Below the pieces are notes generated by a model that was given only the letters and a program-made list of their open reading frames with translations, was not told the origin of the DNA and searched no databases. From IMG/VR virus record IMGVR_UViG_2585427757_000006: DNA of 64,000 nucleotides, one strand, 5' to 3'. Made by a program: the position numbers and the translations under genes. The stretch's first letter is position 1. The number at the start of each line of letters is the position of its first letter. This stretch comes from a virus. Its lineage: Duplodnaviria; Heunggongvirae; Uroviricota; Caudoviricetes. Below, piece after piece: positions 1-64,000 of the stretch.

Positions 1-1830
<1,830 letters not shown>

Positions 1831-2059
1831 TGACCAATAGCGGACATTAAAAATGGCGAAAAACGGCCAATAATCTTGGCGTTGACAGTGTTACGGGGGA
1901 TAAAATCAGGAGTTGAATAAATACGAAAAAGGAGGCGACACCCCTCCTTCCCTCCCCACTTATACATACCTGGCTTCTTCGCTATACATGTTGTGTTTTA
2001 TCTGTCTCAACCTCTCTATAGGCGTTAATGCTCACTCCTTCCAGAACGTTCTATACGGC

Positions 2060-2830
2060 GACTATTTCTGTTGGTGAATTGGGTGTGTTGTTCTCTCTGT
2101 CGGTGTATGTGGTTTCGTTCGTTTTGCGGTGGTTCTTCTATGGGGTGTTCTCGTCGTTTTGGTGATTGTTCTTCTCCGTGTATGGAGTAATGGCAGGGGG
2201 GCGATTCCTTTCGTTGTTGTGTTTGAGTTGTTTGTCTGGAGTGTGTGAAAGGCTTTTGCAGTTATTCGTGTATTGGGTAATGGCATTTCCCGTGATTGTT
2301 GTGTTTCGTGTCTTTTGGGATTGAGAGAAACCTTGCGGTTACAGGCTTCGTTGGGGTTTCAGTGATTCTGGTGTTCTTCGCTGTTTGGGGAATGGCGTGT
2401 CGTGGGTATCGCGCGTATGAATGTTTTCGGATTGCCTGTGAAAGTTAGGTTGGTTGTCCGGTAGCCTGGGGAGAAGAGGTGGGTCTTTTCGGTAGCCTGG
2501 GGAGAAGAGGTGGGTCTTTTCGGTAGCCTGCCATAAAGAGGTTGGTTGTTTTTGGAAATGGCATTTGTGTTATTTAGTTGTTTTGTTATGCCTGAAAATA
2601 AGTTGTTTATATGGTTGTGTAACGCAACGGGAGCGATTTTGAGCGTGTGTTTTTGTTGGTAGTGTGTTGGGTCGTCTGTGGTGAAAATTGGACGCTGTGG
2701 CGCTGTCTGCTGCGTAGAGTTACGGGTATAAGCAGTGATGTGTGAAAACGTCAATTTTTTAGACCAAATCGGGTGAAAGCGTTGATGTTTCGTTGATCTG
2801 TTATTCAGTTGTTTTCTTGATTGTATAAAC
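2060..2830. repeat. G+T-skewed tract without credible coding potential, with degenerate ~90-115 bp periodic units
   Basis: Plus strand almost only G and T. Cores gtaatggca at 2187 and 2277, aatggcg at 2391, aatggca at 2557. The units gtgtatggagtaatggca and gtgtattgggtaatggca are clearly homologous. Only low-complexity minus-strand ORFs. Confidence 0.6.
2459..2530 (+). repeat. Perfect 31-bp tandem repeat, 2.3 copies
   Basis: cggtagcctggggagaagaggtgggtctttt at 2459-2489 and 2490-2520, then cggtagcctg at 2521-2530. Confidence 0.95.
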
Positions 2831-2963
2831 AACTATAGCTTATTGATATTTAAGGATGTGATTGCGGGTATGGAAGAAGAGTAGTGGCGATCAACGGATT
2901 CTTATAGAAAAGAATCAAATTGTGACCGCCATTATCAACTGATTGATTTGTTTACTTGTGTAG

Positions 2964-3362
2964 TCAGTTCTCGAAATGAATAGGGTCAACGTAATGCCGC
3001 TCACCGCTTTTACCATTACACAGCACTGTAACTTTCGCCTTTTCACTCCAGGCTGAGTATAGAAAGTTCCCATCAGGTTGAACATGGTAACGAGAGAAGT
3101 AAACATCGCCGACTGAGGCGTCGAACATGTTCCTATCTTTTTCACTTTGGGCAAGCGAGATGGATATCACCGAATTCCCATTTGGGGAAACGATTTTAAA
3201 TTTATTCCCTATATCCATAACAATATTGTAACCAGGTAATTGCTTGTGTGTTTCCGGATCTATTTTCATGCATCGTGGGTACACGATAGTGTTAGGCTCT
3301 TCAACTGGCGTGGCATTAGCAGAAAGCACAAAAAATATTAGTGCCAATGGTGCATATTTCAT
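2964..3362 (-). CDS. Hypothetical secreted protein (132 aa)
   Basis: N-terminal signal-like MKYAPLALIFFVLSANA. SD gaggg 6 nt upstream of the ATG at 3362. Confidence 0.6.
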   Translation of the reverse strand: MKYAPLALIFFVLSANATPVEEPNTIVYPRCMKIDPETHKQLPGYNIVMDIGNKFKIVSPNGNSVISISLAQSEKDRNMFDASVGDVYFSRYHVQPDGNFLYSAWSEKAKVTVLCNGKSGERHYVDPIHFEN

Positions 3363-3369
3363 TTATCCC

Positions 3370-3663
3370 TCACAATTTCCAATTTTCCAGACCATCGTCT
3401 ATTTCAGCGTCAGGGTGGAATTGTACCGCATCAAATCCTACATCGAGCACCTTTCGAATGTTCTTGATGGTTTGCTATGTGACACCGTAATCACGCAGCT
3501 TTTCTTCCCTCCCCTGACTCCCCCATACTCCGTTTCTGTACCCAATTGAGTCCGAGATTGTATGGTGCTCGAAACAGATATTTGGTAGACACTCAGAGTC
3601 ATGCTGTGTAACGAGGGTAGGGCTACTAACTGTCGTCTTATACAATTTGGTGAGTTTCAGCAT
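3370..3663 (-). pseudogene. Small ORF interrupted by an in-frame TAG (62 + 34 codons)
   Basis: ORF 3475..3663 ends at TAG (plus cta 3475-3477). The same frame stays open 34 more codons (QTIKNIRKVLDVGFDAVQFHPDAEIDDGLENWKL) to TGA at 3370-3372, just before the next gene's SD. Confidence 0.45.
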
Positions 3664-3905
3664 TTTACCACCCCGTTCGGAAACAACTCATTCGCCGTAG
3701 TTGATATAACCTCCCAATTAACGCCGACATCAGCGTTATGGCATTGTCTGATTTTTTGCATCACCTGTACGCATTGTTCATCAGTGAGATCTGTCCTTAC
3801 TTCAGCAATATCTTCTTTGTGCCACATAACCATGAGTAAGGGTTCGTCTTCTGGATAGTTTTTCAGTTTCTCGATGATTTCTTTTGCTGTTCCAAACATC
3901 TTCAT
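3657..3905 (-). CDS. Hypothetical protein (82 aa)
   Basis: SD aggag directly upstream of the ATG at 3905. 7-nt overlap with the downstream ORF start (3663). Preceded by the operator-like palindrome. Confidence 0.55.
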   Translation of the reverse strand: MKMFGTAKEIIEKLKNYPEDEPLLMVMWHKEDIAEVRTDLTDEQCVQVMQKIRQCHNADVGVNWEVISTTANELFPNGVVKC

Positions 3906-3910
3906 CTCCT

Positions 3911-3979
3911 AAACAATTTGTTTTCTTATATGACTTATTATCTCAATCAACAAAAGGTAGAAAACAAATTGTTTTAGAG
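3911..3979. promoter_or_regulatory. Two copies of the AAACAA-N-TTGTTT palindrome (family A)
   Basis: aaacaatttgttttcttata 3911-3930 and gaaaacaaattgttttagag 3960-3979. The first ends 5 nt before the SD of gene 3657..3905. Confidence 0.5.
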
Positions 3980-4010
3980 TTTGTTAAAGTCAGAAGGGGT
4001 TGTGTCTATA

Positions 4011-4039
4011 TGAAAATGCCCGGCGTGTTGCCGGGCATT
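4011..4039 (-). terminator. metG intrinsic terminator
   Basis: Stem aatgcccggc / gccgggcatt (4015-4024 / 4030-4039) with loop gtgtt, followed on the minus strand by tttTc; 20 nt after the metG stop. Confidence 0.7.
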
Positions 4040-4058
4040 GCGAAGAGAGGGTGTTTAA

Positions 4059-6092
4059 TTACTTAACCTGGTGGCCAGGTTTAGCACCAGCATCCGGGCT
4101 TAACAGGAAGATATCTTTCCCCCCGGGGCCAGCAGCCATTACCATGCCTTCGGAGATACCAAAGCGCATTTTACGCGGTGCCAGGTTGGCCACCATAATG
4201 GTGTGACGCCCGATCAGTGCCTGCGGATCTGGGTAGGCAGAACGAATACCGGAGAAGACATTGCGTTTTTCACCACCGAGATCCAGCGTCAGGCGAAGCA
4301 GTTTGTCAGAACCTTCTACAAACTCTGCGTTTTCAATCAGCGCCACGCGCAGGTCAACTTTGGCGAAGTCGTCAAAGGTGATAGTTTCCTGAATCGGGTC
4401 GTCAGCCAGTGGGCCAGTTACCGGTGCGGCTGTGGCTTTCACTTCTTCTTTGGATGCTTCCACCAGTGCTTCAACCTGCTTCATATCGATGCGGTTATAC
4501 AGTGCCTTGAACGGATTCACTTTATGGCCCAGCAGCGGTTGCTGGATACCATCCCAGGTCAGTTCTGTATTCAGGAATGCTTCTGCACGTTCAGTCAGTT
4601 TCGGCAGTACCGGTTTCAGGTACGTCATCAGCACGCGGAACAGGTTAATGCCCATAGAGCAAATCGCCTGCAGATCGGCATCGCGTCCTTCCTGCTTTGC
4701 CACCACCCACGGAGCCTGTTCATCAACATAGCGGTTAGCCAGGTCAGCCAGTGCCATGATTTCACGGATAGCTTTGCCAAATTCGCGGCTTTCCCATGCT
4801 TCGCCAATCACTTCAGCGGCATCAGTAAAGGTTTTGTACAGTTGCGGGTCAGCCAGTTCGCTTGCCAGCACGCCGTCAAAACGCTTGTTGATAAAGCCTG
4901 CATTACGGGAGGCCAGGTTAACCACTTTGTTAACGATATCGGCATTCACACGCTGAACGAAATCTTCCAGGTTGAGATCGATATCATCAATGCGCGAAGA
5001 GAGTTTCGCAGTGTAGTAGTAACGCAGGCTGTCGGCGTCAAAATGATTCAGCCAGGTGCTGGCTTTAATAAAGGTGCCGCGAGACTTGGACATCTTCGCG
5101 CCGTTCACCGTCACATAGCCGTGAACAAACAGGTTGGTCGGCTTGCGGAAGTTGCTGCCTTCCAGCATGGCAGGCCAGAACAGGCTGTGGAAGTAAACGA
5201 TATCTTTGCCGATGAAGTGGTACAGCTCGGCGGTGGAGTCTTTCTTCCAGTATTCGTCGAAGCTGGTAGTGTCGCCGCGTTTGTCGCACAGATTCTTGAA
5301 GGAACCCATGTAGCCAATCGGCGCGTCCAGCCAGACGTAGAAGTATTTGCCCGGTGCGTTCGGAATTTCAAAACCGAAGTAAGGTGCGTCACGGGAGATA
5401 TCCCACTGTTGCAGGCCAGATTCAAACCACTCCTGCATTTTGTTTGCCACCTGCTCCTGCAACGCACCGCTGCGGGTCCATGCCTGCAACATTTCGCTGA
5501 AAGAAGGCAGATCAAAGAAGAAGTGTTCGGAATCACGCATTACCGGTGTAGCGCCAGAAACCACTGATTTCGGCTCGATCAGTTCCGTCGGGCTGTATGT
5601 CGCGCCGCAGACTTCACAGTTATCGCCGTATTGATCCGGCGCTTTACATTTCGGGCATGTGCCTTTTACAAAACGGTCCGGCAGGAACATGCCTTTTTCC
5701 GGGTCGTACAGCTGAGAGATGGTGCGGTTTTTAATAAAACCGTTCTCTTTCAGGCGAGTATAGATAAGCTCGGACAACTGACGGTTCTCTTCGCTGTGCG
5801 TCGAGTGATAGTTGTCATAGCTGATGTTAAAGCCTGCGAAATCAGTCTGATGTTCCTGACTCATTTCGCCAATCATCTGTTCCGGTGTGATACCAAGCTG
5901 CTGTGCTTTCAGCATGATTGGCGTACCGTGGGCATCGTCGGCACAGATGAAATTAACCTCGTGGCCGCGCATTCGCTGGTAACGAACCCAGACATCAGCC
6001 TGGATGTGCTCCAGCATATGGCCGAGGTGGATTGAGCCGTTAGCGTACGGCAGCGCGCACGTCACCAGAATTTTCTTCGCGACTTGGGTCAT
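4059..6092 (-). CDS. metG: Methionyl-tRNA synthetase (677 aa from [25 protein letters not shown])
   Basis: HIGH (HLGH) and KMSKS motifs, Zn knuckle CPKCK..CEVCG. Near-identical to E. coli MetG as recalled. The track ORF has a 43-codon upstream extension; ATG taken at 6092. Confidence 0.97.
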
Positions 6093-6249
6093 AGTAGGCA
6101 TTACTTCTTTGTAGTGAAAAGGGGCTTGATAGTAACAAAATGGCCTTATGTCTGCCATGTGATAACAGCATTTCTCATAAATGATTAAATGTCGTAGCTG
6201 GAGTACACTACAAGGCGACAATTGCGCAAATTAAAATAAAGGAGACGGG

Positions 6250-7350
6250 ATGAGCGAGTCCAAATCGCCGGATGCCCTGAGAGCAATGGTAGCCGGTACG
6301 CTGGCTAATTTTCAGCACCCAACCCTGAAACACAACCTGACTACGCTTAAAGCGTTACACCATGTTGCGTTGATGGATGACACACTGCATGTCGAACTAA
6401 TCATGCCTTTCGTGTGGAATAAGCCTTTTGAAGACCTGAAAGAGCAATGTAGTGGTGATCTGCTCCGTATCACTGGCGCAAAGGCTATTGACTGGAAGCT
6501 GTCGTACAACATTGCCACGCTTAAGCGCGTCAAAAACCAACCAGGCATTAATGGCGTTAAGAACATTATCGCCGTCAGCTCAGGCAAGGGCGGCGTGGGT
6601 AAATCCTCCACGGCGGTAAACCTGGCACTGGCGTTGGCTGCTGAAGGTGCGAAAGTTGGTATTTTGGATGCCGATATCTATGGTCCATCAATTCCAACCA
6701 TGCTGGGCGCGGAAAACCAACGTCCAACCTCACCGGACGGTACTCACATGGCACCTATCATGTCTCATGGCCTGGCAACCAACTCTATTGGTTATCTGGT
6801 CACCGACGACAATGCAATGGTGTGGCGTGGACCGATGGCCAGCAAGGCGCTGATGCAGATGTTGCAGGAAACACTGTGGCCTGATCTGGACTATCTCGTT
6901 CTCGATATGCCACCGGGCACTGGTGATATTCAATTGACGCTGGCGCAGAACATTCCTGTAACTGGTGCGGTTGTGGTAACTACGCCGCAAGACATCGCGC
7001 TGATCGATGCGAAGAAAGGCATTGTGATGTTCGAAAAAGTCGAAGTGCCGGTACTGGGTATCGTTGAAAACATGAGTGTGCATATTTGCAGTAACTGCGG
7101 TCATCACGAGCCAATTTTTGGCACCGGTGGCGCACAGAAACTGGCCGAGAAATACAACACGCAGTTGTTAGGCCAAATGCCACTTCATATCTCTCTTCGT
7201 GAAGATCTGGATAACGGAACACCAACCGTTATTAGTCGTCCAGATAGTGAATTTACGGCTATTTATCGTGACCTCGCAGATCGCGTTGCTGCCCAAATGT
7301 ATTGGCAAGGTGAAGTAATACCTGGCGAAATCGCATTCCGCGCAGTGTGA
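6250..7350 (+). CDS. apbC: Fe-S cluster carrier ATPase ApbC/Mrp
   Basis: [11 protein letters not shown]-loop and the CSNCGHH motif. Collinear with E. coli Mrp as recalled; divergent from metG as in E. coli. Confidence 0.95.
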
Positions 7351-7356
7351 TAAAAA

Positions 7357-7486
7357 GGTGGTGCTTTTGCCGTTACGCACCCCCCCGTCAGTAGCTGAAC
7401 AGGAGGGACAGCTGATAGAAACAGAAGCCACTGGAGCACCTCAAAAACACCATCATACACTAAATCAGTAAGTTGGCAGCATCACC
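7357..7486 (-). mobile_element. IS1 left-end fragment (~130 bp, truncated)
   Basis: Reverse complement of IS1 IRL ggtgatgctgccaacttactgat (7486-7464) plus the insA start at 7431. ORF 7168..7431 begins [16 protein letters not shown], the InsA N-terminus, then runs into antisense apbC. Confidence 0.85.
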
Positions 7487-7597
7487 GAGCGCCAGCGGCG
7501 AACATATGAGCTTCGGAAATACTAGACATTCTTAACTCCGTTGTTTTCTAGTTGTGGTTATTTTCACAAATAAGAAAAGATAGAAAACAATTTATTT

Positions 7598-7618
7598 AAG
7601 GCCACAACTTATGGCCTT
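7598..7618. terminator. Hairpin downstream of gene 7649..8029
   Basis: aaggcca caactta tggcctt with A/T-rich flanks. Orientation and function uncertain. Confidence 0.4.
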
Positions 7619-7648
7619 TATTTATTCATGCCGAAGGATTTGTAGCGT

Positions 7649-8029
7649 CTAATTGCCGGATAAAATGGGGTGAGGTGCTTGCCAGTAGGCTCCACCGTTC
7701 CATGTGAACCCCATGCGAATAAGAGTGTTTATTGCGGCTTTGGTAGACTCCGATTCGACACTGGCTTTACGAAACTCTTGAACCTCTTTCGCCAACTTGT
7801 ATGTAATTGTGCAGGGGACGATTGCAGCCCAGCCTTTCTCATGACTGTTAATGACCATCTGGATGTGACCATCCAGAATAGGTTGATTAGGCATGTTATT
7901 GAAAATGTCTGCCTGTTTTTGAATGTGAAGAAAAAGCCTTGCCAGCGCCATTTGCTCACTACGAGACAAGGGATTATCAAGAGGGCTTTTTGCAAAAGCT
8001 GCTATACGCTGTGCATCAATGCCAAACAT
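7649..8029 (-). CDS. Hypothetical protein (126 aa)
   Basis: Long ORF whose start codon shares one nt with the stop of the upstream gene (8029). No motif recognised. Confidence 0.6.
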   Translation of the reverse strand: MFGIDAQRIAAFAKSPLDNPLSRSEQMALARLFLHIQKQADIFNNMPNQPILDGHIQMVINSHEKGWAAIVPCTITYKLAKEVQEFRKASVESESTKAAINTLIRMGFTWNGGAYWQAPHPILSGN

Positions 8030-8733
8030 CAGCGCACCTCACCATCTTTATGGCTGGAGTTAACTTCCGTCATTAAATGTCTGACGTAATCGACAAGAGA
8101 GCCGCCTGGTGGAATCTGGCATTCCTCAACTAACTGGAAGTAGATATCCGCTGCATTACGTGTATTGCTACCCGCGCATATTCTTTCTTCCCGAAGTGCA
8201 TGAAGCTCGTTGATCAAACGGTCACACTCTCCGTTACGCTGATCCACAACGGCCTCAAGCTCTGCGACGCGTTCACCTGGCGTCTTACCTTCTTTGCGTT
8301 GGATGGTAACGACGAAATCGCCAATTGCAGGGACGTTGTAATCCAGCTCAAGGTAGTTTTTGGCACCGCTGCGGACGAACTCACCCGCGAACATGGTGGC
8401 GAACATCGCAGAGGCCACTTCTCCGTTGAAAAGTGACTCCAGATCTAACGGAGTCCCGGCAGCAAGAGCCTCCTTTGCTGTATCCATTGCATCCATGAAC
8501 CGATCAAACTCACTAGCGCGCTTTTCCAGGTCTTTCCATTGCTCGCTCCAACGTTTGGCAACGAAGTCTATGAATGTTTTCGCGGATTCATCAAAATTCC
8601 CCTCAAACTTAACGATGCCTTTATCAATAATGATCTGGCCTACCGCATCCTCTGCATAACCTTTCAATGTAAACTTGAAAGGAAAATCGGAATGGCCTGT
8701 GACGTTAAAATGCTCTAACTGGAGGTTGCTCAT
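8029..8733 (-). CDS. Hypothetical protein (234 aa)
   Basis: Starts in the conserved leader (plus catgtgttttt at 8731). No motif recognised. Confidence 0.65.
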   Translation of the reverse strand: MSNLQLEHFNVTGHSDFPFKFTLKGYAEDAVGQIIIDKGIVKFEGNFDESAKTFIDFVAKRWSEQWKDLEKRASEFDRFMDAMDTAKEALAAGTPLDLESLFNGEVASAMFATMFAGEFVRSGAKNYLELDYNVPAIGDFVVTIQRKEGKTPGERVAELEAVVDQRNGECDRLINELHALREERICAGSNTRNAADIYFQLVEECQIPPGGSLVDYVRHLMTEVNSSHKDGEVR

Positions 8734-8794
8734 GTGTTTTTCTCTTATCGTTTAGTAACTACATTCTTACATAAATTAAGTAAGCATTTACCTA

Positions 8795-10480
8795 TCATTT
8801 AACGCGTTTGAAAACGTATACGCTGACTGTGATCCCTGTGTCTTCAAACTCGTTGGTAAACGACTTCCCTCTGGCATAAACGTAATTATCCATCGTCATC
8901 CAGTCCAGTATTGGCGCAGTGCCCGGCAATACTGCTACAAGACGCCCGCCGACTTTCAGATGCCCCAGCGCAGCCAGCGTGTGCTCTCTATGACGACCAA
9001 GCGAGTACGGCGGGTTCATAACGATTTTGTCGAACTGATAACCTGCGTTGTCCTCAGACCACTTTATGAAGTCGCAGCAAATCGTGTTCGTATACCCTTT
9101 TCCACGCAGGATATCAGCGAAGAGAGGTGCGATTTCTATGCAGGTAACATCTTCCAGATCGGCGTCAATATAGGCCAGAAGATCCCCACGTCCGGCTTGA
9201 GGCTCCAACAGCTTCTCACCAGGCTTCAATTCAGTGGCTCTTGCAACGTACTCAGCAATCAAGCGTGGGGTAGGGTAGAACTGGTGTGATTTTGTATCCG
9301 GTATTAAACCGGTAGCCACAATCGTATTTAGCGTATGGCCGATGTCATACGGGAACTGCCAGTGCTTTTTCTCCTGCACGCCGCCAATGAAGCTCAGTGT
9401 GCGCTCAAGCTCTTCCACCTGCGACTTCTGGAGAGCTGAATCAGAGAAGTACCATACACCTTTGTCTTTGCTCAATCGCCCGTCACGAAGCGCAGTGCGA
9501 ACCGGCACGGAGATCGTCTTCTGGATTAAACCGAACTGCTTTGGTGCCCGTGTTTTTGGCGCAGTTCGGCATGGCGCGGGGATTGCAGCAGGCATACTGT
9601 AAGCCAGCACCTCATTCAACTTCCAGGCCACGTCAGGATGTATTTCAAAGTGAACGTTGCCGTTCTTGAACATCTTCACGCGCATCAGATTTCCATCGAC
9701 GTTCATCCAGTCACCGGTCTGGCAGTCGTTTGCCCGATACGCAGCTGATAGCACCTCAGCAGTGCGGTTGATGGTAATAAATTCTTTGTGCGCGAAGAAA
9801 TGAAGCAAGACACGCAGATCGTCGATGTAGTCCTCTTTGCGATAGTTCACGCTAACGCTGTCCCGCCAGAAATCAGAAATGCAGTCAGCGATTATCAGCC
9901 GCTCGCTGAAACCATTTGTCTTATTTGTCTTGTGCACAGGACTCAGCGCCTTAAACAAGCCATACACGCGCTCAGAGAGATATTTGTGCCTGTCATTCAG
10001 CAAATTAAGCATCGTGGGTATGACCGTTTCTGCTTTGAACTCCGGTACACCAACGAACTCTTTAACCTTCATCTGGTAGCCGGTTCTGTCAGTTTTGATG
10101 ACTTCCTGTTTGCCCTCTATAAACTGCTCGCGCCACTCATCTCGACGGGAAGCTGGCATGATCAGCAAAACGTTAGTCATGTCCGTGACCTTCCTCCAGT
10201 ACTCGGCCCAAATATTCTGTTTCACCCATTCCAGATCGACTTTATCCAACCAACCTCGATTTAAACGCGAGCGATCTTCATCTGGTCGATGGTTTAGTCT
10301 CAGCAGGCGATTAATCATGTTGTGGCGTTCGTCGCCATAAACGAAGTCGTGTACCTGATACATGAAGGCGATCTCTTTCTCGCACTCGGCCACAATTTCG
10401 TGGATAACGTTCATTTCCTGACGATAATCGATAGCAGTGTTTGAGCTGGCATCGTCGATGATGGAAAGGGCTGTATTCAT
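8795..10480 (-). CDS. N6-adenine DNA methyltransferase with a large N-terminal domain of unknown function (561 aa)
   Basis: C-terminal motif I LEPQAGRGDL and motif IV VMNPPYS. The first ~370 aa carry no recognised motif. Confidence 0.8.
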   Translation of the reverse strand: MNTALSIIDDASSNTAIDYRQEMNVIHEIVAECEKEIAFMYQVHDFVYGDERHNMINRLLRLNHRPDEDRSRLNRGWLDKVDLEWVKQNIWAEYWRKVTDMTNVLLIMPASRRDEWREQFIEGKQEVIKTDRTGYQMKVKEFVGVPEFKAETVIPTMLNLLNDRHKYLSERVYGLFKALSPVHKTNKTNGFSERLIIADCISDFWRDSVSVNYRKEDYIDDLRVLLHFFAHKEFITINRTAEVLSAAYRANDCQTGDWMNVDGNLMRVKMFKNGNVHFEIHPDVAWKLNEVLAYSMPAAIPAPCRTAPKTRAPKQFGLIQKTISVPVRTALRDGRLSKDKGVWYFSDSALQKSQVEELERTLSFIGGVQEKKHWQFPYDIGHTLNTIVATGLIPDTKSHQFYPTPRLIAEYVARATELKPGEKLLEPQAGRGDLLAYIDADLEDVTCIEIAPLFADILRGKGYTNTICCDFIKWSEDNAGYQFDKIVMNPPYSLGRHREHTLAALGHLKVGGRLVAVLPGTAPILDWMTMDNYVYARGKSFTNEFEDTGITVSVYVFKRVK

Positions 10481-10582
10481 AATTACACCATTAAATAATT
10501 TGTTTTCTGATTGGTGTAATTATCGCAAACTTGAAAAGGCATAAAAGCTGCATTCATAGGCGTTACAGCAGATTTAAGGCGT

Positions 10583-10604
10583 AAAAATGGGGGCTGTCGC
10601 CCCC
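10583..10604 (-). terminator. Intrinsic terminator after gene 10622..11188
   Basis: gggggc tgtc gccccc (10589-10604), followed on the minus strand by atttttac. Confidence 0.6.
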
Positions 10605-10621
10605 TGTCGACTGGTGCTGTA

Positions 10622-11188
10622 TTAGAGTGCGTATTGCGTTTTGTGCGGCTGCTTATTCAAGTCATGGCGATGCGTGAGCTCCCGCATCATGTCTTCAAGG
10701 CGACTCTTTGTGTCGTCGAGCTGGTCGGCCATTGCACCTAAAAGCTGGCGAACGGCCATCGGATCGTCGCTGTTTAGTGATGGCATTTTAGAACCTGCTT
10801 TAGAAGACATAAGGTTGATTGCAGACATCAACATCGTTAGAGAGGATTTAAGCCCGGCAATTTCACGATCTTTGCTGGCAATAATCGTCTCACTTTTGTT
10901 ACCGTCATCAGTTTCTTGAGTCTCGCTCACCATATCCAAAGTCGCTTGCAACTTATCAGCTCTCTCTTTTTCAGCAAGGTAATGAACACCGAAATGGTGT
11001 GCCAAAGCTACAATCTGAGTTGGCTCTTCAAAGGTGGAATTAAAATTAAGTATTGTAAACAGTCTCTCAAATATGGAAACGTCTTCTATTCCTCGAAGAA
11101 TGGCTAACATTTTGACCAGTTCATTAGCATCCATTTCTTCGAATAAGGCGTTTTGTTCATCAGCTATTGCTTTGCATTTCTCGCACAT
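10622..11188 (-). CDS. Hypothetical protein (188 aa)
   Basis: Conserved leader aaggaaaacacATG and a family A palindrome upstream (11205-11225). Confidence 0.6.
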   Translation of the reverse strand: MCEKCKAIADEQNALFEEMDANELVKMLAILRGIEDVSIFERLFTILNFNSTFEEPTQIVALAHHFGVHYLAEKERADKLQATLDMVSETQETDDGNKSETIIASKDREIAGLKSSLTMLMSAINLMSSKAGSKMPSLNSDDPMAVRQLLGAMADQLDDTKSRLEDMMRELTHRHDLNKQPHKTQYAL

Positions 11189-11204
11189 GTGTTTTCCTTA
11201 ATGC

Positions 11205-11225
11205 TTAAACAAGTTGTTTTCTTAT
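11205..11225. promoter_or_regulatory. Representative family A palindrome
   Basis: ttaaacaagttgttttcttat, about 17 nt upstream of the ATG at 11188. Confidence 0.5.
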
Positions 11226-11305
11226 TGGTTTTATTGTGATGTGGCATAAAAGGGGAGCAAGCTAAACGTAAAGGTGCAAACTCTCTATTTCGGTCAACGA
11301 AACAC

Positions 11306-11325
11306 AAGGGCCATTTGGCCCTTGT
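11306..11325 (-). terminator. Hairpin after the 52-aa ORF
   Basis: caagggcc attt ggcccttg, 3 nt after the TAA at 11328-11330. Confidence 0.5.
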
Positions 11326-11327
11326 CA

Positions 11328-11486
11328 TTAACACTTTGCTTTACGAACTAACGGATAAGCGAAGTAGATCGCCAAACCAATGAGGACGCCATCAGAAATG
11401 ACAGACATCATCTTTCCCGTAAAATCCACCAACACCGCCATCACCAGAAGAGCAATGACGATCACAAGCCGGAATCTCTCAAGCAT
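11328..11486 (-). CDS. Small membrane protein (52 aa), not in the ORF track
   Basis: Hand translation gives MLERFRLVIVIALLVMAVLVDFTGKMMSVISDGVLIGLAIYFAYPLVRKAKC. The ATG overlaps the TerB-like stop as TAATG at 11484-11488. Confidence 0.45.
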   Translation of the reverse strand: MLERFRLVIVIALLVMAVLVDFTGKMMSVISDGVLIGLAIYFAYPLVRKAKC

Positions 11487-11911
11487 TAGAGATAAGCATC
11501 CAGTGACAACTGAAGCGCCTGGGCGATCTTTTTCAGTGCCTGCTCTTCTTGTTCACCAATGCCGTCCTGATCGGCAATATCAAGGCACAGACACAGAACA
11601 TCGACCGCCTCTGGAGTACCCGCAATATCAGACAGCTCACGAATAGCCTGTGCATTAGCAGAACGAGGGGACGCTTCGTAACGAGCACGGATATTGGCGC
11701 TCATTTGGGCAATTTCACCAGCAAACGGAGAAAACGCAGGCAGAGCTGCAATTGTCTTCTCAAGAATGGCAATTTCTTTTGCGTCACATGTGCCGTCGGC
11801 ATAGGAGATCATGTACGCGCCCCACACGGTGGCCTCAACCGCATCACGGTTCTCCATTTTTTTGACTTCGATAACTGCTTTACGAGTTTTCTTTTTGAAG
11901 AAACCTAACAT
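11486..11911 (-). CDS. TerB-like domain protein (141 aa)
   Basis: Helical pattern DG.CDAKEIAILEK...LCLCLDIADQDGIGEQEEQALKKIA resembles the TerB (tellurite-resistance) fold with paired acidic motifs. Recollection-based. Confidence 0.5.
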   Translation of the reverse strand: MLGFFKKKTRKAVIEVKKMENRDAVEATVWGAYMISYADGTCDAKEIAILEKTIAALPAFSPFAGEIAQMSANIRARYEASPRSANAQAIRELSDIAGTPEAVDVLCLCLDIADQDGIGEQEEQALKKIAQALQLSLDAYL

Positions 11912-12004
11912 GTGTTTTCCTTTTGTTATTTGTCAAAACAAGTTGTTTTCTAGTTAAATAAATTGCTTACGCAAAGACGGTCAATGCATATGTACTAACA
12001 ACCG

Positions 12005-12193
12005 TCAGAAATAACCAAGTACCGAACCGACTGGAAAAATAAAAATCCCAACTACACGAGCCAAGGTCATGCCAGCCTGAAACTGGAGATCGCCAGAGCA
12101 AACAAGTTTTATAATGTTCGATACCCAACCGGCGGCCATGAGGGCAAGAATTGCCAGCCAAATTTTTCCAAAGTGATTTGAAAACCAGTTCAT
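12005..12193 (-). CDS. Small membrane protein (62 aa)
   Basis: Two hydrophobic segments (IWLAILALMAAGWV, VVGIFIFPVGSVLGYF). Confidence 0.5.
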   Translation of the reverse strand: MNWFSNHFGKIWLAILALMAAGWVSNIIKLVCSGDLQFQAGMTLARVVGIFIFPVGSVLGYF

Positions 12194-12202
12194 ACAACCG
12201 CC

Positions 12203-12697
12203 TTAGTCACAGCATGATCCTGAGTAACTGGATGAACTTGAGGTATCGCATCCACCGCCATCCCATCCAGAGTGACAGGACGCTCCACTGGAGTGGTGGT
12301 AATTGTCGTCGACGAAGGTGTGGTGGTGGATGAATCCGGCATCAAAAGGCTCTGACCGGCTGGAACGGCTACCGTCGCCAGTGAAACTATAATGAGAACG
12401 TAGGCCATTGGTTTCAGCCTCTTTCTTTGAAAATTTTCCATTCGAACTGTCCTTGTTGTTTTTCTCCTTCACTAAAGGCCGTGCATTTTTCGCTTCGCGT
12501 GAAGAACCAGAGGCAACAATCGCCCCCATGTTCGCAACAACTGACGCTTGATTATCTAAACGTTCATTCAGCAACCGAACGGTAGTCTCTAGTTCATCAA
12601 GGCGTGACATAACACGACCGCTAAATAATTCGGCCAAAATTTGACGTAAAGAACGAGGACGTTTAGTTACAGAAGTGAAATAGGTTTGACGTGCCAT
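12203..12697 (-). CDS. Hypothetical protein, coiled-coil N-terminus with a His/Cys/Ser/Gly-rich tail (164 aa)
   Basis: The N-terminal 80 aa look protein-like. The tail reads HHHTFVDDNYHHSSGASCHSGWDGGGCDTSSSSSYSGSCCD. The alternative frame 12190..12441 is also open over the tail. Confidence 0.5.
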   Translation of the reverse strand: MARQTYFTSVTKRPRSLRQILAELFSGRVMSRLDELETTVRLLNERLDNQASVVANMGAIVASGSSREAKNARPLVKEKNNKDSSNGKFSKKEAETNGLRSHYSFTGDGSRSSRSEPFDAGFIHHHTFVDDNYHHSSGASCHSGWDGGGCDTSSSSSYSGSCCD

Positions 12698-12845
12698 GTG
12701 GACTCCATCCAGTGTCAGAAAGAGTTGCGGCTGGCGATTGCCAGCCGCTTTTCTCGTTCCATCCTGGAACTGTGTCTTACCGACACATTGTCATCCTGAC
12801 GCCGATAAGATACATGATTTAAAATGATAGGTAAACACTTACTTA

Positions 12846-13436
12846 CTATTTGTTATAAACAAAACCAATATCTTTCTTGTGAGGCATATCTGCTGCTGAA
12901 AAAGCTGCGATCTTCGCGAGTCGATCACATATTTCATTTTCACGATGCCCGGCGTGACCTTTAACCCACTTCCAGCGAACATTATGTCGACTTGCGGCCT
13001 CATCCAGACGCTTCCACAGATCAACATTCTTTACCGGTTTTTTGTCAGAAGTCATCCATCCATTGCGTTTCCACCATTTCATCCACTGTGTCATGCCGTT
13101 TTTCAGATACTGGCTATCAGAGTGCAAAATAACGTTGCATGGATATTTCAAACGCTCCAGCCCGATAAGTGCCCCCATCATCTCCATGCGGTTATTGGTG
13201 GTGCTATGAAAACCATCTGAGAACTCGCGTTCCTCACCACGATACTGGAGAACGATACCGTAACCGCCCGGGCCACCCGGATTTTTAAGGCAAGAGCCAT
13301 CACTAAAGATTTTCACGGTTTTAAGCTGGGGATTGAACTCTACGACAGGCGTTGTGGGATTGGTGCGGGGGGAATTTTTGTTTTTGGCTTTTTTGCGAGT
13401 TTTTGCTTGCGATCGGGCTGGTGTCTTCGTCGTCAT
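12846..13436 (-). CDS. rnhA: Ribonuclease HI with a basic N-terminal extension
   Basis: DGSC..NPG.GG, NNRMEL-like [13 protein letters not shown] and KGHAGH..NE.CD match RNase HI catalytic motifs. Start taken at MTTKTPARS (cat 13434-13436), not the track's 13520. Confidence 0.85.
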
Positions 13437-13473
13437 ATAAACTCCTGAATCAAGCGCCGCGCCGATTTTTCCT

Positions 13474-13497
13474 CGCGCGTGCGCACACGCGTGCGTG
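13474..13497. other. 24-nt perfect alternating pyrimidine-purine tract
   Basis: cgcgcgtgcgcacacgcgtgcgtg is (YR)x12 without interruption, 38 nt upstream of the rnhA start. Confidence 0.9.
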
Positions 13498-13534
13498 TTA
13501 ATAATTATTAAAATAAACAAATTACTTCCCAGAA

Positions 13535-14000
13535 CAGGTTTTTATAAACCTGAACTGAACGAACGAAGTGAGTGAAGTTCACCTCGAACGAAGTGAGAGG
13601 TTGTCTTTTCAGGTAATACTCTCCCAGGGAGGTGAGTATAAAAATCTCTCACCAACCTGGTCGTTTCATAACCTGAAAAGTTATGGTCTAAGTCTACTGC
13701 CAGCTTAGACTTGGGAAGTTATGGATGACAGCACCCCAGAACCGAGATCTTCCCACACTTTATGAAGGGGAGTACTGGATTCAACCTCTCGAAACACCCC
13801 AGACTCGACAATCATAAAGTGACCCTTGTCTCTGCTCACTTTGGTTCCCCCTTCCCCGACACCTAAACGGCACCAGTTCTACGCTGGTAGTGAGCTTTTT
13901 TAAACCTGACGCCAGTGACGCTTACCCCCACCCATCAGGTCGAGTCTCCAGTCTACGACTGGAAACTATCAGATCTTAGCACTTACAATTCACTTTATGA
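13535..14000. other. ORF-free, hairpin-dense segment (candidate structured RNA or cis-element)
   Basis: No ORF of 60 aa or more on either strand. Perfect 10-bp long-range inverted repeats 13605-13614/13671-13680 and 13756-13765/13812-13821, further stems and direct repeats (see findings). Confidence 0.5.
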
Positions 14001-14018
14001 ATAGTTTGTACTTATCTA

Positions 14019-14249
14019 TCATTGTGATTGATTATTTTCTCTACCATGTAGTTGAACATTCAAGGCAAACACCTCATTGATCAACTCACCTAAAAGCTGT
14101 TCAACAAGTTCGCGATGCTCGCCAAGATGCAAGCACTTAATTGCCCATTCGTACAAGTTGAAAGCCTGCTCACGATCTTTCATCATTTCACGAGCCTGGG
14201 CCAGAAAATCGCTCTCTACGAGCGCAACGACATTAGTCGGGTATGACAT
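14019..14249 (-). CDS. Hypothetical protein (76 aa; track start 14273 also possible)
   Basis: SD aagga lies 8 nt upstream of the ATG at 14249. Confidence 0.5.
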   Translation of the reverse strand: MSYPTNVVALVESDFLAQAREMMKDREQAFNLYEWAIKCLHLGEHRELVEQLLGELINEVFALNVQLHGRENNQSQ

Positions 14250-14434
14250 GTTGGTTTCCTTAAAGTGGTTCATAAAATCGATTTTAAAGCGTCTGCGAAG
14301 GGGTTCTAGTGGATTCTGTAGTTATGTTCAGGTCTGGAGTCTCTGATACAAAACAGCCTTCTTCCGTATATTAATAATTAATATGTAGTTATTTATATAT
14401 ACAGAAGCAGGCTAATTACAGACACCAGAACAAA

Positions 14435-15028
14435 CTAAGCAGCCTTCTTTGATGGTCTTTTTTTCCTGATCACATTCGCAGGATCATACCCTCCCAGACT
14501 TTTCATGACGTCCAAAGGGATCTTGCTTATAGAGTGCCCAGCGTCCTGACAGAATCCTCGAAAAACAACGAGCATACTGCCACCCGGGTTGATGTTTACT
14601 TCTACCTGACCCAGATTTACGTCAGGCTCGACAAACGCTACGCGGCCACCAGACAGAATAATCGTCTCATTCGCACACTCTGTTGCACGCTCATACCACT
14701 TTGTATCTAGGGATTGAGGAATTAGCATCACTGTTGTACCCCCGCGAGCCTGCTCACGTATAGCCGCATCAATCCAGGGGTAGATTTTGGAGTAGGGTGG
14801 ATTGAGGAAGGCAATTGTACCTGGCTGTCCCCATTCAGATTTCAAAGCATCACGCTCAACGCCTATGAAATTAGGCAGCTTTGCATTGTCCTTGTTGCAG
14901 GCAACGTCAACATCAAATGTCACTCCAAGATAACGTTGAATGGCAGAAAACAGCCAGTCAGGTGTTCTCCAGAGGTCACGAAGAGAGTTGTCACGCTTTC
15001 GCTGTTTGATTTTTTCGGCTGCAATCAT
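14435..15028 (-). CDS. Phage-type DNA N6-adenine methyltransferase (197 aa)
   Basis: FLNPPYS motif IV and the small single-domain size typical of phage Dam-like enzymes. Confidence 0.85.
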   Translation of the reverse strand: MIAAEKIKQRKRDNSLRDLWRTPDWLFSAIQRYLGVTFDVDVACNKDNAKLPNFIGVERDALKSEWGQPGTIAFLNPPYSKIYPWIDAAIREQARGGTTVMLIPQSLDTKWYERATECANETIILSGGRVAFVEPDVNLGQVEVNINPGGSMLVVFRGFCQDAGHSISKIPLDVMKSLGGYDPANVIRKKRPSKKAA

Positions 15029-15211
15029 CTTCTTTCTCGATAGGTAAGTAAATACCTATTTTTGCATTTGATTTTATGTCTGGCAATCAAATAAAACGCG
15101 CCAGAAATGCAAACGAGAAGCTCTCTGGCGCGTTTTTGTGGTGCTGGGTATGTGATTGACTTACCCAGTACTATAAAGCTCTCTATGGGCTTTATTTTAA
15201 GTAGGGGAACG

Positions 15212-16021
15212 TCATCCAATAGTGTACTCCGCGACAAACTTCTTAACGATCGGTGATTCTTCGTTCAATGTTAGATTTCCACCGTCTCTAACGGCAATTC
15301 CTGTCGCTGGAAATACAGCCATCATTTGCCCAGCCTGAGTTGACGCAGTATTAAGCGGATACGGTTTTTCTGGATTGCTCATTAAAGCAATCTTAATACT
15401 ATTACTTGTAGCCTTCTTTTCTGTGAGAAGGTGTCTCATGGAAATTACCGTGTAAACACTAATATCTGGACCTCCGCTAAACCAATTAAGAAGGTTTAAT
15501 ATCTTATCCTTTGCTTTGACAGGCGCGTTATCGTAAGCGTCTAAGAAAATATCTTTTTCTAAGCCCGCTTTATTGAAAAACGAATCATCTTTATCACTTA
15601 AAGTAAAACGAGGACCTCTTGCAGTACGAGCTTTTTTATTTGTATTGCTATCATTTGACTGTTGAACTTTTAATTCATCATTAACCTCAACACACTCTTC
15701 AACCTCAATAAATCCCAATTGTTCTGGCTCGTTTTCGGCAGCTTCAACACTTTCAGCGTTAATTACGTTTATAGGCTCATGCGCTAACTCCAACTCATTT
15801 AAAGCAGAGCTGAAATCACCTGCTTTTTCTTCATTGAACAGTTCTTCGGCAACATCATCAGAACTCATGGCTACGCCAGCATCTAGGCCGAGCAGCAGAT
15901 CGTCAATATCATCAGTATTTTCAACCTGTGCAGCTTTTTTTACTGGTTCATCAAGTGATTGCAACATGGCTGTCAGCTCGTCCAGATCAGCATTTGTCAT
16001 TACATTTTCAACCGAACTCAT
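15212..16021 (-). CDS. Hypothetical protein with a strongly acidic N-terminal ~115 aa (269 aa)
   Basis: D/E-rich N-terminus (DDIDDLLLGLDAG..SSDDVAEELFNEE..), then a KKARTARGPR linker and a C-terminal domain that looks globular. Confidence 0.6.
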   Translation of the reverse strand: MSSVENVMTNADLDELTAMLQSLDEPVKKAAQVENTDDIDDLLLGLDAGVAMSSDDVAEELFNEEKAGDFSSALNELELAHEPINVINAESVEAAENEPEQLGFIEVEECVEVNDELKVQQSNDSNTNKKARTARGPRFTLSDKDDSFFNKAGLEKDIFLDAYDNAPVKAKDKILNLLNWFSGGPDISVYTVISMRHLLTEKKATSNSIKIALMSNPEKPYPLNTASTQAGQMMAVFPATGIAVRDGGNLTLNEESPIVKKFVAEYTIG

Positions 16022-16179
16022 GTAAGTCTCCTTCTGTTTGGTTACATTTGCGTTTCGATGGCTGCATTTTGACTAAACCTATCAGGCGGAAAAGTATTAA
16101 ATACAGGCAGGAAATGATTGAAAGGCGACTGTTCTTTAAAAGAAAGCCTACTTTAAACTTTTTAAAGTAGGCTTTTGTT

Positions 16180-16737
16180 TTACACAATTTCAGAGGGTAA
16201 TTTAAAAAATCCGTACTTATTACGTGCCTTAAAGAAGCATTGCATCATTAAGTTTGTGTCATATAAGGCACTATGTGCTTTGGCATGATCGTATATAAAG
16301 CCAAGAGAGAAGGCCAACTCTTCAAGGCGGGGACGTTTACCGTCTTCTGTGGCCCACAATCCCGATAACATAGTATCTATAACAGGAACTTCTGGCAGTC
16401 TTACTCCATACCCTGAAAACTCGTGTCGAATAAATGGTATATCAAATGCTTCGCCGTTATGAGCAACCCACACACTACATGCCCCCATATAAGCGCCAAT
16501 TTCGCTGGCATGATTTGACAACAAAGGTTCAGCTGCGAGCTGTTCCAATGAAATGCCATGAACGGCTTGAGCTTTCGGATCTATGTTTCTGCGAGGGTTA
16601 AAACGCATCTCCAGACTATCAATATGTCTCTGTGTCTCCAGTTCATAGCGGGTAATTGCGATTTCAATAATTTTATGACCAGCAAGGAAATCCAGTCCCG
16701 TAGACTCGATATCGATGCCTGCAACAATCGTTGTCAT
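16180..16737 (-). CDS. DEDDh 3'-5' exonuclease (DnaQ/epsilon-like, 185 aa)
   Basis: ExoI GIDIESTG, ExoII AHNGEAFDIPF, ExoIII HSALYDTN. Confidence 0.85.
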   Translation of the reverse strand: MTTIVAGIDIESTGLDFLAGHKIIEIAITRYELETQRHIDSLEMRFNPRRNIDPKAQAVHGISLEQLAAEPLLSNHASEIGAYMGACSVWVAHNGEAFDIPFIRHEFSGYGVRLPEVPVIDTMLSGLWATEDGKRPRLEELAFSLGFIYDHAKAHSALYDTNLMMQCFFKARNKYGFFKLPSEIV

Positions 16738-16746
16738 CAGAACTCC

Positions 16747-17166
16747 TTACAACTTCTTAGCGCCCTTAAGTAGTGCGCTACGTACAAATTGAGCCGCTTT
16801 TTTCAAAGTTTCTTCACTGGTTTCACAGACAATCGGATCTTTCCACTTACCTGACACAGTGTTGAGAATATTGATTTGGTTGCTATCCAGACAAACAGAG
16901 ATATAAAGCACCGTGCCACCAGCCAGCATCAAATGCATAGGAAACAGAGGCTTTTTACTGCCTTCACTGAACTGAGACATGGCGATGTTAATGGCTTCAC
17001 CCACTTGTGTACCAACAAGCCCCTGCGCAGTTTCGAATATGGCACGAATAGCCAGACGAGCCTCTCGATCGCTCATAAGCGACCGGGAATGTTCGTCCGC
17101 TACACGAATCAAAGCCTCTGTTGTTTTCCGATCCAGTTCATCTTCAAGCAACATTTCACTAAACAT
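16747..17166 (-). CDS. Hypothetical protein (139 aa)
   Basis: Long ORF in the operon, 10 nt upstream of the exonuclease gene. Confidence 0.6.
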   Translation of the reverse strand: MFSEMLLEDELDRKTTEALIRVADEHSRSLMSDREARLAIRAIFETAQGLVGTQVGEAINIAMSQFSEGSKKPLFPMHLMLAGGTVLYISVCLDSNQINILNTVSGKWKDPIVCETSEETLKKAAQFVRSALLKGAKKL

Positions 17167-17227
17167 TTTTTATCCTTAACCCATTTTGAGAGTTTTATTG
17201 TCGCAATGTCGAAGAGGCGAACAATTT

Positions 17228-17872
17228 CTAATGAACGGTCACTCGGCCACAGAACCGGTTTTCTATCTTTTCTACAGCGTTATCTAGCATTCTCATCACT
17301 GATCTGGCTCTTGCTTCAACTGTGCGATACCGGTTGGAAACGACGAAGGTTTGCAGATCTCCCCTTTGCGGATGCAGGTGAATTTTTGTCAGTTCCCCGC
17401 ACATCAACGCATCAATACGAGCGACATACAGACGGTCTAATGATGCTCGTTGTAACCGCAAGTAATCTCGCTCTGAGAGAGCGACCCCCGGGCGTAGGCC
17501 AGCAATGGCGTTAAAGTTTGAAATAGCAGTTTTGTGGCAAAACTTTTCGATATCGAGGGCTAACTCAATACACCGATCTTCATTTGTATGGCCGACCAAA
17601 TCCAACGTGTAGGCCATAACATCAGCAGGTGTGCGATCGATAACAAAGCCTTCAGCACCACGCGTAAGTAGCTCTATATGCTTTGCGATTTCCATTTGAA
17701 TCTGAAGCCGCTCATATAGAGGCATAGAATCACCTACTCGAACACCGAGGCGGCTCATCAAACTTCCGACACCAGCATCCACGTAAGGGATTCCGTAATG
17801 TTTGTCGATATATTTAGCCAGGGTTGTTTTCCCACTGCCCTGAGCACCAGTGATCCCAATCCGGTAATCCAT
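17228..17872 (-). CDS. P-loop nucleotide kinase-like protein (214 aa)
   Basis: Walker A GAQGSGKTTLAKY near the N-terminus. Sits among nucleotide-metabolism genes. Substrate unknown. Confidence 0.55.
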   Translation of the reverse strand: MDYRIGITGAQGSGKTTLAKYIDKHYGIPYVDAGVGSLMSRLGVRVGDSMPLYERLQIQMEIAKHIELLTRGAEGFVIDRTPADVMAYTLDLVGHTNEDRCIELALDIEKFCHKTAISNFNAIAGLRPGVALSERDYLRLQRASLDRLYVARIDALMCGELTKIHLHPQRGDLQTFVVSNRYRTVEARARSVMRMLDNAVEKIENRFCGRVTVH

Positions 17873-18348
17873 TACGACCTTCTGTATACGATCTGCGAAA
17901 AGCCAGGCTCTTCCTCGCTGGCTCGTTGGGTATAAGCTGTTTCAACAGGCACAAAGCCTAAATTACGCATCATGCTTGCCGGGAAGAATGCATCGGCGTT
18001 TGGCACATCAACGCCGATGTGGGAGAGCCAAATCTCTTCAACATGCGGCATGAATAGCGAGTAAATTTGTTCCCCGCCAATCACCCACACAGGCTCTGGT
18101 AATCGCAACACATCATCCACACCAGCAGGGTAGAATCCATTTGGTACAAAGCCATGAGAGCGCGTCAAAACGAGGTTATGACGCTCTGGAAGAGGGCGTT
18201 TGAGACTTTCCATCGTTTTACGCCCCATAACGACAGTGGCGTTTTTGGTGAGTCTCTTAAATAGCTTCAGATCGGTAGAACAACGCCAGGGCAGTTCGTT
18301 CGCTATGCCGATTTCATAGTTACGGCCAACAGCAGCTATCATCTTCAT
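17872..18348 (-). CDS. folA: Dihydrofolate reductase (158 aa)
   Basis: MIAAV..IG..LPW, VVMGRKT and VIGG..IY are DHFR signatures. 4-nt overlap with the upstream gene. Confidence 0.88.
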   Translation of the reverse strand: MKMIAAVGRNYEIGIANELPWRCSTDLKLFKRLTKNATVVMGRKTMESLKRPLPERHNLVLTRSHGFVPNGFYPAGVDDVLRLPEPVWVIGGEQIYSLFMPHVEEIWLSHIGVDVPNADAFFPASMMRNLGFVPVETAYTQRASEEEPGFSQIVYRRS

Positions 18349-18758
18349 TTGCTCACCTCATAGATGACCGGTCTATGATGAGAGTCAGCTAAAGCGGCAC
18401 GGAGTCGAGGATCGTGCACCAGCGCAGCGATAAGCAGATCGCCTTTATGCTCCGCTAATGTGCGCTTAATATGCTTCTCATAACTAGTGCTATTCGGTAC
18501 GAGGTGAAGCCAGTCGTAATCAACACCAAAATCTTTCAGCCATCGTTTAGTGGGCGCTTCAAGAGTTTCAGAGCGGCTACTGATAAGCACCACTTCAGCC
18601 CCTGAGCGAGCAAAACCACGCAACATACGGCTGGTGGGGAAAATGAGTTCATCACCGGCAATGAATTGGCCTGCATCCGAGTCAGATACAGATTTACGAT
18701 GGCTGGTATTTGCCAGCACACCTTCAATTTCGCATAAGACATACATACCTCTTGCCAT
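18345..18758 (-). CDS. HAD-like phosphatase-fold protein (138 aa, putative)
   Basis: Start taken at MARGMYVL (cat 18756-18758), abutting the thyA stop. The motif I position reads CEIEGV rather than DxDxT. Weak call. Confidence 0.35.
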   Translation of the reverse strand: MARGMYVLCEIEGVLANTSHRKSVSDSDAGQFIAGDELIFPTSRMLRGFARSGAEVVLISSRSETLEAPTKRWLKDFGVDYDWLHLVPNSTSYEKHIKRTLAEHKGDLLIAALVHDPRLRAALADSHHRPVIYEVSK

Positions 18759-18759
18759 A

Positions 18760-19890
18760 TCACACCGCCACTGGAACCTTGATCCACGGTAGAGGGGCAT
18801 AGCCAAGAATAAGAATCTCGTCCCATTTGAAATCATCCAGCTCAGACCATTCATTAGGGAATATAACGACCGGATCTGAATGCTCTGGAGCCTGTCGTTG
18901 CATTAGCTCACACACACCTTCCATGTGGTTGTTGTACAAATGCACGTCAAAGCCAAAATGCACAAATGCACCGGCCATGTGACCCGTAATCTTCGCGAGA
19001 AAATGAGTGAGAATGCCATAGCCAGCAATATTGAATGGCATACCAACAAAAGTGTCTACGCTACGCTGTACGAGGCAGGAGTTGAGGATGCGTTTGGGGA
19101 TTCCAAGTTCATCCAGTTCAGCTTCAGTAACACTGCCGTCTATCTCCAGATCGTATAGCATCTTGGTGTAGATAGACTCGTAACCGAGGCGACTGTGTTG
19201 AAGACCAATGTCAGTTGCCATCGTTAAACGGGTTTCAAAATCCAGCTCACGACTCCACAAAGAGAAGACAAAGTGGCAAGGTGGCAGTTTCATATCCTCA
19301 AGCTCGCCTACGTTCCATGCGTTAAGCATGATGCGACGATCGGTAGGGTTCGTGCGCAGTGTATCGACAATACGCTGTAGCTGATCGATTTCACGGGACA
19401 GCACTACGCGATCTTCACTGATACCCAGGTATCCCTCGACTTTGTACCCGCGTTCACGGAAAGTAGCGATCTTGCTCAGATATTCACTATGGCTCACGAT
19501 GCGGGTATCTTCCCATCGACGCCACTGCTTACCGTAAACCGGCCCCAAATCGCCATTCTCATCGGCCCATGCATCCCAAATCTTAACGCCGTTATCCTTG
19601 AGAAATTGGATGTTGCCCGTGCCTTTCAGATACCACTCAAGTTCGACAAGCAGTGGCTTAAGATTTACCGCCTTTCCAGAAATAAGCGGCACAGTCCCAC
19701 CAGTAAGCATGTAGTAAGAGGGAACGTAGCAGGTGCTTAAAGTACCAGTGCCTGTGCGATCATCAGCCTGCACGCCGCTTTTAAGCACCGTCTCAATAAC
19801 TTTTGCATACGATGCGTTTGTTACCTGACCGTTCGTATGCTCACGATTCAAAAGGAGTGACACAAAAACCTCACAAAGATAAGTAACCAC
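18760..19890 (-). CDS. thyA: Thymidylate synthase (ThyA type) with two internal insertions; start uncertain (GTG 19890 or GTG 19863)
   Basis: DRTGTGT, GPVYGKQWR, LPPCH (catalytic Cys), QRSVD and GMPFNIAGY. 376 aa versus ~264 in E. coli as recalled. Confidence 0.9.
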   Translation of the reverse strand: MVTYLCEVFVSLLLNREHTNGQVTNASYAKVIETVLKSGVQADDRTGTGTLSTCYVPSYYMLTGGTVPLISGKAVNLKPLLVELEWYLKGTGNIQFLKDNGVKIWDAWADENGDLGPVYGKQWRRWEDTRIVSHSEYLSKIATFRERGYKVEGYLGISEDRVVLSREIDQLQRIVDTLRTNPTDRRIMLNAWNVGELEDMKLPPCHFVFSLWSRELDFETRLTMATDIGLQHSRLGYESIYTKMLYDLEIDGSVTEAELDELGIPKRILNSCLVQRSVDTFVGMPFNIAGYGILTHFLAKITGHMAGAFVHFGFDVHLYNNHMEGVCELMQRQAPEHSDPVVIFPNEWSELDDFKWDEILILGYAPLPWIKVPVAV

Positions 19891-19940
19891 TTATTCATTG
19901 CGTGAGTTTACATTTATTGAGAGAACAAGACCAGACAGAT

Positions 19941-19970
19941 AAAAAAATGGTGGCCATAGGCCACCAAAAA
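19941..19970 (-). terminator. Intrinsic terminator after gene 20035..20904
   Basis: tggtggcc ata ggccacca (19948-19966), followed on the minus strand by seven T. Confidence 0.7.
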
Positions 19971-20034
19971 CGAATAGTTGTTTCAGAAATTTAACGCGCC
20001 AGCGCAATATACACAGATAGATAACTACCTACAA

Positions 20035-20904
20035 TTATTTTTTGATCATTCCGTACATTGCTGAGGCTTTAGCTTGCTCAACAAAGGAGGATAAATCGAC
20101 ATCACTATAGGTTGGAGACTTCAGAATCTTTCCATCGGAAATTCGAAAACCGATCATCTTATCGGTGCCATCAGCATGGCGAAATCCCAGGTCAGAAGAG
20201 TCGTATTTGCAGTTGGCCACAGCATGGCGACGCTCTTCGGCATCTGCAGGCCATAATTTTGTCATGTTGGACCGATGAATTTCGCCAACCAGCTCGACGA
20301 CATTGATACCGAGAAAATCAGCCAGTCGATAAGTCATCATGCACGCCACATAGATTTTGTTCATTACACGGCGCAGTTCCTGAATCAGCTCAGAATCCTT
20401 AACAGTCTTCTTCTCAAGTTTATCTGCCAGCTCTTCGAGCATACATGACGCCTCACGAGCTTCCTGAAATGGCATTGCCATATCATCGAAAACAGTGTTA
20501 CCAGGCACAAAAATTGTCTGCATAAAGCGATCAATGCTCTGTTCCTGCGTGTAATAAGTCATGCCGGTAGAAATACCACCTTTGATGGCGACCATCGTAC
20601 CAACACCAACGTATAAAAAGTCGGCCATTGCATCCAGCAGTTGCTCAATATCCCCATTCATTGCGGCTGGAATACCTTCCACTACAGCTTCTTCATGAAT
20701 CAGGCTTGCACGGAGACGAAGCAGCTCTGGTGTCGGCATAACGCGTCTCGGATGCTGGAAGAGTTCATGAAACTGATCGACCATCTTGTAAATACTTTCA
20801 GTGGCTACACCATGGCCTTCATGCAACTCATATGGTTCTGGCTTAAATCCAATGAGTCGATCGGTGGCAAGTTTCAGGTGGTCAGTCAGTTTGGTAAAGT
20901 TCAT
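20035..20904 (-). CDS. All-alpha NTP pyrophosphohydrolase-like (MazG-like) protein, putative (289 aa)
   Basis: LIHEEAVVE...LLDAMADFLYV resembles the EExxE...D motif pair of the MazG/dUTPase-like fold. Recollection-based. Confidence 0.35.
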   Translation of the reverse strand: MNFTKLTDHLKLATDRLIGFKPEPYELHEGHGVATESIYKMVDQFHELFQHPRRVMPTPELLRLRASLIHEEAVVEGIPAAMNGDIEQLLDAMADFLYVGVGTMVAIKGGISTGMTYYTQEQSIDRFMQTIFVPGNTVFDDMAMPFQEAREASCMLEELADKLEKKTVKDSELIQELRRVMNKIYVACMMTYRLADFLGINVVELVGEIHRSNMTKLWPADAEERRHAVANCKYDSSDLGFRHADGTDKMIGFRISDGKILKSPTYSDVDLSSFVEQAKASAMYGMIKK

Positions 20905-20981
20905 GCTAGTTTTGCTCCTTCTTAATTCTTGTGATCCATTGTGGCCCAGCGTTGCCAGGCCACATAATGCTTTGTATCGGT

Positions 20982-22124
20982 TTACAGGTCTGCAAACTGG
21001 CTTAGAGAAGCCTTATCCACGGTAGAATCGATCTGACCTACCAGATATGTGCTTTGCTCTGCCTCTTGTGGTGCAATTTGCAGTGTGTCGGTTAACAACC
21101 ACTTGTTCATCCAGACCAGCGGATCAGTGGTAACTTCTGGAAATAAAGCCTTCAGGCCAAGACGATTCATAGCCAGATTGGTGCGGTATTTTACATAGGT
21201 TTTGAGAATATCCGCGTTTAAACCAATCATCGAACCGTCTTTGAAGAGATAGTCTGCCCAGTTCATTTCTTGTTCGGCGACTGATTTCATGGTGTCGTAA
21301 ATGACGTTTTCTTCATCAGCAGCAATCTCTTTCCACAATAAACCTTCGCGACCGGTACGCATGAAGCGGATCATGCGTTCAGTTCCTTCGCAATGCAGAG
21401 CTTCATCACGGGCAATAAAGCGCATAATTTTGGTGTTACCCTCAAGCAACTTCCGTTCACCAAAGGCAAACGTACATGCAAAACTTACGTAGAAACGGAT
21501 CGCCTCAAGCGCATTAATGGACACCAACGTGCGGAAAAGCTGACGATGCAAAGGGTATGGCTCCCAGCCATATTCATTTACGTACAGACGCTCAAATTCC
21601 TTCTCACCTAACGACTGGCGCTCGCAGGTCATCCCATAAAGCCTGTCATATTCAGCAGAGATACTGATCGCTCGGTTGATGATTTCTTCATCCGTAACAA
21701 TGCCGTCAAAAACAATGCTCGGATCGTCCACCATGCCACGAATAATGTGGGTGTAGCTGCGGCTATGGATAGTCTCAGAGAAAGACCACGTTTCAACCCA
21801 CGTTTCCAGTTCAGGAATAGAGATAAGCGGCAGCAGCGTTGCATTTGGACTACGTCCCTGAACTGAATCGAGTAACGTTTGATAACGGAGATTGCTCAGA
21901 AAAATGTGACGTTCGTGGTCCCGCAGCTTCGTGTTGAAGTCGATACGATCGCTCGAAATATCAACTTCTTCCGGCCGCCAGAAGAAAGACAATTGACGTT
22001 CAATCAACTTTTCAAAATCACGGTATTTTTGCTGATCGTAACGTGCCACGTTGACAGATTGTCCGAGGAACATAGGCTCTTTGGTTGCATCATTAGCACC
22101 CAAACGGAACGTTGAATATGACAT
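20982..22124 (-). CDS. nrdB: Ribonucleotide reductase class Ia beta subunit
   Basis: Iron-ligand motifs [12 protein letters not shown] and RDEALHCEG; 380 aa. Confidence 0.93.
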
Positions 22125-22198
22125 GTGTTTTTCCTTTTTCTTTTTTGGTGCGTTTAAACAAGTTGTTATCTTATGTGTTTAAACAAGGCTTACAAATC

Positions 22199-22226
22199 AA
22201 AGAGAAGGTGGGGATATCCCCCACCA
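22199..22226 (-). terminator. Terminator between nrdA and nrdB
   Basis: ggtggggat/atcccccacc (one bulge), followed on the minus strand by ttctctttgattt. Confidence 0.55.
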
Positions 22227-22230
22227 TATG

Positions 22231-24546
22231 TCAGATTTTGCAGGCTCCGTCGCACTCATCTTCTGGCTCGACGGCTACAGCTTGCGCCAGTGGATTCTGC
22301 GGTTCGTCGTCATCACGCTTTCCTGCACCATCTCTGGTGTTGTGGTAGTAAAGCGTTTTAACTCCCATCTTGTAGGCGAGAAGCAAATCTGACAGTAGCG
22401 TCATCATTGGGACTTTATCGCCTTCAAAGCGAGAAGGGTCATAGTTGGTATTGGCTGAAATAGCCTGGTCAAAGAACTTCTGGATGATCGCCACCTTTGT
22501 CAGATAGCCGCGGTTGTCCGGCATATCCCACAGGTATTCATACTGTTCCTTCAGTTTTTCAAACTCAGGCACGACCATCTTAACGATGCCGTCCTTAGAA
22601 GATTTCACCGACACCGGGCCACGAGGCGGTTCGATGCCGTTGGTGGAATTAGTGATCTGGCTGGAAGTCTCGCATGGCATTTGTGCCGTCAGTGTGGAGT
22701 TGCGAAGGCCGTATTTTGCAATACGTTCACGCAGTTCTTCCCACGGCATCTTTAACTCAAAGTTGGTTTCGCCACTTTCGTCTAATGAAGAACGGTAATG
22801 GTCGATCGGCAACTGACCAATTGCGTATTTGGTCTGCTCAAACCAGTCACACTCACCTTTTGCTTCAGCAAGTCGGCAGCTGGCATCAAGAAGGTAATAC
22901 TGGATAGCTTCGAATGTTTCATGCACCAGTTTATTGCCAGCGGTATCAGAATAACGAACGCCATTCTTTGCCAGGTAATAAGCAAAGTTGGTTACACCAA
23001 TTCCCAAGCTACGACGAGCTTTGGCAGGCACTTCGGCTGCCTCCATCGGATAGTCTTGATAATCCAGTAACGAATCCAGTGCAGCAACGGCATAGAACGC
23101 CACCTCTTTAAGAGACTCCAGTGAACGGATGGCTCCGAGGTTAAAAGCGGATAAAGTGCATAGCGCGATCTCACCGTTCGGGTCGTCGGTAAATGCCAGT
23201 GGACGGGTGGGTAGGGTGATCTCCATACACAGGTTTGACTGGCGGACAGGTGCAAGAGCAGGAATGAAAGCGCCATGCTCATTAATATGATCGACGTTCG
23301 CAATATAAATTCGGCCCGTGGACGCTCGTTCCTGCATCAGAGATGAGAACAGCTCAATGGCAGGTACTGACTTCTTGCGAATTGAATCATCGGCTTCGTA
23401 TTTATGGTACAGCTTTTCAAACAGCTCCTGGTCTGTGAAGAAGGCTTCGTACATATCAGGCACATCATGCGGGCTGAACAGAGTGATGTTCTCGCTTCTG
23501 ACGAGTCGACGGTACATTAGACGGTTACTCATGACGCCGTAATCAAGATGGCGAACGCGGTTTTCATCAATACCACGGTTATTTTTCACCACCAGCAGAC
23601 TTTCAACTTCAAGATGCCAGATCGGGTAAAACGCTGTTGCTGCGCCACCACGAACACCACCTTGCGAACAAGATTTAACAGCCGTCTGGAAATGCTTCAG
23701 GAATGGAATAACTCCGGTATGGGTGGCTTCACCATTGCGGATCTCGCTGCCCAGCGCACGGATACGGCCAAAACCAATACCAATTCCAGCACGACGTGAA
23801 ACGTAGTCGATAATTGCGGCTGAAGCTGCACTAATCCCTTTCAGACTATCGCCAGACTCAATCAGCACACAACTGGAGAACTGACGGGTTGGAGTACGGA
23901 CGCCGGCCATGATTGGTGTGGGCAGAGACAGTTTGAACGTACTTGTAACGTCATAGAAACCTTTGACCATCTCCATACGTGTTTTGCCAGCGCAGTCGTC
24001 TTCCCAATTCTGGAACAGACACATGCCTACCAGCATATAGATATGTTGCGGCCCCTCATGAATCTCACCAGTAACACGGTTTTGAACGAGGTATTTGCTT
24101 TGCAACTGCACCGTAGCTGCATAGCCAAAAAGATCGTCACGTTTCGGCTTAATGTAATTGCCGAGTTCTTCGATCTCTTCAAACGAATAATGTGTCAGCA
24201 AATCCTTGTCATAAACGCCCTTGTTAACGTTCTTGACAATGTGTTGGTAGAAGTTCGGATAGTCGTAACGACCGAAGGCATCTTTGCGGATTTTAAAAAT
24301 GTTCAGGCGGGCAGCCACCTGTGAGTAATTTGGTGCTTCTGGTGAGATCAAATCAGCGGCAGATTTAACCAAAGCCTCATGCAACTGGCTGGTGGTCATC
24401 CCATCAAAAATGCTGGCCGCAGCTCCCATTGCTACAGCGGATGCGCTTACACCACGAATGCCTTCTACGCCATACATTACGACGCGGTTGTATTTTTCTT
24501 CGGATAACGGCTCTGTTTGGCCGTTACGTTTTACGATGCTTATCAT
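22231..24546 (-). CDS. nrdA: Ribonucleotide reductase class Ia alpha subunit
   Basis: N-terminal ATP cone (VKRNG..E), active-site NLCMEI, and a C-terminal CDGACKI redox pair; 771 aa. Confidence 0.95.
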   Translation of the reverse strand: MISIVKRNGQTEPLSEEKYNRVVMYGVEGIRGVSASAVAMGAAASIFDGMTTSQLHEALVKSAADLISPEAPNYSQVAARLNIFKIRKDAFGRYDYPNFYQHIVKNVNKGVYDKDLLTHYSFEEIEELGNYIKPKRDDLFGYAATVQLQSKYLVQNRVTGEIHEGPQHIYMLVGMCLFQNWEDDCAGKTRMEMVKGFYDVTSTFKLSLPTPIMAGVRTPTRQFSSCVLIESGDSLKGISAASAAIIDYVSRRAGIGIGFGRIRALGSEIRNGEATHTGVIPFLKHFQTAVKSCSQGGVRGGAATAFYPIWHLEVESLLVVKNNRGIDENRVRHLDYGVMSNRLMYRRLVRSENITLFSPHDVPDMYEAFFTDQELFEKLYHKYEADDSIRKKSVPAIELFSSLMQERASTGRIYIANVDHINEHGAFIPALAPVRQSNLCMEITLPTRPLAFTDDPNGEIALCTLSAFNLGAIRSLESLKEVAFYAVAALDSLLDYQDYPMEAAEVPAKARRSLGIGVTNFAYYLAKNGVRYSDTAGNKLVHETFEAIQYYLLDASCRLAEAKGECDWFEQTKYAIGQLPIDHYRSSLDESGETNFELKMPWEELRERIAKYGLRNSTLTAQMPCETSSQITNSTNGIEPPRGPVSVKSSKDGIVKMVVPEFEKLKEQYEYLWDMPDNRGYLTKVAIIQKFFDQAISANTNYDPSRFEGDKVPMMTLLSDLLLAYKMGVKTLYYHNTRDGAGKRDDDEPQNPLAQAVAVEPEDECDGACKI

Positions 24547-24550
24547 GTAT

Positions 24551-24585
24551 CACCAAATAAAGAGGGCCACTAAATATAGTGGCCC
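24551..24585 (-). terminator. Terminator/attenuator-like hairpin only 5 nt upstream of the nrdA ATG
   Basis: gggccac taaatata gtggccc (24564-24585), followed on the minus strand by tctttatttggtgatacATG. Confidence 0.45.
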
Positions 24586-24619
24586 ATGTTAATAGATAAG
24601 CACTTACCTATCAATGAAA

Positions 24620-25189
24620 TCAAATGAGAGACTTAAGAACATCGCGCACCTGGCGGAACTGATCTGTTTGCATACCGGTATGGATGACAGCCACCGCATC
24701 AGCCAAATGTTCGTTTTTGTTCACGAGAACATCCTGTCCAGATTGCTTACGACGCAGCCACGGTTCTTTAGGGTGTTTTTTCGTAGCCCACTGGATAATC
24801 TCTTCTTTCGATGTAGTAAGTTTATTGCCGACAAAATGCTTGATTTCGTTTGGAGTAACCTGGATCAATGGCTTATCCACACACGCAAGTACACCGATAC
24901 AAATACCGTAAGACGTCTGCGAACGAGAGTTTTGGCTCCCAACCGGTAGCTCACAAAAAACCATATTTGCCTTATCAATGATTGGCTTCGCAACACGCCA
25001 TATTTCACTGGCTCGGCGCAGATCGTCACTGTTCACACGAACGGTCTTTTTGTTACTCCCCGCTTTAGTCTCAACAAGAGTAAGGCCGTGAATCTCAAGT
25101 TCGTCCGTCTCAAGGTCTAAAGTGCCCACAGCAAGCCCAAAGTTGCTCATTGAGGGATCAACACCAACTACGCTGATTTTTTTACTCAT
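24620..25189 (-). CDS. RuvC-like Holliday junction resolvase (189 aa)
   Basis: VVGVDPSMSNFG (first catalytic Asp), ELPVGSQ (Glu) and HLADAVAVIHTG (C-terminal acidic motif). Confidence 0.7.
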   Translation of the reverse strand: MSKKISVVGVDPSMSNFGLAVGTLDLETDELEIHGLTLVETKAGSNKKTVRVNSDDLRRASEIWRVAKPIIDKANMVFCELPVGSQNSRSQTSYGICIGVLACVDKPLIQVTPNEIKHFVGNKLTTSKEEIIQWATKKHPKEPWLRRKQSGQDVLVNKNEHLADAVAVIHTGMQTDQFRQVRDVLKSLI

Positions 25190-25198
25190 ATAGTCTCC

Positions 25199-25942
25199 TT
25201 ACCATGTTCCCCATATAGGGTTTTCCAATAATCTCGCCTCCAACGAATTGGCTACTATTGCCGTTTGCAACGTTGGTTGGGGATAGTTTGCAAAGTCTGA
25301 ATACTCATTTTCCTGCGTGACACGTTTATCTGCGGTATGTTTAACACCACTTGCTATGAAATGACGCATGATGCCCAACAGCCTCCGACTGTCTGCACTA
25401 TCGTTTGCTAAAACATGAGGGAGCTGAAGTTCGATTTCTACCATTTCTCCATACTTACCAACAAACTGTAGTTTGTCCGCACTGTACTTTTTATCCCTCC
25501 TTTGGATAAGGAAACCAGTAAAAGCATCACCTGGCGATGCCAAACTATCCACCCGCTTATTGGCAAGTCGAATAAGGTTCGTGAAAGCCATACAGTGATG
25601 CGCACCCATTCCCCCAAAGAACCCTTCGCTATTAATGTTAAGATCTTCAGTTTCATGGGATGCAATAAACCCAGGCCCGACGTTGGGAAGATATCCCCCC
25701 TCAACAAAAGGATTAATCAGGATCGGCGCAATACATCCAGGTGGTAGTGATTTCAAACTTTGCATCAATGGTGTCTCGGATATTAGACCAAGCAACGCGG
25801 CGAATTGTACTCCGTCAATATTGTTGCTGCCCCATAGAATACGTGGAGCCGCACCATTGGAAGTATGCCCATTGATCAGTTTTATCGACTGCATCACTGC
25901 AAATACCTGCAAAAACTGCGAGCGGCTTAATTTAAACGACAT
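25199..25942 (-). CDS. Hypothetical protein (247 aa)
   Basis: Long ORF overlapping the SbcC-like gene end by 11 nt. No motif recognised. Confidence 0.6.
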   Translation of the reverse strand: MSFKLSRSQFLQVFAVMQSIKLINGHTSNGAAPRILWGSNNIDGVQFAALLGLISETPLMQSLKSLPPGCIAPILINPFVEGGYLPNVGPGFIASHETEDLNINSEGFFGGMGAHHCMAFTNLIRLANKRVDSLASPGDAFTGFLIQRRDKKYSADKLQFVGKYGEMVEIELQLPHVLANDSADSRRLLGIMRHFIASGVKHTADKRVTQENEYSDFANYPQPTLQTAIVANSLEARLLENPIWGTW

Positions 25943-27848
25943 AGCTGCGCCCCTCTTTAACTTCCAGCGTAATAGTTTCCCGGAACCATGACTTCATCTC
26001 TTTATGGGAGATAATCAGCACAGTACCTCGCTCGCGAGCTTTGGACTCCAGAATACCCATGAGGCGTTCAAGACCGGCTGTATCGAGTGCATCGTCAATT
26101 TCGTCGCCGATAAACAAATCGATGTTTTTACTCGCCCGGTTACTAACCAGATCCTGCAATGCCAAAGAACACGCAATGCGAACCTTCCGCTTCTCACCAC
26201 CAGAGAGGGTTTGGAACGACTTACTTGAACCTTTCTTCTGCACACTAATGTTGAATTTGTCGCGATACTCACCTTTTTTAGTGACATCCATCGTCGACCA
26301 CTCAGCAGTAATATTCCCGTCAGACAACGTATTGAGATACTCGGCAGTGCGTGTATTCAGGAAAGGCGTAACAGACGTCAAAATATGAGAACGCACCCCG
26401 GCAGGAGAGTAGACCTGACGAGCTTTTTCCAATAGCAACGTTTGTTCCTGAATAGCCTTCAACTCATCTTTTAAGGACTTGAAGGTAGACTTACTGGATA
26501 CCAGGTTATCTTCGTGTCTGGCGATAAGAGCAATAAACGGATTAATCTCTTTTGATATACGATCGACCTCAGTACGAGCACGAGTCACAAGAGACTCAAT
26601 AGCAACAACCTCCTTCTCACGATGACGCAAAGATGAGAGTTGTTTCGTAAGCTCTTCAATCCGGGCAATGATAGCCGTTACATCAGGTGTCGTTTTAACA
26701 AGGGCAGACTCAATGCTTAACGCTTTCTCAAGATTCGTTTTGTGTTTAGCCATTGCCTCTGCAAGTGTCTTCGCCTGACCAATTTCCTGACGTGCTTGTT
26801 CAATGAAATTCTCCTTCACCGTTGATAGATCTTCTTCGCAGTAGGCTTTGCCACAAGTAGGGCATGGTGATCCCACTTTAGTACCAACCTCTTCTGCTTT
26901 GGTCTTAAAATTACGCGCGCGGCTCATTGCATCAGCCTGACTATTTTCTGTAGCTTTGATGCTTGCCCGAATATCAGTTATCGCACCACGAACTTTGAGC
27001 AACTTGGCGTCATGTTCTTCTTTTGAGGCTAACTTTTTGCGCTCACTTTCGATTGCCTTCTCGGTATCACGGATCTGTTCGGGAAGAGTGCGGATCTCAA
27101 GTTCAACTTCCGTTAACTCAACTTCGGCACTGGCCAGCCCAGCCAGGGCATCGTCATAACGTTTAGAACGCTCTTGCTCCCATGATTCAGAGGAGGCTTT
27201 CGCTGACTCAATTTCTGACTGTGTTGCCTCAATGGTCGAGATTGTCGACTCCAATTTGGTTTTAACCACATCCATACGTGCGGCAGCTGCATTAGCTCGC
27301 TCACGAGCAATAGCGTAGGCGCGTGTCAGTCTGTCAACGCCAGCGGCTTCTTCTACGATGGTTTTGAGGTTTTTGTCGGACATTCCAGGTAAATCTGGCA
27401 TAGCTTCTTGGCTCGCATAGATGGAAGCCATGAAAACCTCTTTAGATGCACCGATCAGACGCTCGACGAACTCTTGCGTCAGCGCATCTTTGCCTTTCGT
27501 CATATCGCCGTCTTCACCACGAACGATAAGCCGATTTTTGAACTCTTTGTGTTTACGGTGACGAATGATCGCATATCTCTTGCCTTCATCCTCGATGGTT
27601 ACTGCAACACGACAGTTCTTTTCATGGTCGGTAGACAACACATCGTCCCCCTTCACACCATGAGCTGTTTCGCCATAAAGACACCACATCAGGCTATTCA
27701 TTAGCGTTGACTTTCCAGAGCCATTACTTGATGCGGAACTATCATCACTATTAACACCCTGAATGAGCACTAAACCACGCTGATCTAACTCGACCTCCGC
27801 GCTGGCGATAGCCATAAAATTCTCAACCTGGAGCTTTAAAAACTTCAT
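25932..27848 (-). CDS. SbcC/Rad50-like SMC ATPase (638 aa)
   Basis: Walker A NGSGKSTL, central coiled coil with a CPTCGK zinc hook, signature LSGGEKRK and Walker B LFIGDEID. Confidence 0.88.
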   Translation of the reverse strand: MKFLKLQVENFMAIASAEVELDQRGLVLIQGVNSDDSSASSNGSGKSTLMNSLMWCLYGETAHGVKGDDVLSTDHEKNCRVAVTIEDEGKRYAIIRHRKHKEFKNRLIVRGEDGDMTKGKDALTQEFVERLIGASKEVFMASIYASQEAMPDLPGMSDKNLKTIVEEAAGVDRLTRAYAIARERANAAAARMDVVKTKLESTISTIEATQSEIESAKASSESWEQERSKRYDDALAGLASAEVELTEVELEIRTLPEQIRDTEKAIESERKKLASKEEHDAKLLKVRGAITDIRASIKATENSQADAMSRARNFKTKAEEVGTKVGSPCPTCGKAYCEEDLSTVKENFIEQARQEIGQAKTLAEAMAKHKTNLEKALSIESALVKTTPDVTAIIARIEELTKQLSSLRHREKEVVAIESLVTRARTEVDRISKEINPFIALIARHEDNLVSSKSTFKSLKDELKAIQEQTLLLEKARQVYSPAGVRSHILTSVTPFLNTRTAEYLNTLSDGNITAEWSTMDVTKKGEYRDKFNISVQKKGSSKSFQTLSGGEKRKVRIACSLALQDLVSNRASKNIDLFIGDEIDDALDTAGLERLMGILESKARERGTVLIISHKEMKSWFRETITLEVKEGRSYVV

Positions 27849-28123
27849 ATAACACCTTTGATACCGTGTGTTAGCTTTTGACCTTCTTTCAATCTGAACT
27901 CCGTATGCGCCGGGAAGGATCTGCGCCTCAATACGCCTTTTCTGGTTAACCTTCCAAGATAAAACGCTACGGGATTTCCTTGTGGCGGGTAGGGCTTGTG
28001 AAACATCACCGTCTGGCCTCGTTCAAGTCTTTTCATCGTGATGGCAAAGTCTCGAAAGCTCCCATAACGACTTTGCCTCACACAGCCTCCGAACTCTCCG
28101 CTTCGGTGAGGATTTCCTGACAC
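27845..28123 (-). CDS. Small basic protein between the SbcD-like and SbcC-like genes (start uncertain: GTG 28123 or ATG 28036)
   Basis: Its stop overlaps the SbcC-like ATG as ATGA (27845-27848). No convincing SD for either start. Confidence 0.3.
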   Translation of the reverse strand: MSGNPHRSGEFGGCVRQSRYGSFRDFAITMKRLERGQTVMFHKPYPPQGNPVAFYLGRLTRKGVLRRRSFPAHTEFRLKEGQKLTHGIKGVI

Positions 28124-29163
28124 AAAATATCCAACTTGCTCAGATCAAATCCGCCGTCAGTATCGTGGACAATCTTGCAATAAGCAGATACCGACTCTCC
28201 CAGGCTATCGATTTTGCTGGTTTCCGTTGTGCTTGCTGTCCCTTCCATCATTGATGACTTACGGATGAAGTTGCACACGACACCTTTTGCACCCATTGTT
28301 TTGAGGATGTTCTGGTACTTAATGCCTTCTTCATCGTTCTCAATTACGGCGCGGAAACGCACGTAGTTGCCGCGAATTTGGTCATCGGCAACATAATCTT
28401 CCAGGTTAATGAATTTAGGCGCACTGGTTTCGTAGTGACTGAAACTGCCGTCCGGGTTTACGATCATGTAACCAGCCAGAGATCCAACATCTCCCCAATT
28501 TTGATGGGTCAGCGCACCGACACTGATAACTCCAGGAATGACCTCTTTGTGGTTGTGGTAATGCCCACTAAGCACGAGACGAAAGCCGATATCCTTTAAC
28601 TCCTGCGCATCGATACCGACGTCAGGCATTGTTGGAATGGCTTTGTTAATGGATGTATGGATAACAACGTCATGGTTATCACCTTCTACGCTCTTACGTA
28701 ATGCTTTCAGATCGCTGATAAGCTCCGCATGATTGTTACGCCAGCTAATCAGGTGGACAGTCACATCACCAATTTTTATTGAGTGTGGGCGCTTGCCACA
28801 TACGATTACCACGCCGATAGAACTCAGCGATGCTGCTGCGTTGGCGCTATATACTGAATCGTTGGTTTCAAGATCGTGATTACCGGCCAGCATTACTACT
28901 GTCAGATCAAGCTCGTTGATAATCCACTTGTACGTTTCAGTTACGTAATGCAAAACAGAAGGGGACACAGTTCCTCGGACGTGAAATGTATCACCGGCAA
29001 CCAACATGTACTTACAACCGGCCTTCTTCATGGCGATGGCTGCTTCTTTCGTTGCTTCCAACTGTATTTCAAGTCTGGAGTTAAGCCCCTCTGCGTTCGT
29101 CGTGGAGAACGCATCCCATTTGTGGTAGTGGCAGTCAGAAATGACGCCGTATGGCAAAGTCAT
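28078..29163 (-). CDS. SbcD/Mre11-like nuclease (361 aa)
   Basis: Phosphoesterase motifs ISDCHYH, AGDTFH, LAGNHD and SGHYH. Confidence 0.88.
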   Translation of the reverse strand: MTLPYGVISDCHYHKWDAFSTTNAEGLNSRLEIQLEATKEAAIAMKKAGCKYMLVAGDTFHVRGTVSPSVLHYVTETYKWIINELDLTVVMLAGNHDLETNDSVYSANAAASLSSIGVVIVCGKRPHSIKIGDVTVHLISWRNNHAELISDLKALRKSVEGDNHDVVIHTSINKAIPTMPDVGIDAQELKDIGFRLVLSGHYHNHKEVIPGVISVGALTHQNWGDVGSLAGYMIVNPDGSFSHYETSAPKFINLEDYVADDQIRGNYVRFRAVIENDEEGIKYQNILKTMGAKGVVCNFIRKSSMMEGTASTTETSKIDSLGESVSAYCKIVHDTDGGFDLSKLDILCQEILTEAESSEAV

Positions 29164-29417
29164 GTGTTTTTCCTTTGTGGTTATTTTGATACAAATTTTA
29201 AGAGCAATGAGAAGGTAAACAACTATGCATAACGGTATGTTAGGAATGAAACGAGCGTCTTAATATACAAAACTTATAAGTAAGTATATACCTATTTATT
29301 GTGGCGCAACTTTGCTTGTCTGTATGACTAAAAATAAGACAGGATCACTGTAGAACGCTATGAGAGCTATTTTGAGGAGGCGTAGATTCTATCTACGCCA
29401 ATATACGATCTGGAGGG

Positions 29418-30062
29418 TTACAGCGCGTCAGTGGGCTTTTTACGCGCTGCGTTTATGCTTATGACGCCAGCTTTTGGACGTGGGTCAACAAGGTTAAGCT
29501 CTTCTTCGCTGTGGTATTCGAGGTCGAACTCACGTTTTACATGTCTGATGTAGATTGCGGTGAGCAGGCTATCTTTGGTCAGAAAGTGTCCGTAGGATTT
29601 GCGGATCACTTCTTCTACCTTCTCGATTTTCTCACCACCCATACAGAGATGATTAAACCGGCTGTGTTTCCGCAACATTTCGTCTACTGGGCCTGAGTAA
29701 ACCTTGTCTACTTTCCCAAAACGGATGATTTTCCCTGTGTCTGCGGATACGAGGCAAATCAGCTTGTCTGGTGATAAACGATCTCGCCACGTCACACCTG
29801 AACGGAGTGTGTTGAAGTAGGGAGCATCCAATCCGATGATCGGTTTACGAAATGCGAGTAATGGAACGTACCTGATGCAACTGTTTAAATGAAAATTCAC
29901 ACCAGCCTTATCAAGTTTAATTCTGGTTTCGTAGATCGGGCACTTCGCCGCTATACCGCAGATGTCACAAAGCAACTTCTGCTTATTCAGGTTGGAATTT
30001 GATTCGATAGTGTAGGAGCCGTCTTCAAGACGACGAACCCAGCGCGTGCGTTTTAGATCCAT
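29418..30062 (-). CDS. Hypothetical protein (214 aa)
   Basis: Long ORF; last minus-strand gene before the replication origin. Confidence 0.6.
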   Translation of the reverse strand: MDLKRTRWVRRLEDGSYTIESNSNLNKQKLLCDICGIAAKCPIYETRIKLDKAGVNFHLNSCIRYVPLLAFRKPIIGLDAPYFNTLRSGVTWRDRLSPDKLICLVSADTGKIIRFGKVDKVYSGPVDEMLRKHSRFNHLCMGGEKIEKVEEVIRKSYGHFLTKDSLLTAIYIRHVKREFDLEYHSEEELNLVDPRPKAGVISINAARKKPTDAL

Positions 30063-30140
30063 ATGTCATTTTTCTGTGATTGTTAGCCGAGGCAACGATA
30101 ACCCACCAGGTGCGCCGAAGGTAGTAAATGCCTGTTTTAA

Positions 30141-30363
30141 TTATTCACATATCCACAGGATAGATCCTAATAAAGAGATCCATAGATAGATCCTTATATA
30201 GATCAAATAAGATCCCCGATCGCTGTAAGCCGCGCCACGACTGGTCTGAAGTCATGTTCATGTATGCTGTCAGCGGTAATTGATAGTCTGTCAGCGGTTC
30301 ACCGTATGCTGCCAACTGTTTTTGGTATTCTGTCAGCGGCAAATCAAGTATGCTGTCAGCGGT
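30141..30363 (+). promoter_or_regulatory. Plasmid origin: two DnaA boxes, six-GATC cluster, five iterons
   Basis: ttattcaca 30141-30149 and atatccaca 30149-30157. GATC at 30163, 30177, 30189, 30201, 30211 and 30218, mostly as agatcc. Iterons at 30263, 30284, 30305 (degenerate), 30326 and 30349. Confidence 0.75.
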
Positions 30364-30383
30364 TGAATGACAAAGGTGTCCAC

Positions 30384-31478
30384 ATGTCCACAAAAAATAA
30401 AAAAGGTAAAAATAACAAAGAAGTAGAAGATAACATCGACAACTTTGAAGAAGGTTCCCTTGAATTGTACACAGGGGAACTTGTCCCTAATAGCAACAAT
30501 ACAGTCCAACCAATTGCGTTGATGCGACTGGGGTTGTTCGTCCCCACGCTTAAGGGAACAAAATACAGTAAACGTAACAAGCCAAATGAGATCGATGCTT
30601 CAAAGGAGCTTGTCCAGCTCGAAGTAGCCCGTTCTGAAGGCTATTCCGATATCAAGATAACCGGTCCTCGTCTCGACATGGATCATGATTTCAAAACGTG
30701 GGTGGGCGTTGTGCGTTCGCTGGCAGAATACGGCGAACCTAACGGTCGTGTCGAGTTAAGCATCACGAAATTTGCGAAGTTTTGTGGCTATCCATCGTCA
30801 CAGATCCGCAAAACACTCCGCGACCGGCTTACAAACAGTCTTTTGAAGATCATGCGTACAACTCTGTCTTTCCAGAGAACGTATGAAGAAAAGAACGTCG
30901 ACGGCTCTAACAAGATCTCGCTTCTGATGGTGCACCTCATCAATAGCGTGGACTACAACGAGCAGAAAGATACGGTGGTGTTCTATGCAGAACCGAAGCT
31001 GGCCGAACTATATCGCTTTGACCATAAGGTTCTTTTGCAGTTAAAGGTTATCAATAAGCTACCACGCAAAGAAACAGCACAGGCTCTGTACACCTTCATC
31101 GAAAGTCTTCCAACCAAGCCTGCGCCGGTATCGCTTGCTCGATTGCGTGCGCGACTCAATTTGAGTAGCAGGAATGTCAGCTCGCAGAATCAGACTATAC
31201 GTAACGGCTTAAAAGCTCTCCAAGATTTGGGCTATCTCGAATACAGCGAGATTAAGCGTGGGCGGTCGATCTATATCCAGATTCACAGCCGCAATCCAAA
31301 ACTCAAAGTCGCACCGCCAAAACCTGAAGACATCGAACCCAAAAAACCAGATGAGAAAGCCGGGGAAATTGATGCCAAACAGAACATTATCAATAAGATA
31401 ACCGAACTTTCGCAGAATTTGACGCCTGAAAATATCAAGATGATTGAGATCCTTTCCAATAGTCTCAAACTGCTTTGA
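30384..31478 (+). CDS. repA: Iteron-binding replication initiator (364 aa)
   Basis: Bracketed by same-orientation iterons TATGCTGTCAGCGGT. ATG at 30384 chosen because the track's upstream extension is made of iteron DNA. Confidence 0.8.
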   Translation: MSTKNKKGKNNKEVEDNIDNFEEGSLELYTGELVPNSNNTVQPIALMRLGLFVPTLKGTKYSKRNKPNEIDASKELVQLEVARSEGYSDIKITGPRLDMDHDFKTWVGVVRSLAEYGEPNGRVELSITKFAKFCGYPSSQIRKTLRDRLTNSLLKIMRTTLSFQRTYEEKNVDGSNKISLLMVHLINSVDYNEQKDTVVFYAEPKLAELYRFDHKVLLQLKVINKLPRKETAQALYTFIESLPTKPAPVSLARLRARLNLSSRNVSSQNQTIRNGLKALQDLGYLEYSEIKRGRSIYIQIHSRNPKLKVAPPKPEDIEPKKPDEKAGEIDAKQNIINKITELSQNLTPENIKMIEILSNSLKLL

Positions 31479-32010
31479 TATGCTGTCAGCGGTGAAATGT
31501 ATGCTATCAGCGGCTATTTTTCTGAAAAGTATGCTGTGAACGGTTAAAGATATGCTACCAGCGGTATAGTGAGATGAACGTATGCTGTGAGCGGTAAATC
31601 ATCTATCACCACTCAATGCTCTGCCATACCTCCCCAGTGGTTACTAACCTCGAAGAGTGCATTCCATATAGGTTTGCGCTCACTAACATTCTATTGCTAT
31701 TGCGCTGATTGCTTGTAGTGAAAGGCATTTATTGCCTGCTACTCCCTGATAGAATGTATGCTGTCAGCGGTGTTTTATTGAGGAATTTTTGTTTGGATAT
31801 GCTATCAGCGGTAATTAATGGTATATGTCAGACCTTCGTATGCTGCCAGCGGTAATTTTGTTCTGGTTATACCCATACCGGGACACATTATTCATGCAAT
31901 GTCTTAAGTATGCTGTCAGCGGTAAAAAATCGAGTAAAGTATGCTGTGAGCGGTGAGATAGACTCTCGATATGCTATCAGCGGTAGTTGATTGTGTATGC
32001 TGTCAGCGGT
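31479..32010 (+). repeat. Twelve downstream iterons in two blocks (incA-like)
   Basis: Cores start at 31479, 31500, 31530, 31551 and 31581, then after a 161-bp gap at 31757, 31798, 31839, 31909, 31940, 31970 and 31996. All are on the plus strand. Confidence 0.88.
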
Positions 32011-32026
32011 GACGACTATGAAATAT

Positions 32027-32048
32027 GACTGCGGAACGTGCCGCAGTC
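32027..32048. terminator. Hairpin between the iteron block and convergent gene 32058..32270
   Basis: gactgcgg aacgtg ccgcagtc. Confidence 0.45.
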
Positions 32049-32057
32049 AGTTTGCAT

Positions 32058-32270
32058 TTAGTGTATTTTCTTTAACAGACCCCAAAGTGTTCCGGCTTTT
32101 GTAGTCAGTTTTCCTGTTTCTGGATCGTACATACGCCATTCACGCCGCTGGTGGACGATATACCCATCTTCACGTTCCAGACGCTCAAGAATGCCAGGCT
32201 GCTTGAAACCCTTAGCACGCCAGTAGCCGCTTGTTTTCTCGATTTCCAGACCTGCCAGTGTTAATGCCAT
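32058..32270 (-). CDS. Hypothetical protein (70 aa)
   Basis: Its start codon shares one nt with the upstream gene's stop (32270). Confidence 0.5.
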   Translation of the reverse strand: MALTLAGLEIEKTSGYWRAKGFKQPGILERLEREDGYIVHQRREWRMYDPETGKLTTKAGTLWGLLKKIH

Positions 32271-32605
32271 TACCCAACCTCCTTGCAGTCATCGAAAAGG
32301 TAGCTGTCGTTCTTCGCGTGAACGCCGTATACATCACCCGATTTGTTGTAAACGAACCTATCTTTACCTACGCCAGATAGTTCGCCGTTACGTTTAGTGA
32401 GAAACGGGGAAGACAGGACGCGATCATCGCGTACCACATAAAACTGTTCGCCACGGTCCACAACCATCGCGCCGTAATTAGCTTTAACGGCGTTGCGGAT
32501 CAGGCCGTTTTTCGCTTCGACCACAAACATTTCGCACTCATAGACATGTGTGTCCGCAAAGACGGGGAGAGTGAGCAGCGCCAGTACCAGGGCTGTTTTC
32601 TTCAT
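32270..32605 (-). CDS. Hypothetical secreted protein (111 aa)
   Basis: Signal-like MKKTALVLALLTLPVFA. Confidence 0.6.
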   Translation of the reverse strand: MKKTALVLALLTLPVFADTHVYECEMFVVEAKNGLIRNAVKANYGAMVVDRGEQFYVVRDDRVLSSPFLTKRNGELSGVGKDRFVYNKSGDVYGVHAKNDSYLFDDCKEVG

Positions 32606-32781
32606 GCCACGACTCCTTTGAAAACGCCTAATGCTGAGTCGAAGACCAGTACTACGGCCAGCGCATTGATCATCACATCATTAACAGGCGCCAGCGCTTT
32701 ACGGATTGCCCCTGTGAAGATGCAGTCGAGCACAAAGGCTATCGAGATAATAAGTAACGTGATATCTAATAAAATTTTCAC
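32602..32781 (-). CDS. Small membrane protein (59 aa, GTG start), not in the ORF track
   Basis: Hand translation gives VKILLDITLLIISIAFVLDCIFTGAIRKALAPVNDVMINALAVVLVFDSALGVFKGVVA. Its stop overlaps the next ATG as ATGA. Confidence 0.35.
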   Translation of the reverse strand: MKILLDITLLIISIAFVLDCIFTGAIRKALAPVNDVMINALAVVLVFDSALGVFKGVVA

Positions 32782-32820
32782 GATAGGTAAATGCTAACTT
32801 ATATATTTTTGCTGTAAATA

Positions 32821-33096
32821 TCACTCAAAAGTGCTGATACCCAAAATGCGCTCAAGATGGGCCGCGTCTTCATCGCTTACCAGCATTGTGTCGTCTACGT
32901 ACCAGCAGCTACCGTTGTGCCAACAAACACCGTCATCATCGATATAAATAGAATCCGCATCCATTCCTGTGTATTCAACTAGATTGCGTTCAATTGCCGC
33001 TTGAATTTCTTCATCGTTCAGCCCGTCGCACTTGATCATGAACAACGGGTAAACGTCATAGTCGGTACTAGATGAAATGCGAACCAAAGTCTTCAT
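32821..33096 (-). CDS. Hypothetical protein (91 aa from MKTLVRISS)
   Basis: Conserved leader (plus catgtgttttctcc at 33094). The track's upstream extension covers a family B palindrome. Confidence 0.55.
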   Translation of the reverse strand: MKTLVRISSSTDYDVYPLFMIKCDGLNDEEIQAAIERNLVEYTGMDADSIYIDDDGVCWHNGSCWYVDDTMLVSDEDAAHLERILGISTFE

Positions 33097-33268
33097 GTGT
33101 TTTCTCCTTGTTGGTAAGTACTTATCTATCTTAATGGACGCTATAAGGCGCACAATCATTGTGTTCAGGCTGGTGGAAAGAACTTCTCCAGCGTGTGGTT
33201 GATAGCCTTATCAATGTGCATCAGGTGCCAGACGACCATATCTTTGCTTCCAATGCCGCGAGTGTAGA

Positions 33269-36994
<3,726 letters not shown>

Positions 36995-37008
36995 AATTGT
37001 AAATTCCC

Positions 37009-38172
37009 TTAATCAAAATTCTTCTGTTTCATTGCCTCAGCCGCTTTTTGCAGCGGTCCTTTCAAGGCTTTTTCTAACTTTGTCATCTGCTCTAAGTGCC
37101 ACGCAACCGCTTGGGGCCACGTCTCTTTATTAAACCCATCAGCTTTGGTCGAAAACTGAATACGGCAAGATTTCTTCTCATCCAGCCTCATCCACTCAAG
37201 TTCTGCACCAAAAGCATGTTCAATGTCCTGTTTGGACTGACTCAACAAGTCAAAAAGGTATTTATTCTCTTCGGTAACCCCACGGCTGATCCAAAGCTCT
37301 ACTCGAAGCTCTTTTTGCAGAAATATCAGGTTATACGGACACCCACTTAACCCTGAGCCTGCTGATAACCAGTGATCTTTGCTTGGGCTAATGTTGTTAT
37401 AGAGTTGGCAAACGCTTTTCTGAAACGCCTCTAAGGCACGCTCCCAGTACTCGCGACGCACCGTATGGCGGTTTTTAAGGACCACTTCGGTGGTTTTTTC
37501 TTCCGCTTCCTTGGCATTAATGCCGATCATCAACTCTTTCGCTTCTGGCGTTGGAATGATCTGGTCAATATTAATCAGTAGCTGTTCACCCAGTGAATAA
37601 GGCGTGATTTTGAAGCAGGCAATGCTAATGCCTTGACCCAATAACCACAGCGCGGTGCTGGTCACTTCTTTGCGAAAGTTTGCCGCAACTAGCATAATAC
37701 GCTGGCTGTTACCCAGGTTGAGCTTTAACTCATCCAGATCGGGCGCATCCAAAAATTCACATATTCTCGCCGAAGCACTTGCAGGGGCATTTAACAGGTC
37801 AACCTCTGCTGTTACAGGCTCATAGCGATCTAAGTACTGCTGGTAAATGTCAACTATTTGTGCTTTGGTTAAACTGGCACAGTAAGAGGCATATTTAAGG
37901 GCCTGCCACACCACATCTCGGCCACTGTCGTCCAGCTTATTTTCAATAATGACCAAGTTGCCATCTTTATCCAGTGCCAGTAAATCTAATCGTTCACGGG
38001 TGTCATCAAAGCCATCGAACTCTTTTTGAATAATCAACAACTCTTCACCCAATGCGGAAGGTTCGTGTGCCAACCACTCCTGAAGATGCTTGCGCTCAGT
38101 AAAGCCCAACTCACTGAACTTCTTTGTCCTAACAGGACTAATCCTGTTAGTTTGATGATTTACCGTGAACAT
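37009..38172 (-). CDS. PD-(D/E)xK-type nuclease-fold protein embedded in the R-M operon (387 aa)
   Basis: RLDLLALDKDGNLVIIENKLD fits a D...ExK motif. The C-terminal half resembles the DUF4268-type domain I recall from type I R-M loci (unverified). Confidence 0.55.
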   Translation of the reverse strand: MFTVNHQTNRISPVRTKKFSELGFTERKHLQEWLAHEPSALGEELLIIQKEFDGFDDTRERLDLLALDKDGNLVIIENKLDDSGRDVVWQALKYASYCASLTKAQIVDIYQQYLDRYEPVTAEVDLLNAPASASARICEFLDAPDLDELKLNLGNSQRIMLVAANFRKEVTSTALWLLGQGISIACFKITPYSLGEQLLINIDQIIPTPEAKELMIGINAKEAEEKTTEVVLKNRHTVRREYWERALEAFQKSVCQLYNNISPSKDHWLSAGSGLSGCPYNLIFLQKELRVELWISRGVTEENKYLFDLLSQSKQDIEHAFGAELEWMRLDEKKSCRIQFSTKADGFNKETWPQAVAWHLEQMTKLEKALKGPLQKAAEAMKQKNFD

Positions 38173-38181
38173 ATTCGCGTC

Positions 38182-39462
38182 CTATTGCTCAACCATTTCT
38201 GGGGTGATTTTTATTTTTCCTGTCACGGCGCTGTTGATCAGGGTGGTTTTGTATTCTTTAAGCTTTTCAATCTGCGACTTTTGGATATCAATCGTGCGAT
38301 TCAGATCTGGCTCAATTCCTTCAATGAACGAAATTATTTCTTGAATTTCATCTTTTGGTGGCACTGGAACCAATACACTTGCAAGACGATCCCTTGTTAA
38401 TTTTGGCTGTGCCGCACCAGAAATATATACCGTATAGTCCAATCCGCTTAATAATTCGGCCCAGTATTTAAAACCATGAAATTTTGGCTTAATAATATGT
38501 GCATGGTTATTCACCCAATACTTTCCAGTTGCAACAAAAGCCAATGGTGTTGACTTGCTTAGCAAATTCGCGCCATCTTCAGCGATCAAGATTAAATCTT
38601 CATCAAAGATGTAGTCATCAACATAATCGATAACACCACTTGCTCCGTAATACGGATATACGCCCTGTCTCGACTCTCTCTCAACTGCGCTTATTGGAAC
38701 TCTTCTACTGTTAAGAAACTCAAACGCATATCTCAATGACATTAAGTTCCAATGCGCTGGAATCTTACCAATCCAATCCACACCGGAGTCTTTCATTGGC
38801 ACATTGGGATCAAGCCCTTGGGTCACCGCCTGTTGGATGATGATCTGCTTACGCTCTTTCAGCAGGCTAATTTGCTGCTCTTTGATCGAAATCGCTTCGT
38901 CGATTAGAGCGGTTTTCTTGTCGAGAAAATTTGCAATTAGGGACTGCTCTTCTTCTGAAGGCAGAACAAAAGGAATCACCTTCATCCGTGCTTTTGAAAG
39001 GTCCCACTGACCAATCCTTACACCATCTGATGCACTACCAAAAAACGATACATATAACTTACTGCGTATCGCCCAATTGAAAAACTCAGGATTTATTGCC
39101 TTTGTAAAATCAAAAATAAAATACGCAGGACTTACAATTCCAGTGAACTTTGATACACCGTAAGAACCCTGCCACGCTTTCATTTTATTCATTCCAAATT
39201 GACCTTTCTCAAGCTTTTTATAGCCGCTAAGATCATCTGGTATAAAATTGTGATTTGACTCTTGATTATCCACGTCTCTCTCGATAACACCTTGTTCGCG
39301 TGTTATCGAAAGTAGTGGCAATTCAGGGCAGTTTTTGACCGACACCGGAGATAGGCACGAGCCTAACTTAACCAAGTCCCAATGCTCTGGAATCTCGCCA
39401 ATCCACTCATAACCAGAGTCACTATATTGATCATACTTTAGCGTTGAGGTAATGCTTTCCAT
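38182..39462 (-). CDS. hsdS: Type I restriction enzyme S subunit (426 aa)
   Basis: Two-fold internal repeat (WEWIGEIPEHWDLVKLG / VDWIGKIPAHWNLMSLR) with conserved central and C-terminal coiled regions. Confidence 0.85.
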   Translation of the reverse strand: MESITSTLKYDQYSDSGYEWIGEIPEHWDLVKLGSCLSPVSVKNCPELPLLSITREQGVIERDVDNQESNHNFIPDDLSGYKKLEKGQFGMNKMKAWQGSYGVSKFTGIVSPAYFIFDFTKAINPEFFNWAIRSKLYVSFFGSASDGVRIGQWDLSKARMKVIPFVLPSEEEQSLIANFLDKKTALIDEAISIKEQQISLLKERKQIIIQQAVTQGLDPNVPMKDSGVDWIGKIPAHWNLMSLRYAFEFLNSRRVPISAVERESRQGVYPYYGASGVIDYVDDYIFDEDLILIAEDGANLLSKSTPLAFVATGKYWVNNHAHIIKPKFHGFKYWAELLSGLDYTVYISGAAQPKLTRDRLASVLVPVPPKDEIQEIISFIEGIEPDLNRTIDIQKSQIEKLKEYKTTLINSAVTGKIKITPEMVEQ

Positions 39463-41891
39463 TAGGCTTCTCCCTGAACTTCCGCCACTTTCACGCCTAA
39501 TATTTGTGCAATCAAACCATCAGCCTTCTGCTCTAGATTGATAATGTCAGTTGCTACTTCTTCAAGACTACGTAATGGCTTATGCAGATAGAAATACTTA
39601 TTGAAGCTGATTTCATAGCCAATTTTTACCGTATCTAGGTTTATCCATGCTTCATCGACATGAGGCTTCACTTCATCTAGGAAGTACTGGTAAATGCTTT
39701 GCTTTAATGGAACAGATTCTGTATCTCGCAGGTCTGAATTGGTCTCGTAAGTGATATACTCGCCTTTTTTACCGCCTTCTGCTGAAGGAACGGGGTAATA
39801 ACCAAAATCTGGCAAGTCAGCGACTTCACACTCATAGCGCTCCAGCAGGTCGTTTAATTTATCACCCGTTAATTTAACTACCTTTTTAACCACTTTCTTG
39901 GCGGTTTCGTCATACCAGCTCACCGCGTGAAGAATGGCATTTTTCTCAGGTGCTGAAAGCTTAATAGCATGGGCTTTTAGCGATTTATCAACTTGGGTTT
40001 TAAAGCTATTGAAGTCATCAAATTCAATGCTACCGATGTCAGCCATCAGCGTTTGTGCAGTTTCAAGCAATGCTTTTAGCGCCAGCCAGTGTTTCACATC
40101 AAGCAGTTTGGCCTTAGCCTTAGCATTGAGACTGATGTCGTTATCTTCACACCAAGAAAGAATGTCTTTCTCGATGGATTTTAAGAAGCTCTTTTTCTGA
40201 TCTGACCCGTAGCCAGTTTTTTCGTAAACACGTTCGCCGTGCTCTGCGTACACGTACTCCATCACTTCACTAAGTTGCTTATCAAAACGCAGTGGGGCTA
40301 TGGCATCTTGAGTAAACTTGGCTTTGCGGCGATCTGGGCGCTCGATAGTGACTTTGTAGTAGCCAAAATCGTCATTGCTGAATACCTTACTGGCGATGCC
40401 AACAGGATCATTGTTTGCATCCAGTGCTCTTTCAACATCCTTACACGCGAGGTAAGTATCGGTAATTTCCGTGATGTGCTCAGGCGCAAATTCGCAGTTT
40501 TTGTTACCTAAGTTCTTGCGCAACTTACGGTAGAGCAAGCTGGCATCAATTAATTGCACCTTACCTTTACGCGCCTCAGGTTTATTGTTGCTCAACACCC
40601 AAATGTAAGTGGTAATGCCAGTGTTATAGAACAGGTTATTAGGTAACTGAACGATGGCATCTAGCATGTCGTTTTCAATGATGAAGCGACGAATATTACT
40701 TTCACCACCGCCCGCATCTCCGGTAAAGAGCGATGAGCCGTTATGAACAGAGGCAATCCGGCTGCCTAATGGACTTACGCTCGGATCTTTCATCTTGTTG
40801 ACCATCTCCATTAAGAAAAGCAGCTGGCCATCACTCGAACGTGGCGTGGCATCCACCACTTCGAGATTTCCCCAATAGTCTTTCAGGCTAACCTTAAAAC
40901 GCGGGTCAATCACATCACTGCCGTCTTTAATGTACTTCTGTTCAGACGCCCAACTCTTACCGTATGGCGGGGTAGACAACATAAAGTCAAAGCGTGAAGC
41001 CGCAAACTCGTCGGTAGACAAGGTTGAGCCTACCTTGATGTTCTCAGGGTTGTTACCTTTGATCATCATGTCCGATTTACAAATCGCGTAGGTCTCGTCA
41101 TTGATCTCTTTGCCGTAAAGGTAAATATCTCGGCTGTCGTTCGGGTATTTCTCTTCAATGAAGTTTTGAGATTCAGTGAGCATACCACCGCTACCACACG
41201 CAGGGTCGTAAACGGTCATGGTCAATGGTAGCTGCTCTTTCACTGGGTCAAAAACCAAGTGTGTCATCAGCTCAATCACTTCCCTAGGTGTAAAGTGCTC
41301 ACCGGCTTCTTCGTTATTCTCCTCGTTGAACTTACGGATCAACTCTTCGAACACGTACCCCATACCCAGGTTAGTAAGGGCTGGCATCTTGTTGCCATCT
41401 GGGTCTTCGATCGTTTCATGAGTTAAGTTGATGTAAGGGGAAACAAACTTTTCGACGACATCAAGAAGGACTTGCTTTGAGGCCATGTGACGAATTTGCG
41501 ACTTGAGGTTAAAGCATTCAATGATTTCTTTAACATTATCGCTAAAGCTAAGCAGGTACTCTTCAAAGTTGGCGAGTAATATCTGTTGGTTATTCGTTGC
41601 GGTGTTGAACAGGGATTTCAGGGTCCATTTAGATGTATTGTAAAAAACATAACCACTAGCCGCCTTCAATGGTTCATCATCAAGCTCCGTGGCTTGCATC
41701 TCTTCTTTTTGGAACTTGACCTCTTCAAGCACGGCTTCTTTGGTGGGTTCAAGTAACGTATCTAAACGTCGTAATACCACCATAGGTAAAATCACATCGC
41801 GGTACTTACCGCGAACGTACACATCACGTAAACAGTCGTCGGCAATGTTCCATATAAATGAGATGAGCTTGTTATGTACACTATGATCCAT
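39462..41891 (-). CDS. hsdM: Type I restriction enzyme M subunit (809 aa from MDHSVHNKL)
   Basis: DPACGSGGML (motif I), a motif IV variant STPPYG (canonical NPPF/NPPY), and a long C-terminal extension. ATG at 41891 has SD aggaaa; the track start at 41927 is TTG. Confidence 0.9.
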   Translation of the reverse strand: MDHSVHNKLISFIWNIADDCLRDVYVRGKYRDVILPMVVLRRLDTLLEPTKEAVLEEVKFQKEEMQATELDDEPLKAASGYVFYNTSKWTLKSLFNTATNNQQILLANFEEYLLSFSDNVKEIIECFNLKSQIRHMASKQVLLDVVEKFVSPYINLTHETIEDPDGNKMPALTNLGMGYVFEELIRKFNEENNEEAGEHFTPREVIELMTHLVFDPVKEQLPLTMTVYDPACGSGGMLTESQNFIEEKYPNDSRDIYLYGKEINDETYAICKSDMMIKGNNPENIKVGSTLSTDEFAASRFDFMLSTPPYGKSWASEQKYIKDGSDVIDPRFKVSLKDYWGNLEVVDATPRSSDGQLLFLMEMVNKMKDPSVSPLGSRIASVHNGSSLFTGDAGGGESNIRRFIIENDMLDAIVQLPNNLFYNTGITTYIWVLSNNKPEARKGKVQLIDASLLYRKLRKNLGNKNCEFAPEHITEITDTYLACKDVERALDANNDPVGIASKVFSNDDFGYYKVTIERPDRRKAKFTQDAIAPLRFDKQLSEVMEYVYAEHGERVYEKTGYGSDQKKSFLKSIEKDILSWCEDNDISLNAKAKAKLLDVKHWLALKALLETAQTLMADIGSIEFDDFNSFKTQVDKSLKAHAIKLSAPEKNAILHAVSWYDETAKKVVKKVVKLTGDKLNDLLERYECEVADLPDFGYYPVPSAEGGKKGEYITYETNSDLRDTESVPLKQSIYQYFLDEVKPHVDEAWINLDTVKIGYEISFNKYFYLHKPLRSLEEVATDIINLEQKADGLIAQILGVKVAEVQGEA

Positions 41892-42052
41892 TTTCTTTTC
41901 CTGTTCAGTGTTGGTTGCACCCCACAAAGTTGCTGCAACGGCTTCACTATAAATTTAAAATTCTGTTCTTTCTGTAACGCCTAAATGGCCTCTACATCGT
42001 TCGATTAACTTGTTCTACCCGGCGCTAGATTTAAGTTTATGACACCATAAAG

Positions 42053-42095
42053 TGAATCGCCACAGGTTTAATAGACTGAATCGCCACAGGTTTAA
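42053..42095 (+). repeat. Perfect 19-bp direct repeat, two copies, 24-bp period
   Basis: tgaatcgccacaggtttaa at 42053-42071 and 42077-42095. Confidence 0.9.
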
Positions 42096-42123
42096 CAGAC
42101 ACCTCAGAGTCATTTAAGATGAC

Positions 42124-42315
42124 TTAAAGAGAGGTGTACAGCTCGGTATTCAGACCAGTCCACTGACGGCCAACGCCGACAACTTCACCGATACCTTTGT
42201 CTTCACCCAATTTGTTTACTTTGATGCCAACGTACCCAGGCTCAACACGATCGCAGCCTGTAAGACCCATTGTGCAAACAGCAGCCACGATCACTGCCAG
42301 TAAACCTTTCTTCAT
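42124..42315 (-). CDS. Small lipoprotein (63 aa)
   Basis: Lipobox MKKGLLAVIVAAVCTMGLTGC. Confidence 0.6.
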   Translation of the reverse strand: MKKGLLAVIVAAVCTMGLTGCDRVEPGYVGIKVNKLGEDKGIGEVVGVGRQWTGLNTELYTSL

Positions 42316-42318
42316 TAC

Positions 42319-42519
42319 TTACTTCCCCTTCGAATTAATTAGTGACTTCAGAAAGTTACGACCAACATTAAAGCCGATAACAGGAGCGCCAAAAGCAACA
42401 ATGATTCCAAGCATTACGGCAATATCGCTTTTAGCCGAGATCAGCGACGGAACCAGCAAACAGTAGATGAAAACTACAGATATACCTGTAGCCACTGCCA
42501 TCAGATAGAGTTTGATCAT
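42319..42519 (-). CDS. Small membrane protein (66 aa)
   Basis: Two hydrophobic helices. Conserved leader (plus catgtgttttcc at 42517). Confidence 0.55.
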   Translation of the reverse strand: MIKLYLMAVATGISVVFIYCLLVPSLISAKSDIAVMLGIIVAFGAPVIGFNVGRNFLKSLINSKGK

Positions 42520-42609
42520 GTGTTTTCCTATGTGGCTATTGTGTGTAGATGGTGAGTAAGTGTTTATATATTTTCAAGGTATAAAGGCGTCCATTCGGAC
42601 GCCTGAAAA

Positions 42610-43683
42610 TTAATCTTCTAATTCATCTGTCGGTGATGTCTTCTCGCGCCTGTCATCTATTGCCTGTAACGCAGCAATGATTTCAGCTAATGGCTTCTCC
42701 CGGTACATCTCGACGATCTGTGATTTGGTGTATTTCTTCTCGCCAATTTCCACACGCCCGCTGGCGCTCTTGGGCAGGTATCCTTCCTCCAGCATGTATT
42801 CAACCAGAGACTCGACGACGTCCAGCCCGCGAGTCGGGTCGAAGTAGAATTTCCATGAGCATTTGCCAAACGGAGGCGCGACTTTGTTTTTAATGCACTC
42901 GGCGCCAACGTCCTGTCCGATCTTCTCTTTGCCATCCTTCATGACGGATGCACCCAGACGGATGCGCACCGACGCGTAGAACTTCGGAGAGTCGCCACCC
43001 GGAGACGTAGTCGGATCGCCAAACATCACACCAATTTTGGTACGCACCTGGTTCAAGAAGATGATGCACGCGTTGTACTTACGCGCCCAAAGCGCCAGAG
43101 TAGGGAAGTTCGCACTTGTCGCGCGCGCCAGCGCCGTGTTGTCGTTCATGTTCAGCTGATCTTTGTCTTTCGCAGTGCCTTCTGCCATCTTGTCGAACTT
43201 CTCAGCCTTCGAGTTCGGAACCATCGACGCCAGAGAGTCGGCTACGATGCAGATAGGGGCTGTTTCCGGAATAAGCTCTTCGTCGCGCACCAGCTTGAGG
43301 ATTGTGCCGATCAGCTCTACGGAGTCTTCGAAGGTATCCGGCTGTTTGTAGACCCACTGACCGTCATCCTCATCTGCGTTCAGGCCATTGGCTACAGCCA
43401 GGCCAACGTCAAAACTGTTTTCATGATCGAGGAATACCGCCAGACCATCTTGTTTTTGAGCGGAGATCATCGCTGCTGTTGCAAGGAACGTTTTCCCTGC
43501 ACTTGGAGGACCGAATACTTCGACGATACGACCACATGGGAAGCCGCCATCGTAACGACCAGAAATAGCTTTGTTTAACGGTGGAAAGCCTGTATCAATC
43601 CAATGAGTTACTTTCTGAATTTCGTCGTTGCTACCGATTTTCTTTTTCAGAGCAAGTGCCAGTGCGGATTTTCCTTTTGCCAT
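42610..43683 (-). CDS. RecA-family recombinase (357 aa)
   Basis: Walker A GPPSAGKTFLA, Walker B CIVADSLASM and the RecA-core layout. Confidence 0.8.
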   Translation of the reverse strand: MAKGKSALALALKKKIGSNDEIQKVTHWIDTGFPPLNKAISGRYDGGFPCGRIVEVFGPPSAGKTFLATAAMISAQKQDGLAVFLDHENSFDVGLAVANGLNADEDDGQWVYKQPDTFEDSVELIGTILKLVRDEELIPETAPICIVADSLASMVPNSKAEKFDKMAEGTAKDKDQLNMNDNTALARATSANFPTLALWARKYNACIIFLNQVRTKIGVMFGDPTTSPGGDSPKFYASVRIRLGASVMKDGKEKIGQDVGAECIKNKVAPPFGKCSWKFYFDPTRGLDVVESLVEYMLEEGYLPKSASGRVEIGEKKYTKSQIVEMYREKPLAEIIAALQAIDDRREKTSPTDELED

Positions 43684-43685
43684 GA

Positions 43686-43958
43686 TCAGGCTCCTTTTGT
43701 TTCGTTGATTCGTTTTAAAGCGGCGGATTCGTCGAATACAATCGCATCGTGGTTAAGGAGTCTGGATACACGAGCGAGGATTTTTACGACCTGCTCGCTG
43801 ACTAATCCAAACTCGCGATCTGTCGCTTTCATTCCGGCAGCGCCTAGAATTGACGGCAGTGCGATGACAGCGTACTCACCGTGATAAAAGACAATCTCTT
43901 TTGCCAGTTGGGCAGGGGTGGTTGTAGCGCCATTGATAATCGATTTAAGCATTAGCAA
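43686..43958 (-). CDS. Hypothetical protein (90 aa)
   Basis: ORF packed between the FEN and RecA-like genes with a 7-nt overlap upstream. Confidence 0.5.
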   Translation of the reverse strand: MLMLKSIINGATTTPAQLAKEIVFYHGEYAVIALPSILGAAGMKATDREFGLVSEQVVKILARVSRLLNHDAIVFDESAALKRINETKGA

Positions 43959-44947
43959 TACCTTTCGAATGGAAGAACAAACACTTCAAGGTCTTCAAGG
44001 AACGAACGGAAATTCAGCTCGTAGCACAGTTGCTCGAATGCTTTCACGTCACGATTGCCTTTGATTGTTTCGATTTCGGTAGGCGGAAACTTCGTCTCAA
44101 TCAGGTTCATTAGCGTGATGTTTCTCTTGAACGCTTCGAGCATTCGACAGCCTGTTTTCTCGTTGAAGGCATTCTTCGCTAGTTTGTTGAAGGCGGTCTT
44201 ATGGCGTCCTTTGTCAACCACGATTGAGCCGTCGTTGATGCCGCGTACCATCGTTGCGACACTTCCCCATTCATGCAGCAGCTCTTTCGCACCGCCAGCA
44301 CCAATGCCACCAACACCGCTAATGTTGTCCGATTTATCGCCTTGTAATGCTTTTGCTTCCAAAAATGCGCGAGGAGTAGCGAATCCTGTCAGCTCCGCAA
44401 ATTGCTCAAAATTAACCTGCTTGTTTTTGGCGTCTTCGCGCAGGCTTACCCAGCTTACGTTTTCGCGAACTAACTGAAGCCAGTCGCTATCGCCTGTTAA
44501 CAGATAGATGTGTTCAACGATTGGCTGCGGTGCAATGCTGGCTACCAGCAGCCCGGCCAGATCATCCGCTTCTGCATCTTTTGCAATGAGTTGGGTAACT
44601 CCAAGCGCGGTCATCATTTTGAGGATGTATGGCTTCTGGATAGCAAAGCCTTCCTTCATCTTTTTCATATCAGGATCGTCGTCGCGATTTGCTTTGTAGT
44701 CCGGGTAAAAGTCGCGACGCTTGTCACTAAATCCATCCCAAAGAATCATAGGTCGGGCATGGAGGATGGAGGCATAACGACGGACGTTCTTAACAAAGCC
44801 GAAAGCAGCCTGTACTTCCATTTCGCCGTTGTGCAATTTGTCAGATTGTTGGTGGTAATAACCCAGGCTATTGCCATCTACGAAGAGATAATTCACCGGT
44901 ACATTCCTTCCAAAAAGTAAGGCGTCCGTAGACGCCTTACTGGTCAC
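43952..44947 (-). CDS. 5'-3' exonuclease / flap endonuclease (331 aa)
   Basis: PIN-like N-terminus (LFVDGNSLGY, TGDSDWLQL) and H3TH motif GDKSDNISGVGGIGAGGA. Confidence 0.85.
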   Translation of the reverse strand: MTSKASTDALLFGRNVPVNYLFVDGNSLGYYHQQSDKLHNGEMEVQAAFGFVKNVRRYASILHARPMILWDGFSDKRRDFYPDYKANRDDDPDMKKMKEGFAIQKPYILKMMTALGVTQLIAKDAEADDLAGLLVASIAPQPIVEHIYLLTGDSDWLQLVRENVSWVSLREDAKNKQVNFEQFAELTGFATPRAFLEAKALQGDKSDNISGVGGIGAGGAKELLHEWGSVATMVRGINDGSIVVDKGRHKTAFNKLAKNAFNEKTGCRMLEAFKRNITLMNLIETKFPPTEIETIKGNRDVKAFEQLCYELNFRSFLEDLEVFVLPFERYC

Positions 44948-44956
44948 GTAATGGGA

Positions 44957-45985
44957 TTACAGAGAGTCCAGCTCTCTCAGTAGGTCATCCAGACCTTCAT
45001 CTTCCGTCGCAGATGCGGCTGCTACAGATGTCGCTGCGACTGCTTCAGACTCTTTGACTGATACTGCAACGGCAGCGGGACTTGCTTCTGGTTTAAATTC
45101 AGTTTCAACGGCACGGAGGATTTCTTCATCAACCAGACTGGTTGGTTCAGAAGCTGGGGTATGAGCGGTAGCTACAGCAGTCGCACCCTCCGTATGACCA
45201 GTGACAGAGCCAAATCCAGGTAGTGCCGCAGCCGATGTTTTCGCGGTTGAGGAAATTGCTGGTGCAGATGCTGCGGCAGTTGGTGCAGCGATGCCAATCA
45301 GACGACCCATAGTGCGAACTGTCGACAGAAGACGAGTTTCATCAGCCTGATTTGCGTATGCGATCAGATCATGCTGGGTGTTCCAGAATTTATCTTCGAT
45401 ATCGCCTTTGTAGACTTTACGCTTAGGCGAGACGTCATATTTGGTATCGCGACCAGAGCCAGTACGTTTAATCAGGAATGCGTAGCCTTCCTCTTTGCTC
45501 AGTGGATTGCCGATATCATCAGCGATGTCTTCGGTGATTGCTTTGCAGATATCATCGAATACAGTAGACGGCAGCTCGATTAACTGGCATTTCTCAGCAT
45601 CTGCGAAATCCTCACGAGCAGAAAGAATGCCGTTGACCAGGTAGCGAGGAGTGGCACGCATTTGACCGATGCGTTCTTCCATTGCTTTGTTACCCTTGTG
45701 ACGAGCGCGACCTTCCATCACCATTTCGCATAGCTGACAAGCGCGACCGTGAGTATGTTGCTCACAAATATAAGCGTTGGTTGCTTCTTTACCTTCCTCG
45801 TTCTGATACTTAACGTAGTGCATACCGAAAGTCTGGAAGAACTTACCGTTTGGGTCGTCTTTATTCGGGAAGATGCGGATATAGTTGACGCCGTCTTTTA
45901 AGCGAGTCAGATCAACGTTGTTACCACGTTTGGCGGCAATGTCTTCACGAGTTTTGTTAAGCAAATCAAGTAATGTCTTAGACAT
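44957..45985 (-). CDS. gp32-like single-stranded DNA-binding protein (342 aa)
   Basis: Zn motif CEQHTHGRACQLC, an Ala/Ser-rich linker, and an acidic tail EDEGLDDLLRELDSL resembling the T4 gp32 tail (DDLLNDL) as recalled. Confidence 0.65.
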   Translation of the reverse strand: MSKTLLDLLNKTREDIAAKRGNNVDLTRLKDGVNYIRIFPNKDDPNGKFFQTFGMHYVKYQNEEGKEATNAYICEQHTHGRACQLCEMVMEGRARHKGNKAMEERIGQMRATPRYLVNGILSAREDFADAEKCQLIELPSTVFDDICKAITEDIADDIGNPLSKEEGYAFLIKRTGSGRDTKYDVSPKRKVYKGDIEDKFWNTQHDLIAYANQADETRLLSTVRTMGRLIGIAAPTAAASAPAISSTAKTSAAALPGFGSVTGHTEGATAVATAHTPASEPTSLVDEEILRAVETEFKPEASPAAVAVSVKESEAVAATSVAAASATEDEGLDDLLRELDSL

Positions 45986-46102
45986 GTGTTTCTCCTTGTT
46001 GTGATTTGGCCGATGGCGCTATGCGCGTTGGGCTTTCGTTCATTCGTGGCTCTTTCGAGCTGTTAAATGATAGATCAGTACTTACTTATTATCTATCAAA
46101 AA

Positions 46103-46558
46103 TCAACGGGGAGTAATAAAGCGTTCAGAGCCTAATCGCTCTAATTCAACGATGGCCATCTTTGACGCCTGAACGATCATGTCTCGGCGATGCGAAAAGG
46201 CGGCGACAGCATGTTTGTATATGTCTGCGATGTGCCGTGCTTCATCCAACTTCTGCCTTTTAGACAGATACTGTGGGTTTGTTTTAACCTTAGCGTCCAG
46301 TACAGATTCGTTGAACTTAATGCCGTTCATACTCAAGTTCTTACGCTCTGTGTCGTATAGCTTTGCTTCAACAGCTTCAAGGTTAAGTTTTGCCTCTGCG
46401 ACACTTCTTTCTGCATGAGCGAGTTTTGAGCCATACTCCATTAAAAGGCGGGGTTGTCTACGCCAGACTTCCTCCAGATTGTCTCGGTCAAACTCGAGAT
46501 CAGACATTATTTTCTCGTAAATATCGGCGATCATGCACATTTCCTTATCACTTATCAT
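46103..46558 (-). CDS. Hypothetical coiled-coil protein (151 aa)
   Basis: Long ORF with heptad-like composition. Confidence 0.55.
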   Translation of the reverse strand: MISDKEMCMIADIYEKIMSDLEFDRDNLEEVWRRQPRLLMEYGSKLAHAERSVAEAKLNLEAVEAKLYDTERKNLSMNGIKFNESVLDAKVKTNPQYLSKRQKLDEARHIADIYKHAVAAFSHRRDMIVQASKMAIVELERLGSERFITPR

Positions 46559-46624
46559 TTTGTATTGATTATATCATTGTAATGATGAGGCAATGAGCTT
46601 GAAGATAGGGGGGGTGAGGGGATA

Positions 46625-46653
46625 AGGGAAAACATGGCCTTTATGGCCATGTT
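46625..46653 (-). terminator. Intrinsic terminator after the polymerase C-fragment
   Basis: aacatggcc tttat ggccatgtt (46631-46653), followed on the minus strand by ttttccc. Confidence 0.65.
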
Positions 46654-46660
46654 TATTGGA

Positions 46661-47830
46661 TCACGTCTTAATAGTTTCTGCTACGTCGGCTAATATCGCT
46701 TCTAGTCGTTCTCCCTCTTCAGGTCTGAAGTAAAGAATGTTGGGGTTAAACCCGTAAAAGACAGTAACGTCAAGGTCTGGAAGATACTCCTTCCTGCCGA
46801 CCAAATCGGATGGCTTGTTTTTGTTGTTAAACAATGAAGTTGCCCGGCTGCCACACGTCAGCACATAGGTCGGACGCACCAGATTGATCTCTTCACGCAT
46901 AAAGTCGGTGAACTGGCCGATCTCGTCTTTGGTGTAGTCTTTTTCTTTGTCTTTAACCTTCTTGCAAACACCTGTGACATAGAGATCGCCCATGCGTAAA
47001 TCTCCAGCCGTCAATAGCTTGGCCTTAAAGTCGTCGTATCCGTTCTCCATAAAGTAACCGGTTCGAGCATCATTGCCGTTCGCATTGTCCAGAATGATCA
47101 TGATTTTCGGCTTAATACCAATGCTGGGGCGGATTAGTTCATCACCTAAGCCCATTTCAGCCGCCATCCGCGTCATGAGTACGTTAATTTCAGCCGAACG
47201 TTTGGGGTTCATCTCAAACGGACGTGAGGCTTTAACTGCGTCTATGACAAGGTTTCCCATCAATTCAGCCTGGTCGCGTAGGCGCTCTGGATCAGTTGCT
47301 GGCAGACTGCCTGGCTCGATGGATGCAAACGCCCCTACTTTTTGCAGCGATTCGCGCACTCGACTATTACAGGCACGTTTCTCGACAGCTTCTTCGAATT
47401 GCGCCAGTGACTCGAATTTGCCGCCAACTTTTTCTCGCGCTCTCATGATGGCTTGGCAGCCATTCTCAGAACACCCCTTCACAGCAGAGAAGGGCGCATA
47501 CAGCACCTGGCTGCCATCTTCAAGCGTGCGGATCTCGATTCGGTTAGATGACACGTTAACGTCTGGTGGCAATACGCGAATGCCATAGGTCAGCGCATCT
47601 TTAACCAGCCCCTGGTGTTTATCTTCGCCAAGAATAGTGAGAGCAGCAGCGAAAAACTCTGCGGGATAATGAGTTTTCAACCACATAGATTGATAACTGA
47701 TTAAGGAGTAAGCAACAGAGTGTGATTTGTTGAAGGCATACGCGCCGGATTTCTCAAACATATTCCAGATTTCTTCGGCTCGTTCGTGCGTCAGGCCATT
47801 GCTCTCTTCGACAACACCGGTAATTTTCAT
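46661..47830 (-). CDS. dnaE: DNA polymerase III alpha (DnaE-type) C-terminal fragment fused to a UDG-like domain (389 aa)
   Basis: YAFNKSHSVAYSLISYQSMWLKTHYPAEF is the conserved DnaE finger motif. The last ~170 aa (IMIILDNANGNDARTG...LTCGSRA...FYGFNPN) resemble a family-4 uracil-DNA-glycosylase fold. Confidence 0.8.
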   Translation of the reverse strand: MKITGVVEESNGLTHERAEEIWNMFEKSGAYAFNKSHSVAYSLISYQSMWLKTHYPAEFFAAALTILGEDKHQGLVKDALTYGIRVLPPDVNVSSNRIEIRTLEDGSQVLYAPFSAVKGCSENGCQAIMRAREKVGGKFESLAQFEEAVEKRACNSRVRESLQKVGAFASIEPGSLPATDPERLRDQAELMGNLVIDAVKASRPFEMNPKRSAEINVLMTRMAAEMGLGDELIRPSIGIKPKIMIILDNANGNDARTGYFMENGYDDFKAKLLTAGDLRMGDLYVTGVCKKVKDKEKDYTKDEIGQFTDFMREEINLVRPTYVLTCGSRATSLFNNKNKPSDLVGRKEYLPDLDVTVFYGFNPNILYFRPEEGERLEAILADVAETIKT

Positions 47831-48561
47831 GCAGTCACCTCATCAATCTTCACGAACTCATCCCCATTGGAGGCCAGCCAGTTCCGTTGGCGCTCCCAGC
47901 TCCATATCTCTTCACGCATTTCACTATGCAGGCGAATGTGGGCGTCTTCTGGAAGTGCTACAAGATTCCCAGGGGCGTTATCTATCGTATCGCGGTTAAT
48001 ATGGTGGACATGTTCATCGTCACGTAGCTCCCGACCGAGACGTTCTTTCGCTATCAATCGATGAACGTATTCGTATTGCGAAACGCCATTGTTACCAACC
48101 AGCTGCATCATGTAGCCGTTGGTTTTTACGATGATGCCACCTTTGTAGTTGTTCGCTTCTTCTCCGATCTTTCCGCGTTTGGCAGCCGCCAGCTTTTCCT
48201 TCGTCTCCGCGCGGATTGTTCTGCCGGTTAGCTTTTTCGAAACGGTGGCCACTCGCTCATCGATATCAGCACGCAGACCGGCATTCCACGAGGTTTTCCC
48301 ATACATAGGGTTGCCAGTGCCAGTCCGGGCTTCGGAGAGACGCTTCATACGTTCGTCATTATTTTTGTTTTTGCCACGATTCCAGGCTGGGGTAGCGGAG
48401 ATCCGCGCGCTTCCGCGCCTGATCCCCCATTTGGCTAATAAGCGGTCAATATTTGCCTTGCTGCAACCAGCTTCGGCGGCAATGTCTTCTTTTCTCATCA
48501 GGTCAACCATGTAACGCTGACGTAACCATTCTTCTGTGATTTTGTACTTCGTACTCGGCAT
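47827..48561 (-). CDS. Free-standing HNH homing endonuclease (244 aa)
   Basis: C-terminal HNH EYVHRLI...HVHHINRDTIDNAPGNLVAL..H, with NUMOD-like repeats (PAWNRGK, KTSWNAGL). ATGA overlap with the downstream polymerase fragment. Confidence 0.85.
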   Translation of the reverse strand: MPSTKYKITEEWLRQRYMVDLMRKEDIAAEAGCSKANIDRLLAKWGIRRGSARISATPAWNRGKNKNNDERMKRLSEARTGTGNPMYGKTSWNAGLRADIDERVATVSKKLTGRTIRAETKEKLAAAKRGKIGEEANNYKGGIIVKTNGYMMQLVGNNGVSQYEYVHRLIAKERLGRELRDDEHVHHINRDTIDNAPGNLVALPEDAHIRLHSEMREEIWSWERQRNWLASNGDEFVKIDEVTA

Positions 48562-48609
48562 TTCTAAGACTCACTAAACAAATTGTTTTCTTATCTTATA
48601 AATTAATTC

Positions 48610-50973
48610 TCAAATATCGAAGCTCGTTATGTCGGCATTTATTGCCATTGCTTCGGCATAAGTGCGACGCTCACCATCAGCACAAAGTAGGCGTGCTGCT
48701 TTATGGATTTTTCTCGTAGAACCATCATCCAGTGACACTGTCACCCAGCCTTCCTCCGCTCGCTTAATGAAGTCGCCGCCAATGGATTTCATTTTCTCCA
48801 TATCTTTTTTCCCGATCGCTTTCCTGACCGAGTCTGCTTCCGCCATTGAGAACCCCGCCAAGATTCGCGTAGCAGCCATGATCTGTTCCTGATAAATCAG
48901 AACTCCGTTTGTGTCGCGAGAGATGTCGTCCAGCATTGGGTGTAAGGAATGTGGGGCCATGAAGCCTTTGGCCACGGACACATAATCGTCCAACATGCCG
49001 GATTGAATCGGGCCAGGTCGGAAGAGCGCAGTTGTAGCGACGACCGTTTTAAAGCTCATTGGCTCAATTCCACCACCTAAATCTTTAAGCAGCTTGCGCA
49101 TTGGGCCTGATTCAAGCTGGAATACGCCCTGTGTATACCCTGCAGCAAAACCATCCAGCACCTTGCGATCTTCAAGAGAAATGGCATCAAGATTGATATC
49201 TTCACCTGTGTTCTCTTTTATGTAGCGTTTTGCACTATCGAGCAAATCGAGAGTTGCCAGGCCAAGCACGTCCAGCTTAATTAGGCCCATAGCCTCGCAG
49301 TAACGCTTGTCAAATGCGATACAACGCGCGTCACCACGGCGTTCAACCGGTGTACGTTCTGTCAGAGGAACACCTGCTACGATCATCCCTGCCGCATGTC
49401 TACCAAAGCCACGCATAAGGCTTTGTAACTTGCAGGCTGCATTGAATGCATCAGGATATTTTGTTGCGTATTTGTCGAGACTTGCCAGTTGTTCGCGCAG
49501 CTCTTCCAATGGAAGGCTATCATCCTCGACGTTCTTCAGTTCTTTTGATACCGCCATATCTGCGGACTCCACACCATAAATACGAGCGGTGTCACGTAGT
49601 GCAGAGGCTGCGCCCAGGTAGGTGAAGTTCGGAATGCCTGCAACGTAATCTTCGCCGTAGCGTTCATTCAGATACTCGATCACCTCATGGCGACGTGCCT
49701 GGCTGAAGTCCAAGTCCGCATCCGGCAAGTCGAGACGCTCAGGGTTGATGAAACGCTCAAACAGAAGACCGTGACGGATTGGGTCGACGTTGGTTATGCC
49801 TATGCACCACGCCACCAGAGAACCGGCAGAGGAACCACGACCAGGCCCAACGGGAATGCCAGTTTCACGACTATGATTCATCAGATCGCGCACCATCAGG
49901 AAGTAACCACAGAATCCCAGGCGAGTCAGCGTGTCCATTTCGTACTTTAGCCGCTCAACATAAACCCTGTTCTCAGAAGCAGGTGGTGTGTATCCAAACT
50001 CTTTTGTGGTAAGACGTTTACGCAGCCCTGCAACAGCCAGTTTCATCAGCGTTGCAGGTTCGTCGTCTGCCATCTTGGGCAGTGCTGGTGGCAATTCATG
50101 CCAGCGCCATGTGCAGGCATCGATAATGGAGTCCTGCGTTGTTGAGGCCATTGCAGCTGTTACCGGCACATCCATGCGAACGGAGAAGGCTTTAAGCGCC
50201 TCAAGGAGATGGCGACGACCATTGATGGCGTTATCTCGCTGGTGGGGGATACGCAGACGATGCGGCTGGTCGATTTTTATGTTGTTCGTAACCATGTGCG
50301 CAATGTCTTTAATGTCTGCATCGTCGATCGATTCGTAATAAGCGGGATAGAACGCCACTGGCTCTATTTTCAATGCGCTGGCGACTTTCATCGCCCGGAC
50401 GTTAATCTGGTCGTAGAATGGGGTAGGGTGCGGATAAACCACACTATAGAAGTTGTCTTTTCCACCCGCTGTAATCAGTGTGCTTATGATTTTTGCAAAA
50501 TCGTTGCGTTGGAACACGCTACCGATGTCGGAAGTAAGCAGGATGATGTTGCCTTTGGCATATGTAGAAACCAACTGTTCGAGCGAGAGACGCGGCACAA
50601 AGTAGAACTGTTCTCGTGTGTTGGCCACCGTCATTAGTTCGCAGATGTCGCGATATCCTTGCTCATTTTTAATTAGAGCGGTAAACGAGTAGTTACGTCC
50701 CCGCTCTAATGATTCCATACATCTCATAGATTCTTTAGCAAGTTTAGCCCGGTGCTCGTATGTGGGATCATCAACAATGTTTAGTTTCACACCACAAATA
50801 ACCGCCATGTCGTCACCAGCGGCACGTTGTAGTGGAATAACGCTCGCAATATTCATGCTATCTGCTGAAATTACAGCGGTGTAGCCAGCTTCTCTGGCAA
50901 TCTTCACCGCGTTTTCAGCTTTTAGAGCCGACTCCCCAAGTGAGAAGTCAGTTCGAACCATCAGTGCCTTCAT
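48610..50973 (-). CDS. dnaE: DNA polymerase III alpha (DnaE-type) N-terminal fragment: PHP, palm, thumb (787 aa)
   Basis: GPGRGSSAGSLVAW, DLPDADLDF (catalytic Asp pair) and LFRPGP. Ends 45 aa after ..FIKRAEEG with non-DnaE-like sequence. Confidence 0.9.
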   Translation of the reverse strand: MKALMVRTDFSLGESALKAENAVKIAREAGYTAVISADSMNIASVIPLQRAAGDDMAVICGVKLNIVDDPTYEHRAKLAKESMRCMESLERGRNYSFTALIKNEQGYRDICELMTVANTREQFYFVPRLSLEQLVSTYAKGNIILLTSDIGSVFQRNDFAKIISTLITAGGKDNFYSVVYPHPTPFYDQINVRAMKVASALKIEPVAFYPAYYESIDDADIKDIAHMVTNNIKIDQPHRLRIPHQRDNAINGRRHLLEALKAFSVRMDVPVTAAMASTTQDSIIDACTWRWHELPPALPKMADDEPATLMKLAVAGLRKRLTTKEFGYTPPASENRVYVERLKYEMDTLTRLGFCGYFLMVRDLMNHSRETGIPVGPGRGSSAGSLVAWCIGITNVDPIRHGLLFERFINPERLDLPDADLDFSQARRHEVIEYLNERYGEDYVAGIPNFTYLGAASALRDTARIYGVESADMAVSKELKNVEDDSLPLEELREQLASLDKYATKYPDAFNAACKLQSLMRGFGRHAAGMIVAGVPLTERTPVERRGDARCIAFDKRYCEAMGLIKLDVLGLATLDLLDSAKRYIKENTGEDINLDAISLEDRKVLDGFAAGYTQGVFQLESGPMRKLLKDLGGGIEPMSFKTVVATTALFRPGPIQSGMLDDYVSVAKGFMAPHSLHPMLDDISRDTNGVLIYQEQIMAATRILAGFSMAEADSVRKAIGKKDMEKMKSIGGDFIKRAEEGWVTVSLDDGSTRKIHKAARLLCADGERRTYAEAMAINADITSFDI

Positions 50974-51151
50974 GTGTTTTTACCTTTCTGGTTTTTTTGA
51001 TTTTGTCATTGGGGAAGCCTACGAACTTCCCATGCATCGAAATCGCAACTTCTTTTGCTGATTGGTGACAATCGGGCTTGTCTGGACACACCAGACAAGC
51101 CTTACCAGTTTCAGAAGCAGCGATAAGAGAGCCGAAACATCCTTTACGCAC
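50948..51151 (-). CDS. Small Cys-rich protein (67 aa)
   Basis: C..x15..CLVC..x5..C pattern. Overlaps the dnaE N-fragment start by 26 nt. Weak call. Confidence 0.35.
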   Translation of the reverse strand: MRKGCFGSLIAASETGKACLVCPDKPDCHQSAKEVAISMHGKFVGFPNDKIKKTRKVKTHEGTDGSN

Positions 51152-51153
51152 GA

Positions 51154-52389
51154 TTAACCAAATATTTTTTGAACAACTTCACGAGCCGCTTGTGCAGAAG
51201 CTGAAGGGAGTTTGTTAATGAAAGAACGCTCAATACCTGTCACAAAGTCGCCTCGCATCATTCCAATCTTGGCCGACAACAAAAGTTCACGAGGGCCAAT
51301 TGGCTGACTAATAAGGTGTTCTTCGTATCCATCGCGAACGATACCGGCAAACTTAACCATCTTTTCAGCGTATTCATCCACGATGCCTGCATTTGTCAAC
51401 ATGTTGATCTCTGCGTCTTTGCTCATGTATTTCACATTCGAAACGATGCCAAAACGCGAAAAGTTCGCGGCGTTCTGGATGTTTGTACCCTGGTACAAGC
51501 CGGTTTCATCACCAGATCCGTTCGTGTTGCCAGTGCCAATGAAAGCAAACCGTTCATGCGGAGTAATGCGACGCCATTCTGGAGTTGCCTCTTTGATGAC
51601 CAACGCTTCACCTTCCAGCACTGGCTGATACACGCCAAGAATTTGTGGAAACGCAAAGTCGTATTCATCCGCGAGGTAAACCCAGCCATGCTTCATTGCG
51701 AGCGCAAGCAAGCCAGGTTCGAAATACGTAGAGCCATCACGCGCCAGAATTTGCCCCGTAACATGTGCCTCTTCCATTGATGCTGTATGTTGGGCACGGA
51801 TCAACGGACGATTGAGCAAAGCACATAGCTGTGTAGGCAATGACGATTTGCCTGTTCCTGCATGACCCCACAAATAGCCAGGTATGCCAAGTTCAAGCAT
51901 CATGAAAATATCTTTGATCAGTTCGAAGTCGCCATATACGTAGCCTTTCTTCACTTCGGGAACGAACTCTGGATACGGCGTATTGACGTTGACGCTAACC
52001 ATGAGCGGCGTCCCACGTTTTGTTCCGAGTTCTTCCACCGTTACGTTTAGCAGTTCGTGAGCTGCGACCAGATCTGTCTTGTACTCAACTGTGCCTGTGT
52101 AGCCAGGGCTACTGGTCAAGCCAGAAGATTTGGCCATTTCGCTTTTTTGCTCGGCACGTTTAGCTTGAATTGCATCAAGTGCCTTTTTCGATAGCGTTGG
52201 TTCATCTGGAAACTGCGTTGTGTACATTTTCAGTACGGTGTCAGGATCGGCATCTTTTACTGACTCAGGAATGCCCTCGCAATTACCATTGGCTACATGG
52301 GACTTAAAATAGTGAAATGATTTGCCGCACCACTTGCAAACAAGGTAATCAGAAGGATTTTTTTCATTTTGCAGTGCAGTAGTCGTCAT
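51154..52389 (-). CDS. CobS/MoxR-like AAA+ ATPase (411 aa)
   Basis: Walker A GHAGTGKSSL, Walker B VYLADEYD, and an N-terminal CKWCGK..H..C zinc-finger-like motif. Confidence 0.8.
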   Translation of the reverse strand: MTTTALQNEKNPSDYLVCKWCGKSFHYFKSHVANGNCEGIPESVKDADPDTVLKMYTTQFPDEPTLSKKALDAIQAKRAEQKSEMAKSSGLTSSPGYTGTVEYKTDLVAAHELLNVTVEELGTKRGTPLMVSVNVNTPYPEFVPEVKKGYVYGDFELIKDIFMMLELGIPGYLWGHAGTGKSSLPTQLCALLNRPLIRAQHTASMEEAHVTGQILARDGSTYFEPGLLALAMKHGWVYLADEYDFAFPQILGVYQPVLEGEALVIKEATPEWRRITPHERFAFIGTGNTNGSGDETGLYQGTNIQNAANFSRFGIVSNVKYMSKDAEINMLTNAGIVDEYAEKMVKFAGIVRDGYEEHLISQPIGPRELLLSAKIGMMRGDFVTGIERSFINKLPSASAQAAREVVQKIFG

Positions 52390-52484
52390 GCGTTTTTCCT
52401 TTGTTCTCTAATGAGCGTTCAACTTCTTATATAAATATATCATCATCTATCGTAAGTAGTTACTTATCGTTAAGGCTGTTTTGT

Positions 52485-54593
52485 TCACTTTAAAATGATA
52501 CGAGATAGTTCAGTAACTACAGATGAACCAAGACTATCAACGCTCGTTACCAGGGCATGATTTGAGTAAAATCTCTCCGGTGCGTCAGTCATGATGCCAA
52601 TTGCCATCAAATCAATATCAGTCTGCGTTTCAATTTGCTTCGCAACTGAACGCAAATGAGCGTCAAAACCTCTCCCAACAGCCCACGGCGCGCCATCACT
52701 CAGAACAAGCATGATCTTCCTGTCCTCCATGCGACCGGAAAATAACGATGCAAGGCTGGCTATGCTTTCACCATCCACGTTATTAAGAAGTGGGAATGTG
52801 TAGCCTACGCACCCCATACGTGAGCGAACTTCGCGAGAATTTACCTTTTCATTCCAATTTTTGATGATAGGTAGCATTAAAGATTCAAAGCGAGAGAACT
52901 CATACTTGACAGCCTTAAGTTCTCCTGCCGCCATATGACTACCAAATGTAGTGAAGCCGGTGATAATGTTGGGAACATTTATTCGATCAAGGGCATCGGC
53001 GATGGTATATGCACTTGCAAGAGCCAGTTTAATCGTTATACCACTCATTGAACCTGATAAATCAATCACTTGTTGAACACAGGCGTTAACGGCTTTAGAT
53101 TCTTCTTTTTTACGAAACACGCGAGCATCATTCATTGCTAATCTGTAGATACTAGAACCATGAATGCGCCCCCGACGCTGGCCCGGTATAAACTGAACTC
53201 TGTTTCTGCTTGCTATTGCTCGCTCCAGGTCTTTTGCCAGCGTCGACGAAACACCTGACGAAAGATGCTTTTCAATATATTTGTCGAAGAGCTGGTTGCC
53301 TTCAGGAACGATGCGATAGCGGCTGATTGGATATCCTCCCAAATCAATATCGGAGAATGTTTTAATAAGCCGTTTGATATGGGCTTCTGCCTGATCAATG
53401 GAGCCGATGAAGTCGTATGAGCGATTGTATGGCCTGTATTCGCTTTTCGAGCTTTCTGTTAACTCGCTTTTAATCGTTTCGGATAGCGCATCTTCTGTCA
53501 TGCCTCCGACTTCATCTTCCATGCTATCCAACTCCTCTAAAGCCTCTTCCAGACTCATTTTTGACGGAGTTGGGATATCTGAAGAGCCGTCTTCTGTCGT
53601 TTTTCTTTTTTCGTGGTCAGCGGTTAATGATTCTGACGCCGCGTTATCAGAAGCATCAGAATCTGATACCTCTTTATCATTTTCTGTATCATCGAATATT
53701 GTTTCTGATGATTCAGAATTATCTGAATCATCACTGTCGTTATTATCATGTTTGTGCTTACTATGTGATTCTGATTTGATAGATTTGTGGTTATCTAACA
53801 CTGAGGGTGTCTCATGATCTTCGTTGTCTTCACTGTTTTCTCCAGAGGCATCCGTCTGGTCAGCGTCTGAAGGATCGGAAGTTTTTCCCGGAGCTGACTC
53901 CTTACCTTTGCTTTCACTTTCAGTGTCTTTGAGGATCTTAGCTATGGTCGCAGCCACCTTTACACAATCCTCGGTGCAAGACATGTTACGCACGGCCACA
54001 TCGATACCATGTTCTTTTAATAATGAAATTGGTTTCTCAATGACAGGCCAATATTCATCCATGAAATCTACGAACGGTGCTTGGCCATCCCAGGCTCTTA
54101 CAACCGGACAGAGAAAGAAGTTTAGAAAAAGCGCGCGCTGATCTTTGCCACAATAAGCAATAGCCTCTGAAGCCTTTGGTTTAAAGACTTTTTCGATTAT
54201 AAGGCGCTGAGTTGCCATCAGATTACGTCTTGTTCCGTTAAAGACCTGACCCATTTTTCGCTCGATGAACACGTCTTCTAAGGCATTCCATAGCGACCAG
54301 GAAGGAACGCGTCCTTTTTCTCTCATTTTGTTGGACACACGAATATCGGTAAACAAAATGTGAGCAACCTCATGATCGAGAAATCCGCGCACAGCATTCA
54401 TCAATGCCGGTGTTGCGTTATCCGGGATTGATGGGATGTTTACGAGAATTGGCTCTCCATCATCGTTATAGCGTACATAAGCGTCGTCCCCTCGTTCTGC
54501 AACAGGGATGTTTTTACCTGAAAGGAGAGCGACTACTCGTTTTACACTGTCACGGAAGTCCTGAACCTCTTTGATGGAACGTTTTTTAGACAT
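52485..54593 (-). CDS. CobT-like protein with a C-terminal vWA domain and a long acidic linker (702 aa)
   Basis: MIDAS motif VIDLSGSMSG. Central ~120 aa is D/E/S-rich (DSDDSDNSESSETIFDDTENDKEVSDSDASD). Confidence 0.8.
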   Translation of the reverse strand: MSKKRSIKEVQDFRDSVKRVVALLSGKNIPVAERGDDAYVRYNDDGEPILVNIPSIPDNATPALMNAVRGFLDHEVAHILFTDIRVSNKMREKGRVPSWSLWNALEDVFIERKMGQVFNGTRRNLMATQRLIIEKVFKPKASEAIAYCGKDQRALFLNFFLCPVVRAWDGQAPFVDFMDEYWPVIEKPISLLKEHGIDVAVRNMSCTEDCVKVAATIAKILKDTESESKGKESAPGKTSDPSDADQTDASGENSEDNEDHETPSVLDNHKSIKSESHSKHKHDNNDSDDSDNSESSETIFDDTENDKEVSDSDASDNAASESLTADHEKRKTTEDGSSDIPTPSKMSLEEALEELDSMEDEVGGMTEDALSETIKSELTESSKSEYRPYNRSYDFIGSIDQAEAHIKRLIKTFSDIDLGGYPISRYRIVPEGNQLFDKYIEKHLSSGVSSTLAKDLERAIASRNRVQFIPGQRRGRIHGSSIYRLAMNDARVFRKKEESKAVNACVQQVIDLSGSMSGITIKLALASAYTIADALDRINVPNIITGFTTFGSHMAAGELKAVKYEFSRFESLMLPIIKNWNEKVNSREVRSRMGCVGYTFPLLNNVDGESIASLASLFSGRMEDRKIMLVLSDGAPWAVGRGFDAHLRSVAKQIETQTDIDLMAIGIMTDAPERFYSNHALVTSVDSLGSSVVTELSRIILK

Positions 54594-54691
54594 GGCTAAT
54601 CCTTTGTTATGAAAACAAATTATTTACTAGTGTGTTTAATGTAGCACTGCGCGAACAGGGAACTAAGCCATTCGCGCAGGGAGAAGAGGGG

Positions 54692-54904
54692 TTAACAGAT
54701 TCTGACGGCTAAAGACCCGGAGCCGATATTGAGAAGCGTGAAGCGTTTGTTGTTAAGTTCGAATATAAAGCCAGTTGTGTCATTCACACCAACCTGAATC
54801 TGCTCATTCGGTAGATCGGTGAGGATGTCAGCTACACACTCATCAGCTAATTTCTGTACGTGTCCGATCTCAAGAGCGATTAGGCTGGAAATAGTGGTGT
54901 TCAT
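54692..54904 (-). CDS. Hypothetical protein (70 aa)
   Basis: ORF only. Confidence 0.4.
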   Translation of the reverse strand: MNTTISSLIALEIGHVQKLADECVADILTDLPNEQIQVGVNDTTGFIFELNNKRFTLLNIGSGSLAVRIC

Positions 54905-55154
54905 TCAATCAATCCATTCTAACTTATACTATGGTAAGGAATACTACTAAAATTTATATCAATACTGAATACATTCATATCATATGCAAGTTAATTTTCT
55001 TACCTGTTTTGGGCTAATTTTTCTCCGTGCAATGGCCTTTAACCGGTCTTTTAAGTGTCTATCGAAAAAATGATAATAGCTTTACAACCCTAACCTTTGA
55101 TGTAATATCGGTAAGCACTTACCAGAGAGAATTGAACGCGCAAAGGTTGTAACA

Positions 55155-55541
55155 ATGTCTGACAACAAGATTGAATTTATAGAAAGTCGCTATGCTGCTT
55201 TTATCGCAGGGCTGATTGAATCCTCACCTATGAGTCAGGCCCAAATAGCCAGACTTATTGGTTATAAAAATGCCAACAACCTTTCTTTAATTAAAAGTGG
55301 CAAAATTCCTTTGCCTATCGATAAGGTTCGTCCGTTGGCGCTGGCGCTGGGTATTGAGCCAAGTCGTCTTATGATGATGGTGCTGGAAGAACGCCAACCT
55401 GAACTCGCAGCATTTTTATACAAAGAAGGCACCGCTCCTCTTAACGAGGACGAAAAACAGGTTCTTGCTGCATATAACGAGCGATTCGGTAAAGAGAAAG
55501 GCGCATCACAAAAGGTTGTTGAGGCTATAAAGTCTCTATGA
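55155..55541 (+). CDS. XRE-type helix-turn-helix regulator (128 aa)
   Basis: MSQAQIARLIGYKNANNLSLIKSG fits an HTH. Converges on and overlaps the integrase gene end by 6 nt. Confidence 0.7.
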   Translation: MSDNKIEFIESRYAAFIAGLIESSPMSQAQIARLIGYKNANNLSLIKSGKIPLPIDKVRPLALALGIEPSRLMMMVLEERQPELAAFLYKEGTAPLNEDEKQVLAAYNERFGKEKGASQKVVEAIKSL

Positions 55542-56639
55542 AAAATTTACACGAATAAGCTCTGTTGATAGACGATCTCCCTTAAATTTGTGGTCAATTT
55601 CGTCTAAATCCGGTTGCTCTACGATTGATGCGATGTACGTCGAGAAACTTTCTAAGGCGTCTCGCATCTCGTCCATATAATCGTGCCGGTCGTAGACCCG
55701 ATCTATCCCCTCAAGACTGTGGTTCATGATTTTACGTGATACCTCCTGGCTTATGCCTAATGCTGGGAAGTAACTACGCGCAGTACGGCGCAAATCTCGG
55801 GGTGTAAATGGCTCAAGCTCCATCAGTTCTGGTCGTTCCAGAATACGACGTAATGCCTGGGCTATTGCCACTTTAGACATAGGAAGGTCTTTCCCGATTT
55901 TTTTATTCGAAGGCACGAGCCACTGGCTGTCTTTACCATATTCGAACAACTCTTCAATACAAGTGCGCATTAATGAGCTTAAAGGCAGAGAATGCTCACG
56001 GGCAGATTTGTTCCTCTTGCCTTGATTCCAAACCCCACGCTTAAGATTGAACTCACTTTTTTTAGCCCGCAGTACTTCGTCAGGTCGTCTTGCGGATACA
56101 AGACATAGCCTGGCCGCCCATTTTGTACCAGCACACACATTGAAGTAGTCCCATATATTCCAGAACACCCATACCTCTGCGTCGGTCAGCTTCCGCTCGC
56201 GAGGTGTGGGCTTTGCGCCACCGGCAACTTTGTTTAGTGACATATCGTTTAACGGTGACACGTCTATCATCCCCTGGAAGGCGCACCAGCTAAGGAACTG
56301 CTTCATCAGAGAGAAAACGCGGCGGCCCATAACAATTTTGCCATCCAGTATTAGTGGGTTGACCAGTTGGTTCACCATGAACCTATTAATGTCACTTACT
56401 TTTACATCGGCAATGTGCGGCAAAACATGTATCAAAATACAATGAACAGCGATCTCTGGCCGACGTCTGGTTATCAGCAGAGATAAGCGAGTGAATAACA
56501 TGAATGCGTCCGAGAATCTCATGTCATTGCTGACCTGGGAGATCATAACGGCCTGCATTTGAGATGCTCTTTCGAGATACTCTATCGCCTCTTTTGAGGT
56601 GTTCTCCGCAGCGCGTGCTCTGTCAAAGCTATTTTTCAT
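55536..56639 (-). CDS. Tyrosine recombinase / phage integrase family (367 aa)
   Basis: Catalytic context ARRPDEV (Arg), PRDLRRTA (second Arg), MNHS (His) and VYDRHDY (Tyr). Confidence 0.9.
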   Translation of the reverse strand: MKNSFDRARAAENTSKEAIEYLERASQMQAVMISQVSNDMRFSDAFMLFTRLSLLITRRRPEIAVHCILIHVLPHIADVKVSDINRFMVNQLVNPLILDGKIVMGRRVFSLMKQFLSWCAFQGMIDVSPLNDMSLNKVAGGAKPTPRERKLTDAEVWVFWNIWDYFNVCAGTKWAARLCLVSARRPDEVLRAKKSEFNLKRGVWNQGKRNKSAREHSLPLSSLMRTCIEELFEYGKDSQWLVPSNKKIGKDLPMSKVAIAQALRRILERPELMELEPFTPRDLRRTARSYFPALGISQEVSRKIMNHSLEGIDRVYDRHDYMDEMRDALESFSTYIASIVEQPDLDEIDHKFKGDRLSTELIRVNFS

Positions 56640-56737
56640 ATGACAATCACCGAGTTACGCCGATTCACTGTATAAGTAAACAGTATATTAGGCATAGATT
56701 CTTATAGGATCAAGAGTAAAAGTAACTCATTTTCAGT

Positions 56738-56770
56738 AATGATTCCATACATAGTAGGTATGGAATCATT
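56738..56770. promoter_or_regulatory. lox/FRT-like site: perfect 13-bp inverted arms around a 7-bp spacer
   Basis: aatgattccatac atagtag gtatggaatcatt, 99 nt upstream of the integrase ATG in the divergent intergenic region. Confidence 0.55.
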
Positions 56771-56889
56771 GTGGGCCTTTTTTATAAAATCTGTGATTCT
56801 TCTCAGGATAAATTATCTAAACTAAAAATTGTGTTTTGTGTTGGCATCTGCTTGAATAGACGCATGTTTATTCAGATATGGAATAATCA

Positions 56890-57426
56890 GTGAACAACCA
56901 AATTCATTGGGACTACCCATTCTCAGAAGAATTCGGCAGTGGGATGGTACACAGACAATTCACTGTGGGAAGCACTATTTATGCCGTTGGGTTTGAACAA
57001 ATATTGACGATGGATGATTTCACACGTAAGGGAGTTGATATCCTAAATGTACATCCAACATTCCGGTTTCCTCTGAGTGGTGTATGGGGAGTGATTTTTG
57101 ACGAAATTGACCCTGTAGAAATGGATTTCAAAGGATTTCGGCATATCCAACATCAAGGCTTGGCAGGTGGTCAAGTGCTTTTGAATGTTGCAAGTATAAT
57201 CTTTGACCATTATACTGTTTGTAACGCAGGAGCTTATGTCTTCTCCGCCGCAGACGACCATCAGCATTTACGCAGAACTGACTTGGTTGACATTTACTGT
57301 AAGATACTAGGTCTAAATGGAAAACGTAAAAGTAGATTGTTCGCCAATGGTTTTCCTGGATGGGAGGCATACTGTGATGTACCAACAGGAGGAAGAGGCT
57401 ATGTCGTCACGACTGAAAGTTATTAA
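56890..57426 (+). CDS. Hypothetical protein (178 aa, GTG start)
   Basis: Long plus-strand ORF. No motif recognised. Confidence 0.5.
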   Translation: MNNQIHWDYPFSEEFGSGMVHRQFTVGSTIYAVGFEQILTMDDFTRKGVDILNVHPTFRFPLSGVWGVIFDEIDPVEMDFKGFRHIQHQGLAGGQVLLNVASIIFDHYTVCNAGAYVFSAADDHQHLRRTDLVDIYCKILGLNGKRKSRLFANGFPGWEAYCDVPTGGRGYVVTTESY

Positions 57427-57628
57427 TTATTACCCCACCTCTGCAGAACGTTTGAGCCTTGAAATGGGCGAAAGACTACAGAAAGCTGCTGGTCAGGATT
57501 TAAAGAACAAGTTGGGTTCAGGGGAAATTAAACTGATTAACGGTAAATATGTAGGTGAAAGCCTGAAAGTTAATAGCACCTCTATGCTAAAAGCGCGGTT
57601 GCGTAAAGCGTATATCCCCGCTAAATGA
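57401..57628 (+). CDS. Hypothetical protein (75 aa from MSSRLKVINYY)
   Basis: ATG at 57401 preceded by ggaggaagagg. Overlaps the upstream ORF by 26 nt. A terminator follows. Confidence 0.4.
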   Translation: MSSRLKVINYYPTSAERLSLEMGERLQKAAGQDLKNKLGSGEIKLINGKYVGESLKVNSTSMLKARLRKAYIPAK

Positions 57629-57650
57629 AAAGGCCTATATGGGCCTTTTC
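57627..57650. terminator. Bidirectional terminator between convergent genes
   Basis: gaaaaggcc tatatg ggccttttc. Confidence 0.7.
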
Positions 57651-57654
57651 ATTT

Positions 57655-57900
57655 TTATAGTGTACTCACCAGCGCCGCAAATTCCGTATACCCCCCAATA
57701 TGCTCTCCATGTATGAATATCTGAGGTATGGTATCCACTGGTTTACCAACCAGGTTGCTCAACGTTTCTTTGTTGATCCCCGCAGATGTAATATCTATAT
57801 ACTCATAATCACCGTAGCCATGTCCCTTTAGTTGCTTCGCCAACTCGACCGCACGTTTGCAGTATGAGCAGTTATCTCGTCCGTAGATAGTGATCGTCAT
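57655..57900 (-). CDS. Glutaredoxin-like redoxin (81 aa)
   Basis: Active site CSYC at residues 11-14, a TIPQIFI..G..IGG motif, and small size. Plausible electron donor for NrdAB. Confidence 0.8.
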   Translation of the reverse strand: MTITIYGRDNCSYCKRAVELAKQLKGHGYGDYEYIDITSAGINKETLSNLVGKPVDTIPQIFIHGEHIGGYTEFAALVSTL

Positions 57901-58073
57901 AACTTAACAAATACCTTTATAAATATTGATTCGAACATATCAGACTATACTACAAACAGATTTTTTTGATAAGTATGTAGTAACTTATTGATTGACTAGT
58001 AAACAATTGAAGTGATTACGACAATAGATTACAGTAAGGATTGCCTTGAAATGTACATTTTATAGAGGTTTTA

Positions 58074-58982
58074 ATGATTGGTAAGTTGTCTGATTCTTTG
58101 ATTGAAAATAAATACAACGAATTTAGAGAAGAAATATCTTTACTTTTTGACTATTTAAATCAGATAAATGATACAACAAAGAAAAATATAAAACGTCTTC
58201 TTAAAGAAGTGGAGTATGCACAAAATCCAGATACTATTATTAATATTAATGAAACTATTAAGATTAAGTGTGGCACAACGTTAGCTCGCCATTTATGTTC
58301 AAACCCATATACAGGTTCAACATTAGAGATAGGTAACAGCGCCATTGATTTAGAAGAAAAGATAAGATTGTGTAATACTTTGAAAAATAAACAATATCAG
58401 TGGGTTATTACTGAAGCCTATGAGTTACTGGAAGACTATATTGAGGCAATATATGTCTATACTGTATGTGTTCGAAATGATTTATGGTCCTCAAGTGATT
58501 TTGGTAAGGTTGAAGATGATGAAATTGGGAAAAGGGAAGTTTATTACAGATTATTAAAAGCAAAAAGTAACCCATCGAAAAAAATAACTAAAATTTTCAG
58601 AAATAAAATACCTGGCTTCAAAGAGATAGAAACAAACAACAAGATTGGCAAAAACTATCGCTTTAACATCAAGCTAATTGAACTACTAAGACATACAATA
58701 GTACACAATAGTGGACGATTCAATGATACAGAAAAATTTATAAATAAGGTTTTAGATGAATCTGAAATAAACGGTAAGAAAAGAGTTATTGGAGAAAGAG
58801 CTGTTAGAAGTTACATTACTAAAGTGCAAGAAGATGATATTGTGATGCTCTTAGAAAGACCATCTGAAATTTTAGGTTCTTTTGGTGGGTATTTTAACAG
58901 AGCAAAATTTTTACTAAGTGATATTTTAGAATACTCACTAATCATTAAAGAAGAACTAAAATCATATCTAGGCAATCATTAA
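58074..58982 (+). CDS. Low-GC hypothetical protein with a HEPN-type Rx4H motif (302 aa)
   Basis: SD agagg at 58064-58068. LIELLRHTIVHNSGRF gives R-HTIV-H. Composition (by eye below ~30% GC) is much lower than the neighbours. Confidence 0.6.
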   Translation: MIGKLSDSLIENKYNEFREEISLLFDYLNQINDTTKKNIKRLLKEVEYAQNPDTIININETIKIKCGTTLARHLCSNPYTGSTLEIGNSAIDLEEKIRLCNTLKNKQYQWVITEAYELLEDYIEAIYVYTVCVRNDLWSSSDFGKVEDDEIGKREVYYRLLKAKSNPSKKITKIFRNKIPGFKEIETNNKIGKNYRFNIKLIELLRHTIVHNSGRFNDTEKFINKVLDESEINGKKRVIGERAVRSYITKVQEDDIVMLLERPSEILGSFGGYFNRAKFLLSDILEYSLIIKEELKSYLGNH

Positions 58983-58986
58983 CAAA

Positions 58987-59013
58987 AAAGGGGCCGAAGC
59001 CCCTTTGGATTTT
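58987..59013 (+). terminator. Strong intrinsic terminator after the HEPN-motif gene
   Basis: aaaggggc cgaa gccccttt, then ggatttt. Confidence 0.8.
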
Positions 59014-59080
59014 GCGCTTAAAAAAGTGTTGCTAGGATGTTAGCAAGCTATGGTTAAGAACGTCTGCCGTAATTGTCTAT

Positions 59081-59158
59081 CACAGCGTTGAGCGGTCTGG
59101 TTTATGTTAGCGGAGTCTTAATCTGGGTGATTAAAAGGCCAAACCGCTCAACGCTGTG
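59081..59158. repeat. Long hairpin A, 16-bp perfect arms, abutting the tRNA-Ser 3' end
   Basis: cacagcgttgagcggt 59081-59096 pairs with accgctcaacgctgtg 59143-59158. Confidence 0.85.
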
Positions 59159-59160
59159 TC

Positions 59161-59247
59161 TGGCGGAGAGTAATGGAATCGAACCATCATCGCTTGCGCA
59201 ATGGGACGGTTTTCAAGACCGCTTGAGCACCATGCTCCCTACTCTCC
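59161..59247 (-). tRNA. tRNA-Ser (anticodon UGA), class II, CCA encoded
   Basis: Hand fold: acceptor ggagagt/actctcc, anticodon arm gcggt-cttgaaa-accgt, variable arm with a gcaa tetraloop, T arm gatgg-ttcgatt-ccatt. Confidence 0.85.
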
Positions 59248-59249
59248 GG

Positions 59250-59399
59250 CCGTTGTGGTGGCCGGTACTGAATCTCCGGCATACGGTGCAGCCAATTAGG
59301 ACTACGGACGATCACCGCTCGCGAAAGGGAAGATTTGCGGCCGCATTTCCCTAACATCCAAGAAAGCTATCGCATCAGTCTGCGAATCCACCACAACGG
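59250..59399. other. 150-nt segment closed by a 12-bp perfect stem between tRNA-Ser and tRNA-Thr (candidate small RNA)
   Basis: ccgttgtggtgg 59250-59261 pairs with ccaccacaacgg 59388-59399. Internal hairpin agggaa..gcggccgc..ttccct. Confidence 0.3.
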
Positions 59400-59471
59400 T
59401 AAGATCACTACCTTTCGACCAGTCATTGTGCACATGAACGACGATTAACCGTAATGATCTTATCGTTGTAT

Positions 59472-59547
59472 TGGTGCCGGTTAGCGGACTCGAACCGCTG
59501 ACATCCTGCTTACAAGGCAGGCGCTCTACCAACTGAGCTAAACCGGC
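59472..59547 (-). tRNA. tRNA-Thr (anticodon UGU), CCA encoded
   Basis: Canonical cloverleaf: gccggtt ta gctc agttggta gagc g cctgc cttgtaa gcagg atgtc agcgg ttcgagt ccgct aaccggc a cca. Confidence 0.92.
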
Positions 59548-59551
59548 AATT

Positions 59552-59638
59552 TGGTGGGGAGTGATGGAGTCGAACCACCCGAGTCGCAATGACAGTAGAT
59601 TTACAGTCTACCCCGCTGCCCCTACGGACTAACTCCCC
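59552..59638 (-). tRNA. tRNA-Tyr (anticodon GUA), class II, CCA encoded
   Basis: Acceptor ggggagt/actcccc, anticodon arm gtaga-ctgtaaa-tctac, variable stem gtc/gac, T arm ggtgg-ttcgact-ccatc. The D arm is slightly non-canonical. Confidence 0.8.
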
Positions 59639-59643
59639 TAAAT

Positions 59644-59718
59644 TGGCGATGGTGGGTGGATTCGAACCACCGACCAGTTGGTTAACAGCCAACTGCTCTA
59701 CCGCTGAGCTACACCATC
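59644..59718 (-). tRNA. tRNA-Asn (anticodon GUU), CCA encoded
   Basis: Canonical cloverleaf: gatggtg ta gctc agcggta gagc a gttgg ctgttaa ccaac tggtc ggtgg ttcgaat ccacc caccatc g cca. Confidence 0.92.
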
Positions 59719-59984
59719 AATTCAGCACTGCCAGTATTTATTACTCAACAGTGCCAATCGCGACGGTTTAGTTTCTGCCAGGAAACGCACCGCTACTTGC
59801 ACTTTTCGTTTGTGCCAGACGCTTTCGACTTCGCTCAATAGTAGAAGGCAAAATCTTTAAGTAGATGATGTTTCTGAGGACAGCACCTACTTTGTAATTT
59901 ATACAATGTGATGTATGGAATCATTTGTTGTGAAAACAGGCACCAATGGCAACAGTGGTTAAACCTACACAACAATCCTGTCTT

Positions 59985-60106
59985 CACAACGTTGAGGCCA
60001 CTACTCCGATTGAATGTTTGCCCAACATGTTACATATCAACGCTCGCCGGTATCTCTGTGAATAGAACCTTAGAATTGATAAAAATGTAATGGCCTCAAC
60101 GTTGTG
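59985..60106. repeat. Long hairpin B, 16-bp perfect arms related to hairpin A
   Basis: cacaacgttgaggcca 59985-60000 pairs with tggcctcaacgttgtg 60091-60106; 90-nt loop. Confidence 0.85.
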
Positions 60107-60439
60107 TGCTGGCTAACCATACCAGCCGGGCTACGTCGCCGCTTTTTAACCCAGTATAAACGACATAATTGAACAAAATGACGTAACAGGATGGGCGGTC
60201 AGTGGCTAAGAATCCGGGAGTCATATGGAGTTGAAAATATACCAACCGCCCATTCTGTTCCCTCCTGCGTTCTGCAATCACACTCGCTCAGTGTGTCCCA
60301 TTTCGGTAACGAGGCTGGAAACTGACCTCGCTGGTGTTTGGCTTATTAGGCTACTGCCAGATAGACTTCTTCGTTTGCACTTGTATTTAAGTTCAAACAG
60401 TCGCGTCTCAACGAAAACAAAGTCATCTTATACATAAAA

Positions 60440-60461
60440 GATAAGTAAGTAAATACTTATC
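60440..60461. promoter_or_regulatory. Representative family B palindrome
   Basis: gataagta agtaaa tacttatc. Confidence 0.5.
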
Positions 60462-60470
60462 AATATGTTT

Positions 60471-60761
60471 TTATTCGGTTGTGACTTTTTTGATCAAGGC
60501 CACTCTACGACTAGGTGTTCTTGTAATGGTGGCAGTGAATCGTTTCGCTTGGATAGTAATGGTTTCGTTCTCCTTAAGTTGCCCGTAGCGAGTTTCCACC
60601 AGGGTGCCAAGACGCCACAGACCATCATCGATACGTTTATGACTAGCAAATTTAATCAGCAACAGTTTTACGACTAACTGACCTACGTAAAAGGCGAATG
60701 CGACTCCGGCCGCTAAGAAATAGGTGGCCAACCACCATTCCCAAGAAGTTAAATTGCTCAT
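60471..60761 (-). CDS. Membrane protein (96 aa)
   Basis: TM segment WWLATYFLAAGVAFAFYVGQLVV and SD aggtg. The ATG overlaps the upstream stop as ATGA. Confidence 0.6.
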   Translation of the reverse strand: MSNLTSWEWWLATYFLAAGVAFAFYVGQLVVKLLLIKFASHKRIDDGLWRLGTLVETRYGQLKENETITIQAKRFTATITRTPSRRVALIKKVTTE

Positions 60762-60910
60762 TTTTTCACCTTTGTTTCATGAACTACCCGATACACACGC
60801 TTTCCGATGCACAGTGTTTTGGTTTTAAGTTCCTGCTTAATTAAATCACGACAGATGCCGAAGCCGATAAGGAAGCCACCCATAAAAGCTAATGAGATGT
60901 ATGGAATCAT
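60758..60910 (-). CDS. Small membrane protein (50 aa), not in the ORF track
   Basis: Hand translation gives MIPYISLAFMGGFLIGFGICRDLIKQELKTKTLCIGKRVYRVVHETKVKK. ATGA overlaps at both ends. Confidence 0.5.
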   Translation of the reverse strand: MIPYISLAFMGGFLIGFGICRDLIKQELKTKTLCIGKRVYRVVHETKVKK

Positions 60911-61122
60911 TTTAACACTCCTGATTCTACTAATTGCTGTAGCAATACTTTCCCTTTATCAGTTAACTGGTAGTTGGCCGAACACCACGTTTCAGAAACG
61001 TTTGCAACCAACCCTAAACGCTCTAACTTAGCTCGCGTTTTAGGCTTCCAGTACTCAGGGAACTCCGGCCACTTACTGATTTCATGAAGCGTTTCCTTCT
61101 CCCGTTTACTTAATACGATCAT
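60907..61122 (-). CDS. Hypothetical protein (71 aa)
   Basis: ORF in an ATGA-coupled chain. Confidence 0.5.
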   Translation of the reverse strand: MIVLSKREKETLHEISKWPEFPEYWKPKTRAKLERLGLVANVSETWCSANYQLTDKGKVLLQQLVESGVLK

Positions 61123-61285
61123 CCTTAATCTCCTTCAGGGTGTTGGTTATTTCTACAATGCGATAAATACGACCGCGTCTTTCTATAACACCGCTTTTAA
61201 TGTAGTCATTGATGCAACTGGACATCACCACAATACCTATGAAAAAACCAACTGCTAAAAATGCAATCATCCAGCCGAGCATCAT
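61106..61285 (-). CDS. Small membrane protein (59 aa), paralog of 60758..60910, not in the ORF track
   Basis: Hand translation gives MMLGWMIAFLAVGFFIGIVVMSSCINDYIKSGVIERRGRIYRIVEITNTLKEIKDDRIK. The ATG overlaps the ligase stop as ATGA. Confidence 0.5.
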   Translation of the reverse strand: MMLGWMIAFLAVGFFIGIVVMSSCINDYIKSGVIERRGRIYRIVEITNTLKEIKDDRIK

Positions 61286-62604
61286 TCTTTATCTCCGATT
61301 CGATCTTCTGTATCGCGTAAGCAACGCGGCCATTTCAGTCGGGGGTGGCGTAAGCTGCCATCCGGTGTTTTCTCGTGACAATGAACCTCAACAATACGAC
61401 CACGGTACTTCTCTTTGTTGTTCCAGATCTCGTCCAGATATTTATGCTTAATACCGCTCGCACGAACGATGACGCCGTTTTCAAGACGAATAACAATTTT
61501 TCCAAGTGTGTTGGCAAAACCAGAGTCCGGGTCGCCCGGCTCAAAGTCGATAATTTCACCATCTTCTGAATCTTCGTCTTTTAACTTCCACCAGCTGCGG
61601 GTACGTTTAAACTCGTAAACAGAGTTCGGATCTTTGCCCATCTCCCCTTCTTCGTTATCGTCCAGGCGTTTCATGAAGCGTTCGATGAAGTCTTCGTGGC
61701 TATGGATGATATAGAACGGATGCAGGTGAATATCTTGTGTGTAGCCTTCACTGCGATCGTTTTTGAACAACGCCACCAGCATAGCCAGGCGCTCTTTCAG
61801 CTTCATACCTGTCTTTGCATACTCTTTGGATTTAGCCTGTGCTCGCCATTCCGGTAGGAAGAAGTCGAAAACATGATAAATAGCGCCAATTGCCTGCACG
61901 TTCTTTTTGCGCAATGCAGATACGGACTGGTTAAATGAACCGGCAGTTCCTTCACCATCGAAGAAGATGTGTTTGTGGCCTGAAAGTTTGCCTAATTCGA
62001 GCATGGCTGGCTTTAGGTGATCGAGAGACGTGATTGGATTACCAGTACGAGAAAGGAAGTTAACCTCTTCCTCGTCAACAATAACCTCGCAAATTACTCG
62101 CAAACCATCGAGCTTAAGACTGCCAATCATTGGCCATTTTGCTTTAGGATTTGGCTTGAAGGGGTATTTGTCGCCTTTTTCTTTATACGGTGACGCCAGC
62201 TGCACCTCGAATTTCGGAATGGGATTTTCAAAAACCTTGTTGCATAGGCTAATCCCAACGCCAGCTTTCGGGTCTTTTAAGAGGAAACGACGGAACACGT
62301 CCTGCCCATCGGCGCACATTGACGCCACGATAGACTCAACAGCTGCTATTGCTGCGTTCCCCGTTAGCTCGCGAGAGGCCAGCTTGTTCAGTACATCAAT
62401 GGCTTTTTCGTCACTTGGGATGGACTCACTAAGCGGCTCTGCCACTTTGTATTTCTTTACCCCAAAACGGATGAAAGGGTTGAGCATCAATGAAACCATG
62501 CTTTGCTCGAAGTCATCCATGTTGGCCAATGCCTCTTTTTTTGCATTGGTTCCCATAGCTTTCATTTCGTCCAGCTTATGCTTAAGTGCGATCAACTTTT
62601 TCAT
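61282..62604 (-). CDS. ATP-dependent DNA ligase (440 aa)
   Basis: Motif I SLKLDGLR (adenylated Lys), motif III FFDGE, motif IV EGEMGK, motif V WWKLK. Confidence 0.85.
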   Translation of the reverse strand: MKKLIALKHKLDEMKAMGTNAKKEALANMDDFEQSMVSLMLNPFIRFGVKKYKVAEPLSESIPSDEKAIDVLNKLASRELTGNAAIAAVESIVASMCADGQDVFRRFLLKDPKAGVGISLCNKVFENPIPKFEVQLASPYKEKGDKYPFKPNPKAKWPMIGSLKLDGLRVICEVIVDEEEVNFLSRTGNPITSLDHLKPAMLELGKLSGHKHIFFDGEGTAGSFNQSVSALRKKNVQAIGAIYHVFDFFLPEWRAQAKSKEYAKTGMKLKERLAMLVALFKNDRSEGYTQDIHLHPFYIIHSHEDFIERFMKRLDDNEEGEMGKDPNSVYEFKRTRSWWKLKDEDSEDGEIIDFEPGDPDSGFANTLGKIVIRLENGVIVRASGIKHKYLDEIWNNKEKYRGRIVEVHCHEKTPDGSLRHPRLKWPRCLRDTEDRIGDKE

Positions 62605-63083
62605 TGTTGTTTTACCTCCATATGTTGATCGATTTGCTCATGTGTTTCTTTTGTTGTTTCTTCAAGCAACGCCGCATACACGTCAGTGATCGCTGTTTGT
62701 GATGTGGTGCTCTTCTTAACCATGCTATTAATCGTTACACTGTCACGTTTTCGTTTTAAAGTTCTGGCTTGTTTATTCCGTTCTTCAACCTCCTTAATGA
62801 GCGCGGTCATATCTTCGAAATACAGAGATTCTCCTTTACGAATCTCTTCAACCATCATTTTTAACGCCTTGCATTTGCCTGCTTTGATAGCGGTTGCGCA
62901 CGACTGGAATGAAGTTCGAGGAAGACGGTTTTCTTTGAAGGCAAGAATGGTGTGCTGGCAAACGGAGTAGCTGCAATATGCCGACTCACCGTTTATCTTT
63001 ACTTCCTCACAACGAAGTGAATAACCATTATTTCCTGAAATAGAGGGGATTTTTGACAAATCAGCTTTCACAATTACCGCCAA
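62601..63083 (-). CDS. Hypothetical protein (160 aa, TTG start in track)
   Basis: ORF with a 4-nt overlap onto the ligase gene. Cys-rich N-terminal half. Confidence 0.5.
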   Translation of the reverse strand: MAVIVKADLSKIPSISGNNGYSLRCEEVKINGESAYCSYSVCQHTILAFKENRLPRTSFQSCATAIKAGKCKALKMMVEEIRKGESLYFEDMTALIKEVEERNKQARTLKRKRDSVTINSMVKKSTTSQTAITDVYAALLEETTKETHEQIDQHMEVKQQ

Positions 63084-63138
63084 AAATAATCTTGTGCTTA
63101 CCTATCATTATTTGCGTAAAAAACGACACACTGAGAGC

Positions 63139-63915
63139 TTACCAACTTCCCCAGCTAATCATCTTGCGCTGATCGCTTTCTAAGCGATAGGGGACAAGAA
63201 GCTCTGTGACATGATTGGTGGCGTATGATTTAGCCTCTTGCTCTATCATCGGTAATTCGTTAGCAATCCTGACCATCTTCCCAGCAAACTCCGCCATTAC
63301 GCCATCACATGCCTTCCCAGCATCAATAACGATATGCACCAGATCCAACTGGCTTTTGCACATGTCGCAAAGAGACGCATACTCACTCTCTCTGATTACA
63401 TTTACGGCATCATTGGCCCCTTTATTAAGCAAGACTTCCAACAGGTTTGTCGGGGTAACGAAATCTGCTTTCAGAGATAATGTCTTTTCACCACTTATCG
63501 AACGCAAGTACTCTTCGTAGTTATTCTTCATCAAACCGCTGCTGCGCATTGCTAGAACTGCTTCTTGAATGGCCGCTTCAATAGTTTCGTCGTTTGAAAG
63601 ACAAAAAACGGTATTTGTGTAGATCACTCTGCCATCAAGCCATGCTCCAACCTGCACTTTAAGACTGAGCGGGTTTTCTTTGCTAATAAAAACAACTAAT
63701 GCAGAACGCCGTGCACAAGAAGGTTCGCCCCATACGTGTAACTCAACTTTCAGATAAGGCAACCCTGGTAGCGGGATCTCGTCCATACGAGCAGCGATAT
63801 GATTCATTGCTGTATTGACGGCCTTTCCAATGATGTCTAGTCGACTGCCCTCGCTGATTTCTAAACCTGTTTTATCAATGATGTCACAGGCCAATTTCTG
63901 AATTTCGTCTTTCAT
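63139..63915 (-). CDS. Hypothetical protein (258 aa)
   Basis: Long ORF, SD ggag upstream, family B palindrome at 63958-63977. Confidence 0.6.
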   Translation of the reverse strand: MKDEIQKLACDIIDKTGLEISEGSRLDIIGKAVNTAMNHIAARMDEIPLPGLPYLKVELHVWGEPSCARRSALVVFISKENPLSLKVQVGAWLDGRVIYTNTVFCLSNDETIEAAIQEAVLAMRSSGLMKNNYEEYLRSISGEKTLSLKADFVTPTNLLEVLLNKGANDAVNVIRESEYASLCDMCKSQLDLVHIVIDAGKACDGVMAEFAGKMVRIANELPMIEQEAKSYATNHVTELLVPYRLESDQRKMISWGSW

Positions 63916-64000
63916 ACCAACTCCTAGCTAACAGATGAAAGTATTCTTACAAAAAACTAAGTATGTATCTACTTATCATTTTAGGCGCAATAGTTCCCTA

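Follow-up and report, generated by a model that had tools for sequence, protein, structure and literature searches.

What is the function of a long stretch of phage DNA that differs strikingly between its two strands and holds no credible gene? The tract in question lies near one end of the 64 kb of DNA analysed here, hereafter called the window. The window is a phage-plasmid of the SSU5/pHCM2 type. Elements of this type are common in clinical Enterobacteriaceae, and their resistance and other cargo genes adjoin the tract region. To our knowledge, their control of replication and of lysis-lysogeny is essentially uncharacterised. The region is not described in the accessible literature on SSU5/pHCM2 non-coding RNAs, origins or packaging sites. 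Our analysis indicates that the tract most likely specifies a minus-strand RNA that is C/A-rich, untranslated and free of structure.

The tract is one end of a ~1.5 kb non-coding region common to every SSU5-type phage-plasmid examined. It was found at a constant position in 859 plasmids and in SSU5-like phages, with hosts among Escherichia, Salmonella, Enterobacter, Klebsiella, Citrobacter and Cronobacter. In 183 E. coli genomes and 200 plasmids, 80% or more of the query was matched. An IS21-family element occupies positions 1 to 1887 of the window on the plus strand, with istA at 17 to 1036 (cut by the window start) and istB at 1033 to 1830. Its right end, at 1887/1888, splits the conserved region. 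Matches to IS-free relatives begin exactly at position 1888, and one such relative (L001) has an intact, unannotated gap at 7482-9046 with no IS annotated. Since the IS end falls inside the conserved region, the left third of that region lies beyond the left end of the window. This third contains C-rich GCCGTTTCCC arrays and one Chi site. Insertion into a conserved region also means that the tract is not IS debris. A sequence-only reading had suggested the decayed target of the IS21, and proposed a BLASTn search of elements lacking it. That suggestion is refuted; IS-free relatives hold the same tract at the same place in the intact ~1.5 kb gap. An origin from IS21 sequence was rejected likewise, the tract not being tied to the IS. 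Nor is the tract absent from related elements, as junk created by IS activity might be: it is present in all lineages, including those free of the IS. Large Klebsiella plasmids contain IS-flanked remnants of the tract, which were uninformative about function.

Base composition sets the tract apart. The plus strand of positions 2050-2860 is 16% A, 13% C, 32% G and 39% T (71% G+T). Across all 64 kb, scanned in 500-bp intervals, G+T peaks at 0.73 in the tract, compared with a mean of 0.504 (standard deviation 0.034), and deviates by more than 0.12 only in intervals starting at 1901-2501. The asymmetry seen in the sequence-only reading is therefore the extreme of the 64 kb, but its start was misplaced; the skew begins at ~2050, not 1950. 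Plus-strand GC skew is +0.43 to +0.58 over the tract (200-bp intervals, starts 2101-2601). Nearly all genes in the window run on the minus strand, as would the transcript proposed below. Read on that strand, the core is a C/A-rich tract at 1966-2725, characterised by its composition, the lack of a conserved ORF and weak folding. The minus strand of relatives' tracts is about 0.39 A, 0.32 C, 0.13-0.17 G and 0.14-0.16 T, and such a composition (.38-.41 A,.30-.33 C,.12-.17 G and.12-.16 T) is retained in lineages with sequence identity down to ~47%. The excess of C (0.30-0.33) over G (0.12-0.17) on the sense strand runs along 510-830 nt in all lineages, and the C/G ratio is about 2-2.5 across more than 650 nt. 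On the gene-sense strand of Cyrano (108 kb), the tract is the sole kilobase of strongly negative GC skew (-0.32). The maximum of cumulative GC skew coincides with it. Neither Z-DNA-like dinucleotide alternation nor a period-3 signal is present in the tract. Chi sites number 10 in the window, against 1.6 expected, with no enrichment in the tract itself. Flanking DNA and the inter-motif sequence of the tract evolve at about equal rates.

The tract does not encode a protein. No ORF was kept in frame or extent when the window, L001 and L003-L008 were compared. The longest open stretches are low-complexity runs on the minus strand, whose frame and position shift among relatives. Stop codons are sparse on that strand because it is G/U-poor. 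There is no lag-3 autocorrelation. Hence, the earlier impression that no credible ORF exists is borne out, and the shifting open stretches and absent period-3 signal rule out a protein-coding gene. No coding homologue is conserved across the tract in relatives. Minus-strand AUG, GUG and UUG codons and Shine-Dalgarno-like motifs are scarce (ATG 2-5 and GTG 0-1 per tract). The predicted fold of 991 nt is -171 kcal/mol for the minus strand, compared with -267 for the plus strand. As a minus-strand RNA, the core tract is untranslatable and nearly incapable of self-pairing. A G/U-rich RNA had also been suggested and found no specific support. Folding of the plus strand is no better than that of shuffled sequences (z +1.2), and a structured plus-strand RNA was rejected on this ground.

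Signals at the upstream edge of the tract resemble those preceding genes of the element. Ahead of the Shine-Dalgarno sequence and ATG of real genes in the window, Cyrano, SSU5, Klebsiella elements and the divergent relative L066, AAGAAAACA is found after a GATAAT-type -10. There are six copies of AAGAAAACA in the window, all on the minus strand, compared with 1.1 expected. The Cyrano sense strand has 11, mostly ~8 nt past a GATAAT-like -10 and 30-50 nt before start codons. At the tract, this leader signature spans 2810-2837 on the minus strand; the motif runs from 2818 to 2810 and follows a -10-like TATAGT (2837 to 2832). The predicted start point of sense transcription is near 2820-2826. Here the -10 is degenerate in all lineages (CAATTA, CATAAC and GCAATA in those other than that of the window) and the leader is followed by neither a ribosome-binding site nor an ORF. 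A consensus scan identified no sigma-70 consensus promoter at the tract. A second leader-like module, also a conserved block, lies inside the tract (2577-2612, minus strand), where the palindrome-like AAACAAnTTATTT is followed by AACAAAACAAC. The equivalent in SSU5, Klebsiella and L066 is AAACAAnTTGTTT, 8-10 nt and then A(A/G)GAAAACA.

Two further elements lie upstream of the core. At 2744-2798 is a highly conserved block, present also in L066, in which CGTTGAY is repeated as a half-site. It includes GAAAACGTCAA and, 27 nt on, GTTGATGTTTC as an inverted repeat, plus one more CGTTGATC. Because its arms are conserved rather than covarying, and the type of mismatch is lineage-specific, the inverted repeat would more likely be a DNA operator than an RNA stem. 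A hairpin (2885-2931, minus strand; about 94,290-94,340 in Cyrano) separates the tract from the upstream gene, whose stop codon is at 2964. This has an outer stem TGGCGATCA/TGACCGCCA, an inner stem GATTCTT/AAGAATC and an invariant loop TTTCTATAAG (sense). The hairpin can form in 35 sequence variants, and the inner stem is lineage-specific yet still paired. In three lineages the outer stem contains G·U on the minus strand, equating to A·C on the plus strand.

The core itself is bracketed by a potential helix. The 5' arm is at 2726-2732 on the minus strand (sense CUUAUAC; plus strand GTATAAG) and pairs with a 3' arm at 1959-1965 (sense GUAUAAG; plus strand CTTATAC). All seven pairs are maintained (100%) in 25 distinct sequences. 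Two pairs have changed on both sides: one is UA in 21, CG in 3 and UG in 1, the other CG in 17, UA in 7 and UG in 1. Each intermediate is a U·G pair if read on the minus strand but would be an A·C mismatch if read on the plus. This covariation represents only about two independent exchanges, and shuffle controls for the whole structure were not decisive. No structure is predicted in the tract body between the arms, and with 7 bp to close a loop of 760 nt the helix is thermodynamically marginal. Directly after the tract is an intrinsic-terminator-like hairpin (1916-1952, minus strand; GGGAAGGAGGGGTGTCGCCTCC then TTTTTCGTATTTATT). The terminator scan used the IS-free L001 (8065-8039), from which window coordinates are obtained by subtracting 6113. 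E. coli and Klebsiella lineages have a comparable sense terminator, a hairpin with a U-rich tail; L045 has a marginal one, and SSU5 and L066 have none.

Published strand-specific RNA-seq data are available for E. coli LF82/Cyrano (GEO GSE154648). The upstream gene CYRAN_102 is expressed at ~45-59 FPKM, and CYRAN_103, the sense interval in the tract, at 0 in LB and elsewhere at most ~14 FPKM, in one MB6 replicate (PMC9928086, S1 Table). Tract RNA is nearly absent in the lysogen. The CYRAN_103 signal rises in the same conditions as genes with the family promoter. The drop from CYRAN_102 to 0 in the tract in LB is compatible with a Rho-type transcript end.

Polymorphism indicates that the composition is selected. 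Among minor alleles on the sense strand, C>T outnumbers T>C by 63 to 23 and A/C>G/T outnumbers G/T>A/C by 121 to 76. Since C>T dominates this spectrum, C-richness is maintained against mutation, not made by mutation. The excess of alleles that erode the composition implies purifying selection. A D-loop-like origin of the skew, by deamination while the plus strand is exposed, was rejected; the spectrum runs the opposite way. Looking for an excess of A<->C transversions was not informative, with transitions dominating the tract as they do the flanks. Of the options first raised, a C/A-rich long non-coding RNA is favoured, by the leader motif, the covarying helix, the terminator in two lineages and selection for C. 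What it lacks is more than a trace of RNA in the lysogen.

What might such an RNA do? Tentatively, we suggest that the tract is a non-coding transcription unit, the RNA of which is a Rho-loading zone for termination or attenuation. A minus-strand transcript would run from ~2825 down to ~1916, starting where the element's own promoter/leader signature (the -10-like hexamer, then AAGAAAACA) occurs in a weak form. Its body of ~0.76 kb, about 40% A, 32% C and poor in G and U, would neither fold nor be translated. The 7-bp CUUAUAC...GUAUAAG helix would close the tract and, in the E. coli and Klebsiella lineages, the transcript would end at the intrinsic terminator. Unstructured, C-rich, G-poor and untranslated, this RNA could be a very large Rho-utilisation (rut) zone, acting in cis as a factor-dependent terminator or attenuator. 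Unless termination were relieved, neither transcription from variable cargo nor that from the unit's own weak promoter would reach the adjoining control region and the small-gene operon. The motif GCCnUUnCCC, on whichever strand is transcribed toward the centre block described below, may be part of the termination signal. Rut regions have C in excess of G across at least ~80 nt of transcript, with little structure and no translation; the tract has all of these (-171 versus -267 kcal/mol; no conserved ORF). We infer that Rho is the factor and insulation or attenuation the purpose.

Some observations fit this scheme poorly. Rho sites are about a hundred nucleotides long, leaving 0.76 kb as an unexplained excess, and Rho needs neither high A nor low U. 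The -10 is degenerate in all lineages, with no sigma-70 consensus promoter, and SSU5 and the divergent lineage have no intrinsic terminator. Support from the bracket helix is limited to two independent covarying exchanges in a marginal structure of 7 bp on a 760-nt loop. Finally, the motif sites, 31-nt units and CGTTGAY repeats resemble protein-binding sites and have no use in the Rho model.

These repeats deserve separate consideration. The sequence-only reading described a perfect 31-bp tandem repeat at 2459-2530, and Tandem Repeats Finder (TRF) confirmed 2.3 copies at 100% identity, or 2.8 including a degenerate one. The units extend over 2459-2551 on the minus strand (CGGTAGCCTGGGGAGAAGAGGTGGGTCTTTT on the plus strand), with one degenerate copy besides the two exact ones. 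Two tandem units align in each of seven relatives compared. It is a recent expansion, as also claimed; GGTAGCCTG-bearing units number 1-3 among relatives. Most close relatives have two and some have one. Three are found in the window, in the plasmid pSJC33-2 (99.6% identical), in L022 and at one Klebsiella locus. Some lineages carry extra copies of the 31-nt unit ~3.3 kb away. A degenerate ~100-bp periodicity did not hold up; in a lag-identity scan only lag 31 exceeded shuffles, with nothing near lag 100 in any lineage.

Instead, a short motif recurs at irregular spacings of 90-170 bp. The core G(T/A)AATGGC(A/G) first noticed was found, as GWAATGGCR, at 2187, 2277 and 2555; the site placed near 2391 is GGAATGGCG and departs from the pattern. 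GWAATGGCR occurs nine times in the whole window, compared with 2.4 expected. On the minus strand, the sites belong to the family GCC[AGT]TT[ATC]C[CT]C and lie at 2185-2194 (sense GCCATTACTC), 2275-2284 (GCCATTACCC) and 2387-2396 (GCCATTCCCC). A degenerate fourth site at 2553-2562 (GCCATTTCCA) aligns with GGGTAATGGC in relatives. Nine of the ten family members in the 108-kb Cyrano fall within 94.6-99.1 kb. Within this 4.4 kb cluster, four sites have one orientation, in the tract, and five have the opposite orientation, in two arrays. The layout is alike in five lineages. In every lineage, the tract has GCCnTTnCCC on the sense strand, and the two arrays have it on the other. The arrays are C-rich on their motif-bearing strand (35-39% C) and their sites are spaced 22-30 bp apart; in SSU5, one array lies 3' of a plus-strand gene without an intrinsic terminator. 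The two variable positions of the motif coincide between tract sites and array sites. Between the tract and the opposite-strand arrays is a conserved centre block, GTGTTACGGGGGATAAAATCAGGAGTTGAATAAATACG (1888-1925). Its conserved columns are found in E. coli, SSU5, Enterobacter, pHCM2 and Klebsiella relatives, and are partly recognisable in the divergent L066.

An array of protein-binding sites was among the original options. The tract and arrays could be a cis assembly region for a sequence-specific DNA-binding protein. Such a site might serve as a lytic replication origin, a polar barrier to forks or transcription, or a packaging or partition site, with opposed GCCnTTnCCC motifs flanking the centre block. 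We rate this as somewhat less probable than the Rho reading. Clustering of nine in ten motif copies in 4.4 kb, opposed orientations and a layout shared by five lineages speak for it, as does the array spacing of 22-30 bp. Shared variable positions would be expected of a protein site. The 31-bp units correspond to about three helical turns and recur ~3.3 kb away, the inverted CGTTGAY half-sites are conserved without covariation, and the tract sits at the cumulative GC-skew maximum. The element also encodes T4-like UvsW, UvsY and gp32-like proteins and a RecA-like protein, all of replication or recombination.

Yet such a site leaves unexplained the A/C-only composition of ~650-830 bp around the motifs at ~47% identity, the selection that keeps C, and the covarying hairpin and bracket helix. 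The composition between sites is where the array option falls short. Nor does the location suit the specific options. For an iteron-type origin, repeat arrays are present but the gap has no DnaA box, and searches of Pfam and PDB matched none of the small proteins encoded nearby to initiators. The distance from the tract to RepA and its intergenic region is ~33 kb; iterons shared with RepA were rejected, the motif being absent near repA. In the Cyrano map the tract is at 94.3-95.3 kb, ParA at 29.3 kb, terS/terL at 0.1-2 kb and the ParB-like genes at 105 kb. This position, beside neither parAB nor the terminase genes and internal in all deposited linear phage records, argues against its being a pac site or partition centromere. 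None of the adjoining genes encodes an initiator, terminase or ParB, and the tract is never at the ends of those records. Moreover, the element tolerates, at least as a plasmid, an IS21 that separates the arrays from the tract.

Alternatively, the RNA might act in trans as a decoy or scaffold. It would accumulate once stress or lytic induction had derepressed the family promoters, and would titrate a factor that binds single-stranded RNA. The candidates are Rho itself or a GCCAUUACCC-recognising protein, such as the FljA-family Sm-like protein encoded ~5.5 kb away. We rate this as slightly less probable again than a nucleoprotein site. It shares the sense-strand evidence of the Rho reading (helix, C selection and leader), and a conserved motif present three to five times within fast-evolving, unstructured RNA suits a decoy. 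The FljA-like protein has a Flag1_repress match (E 1.5e-84) and a weak Hfq-like match (E 7e-4). It is syntenic in all lineages examined, with identity down to 33-41%. Searches of PHROG, Pfam and PDB with neighbouring small proteins identified no informative homologue besides this family. The rise of sense signal from 0 to ~14 FPKM where family-promoter genes rise is in keeping with a decoy. Precedents include CrcZ/CrcY, which are CA-motif sponges of Hfq, and AgvB, a prophage-encoded anti-sRNA. However, a sponge must be abundant and the signal is at most ~14 FPKM in every published condition. The (ARN)n motifs of Hfq are not enriched and GGA motifs are lacking. Rho itself would shorten an untranslated C-rich RNA.

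The fliC leader is the known target of FljA. Because an FljA homologue is encoded nearby, we examined mimicry of that leader, using a query verified in more than 3,000 genomes. A 9-nt identity, ACCCAATAC, is no better than chance, and alignment scores of 18-20 compare with shuffle means of 18.5-18.9 in five lineages. Hence, mimicry was rejected, and shuffle-level similarity counts against the decoy. So does the variation in the FljA-like protein, which ranges from 67% to 100% identity across E. coli elements that share an unchanged motif. A more elaborate version is that the tract is a dedicated RNA gene of ~0.85 kb, nearly A/C-only, in a shared regulon. Its RNA would be a trans decoy for Rho or the FljA/Sm-like protein, via GCCAUUACCC sites, and would reprogramme termination or RNA fate in the switch from plasmid to phage. 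We think this improbable.

Less probable still is an R-loop or D-loop zone. A G/U-rich plus-strand transcript, or nascent DNA, from left of the centre block would invade the tract and prime lytic replication, and the G+T skew would mark the displaced single strand, by analogy with T4 R-loop origins, ColE1 RNA II and the mitochondrial D-loop. The plus-strand GC skew (+0.43 to +0.58) would make rightward transcription prone to R-loops, UvsW, which is the R-loop helicase of T4, is encoded nearby, and C->T and A->G deamination, if the plus strand were exposed, would enrich G+T. L066 also has a promoter-like site directed toward the arrays and tract (TTGACA, 16 nt, TG-CAGAAT). However, the E. coli and SSU5 lineages have no conserved plus-strand promoter, and the main polymorphism flux is minus-strand C>T, which erodes the skew. 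The rU:dA hybrids of a U-rich RNA are weak and the tract is not purine-skewed. Plus-strand folding at shuffle level (z +1.2) and bracket-helix intermediates that are A·C mismatches on that strand count further against it. That the tract is non-functional (IS junk, a decayed gene or a composition artefact) is scarcely credible and already contradicted by comparative data: it has no database annotation or Rfam match and its inter-motif sequence evolves about as fast as the flanks, but it is present in IS-free relatives and all lineages, keeps composition and architecture at ~47% identity, has covarying structure elements and shows the excess of composition-eroding minor alleles that implies purifying selection.

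The Rho-loading unit therefore remains the reading we prefer, as tentatively as stated above. Whichever reading is correct, our analysis defines a conserved 1.5-kb non-coding control region, a promoter/leader signature shared across the element and an element under selection at the level of composition, in phage-plasmids matched by 859 plasmid records. A giant Rho-loading insulator, if true, would illustrate how cargo transcription on a mobile element can be isolated from the control circuits. A decoy RNA or a replication element, if that is what the tract proves to be, would represent a phage regulatory device of a new type.

How does the tract compare with known systems? No Rfam 15 family matched positions 1-8000 of the window at E<=1, and an intact relative gave only chance-level matches (E 1.3-9.8; 16-20 bits against gathering scores of 38-80). 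R-loop origins (ColE1 RNA II, T4 oriF/oriG) and the mitochondrial D-loop likewise have strong strand asymmetry beside a repeat-rich control region, and a UvsW-type helicase is encoded here. Unlike in those systems, polymorphism, helix intermediates and promoter-like signals favour the other strand, and the logic of hybrid stability does not fit a G/U-rich RNA. The ToxI-like repeats of type III toxin-antitoxin systems are similar in having tandem direct repeats, here of 31 nt, with variable copy number in a proposed non-coding transcript. However, only 1-3 units are present, as a minor part of a longer tract, and no ToxN/AbiE-type endoribonuclease gene follows 3'. The next minus-strand feature is the terminator, then the IS or arrays, and small proteins encoded downstream have no ToxN-like domain.

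Iteron and polar arrays (P1 incC/incA, T4 oriE, Tus-Ter, RTP, P1 pac) share non-palindromic direct-repeat sites of ~10 bp, two opposed site groups around a conserved centre and array spacing of 22-31 bp. In contrast, sites in the tract are 90-170 bp apart in strand-asymmetric DNA, and neither an adjacent initiator, terminase or contrahelicase gene nor DnaA boxes are present. We know of no resemblance between the motif and P1, lambda, RK2 or Ter sites. Sponge RNAs (Pseudomonas CrcZ/CrcY, CsrB/CsrC and AgvB) also repeat a short motif in an A/C-rich non-coding context, and AgvB is carried on a mobile element. The tract differs in being 2-8 times longer, essentially silent in the lysogen, outside any Rfam family and not enriched for GGA, (ARN)n or AANAANAA. 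For an Hfq/Crc sponge, (ARN)4 occurs once, compared with 0.8-1.7 times in shuffles of five lineages, with no AANAANAA enrichment; for a CsrA sponge, GGA-type motifs are rare in the tract. The high expression sought for either was not seen (0-14 FPKM in LF82/Cyrano).

Closest are Rho-dependent terminators and their rut sites, such as lambda tR1 with rutA/rutB beside nutR. The tract is about ten times longer than a typical rut region, and its A-richness and U-poverty exceed what Rho needs. Unlike rut sites, it has a promoter-like leader, a bracket helix, repeated motifs and tandem 31-nt units. The likenesses are nonetheless extensive. The lambda rut sequences are C/A-flavoured, similar to the tract. 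Tract RNA would be C-rich, G-poor, unstructured, untranslated and downstream of a gene, and the stable hairpin before the tract could mark a processed 3' end. As at rut sites, RNA abundance collapses across the tract in vivo, in the LF82 data.

The window opens with the right-hand portion of an IS21-family element (1-1887; istA, istB). From 1888 onwards, the sequence is 95-99.6% identical to E. coli plasmids of about 110 kb. Further matches are to Escherichia phage Cyrano, Salmonella phage SSU5, S. Typhi pHCM2 and SSU5-like Klebsiella and Enterobacter elements. Judged by these matches, the window is an SSU5-type phage-plasmid; it carries captured metG and apbC. Briefly, a full-length methionyl-tRNA synthetase gene (metG) and divergently transcribed apbC/mrp occupy 4059-7350, arranged as on the E. 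coli chromosome, and an IS1 remnant adjoins them in relatives. They look like a captured chromosomal block inside a variable cargo region. Chi (GCTGGTGG) occurs 10 times on the two strands of the whole window (1.6 expected). This density is unusually high for a mobile element with its own RecA/UvsX-, UvsY-, gp32- and SbcCD-like proteins.

Relatives free of the insertion have a gap of about 1.4-1.6 kb without a RefSeq-annotated gene (e.g. 7482-9046 of locus L001). The tract flagged by the sequence-only reading is the right two-thirds of this gap. IS21 inserted between the tract and C-rich repeats, now past the window's left end. The described strand asymmetry is clear; plus-strand 2050-2860 is 16% A, 13% C, 32% G and 39% T. 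In 500-bp windows G+T reaches 73%, compared with a mean of 50.4% (sd 3.4%); within the 64 kb, deviations above 12 points are confined to this stretch. Similarly, we found no credible ORF. Open stretches result only from the scarcity of G and U on the minus strand; they shift frame and position among relatives and lack three-base periodicity. TRF recovered the exact 31-bp duplication (2459-2530). Its expansion is real but minor, a polymorphism of one to three units among isolates. Conversely, the claimed periodicity of ~100 bp was not recovered. Only lag 31 stood out in a lag-identity scan of any lineage, and the recurring element is a 10-20 nt motif spaced irregularly by ~90-170 bp.

The features are ordered along the minus strand. 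A variable upstream gene ends first, and its stop codon is followed by hairpin K (2931-2885). The hairpin loop, UUUCUAUAAG, does not vary; the inner stem has lineage-specific sequence with pairing kept. Next, AAGAAAACA (2818-2810), preceded by TATAGT, stands at the start of a block highly conserved in the alignment of relatives (2798-2744), with CGTTGAY half-sites in inverted pairs. Within the C/A-rich body (2725-1966) are four sites of the GCCATTACCC type, between one and three 31-nt units and another leader-like module. This body is enclosed by the arms of the bracket helix, CUUAUAC (2732-2726) and GUAUAAG (1965-1959). Beyond the latter are a hairpin with U-tract (1952-1916) and the conserved centre block (1925-1888). 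Past the centre block, intact relatives have six opposite-strand sites of the GCCGTTTCCC type, one Chi site and a promoter that serves an operon of five to seven small genes. A second, smaller array marks the operon's far end.

The bias recurs in SSU5, Cyrano, Enterobacter, pHCM2, Klebsiella and pEc1675 (65-80% G+T over 0.65-0.85 kb). We obtained 59 further loci via a neighbouring protein, including a lineage where that protein is only ~50% identical and the tract aligns at ~47%. Of these, 54 had a gene-sense composition near A 0.39, C 0.32, G 0.15, T 0.14; the remaining five were interrupted or truncated at a contig end. Across the complete genome of Cyrano, no kilobase but the tract (-0.32) has strongly negative gene-sense GC skew, and the tract coincides with the peak of cumulative GC skew. 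On these comparisons, composition rather than sequence is conserved between motifs.

Within three lineages, majority C with minority T was seen at 63 sites and the reverse at 23. Changes away from A/C numbered 121, against 76 towards. These minor alleles indicate that mutation erodes the composition and selection restores it. The same spectrum rejects the view that exposure of the plus strand left the skew as a mutational footprint. The bracket helix is paired in 25 of 25 distinct sequences, and two of its pairs vary (UA 21, CG 3, UG 1; CG 17, UA 7, UG 1). On the minus strand each intermediate is a U·G pair; read from the plus strand, each would be A·C. Hairpin K is asymmetric in the same way in its outer stem. 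Fold prediction gave nearly structure-free sense RNA (-171 kcal/mol for 991 nt), while plus-strand RNA folded no better than its own shuffles.

The sequence AAGAAAACA(A)nTTGTTT occurs six times in the window, all on the minus strand (1.1 expected), and 11 times in Cyrano, on its sense strand. Members in the window, Cyrano, SSU5, Klebsiella and the divergent lineage typically lie ~8-9 nt downstream of a GATAAT-type -10 and 30-50 nt upstream of the SD and ATG of genuine genes (ParA, DUF1380, small operon genes). The upstream edge of the tract belongs to this family, but its -10 is degenerate and no ORF follows. The signature shared before ParA, DUF1380 and several small genes is (TTGTTTTCT...) GATAAT, ~9 nt, AAGAAAACAAnTTGTTT, then SD and ATG. 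Sites are at 2810-2818, 3919-3927, 11215-11223 and 48584-48592 of the window (minus), and at 29255, 58591, 81274, 93161, 95797, 97936 and 98421 of Cyrano. Its palindrome, AAACAAnTTGTTT, resembles an operator for a single repressor. Hence, the genes bearing it are probably a regulon of the phage-plasmid.

Strand-specific RNA-seq of E. coli LF82 carrying Cyrano tabulates CYRAN_103, a sense-strand pseudo-ORF inside the tract (PMC9928086, S1 Table). In LB it has 0 FPKM, compared with ~45-59 for the upstream gene CYRAN_102, and in macrophage conditions only 2-14 (PMC9928086). Hence, the lysogen makes tract RNA weakly or transiently at most. Family-promoter genes (ParA, CYRAN_87, 101, 105, 110, 111) rise in the same macrophage conditions (PMC9928086). 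The downstream operon also rises, without a matching rise in the tract, and so uses its own promoter (PMC9928086).

The cargo region ends in a protective hairpin, and the tract comes straight after it, at the point where RNA levels collapse. The tract carries the motif GCCnTTnCCC in sense orientation; two arrays carry it on the opposite strand, which is C-rich there (35-39% C). One of these arrays, in SSU5, comes after a plus-strand gene without an intrinsic terminator. Hence, the motif is always in the RNA that transcription towards the centre block would produce. This orientation, the rut-like composition and the RNA collapse after the hairpin suggest, tentatively and with low confidence, a sense-strand non-coding unit. 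It would be a cis-acting terminator or attenuator between cargo and control genes that depends on a factor, probably Rho. We infer both the factor, Rho, and the purpose, separation of cargo from control genes. No Rfam family matched the tract, and we found no literature description of the region.

Alternatively, the tract could be a DNA-level assembly site: a lytic origin, polar barrier, pac or partition site. Motif clustering, opposed orientation, the 31-bp units and inverted CGTTGAY sites would fit. However, composition-level selection and covarying pairs are left unexplained, the gap has no DnaA boxes, neither an initiator nor a terminase gene is adjacent and the tract is not at genome ends. 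The GCCGTTTCCC-type arrays (L001 7840-7990 and 4707-4790, plus) have six and three to four copies, spaced by 22-30 bp, each near Chi (7643-7650 and 4796-4803). They flank the small-gene operon, left of the IS21 position and outside the window. Left of that operon, L001 4300-4620 is an AT-rich convergent intergenic region. Two 10-bp arms, CATAATCACA and TGTGATTATG, form a perfect inverted repeat across 17 nt; the region also has repeated AACGCG/GCGC motifs and a single DnaA-box-like TTTTTCACA. It is a further candidate for a cis-acting site and may be an origin.

Every 31-nt unit (2459-2530, plus) starts with CGGTAGCCTG, replaced by AGGTAGCC in the divergent lineage. CGGTAGCCTG agrees with the RfaH ops element, GGCGGTAGnnTG, at 9 of 12 positions, perhaps by chance. 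The match is in the G/T-rich strand, the non-template strand for rightward transcription only. SSU5, Klebsiella and some E. coli lineages have extra units (CGGTAGCCTG, 5 nt, AAGAGGTGGGT, TTTT) ~3.3 kb left of the tract (L003 4860-4960; L007 ~190-290; L034/L048, reverse complement, ~3900-5000). Chi adjoins them in SSU5, Enterobacter and Klebsiella; L001-type elements have none. Separately, GTTGTTGTGTTTG (2213-2225, plus), found only in the E. coli lineage, is presumably identical to 13 nt within the G/U-rich R1 region of sRNA GcvB. If so, minus-strand RNA would be complementary to GcvB, though the likeness is probably a by-product of composition.

A decoy RNA acting in trans is an attractive reading and, if true, such an RNA would be new in kind among phages. 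FljA binds RNA and represses flagellin translation, and a FljA-family, Sm-like RNA-binding protein is encoded nearby in every relative examined. The gene (L001 1948-2472, +) is ~5.5 kb left of the tract, outside the window, and syntenic in L003-L072. Its product, present in every SSU5-like element examined, matches Pfam Flag1_repress (E 1.5e-84) and, weakly at the C-terminus, Hfq/Sm-like proteins. Otherwise close E. coli elements fall into 100%, 79% and 67% identity classes. However, tract RNA is scarce, and the tract resembles the fliC leader no more than by chance and has no motifs of the Hfq or CsrA type. An R-loop or D-loop model, using the other strand, is contradicted by the polymorphism spectrum and helix intermediates.

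If the tract is a Rho-dependent terminator or attenuator, it would be an extreme, elaborated rut-type termination zone. By composition it has the features that define a Rho-utilisation region: C is far above G, and there is neither structure nor translation, here over at least 0.65 kb.

Follow-up and report, generated by a model that had tools for sequence, protein, structure and literature searches.

Chromosomal-type metG and apbC genes on an SSU5-like phage-plasmid of Escherichia coli: a probable old capture beside a later IS1 scar

In a stretch of viral DNA of 64,000 nucleotides (the whole stretch analysed, hereafter the window), a metG-apbC pair of the kind found on enterobacterial chromosomes lies between DNA of a mobile element and stops a few base pairs before the remains of an IS1 copy. 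The question that this locus raises is how the pair came to be there, and what it does there. The preliminary description offered two answers: either an IS1-mediated event transferred some 3.5 kb of chromosomal DNA to the element, or the element is integrated or rearranged next to apbC. Our preferred explanation, to which we give a probability of about 0.85, is that the window belongs to an SSU5-like phage-plasmid, that the pair was captured long ago and has been kept by selection, and that the IS1 scar was added later.

The gene metG (4059-6092, minus strand) encodes a full-length methionine--tRNA ligase of 677 amino acids with the C-terminal tRNA-binding domain, and apbC (mrp; 6250-7350, plus strand) encodes an iron-sulfur cluster carrier ATPase of 366 amino acids. 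Both proteins are full-length equivalog matches: MetG to profile NF001100 (residues 4-677; 1019.8 bits, cut-off 587), which is of the housekeeping type, with TIGR00399 matching residues 543-677 (163 bits, cut-off 116.65), and ApbC to NF008669 (residues 2-366; 759.3 bits, cut-off 348). The annotation of ApbC as 'MinD' in phage Cyrano reflects a weaker paralogue match. The GC contents (metG 52.5%, apbC 50.5%; left flank 40.9%, right flank 45.3%, backbone 45.5%) agree with the earlier impression of a pair set in element DNA of lower GC. Compared with K-12, metG is 94.2% identical in nucleotides and its product differs at eight of 677 residues, all of them conservative changes and none at a residue that we take to be catalytic. 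The apbC gene is more distant (82% nucleotide and 94.8% amino acid identity), and its product is equidistant from those of Escherichia, Salmonella and Citrobacter. From the 99% identity to the K-12 MetRS and from a dN/dS of at most 0.02, we infer that the MetG of the element would be active in aminoacylation.

The homology of the block to the chromosome is limited to positions 4058-7346. The divergent intergenic region (6093-6249) is of the chromosomal type by alignment and sliding identity, as had been proposed, but only about 50 bp beside metG and the ribosome-binding site of apbC are conserved with E. coli; the middle has diverged (about 59% identity in the window spanning it) and is most like that of Citrobacter. 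A consensus scan of 6093-6249 found no convincing sigma-70 site and a laxer scan gave only 8-of-12 matches, and we therefore make no claim for a promoter there. On the other side of metG lies a block-specific spacer (3980-4058, minus strand) with an intrinsic terminator, whose 10-bp stem (about 4015-4039; -19.1 kcal/mol, z -6.2 on folding) is followed by UUUUCAU. The spacer is conserved among the phage-plasmids and had no homologue in 81 chromosomal loci (K-12 and 80 enterobacterial loci among the matches listed). The terminator noted earlier is thus a strong one, but it is not native in the sense of being homologous to that of E. coli metG.

To judge from its sequence, the window comes from an extrachromosomal SSU5-like phage-plasmid of E. 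coli of about 110 kb, in the family of pLF82/Cyrano and pECOH89. The circular plasmid pM160133_p3 (NZ_CP022167.1) is collinear with positions 1888-64000 at 99.1-99.5% identity, RepB included; its RepB-family initiator gene, which spans the origin of the record, corresponds to about 30.3 kb in the window. The collinear relatives are circular plasmids of 106-114 kb, and the collinearity runs through the RepB replication gene. The backbone shared with SSU5-like (pHCM2/pLF82) phage-plasmids and a plasmid replication module are thus found on the same molecule. Phages Cyrano, CMS-2020a and PhiR41_1 matched the window at 74% coverage, and SSU5 gave partial matches. The element of the window also carries four tRNA genes, as well as genes for RNR, DHFR, ThyA, RecA and DnaE. 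For the relative Cyrano, virions were shown experimentally and a plasmid copy number of 5.5 was reported, although no sensitive host proving infectivity was found (PMC9928086). By analogy, the element of the window may likewise form virions and persist as a plasmid in lysogens.

The same backbone with the metG-apbC block at the same site is found in pLF82 (phage Cyrano, OV696614 / NC_011917), pECOH89 (NC_023916), NZ_CP022167 and the STEC388 plasmid (NZ_CP041426). The block is 96-100% identical to those of these SSU5/pHCM2-like E. coli plasmids, and 100.0% identical to that of NZ_CP041426 over 4059-7350. The joints are found again in independent complete plasmids and phage genomes, and an assembly chimera was rejected on these grounds. 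The window differs from the listed relatives in a copy of ISEc62 at 1-1887, which none of them has at that place. The prototype, Salmonella phage SSU5 (NC_018843), shares the flanks, namely the DUF1380 gene and the palindromic region upstream of it, the start of the HD hydrolase gene, and the Eaa and DUF4942 genes, but it has neither metG nor apbC, and the interval is filled by other accessory genes (YdfZ, LprI and others).

Both flanks are therefore phage-plasmid backbone, as the preliminary description had supposed when it called them element DNA. The left neighbour of the block is a DUF1380-family gene (3657-3905, minus strand; an open reading frame annotated as DUF1380 in pM160133_p3), and the segment 3418-3977 corresponds to SSU5 genes 105/104 and the region upstream of them at 75% identity. 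Upstream of this gene, a backbone regulatory region (3906-3979, minus strand), which is homologous to the SSU5 backbone and conserved in all phage-plasmids compared, carries two perfect palindromes and forms the left edge of the inserted block, an edge common to all of them. The palindrome AAACAANNTGTTT is exact at 3911-3923 and 3962-3974; the right flank, for which the same palindromes had been reported, has only a degenerate copy (7583-7599). We rejected the palindromes as a signature of insertion, as the motif is spread over the backbone, in front of many minus-strand genes (about 10 occurrences in the window, where 0.8 are expected). To the right, a backbone intergenic region (7530-7648; 88% identical to SSU5) contains the degenerate palindrome and a hairpin at 7598-7618, and is followed by an Eaa-like gene (7649-8029, minus strand; an open reading frame annotated as an Eaa-like protein in Cyrano). 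Contiguity of the two flanks in related elements had been suggested as a check: the homologues of 3418-3977 and 7487-7628 do lie near each other in SSU5, without metG, but they are 2.6 kb apart with accessory genes between them.

The IS1 stump (7357-7486, minus strand) consists of the terminal inverted repeat and about the first 25 codons of insA, and is 98.5% identical to the IS1 of phage P1 over 130 nt, a stretch that takes in the terminal repeat annotated there. Its existence, its orientation, the end of its terminal repeat at 7486 and its distance of 6 bp from the apbC stop codon were all described correctly beforehand; the insA start does lie at 7431, but the codon is GTG and not ATG. The N-terminal residues of InsA can be read from the stump, and RefSeq annotates the same stump in pM160133_p3 as a partial IS1 transposase. 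A complete IS1 of 768 bp would have both ends and insAB'; only nucleotides 1 to about 130 are present here, the remainder being replaced by the 3' flank of apbC, and the stump is a dead remnant. Alignments place between apbC and the stump the remnant of the apbC terminator with the deletion joint (7351-7364), consisting of TAAAAA and the left arm GGTGGTGC of a hairpin that is whole in Cyrano (-17.5 kcal/mol). Positions 7357-7364 are an 8-bp microhomology common to IS1 and the terminator, and the junction is therefore ambiguous by 8 bp. Beyond the outer end of IS1, positions 7487-7529 (minus strand) hold the first 14 codons (MSSISEAHMFAAGA) of a gene for an HD-domain small alarmone hydrolase, cut off by IS1. 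Their translation is identical to the N-terminus of the HD protein of pECOH89. The latter protein has 87% identity to SSU5_099 and gives a match to the RelA/SpoT hydrolase domain.

The IS1 junction is present in only seven PLSDB plasmids, pM160133_p3 among them. The simplest reading of the alignments is that the insertion came first and the deletion second: in a small sublineage that includes the window, IS1 would have inserted into the alarmone-hydrolase gene after codon 14, and a later deletion between GGYGGTGC in the interior of IS1 and the same 8-mer in the terminator stem of apbC would have taken out what remained of IS1 along with the hydrolase gene, the HumD-like gene and the genes around them (about 3.9 kb compared with Cyrano, 5.6 kb compared with pECOH89), leaving the 130-bp stump against an apbC without its terminator. 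Cyrano and pECOH89 retain the terminator and the genes from the HumD-like gene to the HD hydrolase, which the element of the window has lost. In a classical IS1 adjacent deletion, the deletion begins exactly at the end of the IS, which stays whole. Here, IS1 itself is cut short within its sequence, at an 8-bp microhomology, which speaks for illegitimate recombination and not for the action of the transposase.

The stump thus appears to mark a subsequent insertion and deletion and not to have been the agent of capture. An IS1 that carried some 3.5 kb of chromosomal DNA into the element, whether in a composite transposon, through one-ended transposition or through resolution of a cointegrate, would account for an IS1 end only 6 bp past the apbC stop, and IS1 does form cointegrates and adjacent deletions. 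However, an IS that brackets the segment wherever the cargo is present was not found: about 195 of the 202 block-bearing plasmids have the same block and left boundary without the IS1 junction, which occurs in only seven; the left boundary has no IS sequence; and in Cyrano, pECOH89 and plasmids of E. albertii and E. marmotae, the apbC terminator of the block is intact and IS1 is absent. In addition, the outer IS1 end disrupts a gene of the backbone and is directed outward from the block, and the inner end is a microhomology joint. Since IS1 is 98.5% identical to that of P1 while apbC has diverged by 18% from E. coli, the two are of very different ages. The part of the proposal that stands is a chromosomal-type segment in a mobile element; IS1 as its carrier is extremely improbable. 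The other proposal, in which the element lies in or beside the chromosomal metG-apbC locus and the pair is the host's own copy, draws on the gene order and the divergent intergenic region, both of the chromosomal type. We regard it as next to impossible, given phage-plasmid backbone on both flanks and the collinearity of the whole window with circular 106-114 kb plasmids through RepB. The yeh genes that adjoin the pair in K-12 are not beside it here, apbC and the intergenic region are only 82% and about 59% identical to those of E. coli, and hosts such as LF82 retain their own chromosomal copy (about 90% identity).

The metG-apbC block matched 202 PLSDB plasmids, with 191 of Escherichia and six of Shigella; a few of these plasmid entries are in fact of chromosome size. 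A backbone marker matched 205 Escherichia and six Shigella plasmids, and roughly nine in ten of the SSU5-like elements of these two genera carry the block. Most of the approximately 350 plasmids with the marker from Klebsiella, Enterobacter, Salmonella, Citrobacter and other genera are without it; the matches outside Escherichia and Shigella are only five Klebsiella, five Salmonella and one Providencia records, of which at least one is chromosome-sized. Among 5,426 complete E. coli genomes, about 215 plasmid records carry the block, in 223 plasmid places compared with 5,430 chromosomal places, or about one chromosomal copy per genome. The pair therefore does give the host an extra, mobile MetRS copy, as had been suspected, but such a copy is not unusual: it is a property of the lineage. 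The arrangement is already present and annotated in hundreds of public records, although our literature search, which included the full text of three phage-plasmid surveys, found no published discussion of metG/apbC as cargo of SSU5-type phage-plasmids.

As for the origin of the pair, an ancestor of the Escherichia-adapted branch acquired a chromosomal apbC-metG unit, from stop codon to stop codon with the divergent intergenic region, and nearly all descendants have kept it. Its site of entry is in the leftward early gene cluster, in a variable accessory stretch with the DUF1380 gene on one side and the HumD/Ea22/HD-hydrolase genes on the other. The donor was probably an enterobacterium at roughly the distance of Salmonella or Citrobacter from E. 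coli. The synonymous divergence from K-12 (dS 1.55 for apbC, 0.28 for metG) suggests that apbC is old or foreign; an ancient origin and an unsampled donor fit alike. Among 80 enterobacterial loci listed in a species-level genome scan with MetRS, no apbC exceeded 82.6% nucleotide identity, and neither the 79 bp downstream of metG nor the Cyrano-type apbC terminator had a match. When 5.8 billion proteins were searched with ApbC, the only relatives beyond the cluster of the element itself were at 94-95%. Six phage-plasmid alleles differ in metG by up to 133 nt with at most six amino acid changes (dN/dS 0.00-0.02), and in apbC by up to 45 nt with no amino acid change, the protein being identical in five other phage-plasmids. 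These figures show strong purifying selection on both genes while on the element. A breakpoint near the metG start (maximum chi-square 71-204, reached by none of 500 permutations) and a K-12-like tract of about 1.3 kb in pECOH89 indicate a mosaic metG, consistent with gene conversion by host alleles; patches of chromosome-like sequence have replaced parts of metG, though not of apbC, again and again.

Selection of this kind raises the question of function. In LF82 lysogens, CYRAN_99 (apbC) is expressed 9-fold above the local background, and CYRAN_100 (MetRS) reaches about 16 normalised counts, where the floor is 5 and the median about 10 (PMC9928086, Table 1 and S1 Table). Across all the LF82 conditions reported, the metG of Cyrano stays at log2 2.7-4.2 against a floor of 2.32 (PMC9928086). 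We tentatively favour a reading in which the element supplies its own MetRS and ApbC beside its tRNAs, RNR, DHFR, ThyA, RecA and DnaE, which would lessen the dependence of its replication and lytic programme on the host; apbC is expressed in lysogens, and metG would presumably be used after induction or on infection. It is possible, though rather doubtful, that the pair is instead lysogenic-conversion (moron) cargo, a constitutively higher dose of MetRS and ApbC at about five copies benefiting the lysogen, for example in methionine charging, in its lag or persistence behaviour, in the repair of Fe-S clusters under stress or in tolerating MetRS inhibitors. The 9-fold apbC level, the copy number of 5.5, the purifying selection and a block with its own intergenic promoter region would suit such cargo, and metG alleles are reported to be determinants of persistence (PMC11004401). 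On the published Cyrano data, however, only apbC stands out; metG is near the detection floor in all reported conditions, which argues against a dosage role in lysogens, and no phenotype has been reported. The inhibitor tolerance raised in the preliminary description could arise only through dosage. The enzyme is 99% identical to the host's and lacks the divergence expected of an inhibitor-resistant second synthetase; a resistant variant was rejected on the housekeeping equivalog match and on Mup exception models that scored far below their cut-offs.

The pair could also keep Met-tRNA charging and Fe-S supply going under abortive-infection toxins or shut-off, as a kit for counter-defence or for protecting translation. 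It shares its accessory region with the SSU5-type small alarmone hydrolase, a neutraliser of toxSAS toxins (PMC7229694), the element has four tRNA genes, and three relatives have the ribosome GTPase gene der added at the same spot. Such guilt by association leaves this decidedly unlikely, as a 99% host-identical copy would be as sensitive as the host's to a toxin aimed at the protein, and the sublineage of the window lost the hydrolase but kept metG-apbC, which shows that the two are not obligately coupled. That the pair is a neutral hitchhiker, functionless on the element and kept by chance or linkage, would fit the lack of a demonstrated function and the scant transcription of metG in lysogens; it is very improbable in view of the retention in roughly nine of ten Escherichia-lineage elements amid highly variable surroundings, the constancy of ApbC and the low dN/dS of metG, and a deletion in the lineage of the window that ended exactly at the apbC terminator. 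Quite unlikely, but worth stating, is that MetRS and ApbC (with Der in some relatives) form a translation/Fe-S module switched on in lytic growth or on host entry, with the 2 kb of metG, at 94-100% identity to the host gene, serving in addition as a standing recombination portal to the chromosome; if so, alleles could be exchanged through it, and it might also allow transient integration or the mobilisation of chromosomal DNA.

Capture or integration mediated by IS1 is explained away, and the arrangement itself is already in public records. In about 4% of complete E. coli genomes, a viral element brings a second copy of an essential translation enzyme and of an Fe-S carrier, and selection has retained the pair in nearly all Escherichia-branch members of a family that is also a vehicle for CTX-M-15. 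With Cyrano in LF82 and with PhiR41_1 (E. coli K-12 as the host of record), one can ask what makes a temperate phage hold on to a host-identical synthetase. The patchy metG alleles record recombination between phage-plasmids and host chromosomes, and in annotation and typing a second metG can confuse schemes and read mapping that assume a single copy.

Plasmid-borne second synthetases are known from antibiotic resistance, such as the divergent, inhibitor-insensitive IleRS enzymes MupA and MupB. The phage-plasmid resembles these systems in having an extra synthetase on a mobile replicon; in contrast, its enzyme is a MetRS with eight conservative differences from that of K-12. Giant viruses carry translation-related auxiliary genes. 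So do phages, with tRNAs and, in huge phages, synthetases (PMC7162821), and the likeness lies in a virus-borne core enzyme accompanied by tRNAs and under selection. Unlike the synthetases of huge phages and giant viruses, however, the one described here belongs to a temperate phage-plasmid of about 110 kb, is 99% identical to that of the host, and is encoded by a gene that is still recombining with the host allele.

The metG gene (MetRS; 4059-6092, minus strand) and the apbC gene (iron-sulfur carrier; 6250-7350, plus strand) are separated by 157 bp according to the ORF list and the sequence, and their products matched the corresponding NCBI equivalog models over the full length (1019.8 bits with a cut-off of 587 for MetRS and 759.3 bits with a cut-off of 348 for ApbC). 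As noticed in the preliminary description, metG (52.5% GC) and apbC (50.5%) are richer in GC than both the left flank (40.9%) and the right flank (45.3%); the value for the remaining window is 45.5%. Homology to chromosomes (K-12 and 80 enterobacterial loci among the matches listed) extends from stop codon to stop codon, with limits at 4058 and about 7346-7351. On the left, 3906-3979 is backbone: it bears the palindromes, lies upstream of the DUF1380 gene and is homologous to the same position of Salmonella phage SSU5. The adjoining 3980-4058, which is kept in all phage-plasmids compared, includes a terminator with a strong hairpin (-19.1 kcal/mol, z -6.2). Since 3980-4058 has no match in the chromosomes compared (K-12 and the 80 enterobacterial loci among the matches listed), the metG terminator, previously described as native, is not that of E. 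coli. In the intergenic region, conservation with E. coli is confined to about 50 bp beside metG and to the ribosome-binding site of apbC, and the middle part is closer to Citrobacter than to E. coli.

The region 1888-64000 is collinear, with 99.1-99.5% identity, with the circular 113-kb plasmid pM160133_p3, including the RepB initiator, nrdAB, thyA, dfrA51, recA, dnaE and four tRNA genes (Ser-TGA, Thr-TGT, Tyr-GTA and Asn-GTT; 59161-59718). The family, which is related to SSU5, contains pLF82 (phage Cyrano), pECOH89 and phages PhiR41_1 and CMS-2020a, and Cyrano virions have been demonstrated by qPCR and electron microscopy (PMC9928086). The element is an extrachromosomal phage-plasmid, and the collinearity with a circular plasmid, RepB included, leaves the proposed chromosomal integration beside apbC unsupported. 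The only long alignment gap against pM160133_p3 (38287-39502) falls in the specificity (S) subunit region of a type I restriction-modification system, so the target specificity of this system probably differs between the two elements.

Several other features of the window were observed. Positions 1-1887 are the right-hand 1.9 kb of ISEc62 (IS21 family) with istA and istB, terminating at 1887; copies on unrelated plasmids match it with 100% identity. All of the related phage-plasmids listed lack an IS at this site, so the ISEc62 insertion is private to the present element. The segment 2040-2700 is devoid of genes, rich in G and T and strongly asymmetric between the strands (G 223, T 259, A 95, C 84; GC skew +0.37). 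It has no annotation in pM160133_p3 either, contains a 31-bp tandem repeat (2459-2546) and could act as an origin or packaging site or specify a non-coding RNA. The 1-kb stretch adjoining the tRNA genes (58001-59000) has a GC content of only 29.6%. The 17-bp palindrome GAAAACAANTTGTTTTC is present in about 10 copies, where 0.8 are expected (2594, 3909, 3960, 7583, 10491, 11205, 11934, 22154, 48574 and 54611), mostly 4-55 nt ahead of the start codon of a minus-strand gene, and looks like an operator for a putative element-encoded dimeric regulator of early genes.

When PLSDB was searched with the block 3880-7356 (match over at least 80% of the query length), 202 plasmids were found, 191 from Escherichia and 6 from Shigella; the carriers mostly showed 95-99% identity, and nearly all were non-mobilisable plasmids of about 110 kb. 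Only 11 records outside these two genera had the block, and among them is at least one plasmid entry that is the size of a chromosome. The DUF4942 gene, a backbone marker, was found in 205 Escherichia and 6 Shigella plasmids and in about 350 plasmids of Klebsiella, Enterobacter, Salmonella, Citrobacter and Cronobacter, most of which do not have the block; SSU5 also lacks it. Therefore, nearly every member of the Escherichia branch of these phage-plasmids has the extra metG-apbC pair. Copy counts bore out the extra copy raised in the preliminary description: among 5,426 complete E. coli genomes, 4059-7350 was found at 5,430 chromosomal places (approximately one per genome) and at 223 plasmid places, about 215 records having at least 95% identity. 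The LF82 chromosome retains its own pair (89.9% identity to the block), and the element copy supplements the host pair without replacing it. As a feature the arrangement is not new, being annotated in hundreds of public records (one of which is 100.0% identical over 4059-7350). No paper discussing it was found in the literature searched, and its conservation, selection and mosaicism are a small addition to the existing record.

The preliminary description of the IS1 stump was confirmed as a whole with small corrections. The sequence at 7357-7486 is 98.5% identical to the IS1 end of phage P1 in reverse orientation, with the terminal repeat ending at 7486 and the insA start at 7431 as described, although the start codon is GTG, not ATG. 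In Cyrano, pECOH89 and the E. albertii plasmid, the sequence after apbC consists of TAAAAA and the hairpin GG(C/T)GGTGC-AAT-GCACC(G/A)CC, beyond which a HumD-like S24 peptidase gene precedes several small genes. The next gene in pECOH89 encodes an HD-domain protein with 87% identity to SSU5_099, a small alarmone hydrolase which neutralises toxSAS toxins (PMC7229694). In the window, 7487-7529 codes for exactly the first 14 residues of this protein, directly next to the IS1 terminal repeat, and at the inner junction the IS1 sequence ...CCGGCGGTGCTTTTGCC... can be compared with the window sequence TAAAAAGGTGGTGCTTTTGCC. In the simplest history, IS1 would have been inserted into the hydrolase gene, and a deletion between two 8-mer copies would then have taken out about 640 bp of IS1 together with every gene as far as the apbC terminator, which would itself have been lost as a side effect. 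Measured against Cyrano the loss is about 3.9 kb, and against pECOH89 5.6 kb. On this history, IS1 appears to have left a late scar in a small sublineage and not to have carried the pair into the element. IS1-mediated capture of about 3.5 kb of chromosome, as proposed earlier, was not supported: the junction (7250-7600) is common to only 7 PLSDB plasmids, and IS1 sits inside the hydrolase gene.

Compared with 495-6109 of L090 (pECOH89, NC_023916), the sublineage has lost the SSU5-type anti-toxSAS hydrolase, the HumD-like gene and a number of Ea22/Eae-like genes. Its SOS mutagenesis and its sensitivity to toxSAS defences may therefore not be the same as in its relatives. In three related phage-plasmids (NZ_CP146383, NZ_CP072690 and NZ_CP148383), der, a ribosome-biogenesis GTPase gene with about 91% identity to the E. 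coli chromosomal der, lies directly 3' of apbC (7730-9202 of L085, the E. marmotae plasmid NZ_CP146383). It is a second translation-related housekeeping gene captured at the same hotspot.

We compared six phage-plasmid alleles (the window, pM160133_p3, Cyrano, pECOH89 and the E. albertii and E. marmotae plasmids). The metG alleles differ by at most 133 nucleotides and 6 amino acids (dN/dS 0.00-0.02) and the apbC alleles by at most 45 nucleotides and no amino acid (dN/dS about 0); one RefSeq ApbC accession covers four of the six plasmids. Therefore, judging from these alleles, both genes are strongly constrained by purifying selection during their residence on the element, a pattern that contradicts neutral hitchhiking of a pair without function. 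Against K-12, metG has 94.2% identity (dS 0.28, 8 amino acid differences), the intergenic region about 59%, and apbC 82.4% (dS 1.55, 94.8% amino acid identity), and apbC is equidistant from Escherichia, Salmonella and Citrobacter. In the analysis of informative sites, an abrupt breakpoint was located near the start of metG (maximum chi-square 71-204, reached in none of 500 permutations). Within metG, sites that match the chromosome alternate with sites that match other phage-plasmids, and in pECOH89 there is an almost purely K-12-like tract of about 1.3 kb; nearly all sites in apbC are phage-plasmid-specific. In the best reading of these sequences, the pair would have been captured either long ago or from an enteric donor not yet sampled, after which metG would have been repeatedly gene-converted by host alleles; apbC is apparently too diverged to recombine with the host allele.

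As to function, an inhibitor-resistant MetRS variant was rejected. The substitutions relative to K-12 (positions 112, 151, 275, 276, 319, 442, 538 and 554) are few and conservative, so the element MetRS is predicted to be the canonical enzyme. In LF82 transcriptomes (PMC9928086), the Cyrano MetRS gene is near the detection floor in LB, medium and macrophages, and the apbC homologue is listed as a moron, 9-fold above local background. The main rival reading, a benefit to the lysogen, concerns at least apbC; the neighbourhood is the only pointer to a counter-defence role. In the same study (S1 Table, Cyrano genes 98-100), the HumD-like gene rises from log2 of about 7 in LB to about 12 in macrophage-grown bacteria, with apbC flat and metG at the floor, and therefore the three genes are regulated independently. 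Because metG is near the floor in Cyrano lysogens and no resistant variant is present, we favour, with modest confidence, the reading that the pair may be supply genes carried by the element for use chiefly outside quiet lysogeny. Such a role fits the element's numerous further host-like genes of the replication, nucleotide and tRNA classes.

Follow-up and report, generated by a model that had tools for sequence, protein, structure and literature searches.

The window, that is, the whole 64,000-nucleotide stretch of DNA that was analyzed, comes from a widespread E. coli phage-plasmid of the SSU5 type, and the complete plasmid NZ_CP022167.1 is 99.4% identical to it. Its genes include nrdA and nrdB, a dnaE gene with an inserted HNH endonuclease gene, and genes encoding DUF1380, DUF4942 methylase-like, TciA/TerB-like, and CobT-like proteins; copies of a recurrent motif, here called the A site, all lie between annotated genes (Table 1). 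The motif is confirmed as genuine rather than a product of chance. Allowing ≤2 mismatches, AAAACAANTTGTTTT matches the window 10 times (starts at 2595, 3910, 3961, 7584, 10492, 11206, 11935, 22155, 48575, and 54612) against 0.90 expected; none of 100 shuffles reached 10, and the largest gave 3. A PWM scan additionally picked up the half site at 7533-7549. Annotated features make up 87.6% of NZ_CP022167.1 and intergenic DNA 12%, but 18 of its 20 motif matches are intergenic (binomial P = 7e-15).

Table 1. A sites and predicted promoter elements in the window, with candidate binding proteins
Feature	Coordinates	Strand	Sequence	Basis and context
A copy, reverse (class II-type)	2595-2609	-	TAAACAACTTATTTT (minus strand)	Motif match and PWM; inside a stretch of ~1.5 kb without annotated genes; orthologues SSU5 90739, Klebsiella pJN2-26 25868, Cyrano 94604
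Putative class I operator	3910-3926	-	AGAAAACAAATTGTTTA	Motif match and PWM; DUF1380 gene (3657-3905), first ATG 4 nt past the site; SSU5 orthologue 88369
Predicted extended -10, DUF1380 promoter	3937-3945	-	TGAGATAAT	Hexamer at -18 to -13 from the motif's first A
Putative class II operator	3959-3975	-	AAAACAATTTGTTTTCT	Motif match; 18 nt upstream of the -10
Class I half site, left arm only	7533-7549	-	AGAAAACAACGGAGTTA	PWM; downstream gene truncated by an IS1 remnant; orthologues precede an HD-phosphohydrolase gene (SSU5) and an Eae-like gene (Cyrano)
Predicted extended -10	7560-7568	-	TGTGAAAAT	
Putative class II operator	7582-7598	-	TAAATAAATTGTTTTCT	Motif match; 18 nt upstream of the -10
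Putative class I operator	10492-10508	-	AGAAAACAAATTATTTA	Motif match; DUF4942 methylase-like gene (8795-10480) starts 11 nt downstream; orthologues SSU5 82467, Kp 19223, koz 89101
Predicted extended -10	10519-10527	-	TGCGATAAT	
Putative class I operator	11206-11222	-	AGAAAACAACTTGTTTA	Motif match; 17 nt before gene 10622-11188
-10 candidate for site 11206-11222	11233-11238		CACAAT	
Putative class I operator	11935-11951	-	AGAAAACAACTTGTTTT	Motif match; 23 nt before the TciA/TerB-like gene (11486-11911)
Class I-oriented copy between nrdA and nrdB	22155-22171	-	AGATAACAACTTGTTTA	Motif match; 30 nt before the nrdB start; orthologues SSU5 70218, Cyrano 70325
Putative class I operator	48575-48591	-	AGAAAACAATTTGTTTA	HNH endonuclease gene, an insertion in dnaE, starts 13 nt downstream
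-10 candidate for site 48575-48591	48602-48607		ATTAAT	
Putative class I operator	54612-54628	-	AGTAAATAATTTGTTTT	CobT-like gene (52485-54593) starts 18 nt downstream
Extended -10 candidate for site 54612-54628	54638-54646		TGCTACATT	
CI-like HTH repressor gene (CYRAN_45)	55155-55541	+		Rival candidate binder
71-aa winged-helix-like protein (CYRAN_37)	60907-61122	-		Secondary candidate binder
ParA partner, 119 aa (CYRAN_29)	NZ_CP022167.1 40077-40430			Preferred candidate binder; outside the window

The original prediction, read by eye, correctly placed copies at 3911-3930, 3960-3979, 7541-7550 (half), 7582-7597, 10494-10510, 11205-11225, 11933-11953, 22153-22174, 48575-48594, and 54611-54630. 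It missed the conserved copy at 2595-2609, and two further entries (13511-13530 and 22178-22188) were not upheld as members of the family: they contain only a TTGTTTA-like right half and fall below the PWM cut-off. Its description of the copies as one family ahead of the first genes of operons, forming a regulon-like set to which no described regulator could be assigned, agrees with our results; a literature search found no paper describing the motif. The copy that it placed directly before the HNH gene in the split polymerase gene does lie there: the HNH gene (47827-48561) is on one side of it, and on the other is the upstream fragment of dnaE (48610-50973).

The full A site is an asymmetric 17-base near-palindrome, AGAAAACAA-N-TTGTTTA. 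Among 75 sites from four genomes, the arm positions are 92 to 100% conserved while the central base is free (A/C/G/T = 19/18/21/17), which argues for selection on the palindrome itself. Arm deviations in the four genomes are almost all uncompensated (90 of 93; 3 are compensated). This pattern and the free center look like half-site recognition by a dimeric protein, as had been predicted. Hairpins predicted at A sites have energies of only -0.7 to -2.9 kcal/mol and do not surpass those of shuffled sequences (z-scores, -0.55 to +0.58), and an Rfam scan gave no match at A sites, only three tRNAs; with no stable hairpin, arm compensation, or curated match, we rejected a structured RNA element, a terminator, or an Rfam family. 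We likewise rejected a LexA (SOS) box, whose consensus, CTGT-N8-ACAG, is incompatible with the motif sequence.

A sites occupy two fixed positions, class I and class II, in opposite orientations. In the window, every class I copy points the same way with respect to the minus-strand gene that follows it, and its end lies 4 to 30 nt ahead of that gene's start codon. In 17 of 36 class I sites, a -10-like hexamer (≥3 bits) starts at -18/-19 relative to the motif, which places the hexamer 12 nt ahead of the motif's first A; among the 16 class II sites, 7 have such a hexamer starting at +33. The hexamer-offset scan of both classes found no further enriched offset. The class I hexamers take the forms GATAAT, GAAAAT, TATTAT, and TACATT, most of them preceded by TGn, which is seen at 3937, 7560, 10519, and 54638 in the window and in most orthologues, and is missing at 11233, 11962, 22182, and 48602. 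In about half of class I sites, that of nrdB at 22155 among them, a good -10 is missing from the standard position. A canonical σ70 promoter, with a TTGACA-like hexamer 16 to 18 nt upstream of the -10, is not indicated: a consensus promoter scan of positions 2400-12400 that demanded a -35 reported no promoter at any A site, which would also be compatible with an activator-dependent reading. With the transcription start deduced solely from the -10 position, the class I site would cover approximately +6 to +21, and the inverted class II site would lie at approximately -45 to -31.

Class II copies often constitute the T-rich tail of a preceding terminator hairpin; the copy at 7582-7598 immediately follows a GC hairpin (7598-7618), which was scored as terminator-like on the plus strand. 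Both classes occur together, 51 bp apart, at two of the window's promoters. At the DUF1380 promoter, where this is the distance between the center of the class II copy and that of the class I copy at 3910, the pair recurs in SSU5 (88318/88369) and Cyrano (93113/93164). The original prediction had proposed TATAAG/ATAAGA as a -10 fused to the operator, but these hexamers all lack the conserved final T, and the proper -10, where present, is instead the upstream hexamer described above, counted from the motif's first A. TATAAG more likely corresponds to the transcription start region: a Moellerella relative retains the arrangement -10 + N6 + AATAAG and has lost the palindrome, so ATAAG appears to be a promoter or start-site feature separable from the operator. 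The two classes of opposite orientation, and a second palindrome (family B) at the promoter of the HTH gene, are observations beyond those of the first reading, as is the probable location of the best candidate binder outside the window.

The number of A sites per genome is 20 in the E. coli plasmid, 21 in SSU5, 15 in Klebsiella pJN2-26, and 20 in a K. ozaenae plasmid. Those of Salmonella SSU5 and the two Klebsiella lineages lie at orthologous promoters whose flanks have diverged: in an alignment of the dnaB upstream region from seven lineages, only the motif and a ribosome-binding-site block are conserved, and upstream of the cobT-like gene the TGnTAnnnT plus motif arrangement is kept in SSU5 and Kp. 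Moellerella and Raoultella (L148) have no dispersed A copies, and the only A site in 20 kb of the L159 lineage is at the parA promoter.

We infer a repressive sign for the A motif, which is most likely a repressor docking site that silences viral genes in the plasmid state. Because these promoters lack a -35 and their -10 is usually TGn extended, host σ70 RNA polymerase would need no help to use them. A dimer bound at approximately +6 to +21 of a class I promoter could block open-complex formation or promoter escape, and paired class I and class II sites 51 bp apart might permit cooperative binding or looping. One element-encoded protein would thereby keep about 20 operons shut off while the element is a plasmid-prophage; they cover DNA metabolism and replication, and also include accessory cassettes, the start of the late operon, and the gene for the HNH endonuclease. 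In published RNA-seq data for the Cyrano lysogen, resolved per gene, the first genes after the motif are at background (CYRAN_1, 7.1; CYRAN_47, 7.8; CYRAN_70, 12.9; CYRAN_85, 7.0; CYRAN_87, 7.1; CYRAN_93, 6.3; CYRAN_101, 7.5; median, 9.8) (PMC9928086, S1 table). This is consistent with repression but does not discriminate, since the lysogen expresses hardly any lytic genes, with or without the motif.

The best candidate for the binding protein is probably encoded outside the window: it is the partner of the ParA-type partition ATPase, for which we put the chances slightly below even. Its gene directly follows that of a Walker-type ParA in all lineages, and the protein resembles ribbon-helix-helix centromere-binding proteins of the ParG/omega type with a basic N-terminal tail, although the fold assignment is weakly supported. 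The predicted strand-helix-helix core (I.SRTMS.EDE ... FTRSDVIRAAI) is invariant in homologues that are 48 to 50% identical overall. Every lineage examined has an A site 35 to 50 nt ahead of parA, and this site is intact in all nine distinct sampled lineages with the SRTMS strand (L159 included) as well as in the near-identical Cyrano. Where the strand is altered, the right arm of the parA site is degenerate, namely in Moellerella (SRTVS; AAAACAATATATTTT) and Raoultella L148 (SRSLS; AAAACAATTTATTAT); this covariation comprises two independent changes only, in lineages in which all other proteins have diverged too. Ribbon-helix-helix centromere binders usually recognize arrays of short repeats, not a single 15- to 17-bp palindrome. 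Upstream of parA we found no centromere-type array, only a single palindrome in E. coli, SSU5, and pJN2-26; K. ozaenae-type lineages have a few extra TTGTT-like half sites there. In the Cyrano lysogen the ParA partner is expressed at 89, nine times background, and the parA operon, though it carries an A site, at 50 to 89 (PMC9928086, S1 table). Autoregulation would explain this expression but is not proven by it.

Taken jointly, the reading of the A site as an operator in SSU5-type promoters, repressed by a protein of the element and preferably by the ParA partner, has in our judgment an even chance of being right. That the site exists, is enriched, has fixed geometry and orientation, and is conserved was observed directly; where transcription starts, whether the effect is repressive, and which protein binds were deduced. 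The site may have originated as an autoregulatory operator of the partition operon, which Escherichia, Salmonella, and Klebsiella lineages would then have copied onto lytic promoters. That the partition system thus doubles as a lysogeny lock, with the ParA partner acting on about 20 operators copied from the parA promoter, is a possibility we consider rather unlikely. If true, one protein would both partition the plasmid-prophage and keep replication, accessory, and late genes off. The ratio of protein to genome copies would then set the level of repression, so that runaway replication following induction or infection titrates the protein and opens the lytic program. This lock would run beside a CI-type switch of its own kind, based on the family B palindrome.

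The window also contains a CI-like HTH gene, CYRAN_45. As a classical immunity repressor acting at dispersed operators, like C1 in P1, its product would be a rival binder: it is annotated as a putative repressor, matches HTH_19 and a PHROG "transcriptional regulator," lies beside the integrase gene in a divergent, switch-like arrangement, and is expressed in the lysogen (96, 10 times background; PMC9928086, S1 table). However, its promoter and switch region lack the A motif and carry instead, 1 nt after the -10, a perfect palindrome (GGTAAGCACTTACC, 55110-55123) of the dispersed family B. The gene is also missing in SSU5, where 21 A sites persist, and its product is only 57% identical in pJN2-26, 47% in the K. 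ozaenae plasmid, and 43% in Moellerella, although pJN2-26 and the K. ozaenae plasmid have an identical A motif; we regard it as an unlikely binder. Unlikely too is a positive role, in which the A site docks a lytic activator or RNA polymerase modifier just downstream of the start; possibly a Q-like antiterminator is loaded at each operon, with AATAAG at +1 to +6 as a σ-dependent pause element. The promoters without a -35, invisible to a consensus scanner, would fit such a role, as would the GC hairpins that flank many genes in this terminator-rich genome and the late operon leader, in which two A sites and then a terminator-like hairpin precede the gene for the small terminase. A protein to fill it might be CYRAN_37, which is silent in the lysogen, present in four A-rich genomes, and missing in Moellerella, but which was not detected beside the ligase gene in L143/L144, although these have A sites at parA and dnaB. 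Activator action from +13 is rare, TGn-extended -10 promoters are ordinarily activation independent, class II copies are inverted and placed upstream, and the lysogen makes use of the parA site while lytic regulators are off.

Class I copies would be within the transcript, 4 to 30 nt before start codons, where a linear mRNA-leader site near the ribosome-binding site could serve a translational repressor, RegA-like or the full-length FljA homologue that the element encodes (Pfam Flag1_repress, E = 1.5e-84). FljA-type repressors prevent translation of fliC mRNA (PMC2652032), and the Salmonella fliC leader contains CAAGTTGT, the motif center; the E. coli leader, on which such repressors also act (PMC2652032), does not. 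We consider this reading improbable. Dyad symmetry with independent half sites is unexpected in a linear RNA site, the predictions gave no stable hairpin, and class II copies are located ahead of the promoter. In addition, the K. ozaenae plasmid has the motif unaltered but an FljA homologue of just 33% identity. A host DNA-binding protein of the Enterobacteriaceae, exploited by the element, seems to us equally improbable. It would account for the same motif in Escherichia, Salmonella, and Klebsiella elements and for its absence from the relative in Moellerella (Morganellaceae), but Raoultella (L148) and the L159 lineage are enterobacterial too and lack dispersed copies. We know of no enterobacterial regulator with the A-motif consensus; the nearest boxes known to us, those of CusR (AAAATGACAA-NN-TTGTCATTTT) and KdgR (AAACA-N-TGTTT), differ in spacing. 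Least probable of all is that there is no dedicated binder and the palindrome is a passenger of a recombining promoter-terminator cassette, like the T4-type PeSL cassettes. Modules of ~50 bp (GCCTTTT-N9-TGnGATAAT-aacaccaacaAG-motif) do recur before small accessory genes, and class II copies adjoin terminator hairpins; yet the palindrome is kept at orthologous promoters where the remaining module has diverged, Moellerella promoters have the module without the palindrome, and the arms are nearly invariant around a free center.

Several known systems resemble the preferred repressor-operator reading in part. The lac operator O1 is centered at +11 and auxiliary operators permit looping; class I sites likewise lie just downstream of the start, and pairs 51 bp apart suggest cooperativity, but lac is a single operon and LacI belongs to an unrelated protein family. 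In P1, C1 acts at ≥17 Op sites with an asymmetric 17-bp consensus, ATTGCTCTAATAAATTT. Both elements are phage-plasmids with a genome of ~100 kb and one short promoter-overlapping site at many operons, and both would use it for global silencing in the plasmid-prophage state (here proposed). The site sequences are unrelated, however, the A-site matrix showing no resemblance to the P1 consensus; the A site is a near-palindrome with two positional classes, and the element's CI-like repressor appears to use the family B palindrome instead. For N15, another phage-plasmid, Ravin and Lane reportedly described sites dispersed over phage gene regions with an effect on late expression. N15 SopB uses four separate IR centromere sites (PMC7205306). 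In both N15 and the A system, single inverted repeats are spread over the genome rather than gathered in one array (with the partition role here proposed), but N15 has four sites, a ParB-type SopB, and no known systematic promoter placement at +13, compared with ~20 sites here.

Omega of pSM19035 and ParG of TP228 are ribbon-helix-helix centromere binders that are also transcriptional repressors. Like the ParA partner, they are small, have a flexible basic N-terminal tail, and are encoded after a Walker-type ParA; their site, like the one proposed here, lies in the partition-operon promoter, and omega regulates additional promoters. They differ from the candidate, whose own fold is assigned tentatively, in binding arrays of 4- to 7-bp repeats at few promoters instead of a single 15- to 17-bp palindrome at ~20. 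The closest match to the preferred reading is KorB-OB of the IncP plasmids RK2/RP4, in which KorB, at once a ParB and a global repressor, recognizes 12 copies of a 13-bp palindrome, TTTAGCSGCTAAA: here as well, an odd-centered palindrome of a partition protein would be scattered over replicon promoters as a global repressor site. A KorA operator structure has also been described (PMC2665229). KorB has a ParB-family HTH and acts also at a distance, whereas the candidate here is a small, predicted ribbon-helix-helix ParA partner that would act on phage lytic promoters.

The A motif, a 17-base near-palindrome (AAAACAANTTGTTTT, ≤2 mismatches), occurs 10 times in the window, where 0.90 occurrences would be expected. 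A count of 10 was not reached in any of 100 dinucleotide-preserving shuffles, bearing out the original prediction of a recurrent operator-like palindrome. A position weight matrix (PWM) built from the A copies added a half site at 7533-7549 and gave no comparable match elsewhere in the window. Two places previously read as copies, 13511-13530 and 22178-22188, hold only TTGTTTA-like right halves and are not counted here as A sites, and a conserved copy at 2595-2609 had been missed. The whole element carries roughly 20 copies, 11 of which fall inside the window. On E. coli plasmid pM160133_p3 (NZ_CP022167.1, 113,428 bp), 18 of 20 motif matches lie within the 12.4% of the sequence outside annotated features (87.6% is annotated; P = 7e-15). 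An exact-pattern scan of viral contigs returned mostly ∼100-kb SSU5-like contigs plus scattered single matches and added little.

By Megablast the window belongs to the phage-plasmids of the SSU5 group, sharing 97 to 99% identity with Escherichia phages CMS-2020a and Cyrano; identity is ∼78% for Salmonella phage SSU5 and ∼77% for Klebsiella relatives. pM160133_p3 matches at 99.4% identity in two blocks that overlap slightly where they meet: window 1888-30383 aligns with plasmid 84965-113428, and window 30384-64000 with 1-33762, except for ∼1.2 kb (38288-39501) without a match. The majority of the genes are on the minus strand. They cover nucleotide metabolism and recombination and also comprise a dnaE that is split and has an HNH insert, a ligase, tRNAs, a type I restriction system, and an integrase accompanied by an HTH gene. 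SSU5-type phage-plasmids are frequent in Escherichia, Klebsiella, Salmonella, and Enterobacter of clinical origin. Resistance genes are part of their cargo; one of them, dfrA51, is annotated on this replicon.

Pooling 75 oriented A sites from four genomes yielded the consensus A(80%) G(89%) AAAACAA N TTGTTT A(69%), with arms conserved at 92 to 100% and a free central base (A/C/G/T = 19/18/21/17). Its symmetry is incomplete: AG extends the left arm, and the final base is A where symmetry needs T. Only 3 of 93 deviations from perfect symmetry are accompanied by a complementary change on the other arm, which argues that the site is not under selection for base pairing. Leader RNAs containing it have predicted folding energies of −0.7 to −2.9 kcal/mol, which do not surpass those of shuffled sequences, and an Rfam search of the window returned three tRNAs only. 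Folding energies, lack of compensation, and the Rfam result together rule out an RNA hairpin or a known RNA family; the pattern fits two half sites that would be read by a dimeric DNA-binding protein.

The A sites occur in two arrangements relative to a −10-like hexamer. In class I, which on the coding strand reads G-AAAACAA...TTGTTTA, the hexamer (GATAAT, GAAAAT, TATTAT, or TACATT, mostly preceded by TGn) begins 18 to 19 nt upstream of the motif's first A in 17 of 36 sites; other offsets are not enriched. A TATAAG −10 fused to the operator, as originally proposed, is unlikely because such hexamers lack the final T, and the upstream TGnGATAAT is preferred. Given a start 6 to 8 nt after this hexamer, the class I palindrome would cover about +6 to +21, with AAnAAG transcribed first. 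The Moellerella relative retains the order "−10, six bases, AATAAG" and has lost the palindrome, which likewise counts against a fused TATAAG −10. Class II sites have the reverse-complement orientation (TAAACAA...TTGTTTTCT). In 7 of 16 of them, the site has its end 18 nt ahead of a −10 of this type; class II sites frequently lie directly after a GC hairpin, whose T-rich tail they provide. Two promoters carry both classes (see the table). No −35 element was found at the A-site promoters, and a consensus scanner that requires one reported none of them. The mobile HNH endonuclease gene inside dnaE sits under the A motif, a control signal of the element itself.

Coordinates of promoter features, family B palindromes, and genes discussed in the text (window positions unless an accession is given)
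Feature	Position	Remark
Class II and class I A sites, DUF1380 promoter	3961 and 3910	centres 51 bp apart
Class II and class I A sites, promoter of truncated gene at ∼7520	7584 and 7541	
13-codon frame and the IS1 remnant that truncates it	7356-7530	
Inverted repeat upstream of cobT-like promoter	54647-54679	
Late-operon leader	NZ_CP022167.1 73124-73210	outside window
Family B	8777-8794	
Family B	12828-12845	
Family B	15041-15058	
Family B	24593-24610	
Family B	29277-29294	
Family B	33111-33128	
Family B	55108-55125	
Family B	60442-60459	
CI-like HTH gene (CYRAN_45)	55155-55541	plus strand
CYRAN_37	60907-61122	
CYRAN_81	∼13710-13838	minus strand
ParA partner (CYRAN_29)	NZ_CP022167.1 40077-40430	outside window
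FljA homologue	NZ_CP022167.1 78912-79436 (= L003 28912-29436)	outside window

Three promoter regions have further features. The double-operator promoter at 7541/7584 leads into a 13-codon frame truncated by an IS1 remnant, while the corresponding promoter precedes an Eae-like gene in Cyrano and an HD phosphohydrolase gene in SSU5; this difference in cargo indicates that the promoter cassette is reused. Immediately upstream of the cobT-like promoter is an inverted repeat, CTGCGCGAA-N15-TTCGCGCAG, which in the same place in SSU5 reads CTGTACGAACAG-N9-CTGTTCGTACAG, both arms having changed together. The late-operon leader contains two A sites 25 bp apart, then a GC hairpin (AGAGCGC-N6-GCGCTCT) and GTGTGTTTTA, then the small terminase gene; this layout recalls lambda pR'-tR' and suggests that the late genes are controlled by antitermination.

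The motif is conserved across relatives, with 21 A copies in SSU5, 15 in Klebsiella pJN2-26, and 20 in the K. pneumoniae subsp. ozaenae plasmid CP027615.1. In these three and Cyrano, motif and architecture are found at orthologous genes, including parA, dnaB, the cobT-like gene, nrdB, the DUF4942 gene, and the small terminase gene. Seven lineages compared in front of dnaB have in common only the motif and the block at the ribosome-binding site, with divergence in the 25 nt that precede the motif. By contrast, only four motif matches, mostly in coding DNA, occur in the syntenic Moellerella wisconsensis plasmid pW18-2-b. The small terminase gene and one other gene (L137, Moellerella, 42136-42300; L138, 25549-25682) share the upstream sequence TAAGAAATTATATAAATACTATGGGA, within which lies TATAAATA, the T4 late-promoter consensus.

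The original prediction directed the search for a binder to an HTH repressor on the replicon. A CI-like HTH gene is indeed present (CYRAN_45, in the gene numbering of phage Cyrano) and fits poorly as the A-site binder: its switch region has no A site, and the protein is absent from SSU5 and only 43 to 57% identical elsewhere. What the switch region does carry, one base after a TAATAT −10, is GGTAAGCACTTACC, a member of family B (tgATAGGTAAGTaCTTACCTATca), another dispersed palindrome. Family B sites, also found just upstream of genes, number 8 in the window, 12 in SSU5 (which keeps them though it lacks the HTH repressor), and more than 14 in pJN2-26; Moellerella and Raoultella relatives have a variant of it as their main dispersed motif. 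Family B is probably the operator of the CI-type repressor, given that its perfect core follows the −10 of that repressor's gene by one base.

CYRAN_117, CYRAN_123, and CYRAN_43 were likewise excluded or downgraded as binders. The ribbon-helix-helix-like CYRAN_117 (92 aa, expressed in the lysogen) varies at its presumed DNA-facing strand residues (Y/H/S and A/Q/K), and the motif-like sequence at its own start codon is not conserved. CYRAN_123, a winged-helix protein adjoining the late promoter, has an identical recognition helix in motif-less Moellerella, and CYRAN_43, at 700 times background in the lysogen, is not conserved in this plasmid, SSU5, or Klebsiella. The presence/absence pattern of CYRAN_37 matches that of A sites in five genomes; it is, however, silent in the lysogen and was not found beside the ligase gene in two more A-site lineages. 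The element also encodes a full-length homologue of FljA (Pfam E = 1.5e-84), the post-transcriptional repressor of phase-1 flagellin, which may make lysogens nonmotile. The Salmonella fliC leader (L152 2690-2760) contains CAAGTTGT, the centre of the A motif. As an A-site binder the homologue was rejected, being only 33% identical in a genome whose motif is unchanged, and because the E. coli fliC leader lacks this sequence. Pfam searches of twenty further ORFs returned only the HTH and FljA matches; PHROGs labels the candidate binders "unknown function."

The best candidate is the 119-aa ParA partner, encoded right after a ParA-type ATPase outside the window, an assignment that we make tentatively and regard as slightly short of probable. 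Its gene, present on 797 PLSDB plasmids, is expressed in the lysogen (89; PMC9928086). Its start, MGDLAK, is conserved, and the protein has a tail rich in arginine and a predicted strand-helix-helix core; fold evidence, though weak, agrees with the candidate role. The core sequence I.SRTMS.EDE ... FTRSDVIRAAI is invariant in homologues only 48 to 50% identical overall. An intact A site is found at the parA promoter in every SRTMS lineage examined (E. coli, Cyrano, SSU5, pJN2-26, the K. ozaenae plasmid, and the lineages L143, L144, L145, and L159), and in L159 no other A site occurs within 20 kb. Moellerella (SRTVS) and Raoultella L148 (SRSLS) have a decayed right arm at the parA promoter and no dispersed copies; a metagenomic homologue (32% identical), with another strand sequence, has a different palindrome.

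We propose that host polymerase can use the extended −10 promoters unaided, and that a dimer or dimer pair on a site at +6 to +21 or −45 to −31 would block it, more strongly where A sites are paired; the sign of regulation would be negative. The parA promoter in E. coli, SSU5, and pJN2-26 carries a slightly weaker site variant, TTGTTTC, so the ParA partner could build up to a level that fills the consensus sites and only then repress its own production. During the lytic cycle, we speculate, the block might be lifted by an antirepressor or because replicating genomes titrate the protein. The site, its statistics, geometry, and conservation are demonstrated here; start sites, sign of regulation, and binder are inferred.

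In the LF82/Cyrano RNA-seq table (PMC9928086), where median background is 9.8, first genes behind A sites read 7.1 (small terminase), 7.8 (cobT-like), 12.9 (nrdB), and 7.0, 7.1, 6.3, and 7.5 (others), with dnaB at 21 and the parA operon at 50 to 89. Readings near background indicate that motif-controlled operons are off in the lysogen, but nearly all lytic genes are off too, which restricts what this silence can tell. In macrophages, expression of CYRAN_46, beside the switch, rose to log2 10.8, while that of the cobT-like gene just behind an A site remained at 5.9 (PMC9928086), a contrast that fits, without proving, a second layer of control.

Gene regulation in SSU5-type elements is essentially undescribed, and a full-text literature search found nothing on their promoters or operators. 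Functionally, the A motif resembles the dispersed C1 operators of P1 and KorB-OB of IncP plasmids and, should the ParA partner prove to bind it, also partition repressors of the omega/ParG type and the SopB sites scattered over N15 (PMC7205306); by sequence it is a member of none of these. On these grounds, we class it as the dispersed operator regulon of a phage-plasmid. It provides a ready map of SSU5-type transcription units and a testable handle on the silencing of about 100 kb of lytic genes in the plasmid state; binding by the ParA partner, if true, would be an example of fused partition and lysogeny control.

CYRAN_81, a 44-codon "ORF" in a 580-bp gap between methylase-side genes and rnhA, is 91 to 98% conserved in SSU5 and Klebsiella and reads 117 in lysogen RNA-seq (12 times background). 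It had no Rfam match and may be a small RNA instead of a protein. Window 1-1887 (54% G+C, two long plus-strand ORFs) is missing here from the reference plasmid and Cyrano and is probably an inserted mobile element. Window 1-8000 as query matched at least 5,000 plasmid-collection records, of which the best-listed matches start at 1888, with no demonstrated link to 1-1887. The next ∼1 kb (∼1888-2930), within a ∼1.5-kb gap of the reference plasmid, has no annotated gene; it is A/C-rich (caggcataacaaaacaactaaataacacaaatgcc...) and starts beside a conserved class II-type A site.

Follow-up and report, generated by a model that had tools for sequence, protein, structure and literature searches.

What is the function of a palindrome that recurs in one intergenic gap after another? 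The window analysed here, a stretch of 64,000 nucleotides, belongs to an SSU5-like phage-plasmid of E. coli with 97% identity to Cyrano/pLF82. A first-pass annotation had listed 17 copies of such a palindrome, family B, in addition to a family A that is present in other intergenic gaps of the element. Family B is real. All 17 copies were present, a few nucleotides from the listed coordinates at most, and one 22-bp register, GATARGTAAGT-ACTTACYTATC, fits every one of them with PWM scores of 12.8–27.7 bits (Table 1). The half-sites GATARGTA and TACYTATC are constantly 6 nt apart; the spacing of 4–8 nt reported earlier was an alignment artefact. Many copies have only one good half. The strict pattern of the annotation found a single match in the window against 0 expected, whereas matching to the 22-bp consensus was clearly enriched: 17 positions agreed with it in at least 16 of 22 letters, compared to 0.3 expected from 50 second-order Markov simulations. 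A lack of such enrichment had been named beforehand as a result that would refute the family. Whole genomes of about 108 kb contain 22–30 copies each, and the arms-only pattern TAnGTA-N6-TACnTA, with one mismatch at most, gave 21–28 matches per related genome against 0.6–3 expected. Three further candidate copies were found in the window.

Table 1. Family B sites and associated features in the window
Feature	Coordinates	Strand	Score (bits)	Context
B site	8775..8796	.	24.4	overlaps stop codon of DUF4942 gene (g90 homologue); 41 nt to next start; TGTAAGAAT 3 nt past site, minus strand
B site	12826..12847	.	24.1	overlaps stop codon of RNase H-like gene (g82 homologue)
B site	13999..14020	.	20.1	overlaps stop codon of g80 homologue; 159 nt upstream of g81 homologue
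Extra candidate, degenerate B-like core	14376..14397	.	18.2	centre of ~57-bp inverted repeat (14356-14412)
B site	15039..15060	.	26.4	10 nt upstream of adenine-methyltransferase start
Sigma70-like TTGCCA-17-AAAAAT	15086-15058	minus		terminates on B site 15039..15060
B site	19878..19899	.	20.8	14 nt upstream of thyX start
GC-rich terminator	19966-19948	minus		after B site 20016..20037
B site	20016..20037	.	13.7	overlaps stop codon of MazG-like gene
Terminator-like hairpin	24585-24564			directly after B site 24591..24612, then nrdA
B site	24591..24612	.	27.7	7 nt after RuvC-like stop
B site	29275..29296	.	25.4	between ASCH gene and sbcD
B site	32782..32803	.	23.8	adjoins annotated start of g60 homologue
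B site	33109..33130	.	22.8	Shine-Dalgarno AGGAG directly after; ATG 12 nt downstream
Extra candidate, weak	42551..42572	.	14.2	orthologue of Cyrano 57445 site, downstream of recA-like gene
B site	46069..46090	.	25.0	12 nt after uvsY-like stop; upstream of gp32-like SSB gene
B site	52447..52468	.	15.2	16 nt after cobT-like stop; TATATAAGAAG ~15 nt downstream, minus strand
Extra candidate	53778..53799	.	16.4	within cobT-like gene; orthologue of Cyrano 43931
70-aa ORF (phrog_2627)	54692..54904	-		first gene of leftward lytic operon; position expected for Cro-like gene
Predicted sigma70 promoter of repressor gene	55081..55108	+		TTTACA (55081-55086), 16 nt, TAATAT (55103-55108), read from sequence
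B core site	55106..55127	.	12.8	GGTAAGCACTTACC with diverged arms; overlaps -10 edge and predicted start point of repressor promoter
Candidate binding protein, 128-aa XRE-type helix-turn-helix repressor	55155..55541	+		CYRAN_45 homologue
B site	57968..57989	.	24.3	divergent region: glutaredoxin gene (minus) / g43 homologue (plus)
B site	60440..60461	.	26.9	best palindrome of window; 9 nt after g39 stop; then GTATAAGAT (60433-60425, minus strand); upstream of tRNA cluster
B site	63085..63106	.	16.6	single strong half; 1 nt before g35 homologue start
B site	63956..63977	.	19.9	upstream of g34 homologue; TGTAAGAAT (63951-63943, minus strand) 4 nt past site

The copies are concentrated in the intergenic gaps of the lytic modules. 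In Cyrano, the annotated relative, 22 of 24 strong sites are intergenic, compared to an intergenic share of 13% of the genome (p ~ 9e-18). Their presence at nearly every operon boundary was overstated, since only 22 of the 78 Cyrano gaps of at least 25 bp contain a copy. The contact with upstream stop codons was borne out: five copies overlap the stop codon of a minus-strand gene and six more follow at 7–32 nt. As the annotation had noted, the type I restriction-modification (R-M) island (33977–41927) and the MetRS/ApbC insert (4059–7350) are free of family B, and so are the plasmid-maintenance modules expressed in lysogeny (toxin-antitoxin, parA, repA, hicAB). Conservation in relatives was the other test proposed for the family. 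At about 77–81% nucleotide identity, at least 20 of the 24 Cyrano sites are orthologous in SSU5 and/or Klebsiella pJN2-26. The absence of copies from the two inserts and the positions kept in relatives support the proposed role of the motif as a mark of the native backbone. The element is a mosaic, its inserts vary among relatives and the copies lie at gene boundaries, which could suggest a recombination or mosaic-boundary sequence for module exchange, like the PeSL cassettes of T4-type phages. We find this hardly credible: the junctions of the R-M island and the MetRS/ApbC insert are not at B sites, the latter insert having family A copies on its flanks, and both the lineage-wide switching of the palindrome centre and the autoregulatory placement described below would be left unexplained.

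The family B signal lies at the level of DNA. When 80 distinct sites from four genomes were read in the direction of transcription, pairs of the G·U type were about as frequent as those of the A·C type (59 versus 64; binomial p 0.72). The variable pair 5/18 showed no covariation (Fisher p 0.68, 0.07, 0.64) and the half facing upstream was no better conserved than the other half (Wilcoxon p 0.07, 0.81, 0.43). This symmetry is compatible with a symmetric dimer but not with an RNA, and supports the annotation in its preference for a protein site on DNA. Its reading of some copies as AU-rich hairpins followed by U-runs fared less well: sense-strand hairpins averaged −3.3 kcal/mol, compared to −2.6 for antisense, three sites had no fold at all, and a T-run (at least 5 T in 8 nt) followed in only 3 of 17 copies. 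With such weak AU-rich stems and few T-runs, intrinsic (Rho-independent) termination by family B was rejected; separate GC-rich terminators are found just downstream of some copies (e.g. 24564–24585). An AU-rich transcript hairpin serving as terminator, processing site, stabiliser or protein-binding element near ribosome-binding sites is, in more general terms, highly improbable. The copies do lie in transcribed intergenic spacers, often between stop codon and Shine-Dalgarno sequence, the consensus fold would reach −12.2 kcal/mol, and a few orthologous series seem compensatory, such as AGTAG...CTACT downstream of the capsid gene. The element also encodes an FljA homologue, and the type member of that family acts on mRNA. 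The real sites, however, fold no better on the sense than on the antisense strand and often have one good half only. Rfam contained no family matching the motif, and no FljA homologue was detected in the motif-bearing loci of lineage 3, within about 10 kb on each side of the terminase gene.

Lineages differ in the central bases of the palindrome. In the arms-only search, elements of E. coli, Salmonella and Klebsiella had A·T at positions 9/14, Cronobacter sp. JZ38 had G·C and a plasmid of Providencia had T·A; the switch affects every copy. Even a copy inside the portal gene tracks the motif of its lineage, despite the resulting amino-acid changes (NKSVLTY / NRLSTTY / SKYLNTY). Such a concerted switch implies a co-evolving trans factor. 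We see an even chance that the palindromes are double-stranded DNA operators for a single dimeric regulator of the phage-plasmid itself, the most probable one being the XRE-type immunity repressor encoded at 55155–55541. Its gene adjoins the integrase gene and is divergent from the 70-aa ORF. The XRE fold was confirmed, and all homologues found, in 55 clusters, came from contigs with the size of an SSU5-like phage-plasmid. In LF82 lysogens the repressor reached 96 against a background of 9.8 and was the only clearly expressed one among the predicted DNA-binding proteins examined, the ParB-like g119/g120, g37 and g123 being at background level (data from the supplement of PMC9928086). Its helix segment GYKNxNNLSLIKSGKIPLP is identical at 17–18 of 18 positions across lineage 1, where overall identity is 56–63%, at 12 of 18 in lineage 2 and at 9 of 18 in Providencia. 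Three motif variants parallel three versions of the recognition helix, in three lineages only and confounded with overall divergence, which by itself could account for the helix changes and in this respect speaks against the operator reading.

Palindromes over core promoters, including the repressor's own, are a generic trait of CI/XRE operators, and family B shows it on predicted promoters: site 15039 overlaps a predicted −10, and other copies cover −40 to −19 upstream of extended −10 boxes. The B core at the repressor promoter is the weakest member of the family and differently placed in lineage 2; it is kept in other E. coli elements as well as in those of Cronobacter and Citrobacter. In lysogens, genes that follow B gaps were at background, with the exception of three units: g34 (44), g81 (117) and the tRNA region (151). 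In stressed lysogens B gaps were transcript boundaries (median |Δlog2| 1.81 versus 0.74, p 0.006), and upward RNA steps of at least 2 occurred at 5 of 20 B gaps compared to 1 of 51 other pairs (p 0.006). Cyrano g81, whose homologue lies downstream of site 13999, had the largest upward step of any gene; the gaps matching sites 32782 and 63956 stepped upward by 3.65 and 2.4 log2. SSU5 is without the integrase-repressor block and yet keeps high-scoring sites. This counts against the operator reading, as do the three units above lysogen background and, at the repressor promoter, the low score of the site and its different placement in lineage 2. Close relatives of SSU5 carry the block, and its loss may therefore be recent.

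Could a protein of the plasmid state occupy the sites instead? In IncP plasmid RK2, the palindromic 13-bp operator OB of KorB occurs in 12 copies, promoter-proximal and promoter-distal. KorB is the ParB of that plasmid, expressed in the plasmid state, and its global regulon exists alongside a second operator family, that of KorA. Family B resembles OB as a palindrome repeated around the genome, with family A as a second palindrome family. If family B were the dispersed centromere or the global operators of one of the two ParB-like proteins (KorB/OB-like or N15 SopB-like), or else a landmark for structure or packaging, this would be in line with a multi-copy palindrome of about 16–22 bp, with the position of one copy 16 nt in front of the ParB-like gene g119, and with the faster divergence of g119 between lineages (73%, then 42–46%, versus 70–90% for g120–g122). 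We nevertheless consider it very unlikely. Unlike KorB, the ParB-like genes are silent in lysogens (g119 5.0 and g120 9.5, background 9.8; data of PMC9928086), hence their products do not act in the plasmid state. Moreover, parA is about 30 kb distant with its own small partner gene, and the copies avoid the maintenance modules and follow lytic transcription units.

The main rival to the operator reading is a lytic-phase activator for which family B would replace the −35 element in promoters used by the host RNA polymerase, as with P1 Lpa, T4 MotA or class II activation; through the copy over the repressor promoter this protein would also switch off repressor synthesis. We regard this as possible but unlikely. 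B-associated promoters are mostly devoid of a −35 and consensus sigma70 promoters are not enriched (18 versus 28 expected), an activator-dependent appearance that weighs against operators. Recurrent −10-like boxes without −35 (TGTAAGAAT, TATAAGAT, TAGAAT) follow the palindromes at 3–9 or 15–19 nt and are also found in the SSU5, Klebsiella and Providencia elements, where they are conserved. With this spacing, the palindrome is centred at about −30 or about −41, a difference of one helical turn. The upward RNA steps at 5 of 20 B gaps and the lytic growth of SSU5, which retains the sites without the repressor, point in the same direction. The B centre AAGTACTT also nearly equals the −22 box AAGTNACTT of P1 late promoters, which is followed by 4 nt and the −10, and some copies precede promoters with a −10 and no −35, as do Lpa sites. 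The B centre is, however, 8 bp long and embedded in a 22-bp palindrome, whereas the P1 box is a 9-bp inverted repeat. Its distance to the −10 varies from 11 to 26 nt instead of being fixed at 4 nt, copies also precede DNA-metabolism genes, and no Lpa homologue was found in five related genomes (tblastn and phmmer, best E 0.29). A reading of family B as a promoter of fixed geometry was rejected, since its distance to the −10-like boxes varies. As to an activator, the motif is symmetric relative to transcription, an extended −10 stands at a fixed offset in only 3–5 of about 27 sites per genome, and several sites abut a Shine-Dalgarno/ATG or precede a terminator, leaving no room for a downstream promoter. 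It would be unusual for a single activator to serve DNA-metabolism as well as virion genes. Nor was a candidate found; the 70-aa ORF beside the repressor is absent from SSU5.

If family B is the operator set of the XRE repressor, the protein would occupy, in the plasmid-prophage state, about 20–30 palindromes across the lytic modules, with their genes for DNA metabolism, replication, virion and lysis. In some cases the palindrome stands in the −35 position, 3–9 nt upstream of −10-like boxes (TGTAAGAAT, TATAAGAT), in others it covers the −10/+1 region, and occupancy of either would block initiation. Sites directly behind stop codons, ahead of terminators or adjoining ribosome-binding sites may be additional roadblocks or cooperative anchors, similar to stoperators. 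The weakened core over the repressor's own start point would confer negative autoregulation, and the lineage-specific centre may set immunity specificity. The motif, with its enrichment, DNA-level symmetry, conserved positions, lineage-wide switch and link to transcript boundaries, was observed directly; which protein binds it, whether binding represses or activates, and whether bound copies act as roadblocks is what we infer from these patterns.

Family B would be a newly described set of the dispersed-operator or stoperator kind. The closest parallel is found in Cluster A mycobacteriophages (L5 gp71, Bxb1 gp69), where 20–30 repressor sites are spread genome-wide, mostly outside promoters and in short intergenic spaces. 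The repressor gene is preceded by a conserved autoregulatory site, motif and repressor vary together in a way that defines immunity groups, and some members are extrachromosomal (parABS) prophages (PMC6550527, PMC9283540). Family B shares the number of sites per genome, the intergenic location, often at stop codons or Shine-Dalgarno sequences, and the core upstream of the candidate repressor gene. Stoperators, in contrast, are 13-bp asymmetric, oriented sites bound by a monomer, whereas family B is a 22-bp palindrome without orientation bias and its candidate an XRE-type protein, expected to be a dimer, for which a block of elongation is our proposal. Phage P1, too, is an enterobacterial plasmid prophage with many scattered operators, the two genomes measuring about 95–108 kb; its C1 operators control lytic operons that are separate from one another, among them those with ssb, replication and methylase genes (AF234172 annotation). 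Unlike family B, these operators are 17-bp asymmetric sequences (ATTGCTCTAATAAATTT) over canonical sigma70 promoters. They are missing from the Lpa-dependent virion operons, and a sequence similarity to family B was not found. How a motif of this sort can lead to a function is directly exemplified, in a large temperate phage, by SPBRE of SPbeta, a repeat first seen in silico in many intergenic regions; only later did ChAP-seq and EMSA identify it as the site bound by the master repressor MrpR (PMC10516654). SPBRE differs from family B in its 15-bp length, about 10 sites, tyrosine-recombinase-fold repressor and Gram-positive host.

SSU5-like phage-plasmids are widespread: segments of these elements matched 513 and 823 PLSDB records, from Klebsiella, E. 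coli, Enterobacter, Salmonella and Yersinia. Members of this phage-plasmid group are reported to carry resistance genes. Full-text literature searches found nothing on the regulation of their lysogeny. In its boldest form, which we consider rather unlikely as a whole, the SSU5 supercluster of enterobacterial phage-plasmids would owe its silence to a stoperator-like network of palindromes. A single small XRE repressor would act on about 25 sites as −35 substitute, start-point overlap or polymerase roadblock, the 9/14 base-pair switch (A·T, G·C, T·A) would be an immunity code and family A the second operator of a global regulon. If true, this would be the first such system described outside actinobacteriophages. 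Together with its candidate repressor, family B provides a first handle on the silencing of clinically common phage-plasmids and an experimental entry point. It helps to predict transcription units and promoters in genomes of 100–110 kb, its presence separates native backbone from acquired cargo, and its centre allows sorting by sequence into probable immunity or incompatibility-like groups.

The 17 copies of the dispersed palindrome (family B) listed in the first-pass annotation were all found in the window and share one register, that of the 22-bp palindrome GATARGTAAGT-ACTTACYTATC. The half-site spacing of 4-8 nt claimed there was an alignment artefact, the outer octamers being always 6 bp apart. 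The strict pattern used at that stage gave only one match, and the 22-bp register with a PWM was needed instead. Scored with a symmetrised PWM the 17 copies reached 12.8-27.7 bits, and three weaker window candidates were added at 14376, 42551 and 53778 (sites are named by the start of the 22-mer). Enrichment over a composition-matched background was evident, with 17 window positions matching at least 16/22 of the consensus vs 0.3 in Markov-2 simulations. Copies indeed often touch the upstream stop codon: five overlap it and six more lie 7-32 nt past the stop (minus-strand genes). The next start codon follows at 0 to ~160 nt, and sites 33109, 32782, 63085 and 15039 lie against a Shine-Dalgarno sequence or an ATG. 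At least 10 genes share the translation-initiation context (A)GGAAAAACACATG, seen at many start regions, e.g. window 8733, 33096 and 52389. Separately, a ~57-bp inverted repeat at window 14356-14412, composed of GCCTTCTTCCGTATAT, a degenerate B-like core TATAAATAACTACATATTAATT and ATATACAGAAGCAGGC, recurs, with three to four copies, in Cyrano and Klebsiella pJN2-26; a bidirectional promoter and an origin-like element are possible readings of it.

We compared 80 distinct B sites from four genomes, oriented with transcription. At symmetric positions G·U-type combinations were about as frequent as A·C-type ones (59 vs 64, binomial p 0.72), and the upstream and downstream halves were conserved equally, in line with the DNA-level site favored initially. 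No covariation was seen at the R/Y pair 5/18 (Fisher p 0.68, 0.07, 0.64). The predicted RNA hairpins of the window copies were weak (mean -3.3 kcal/mol sense and -2.6 antisense, three at 0; consensus hairpin -12.2 kcal/mol), a T-run followed only 3/17 copies, and Rfam held no family matching B. The proposal that some copies form AU-rich RNA hairpins or terminators did not survive these data: pairing counts, absent covariation, weak folding and the lack of an Rfam match led us to reject a hairpin or terminator, and RNA readings of B are unlikely. Several copies have a separate GC-rich hairpin with T-run after them, in the order stop codon, motif, terminator (window 24585-24564 and 19966-19948). 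Cyrano, SSU5 and Klebsiella show this order too, downstream of the capsid gene and of the tail J gene. From the pairing, folding, T-run, Rfam and separate-terminator results we conclude that family B is a symmetric double-stranded-DNA element, neither terminator nor structured RNA.

The window shares 97-99% identity with Escherichia phage CMS-2020a and Cyrano (pLF82 of strain LF82), ~78-81% with Salmonella phage SSU5 and ~77% with Klebsiella phage-plasmids. It is a portion of an E. coli SSU5-like phage-plasmid; a P1-like identity was rejected. Since it runs antiparallel to the Cyrano record, its backbone genes are nearly all on the minus strand, among them nrdAB, thyX, DHFR, sbcCD, ruvC and a recA-like gene; a gp32-like SSB, uvsY, the PolIII alpha subunit, ligase and others also belong to the backbone. 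Both inserts were confirmed, and neither the R-M island nor the metG/apbC insert contains a B copy, as had been noted. The insert junctions and the B sites do not coincide in position, so the junctions were rejected as B sites; B as a recombination boundary is unlikely.

Features of the window discussed in the text
Feature	Position	Description
Candidate repressor gene	55155-55541	128-aa XRE-type helix-turn-helix protein
Predicted repressor promoter	55081-55086 and 55103-55108	TTTACA, 16 nt, TAATAT
Extended -10	8771-8763 and 63951-63943	TGTAAGAAT
Extended -10	60433-60425	GTATAAGAT
Type I R-M island	33977-41927	hsdR-DUF4268-hsdS-hsdM; insert confirmed
MetRS + ApbC/Mrp ATPase insert	4059-7350	insert confirmed

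A further palindrome, family A (GAAAACAANTTGTTTTC), has 17-mer starts at window 2594, 3909, 3960, 7583, 10491, 11205, 11934, 22154, 48574 and 54611. It lies 9-30 nt before start codons, with TTAAACAC or TTACAC 4-6 nt upstream, and copies 3909/3960 and 7583 flank the MetRS/ApbC insert. In Cyrano, family A occupies 12/78 intergenic gaps, and no gap holds both A and B (Fisher p 0.013).

The PWM found 24 strong B sites, ~31 in all, in the whole Cyrano genome. Intergenic DNA makes up 13% of this genome and holds 22/24 strong sites (p ~9e-18). Placement at nearly every operon boundary, as first described, was overstated, because a copy is present in only 22 of the 78 Cyrano gaps that measure 25 bp or more. 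The copies are limited to lytic modules (genes 2-91, and a single site in front of a ParB-like gene); none were found near the toxin-antitoxin, parA, repA and hicAB modules or in the 85-105 kb region of the Cyrano genome. In the virion module they lie between terminase and portal genes, downstream of the capsid gene, at tail genes and between tail fibre and holin. Positions are conserved in related elements, at least 20/24 Cyrano sites having an orthologous motif in SSU5 and/or Klebsiella pJN2-26. Across 80 IMG/VR relatives, the terminase/portal, capsid and tail sites are retained while their flanks diverge.

The centre of the palindrome changes between lineages. A search with the invariant arms only, TAnGTA-N6-TACnTA, gave 21-28 matches in every related genome vs 0.6-3 expected. 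Lineage 1 (Cyrano, SSU5 and Klebsiella) has A·T at positions 9/14 and G/C at 10/13; lineage 2 (Cronobacter sp. JZ38, NZ_CP017663, with related IMG/VR contigs) has G·C at 9/14, and a Providencia plasmid and the lineage-3 contigs have T·A there. Orthologous B positions persist across the three variants. One copy, located within the portal gene at its 3' end, is present in all lineages and tracks the lineage-specific motif. The encoded peptide changes with it (NKSVLTY, NRLSTTY or SKYLNTY), so it is the DNA that is under selection. A concerted change of ~25 dispersed sites would be expected if a single binding protein had switched specificity, and repressors and stoperators of Cluster A mycobacteriophages co-vary in the same manner (PMC6550527).

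The best candidate for this protein is an XRE-type repressor. It has a weak Pfam HTH_19 match and a match to phrog_8 ('transcriptional regulator'), and its AlphaFold model (mean pLDDT 75) resembles C-proteins, HigA and the 434 repressor N-terminal domain. Its gene overlaps the integrase gene tail-to-tail and diverges from a 70-aa ORF heading the leftward lytic operon, a CI/Cro-like layout. All homologues found (55 clusters) are on contigs the size of SSU5-like phage-plasmids. Lineage-2 immunity regions were obtained from PLSDB; lineage 3 is without a close plasmid, and the more distant Providencia plasmid stands in for it. Several lines of evidence connect the candidate with family B. Within lineage 1, the segment GYKNxNNLSLIKSGKIPLP is 17-18/18 identical while the whole protein drops to 56-63%; segment and overall identities are 12/18 and 50% in lineage 2, and 9/18 and 37% in Providencia. 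The B core GGTAAGCACTTACC of site 55106-55127, its arms weakened, overlaps the predicted repressor promoter, an arrangement kept in Cronobacter, Citrobacter and other E. coli elements. Such a placement is classical for negative autoregulation. Lineage 2 and Providencia have B-like sites in the repressor-proximal intergenic region, placed differently.

Among the predicted DNA-binding proteins examined, the repressor was the only one clearly expressed in lysogens (96 vs background 9.8). The ParB-like g119/g120 (g numbers are Cyrano genes), g37 and g123 were at background, and the FljA-like g114 was at 18. Not being expressed there, ParB-like proteins were rejected as binders in lysogeny, and a ParB/KorB-like reading of B is unlikely. 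The FljA-like regulator was rejected as well: it reached only ~2x background in lysogens, and no homologue turned up in the lineage-3 loci, examined over ~10 kb to each side of the terminase gene. Outside the window, lysogens express parA and its small partner but neither ParB-like gene (Cyrano 119-120), so the two ParB-like proteins are unlikely to serve in partition during the plasmid state. Also outside the window, Cyrano OV696614 encodes a full-length FljA homologue at 100780-101301 (PF03614, E 1e-80). FljA is the Salmonella repressor of phase-1 flagellin, and the homologue may be a moron acting on host flagellin.

Consensus sigma70 promoters were not enriched (18 vs 28 expected, in 8-28 kb), and a fixed-geometry sigma70 promoter was rejected on this ground. 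An extended -10 (TGnNAnnnT) lies 3-5 nt downstream in the sense direction at 3-5 of ~27 copies per genome, vs ~0.7-1 expected and ~1 on the opposite side; these boxes are kept in SSU5, Klebsiella and Providencia elements. A predicted promoter, TTGCCA-17-AAAAAT, has its -10 overlapped by site 15039. With extended -10 boxes at a minority and other copies at a Shine-Dalgarno sequence, an ATG or a -10, the geometry of B and promoter is heterogeneous. A -10-like hexamer at offset -4 belongs to the palindrome itself (TATC plus AT) and is present on both sides.

RNA-seq data published for the LF82 lysogen (PMC9928086, supplementary table) place genes after B gaps (intergenic gaps with a B site) at background in LB, with g34, g81 and the tRNA region as exceptions. 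Under the macrophage 6-h condition, which is partly inducing, median |Δlog2| was 1.81 at B gaps vs 0.74 at other adjacent gene pairs (p 0.006). Steps up by 2 or more occurred at 5/20 B gaps vs 1/51 other pairs (p 0.006), and downward steps of at least 1.7 at 6/20 B gaps. A subset of B gaps holds promoters firing under stress. At the transcript level the operon-boundary idea is supported, since B gaps are transcript boundaries in this condition. The g43 homologue (window 58074-58982, plus strand), expressed ~720-fold over prophage background in LF82, sits just past B site 57968, by a TTGACT -35-like hexamer. B site 60440 and its TATAAGAT box are located upstream of a minus-strand tRNA cluster at 59161-59718, Ser(tga), Thr(tgt), Tyr(gta) and Asn(gtt), and the region is expressed in lysogens. 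The cluster shares ~93% identity with P7 and D6 tRNA genes and 78% with those of N4-like phages.

The proposal we favor, to which we give about an even chance, is that family B is the operator set of the candidate XRE repressor, silencing lytic modules in the plasmid state. The repressor would occlude promoters that rely on an extended -10 or otherwise do without a -35, its occupancy of B would overlap start points, and further sites would serve as roadblocks or anchors inside transcription units. The main rival, possible but rather doubtful, is that B binds a lytic-phase activator replacing the -35 element. B-associated promoters without -35 hexamers, palindrome centres near -30 or near -41 from the inferred starts, the upward RNA steps at some B gaps, and the excellent sites retained by SSU5 without the integrase-repressor-ORF70 block all speak for it. 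The 70-aa ORF was rejected as an essential activator, being missing from SSU5, a viable phage.

SSU5 (NC_018843, ~41.8-42.8 kb) lacks the integrase, XRE repressor and 70-aa ORF block present there in related plasmids, which agrees with SSU5 having been isolated as a lytic phage. Since block-carrying relatives are close, the block may have been lost recently. Between the 70-aa ORF and the cobT-like gene lies a conserved hairpin (window ~54646-54682), CTGCGCGAA...TTCGCGCAG, which reads CTGTACGAACAG...CTGTTCGTACAG in other genera and looks compensatory, with a family A site after it. In LF82 RNA-seq from macrophages, the 70-aa ORF rose to 10.8 log2 while the next gene stayed at 5.9, which suggests an attenuator at the hairpin.

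Among known systems, Cluster A mycobacteriophage operators and stoperators resemble B in number, dispersion and an autoregulatory site, and perhaps in immunity-linked motif drift, but stoperators are 13-bp, asymmetric, oriented and bound by a monomer. The C1 operators of P1 are likewise scattered in a plasmid prophage; unlike B, they lack symmetry and are located on canonical promoters. The P1 Lpa box AAGTNACTT resembles the B centre AAGTACTT, but B does not follow the Lpa spacing rule, and the Lpa system was rejected for its different geometry and the lack of a detectable homologue. SPbeta SPBRE-MrpR offers a parallel in that its motif was known from in silico work long before the repressor was found. 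Full-text searches yielded no description of the B motif or of lysogeny control in SSU5-like elements (one possibly relevant 2026 bioRxiv preprint, on phage-plasmid heteroresistance, lay outside their reach). With a protein partner that is a candidate and a sign of regulation that we infer, family B is therefore filed as a new dispersed operator set of the temperate-phage master regulator type.
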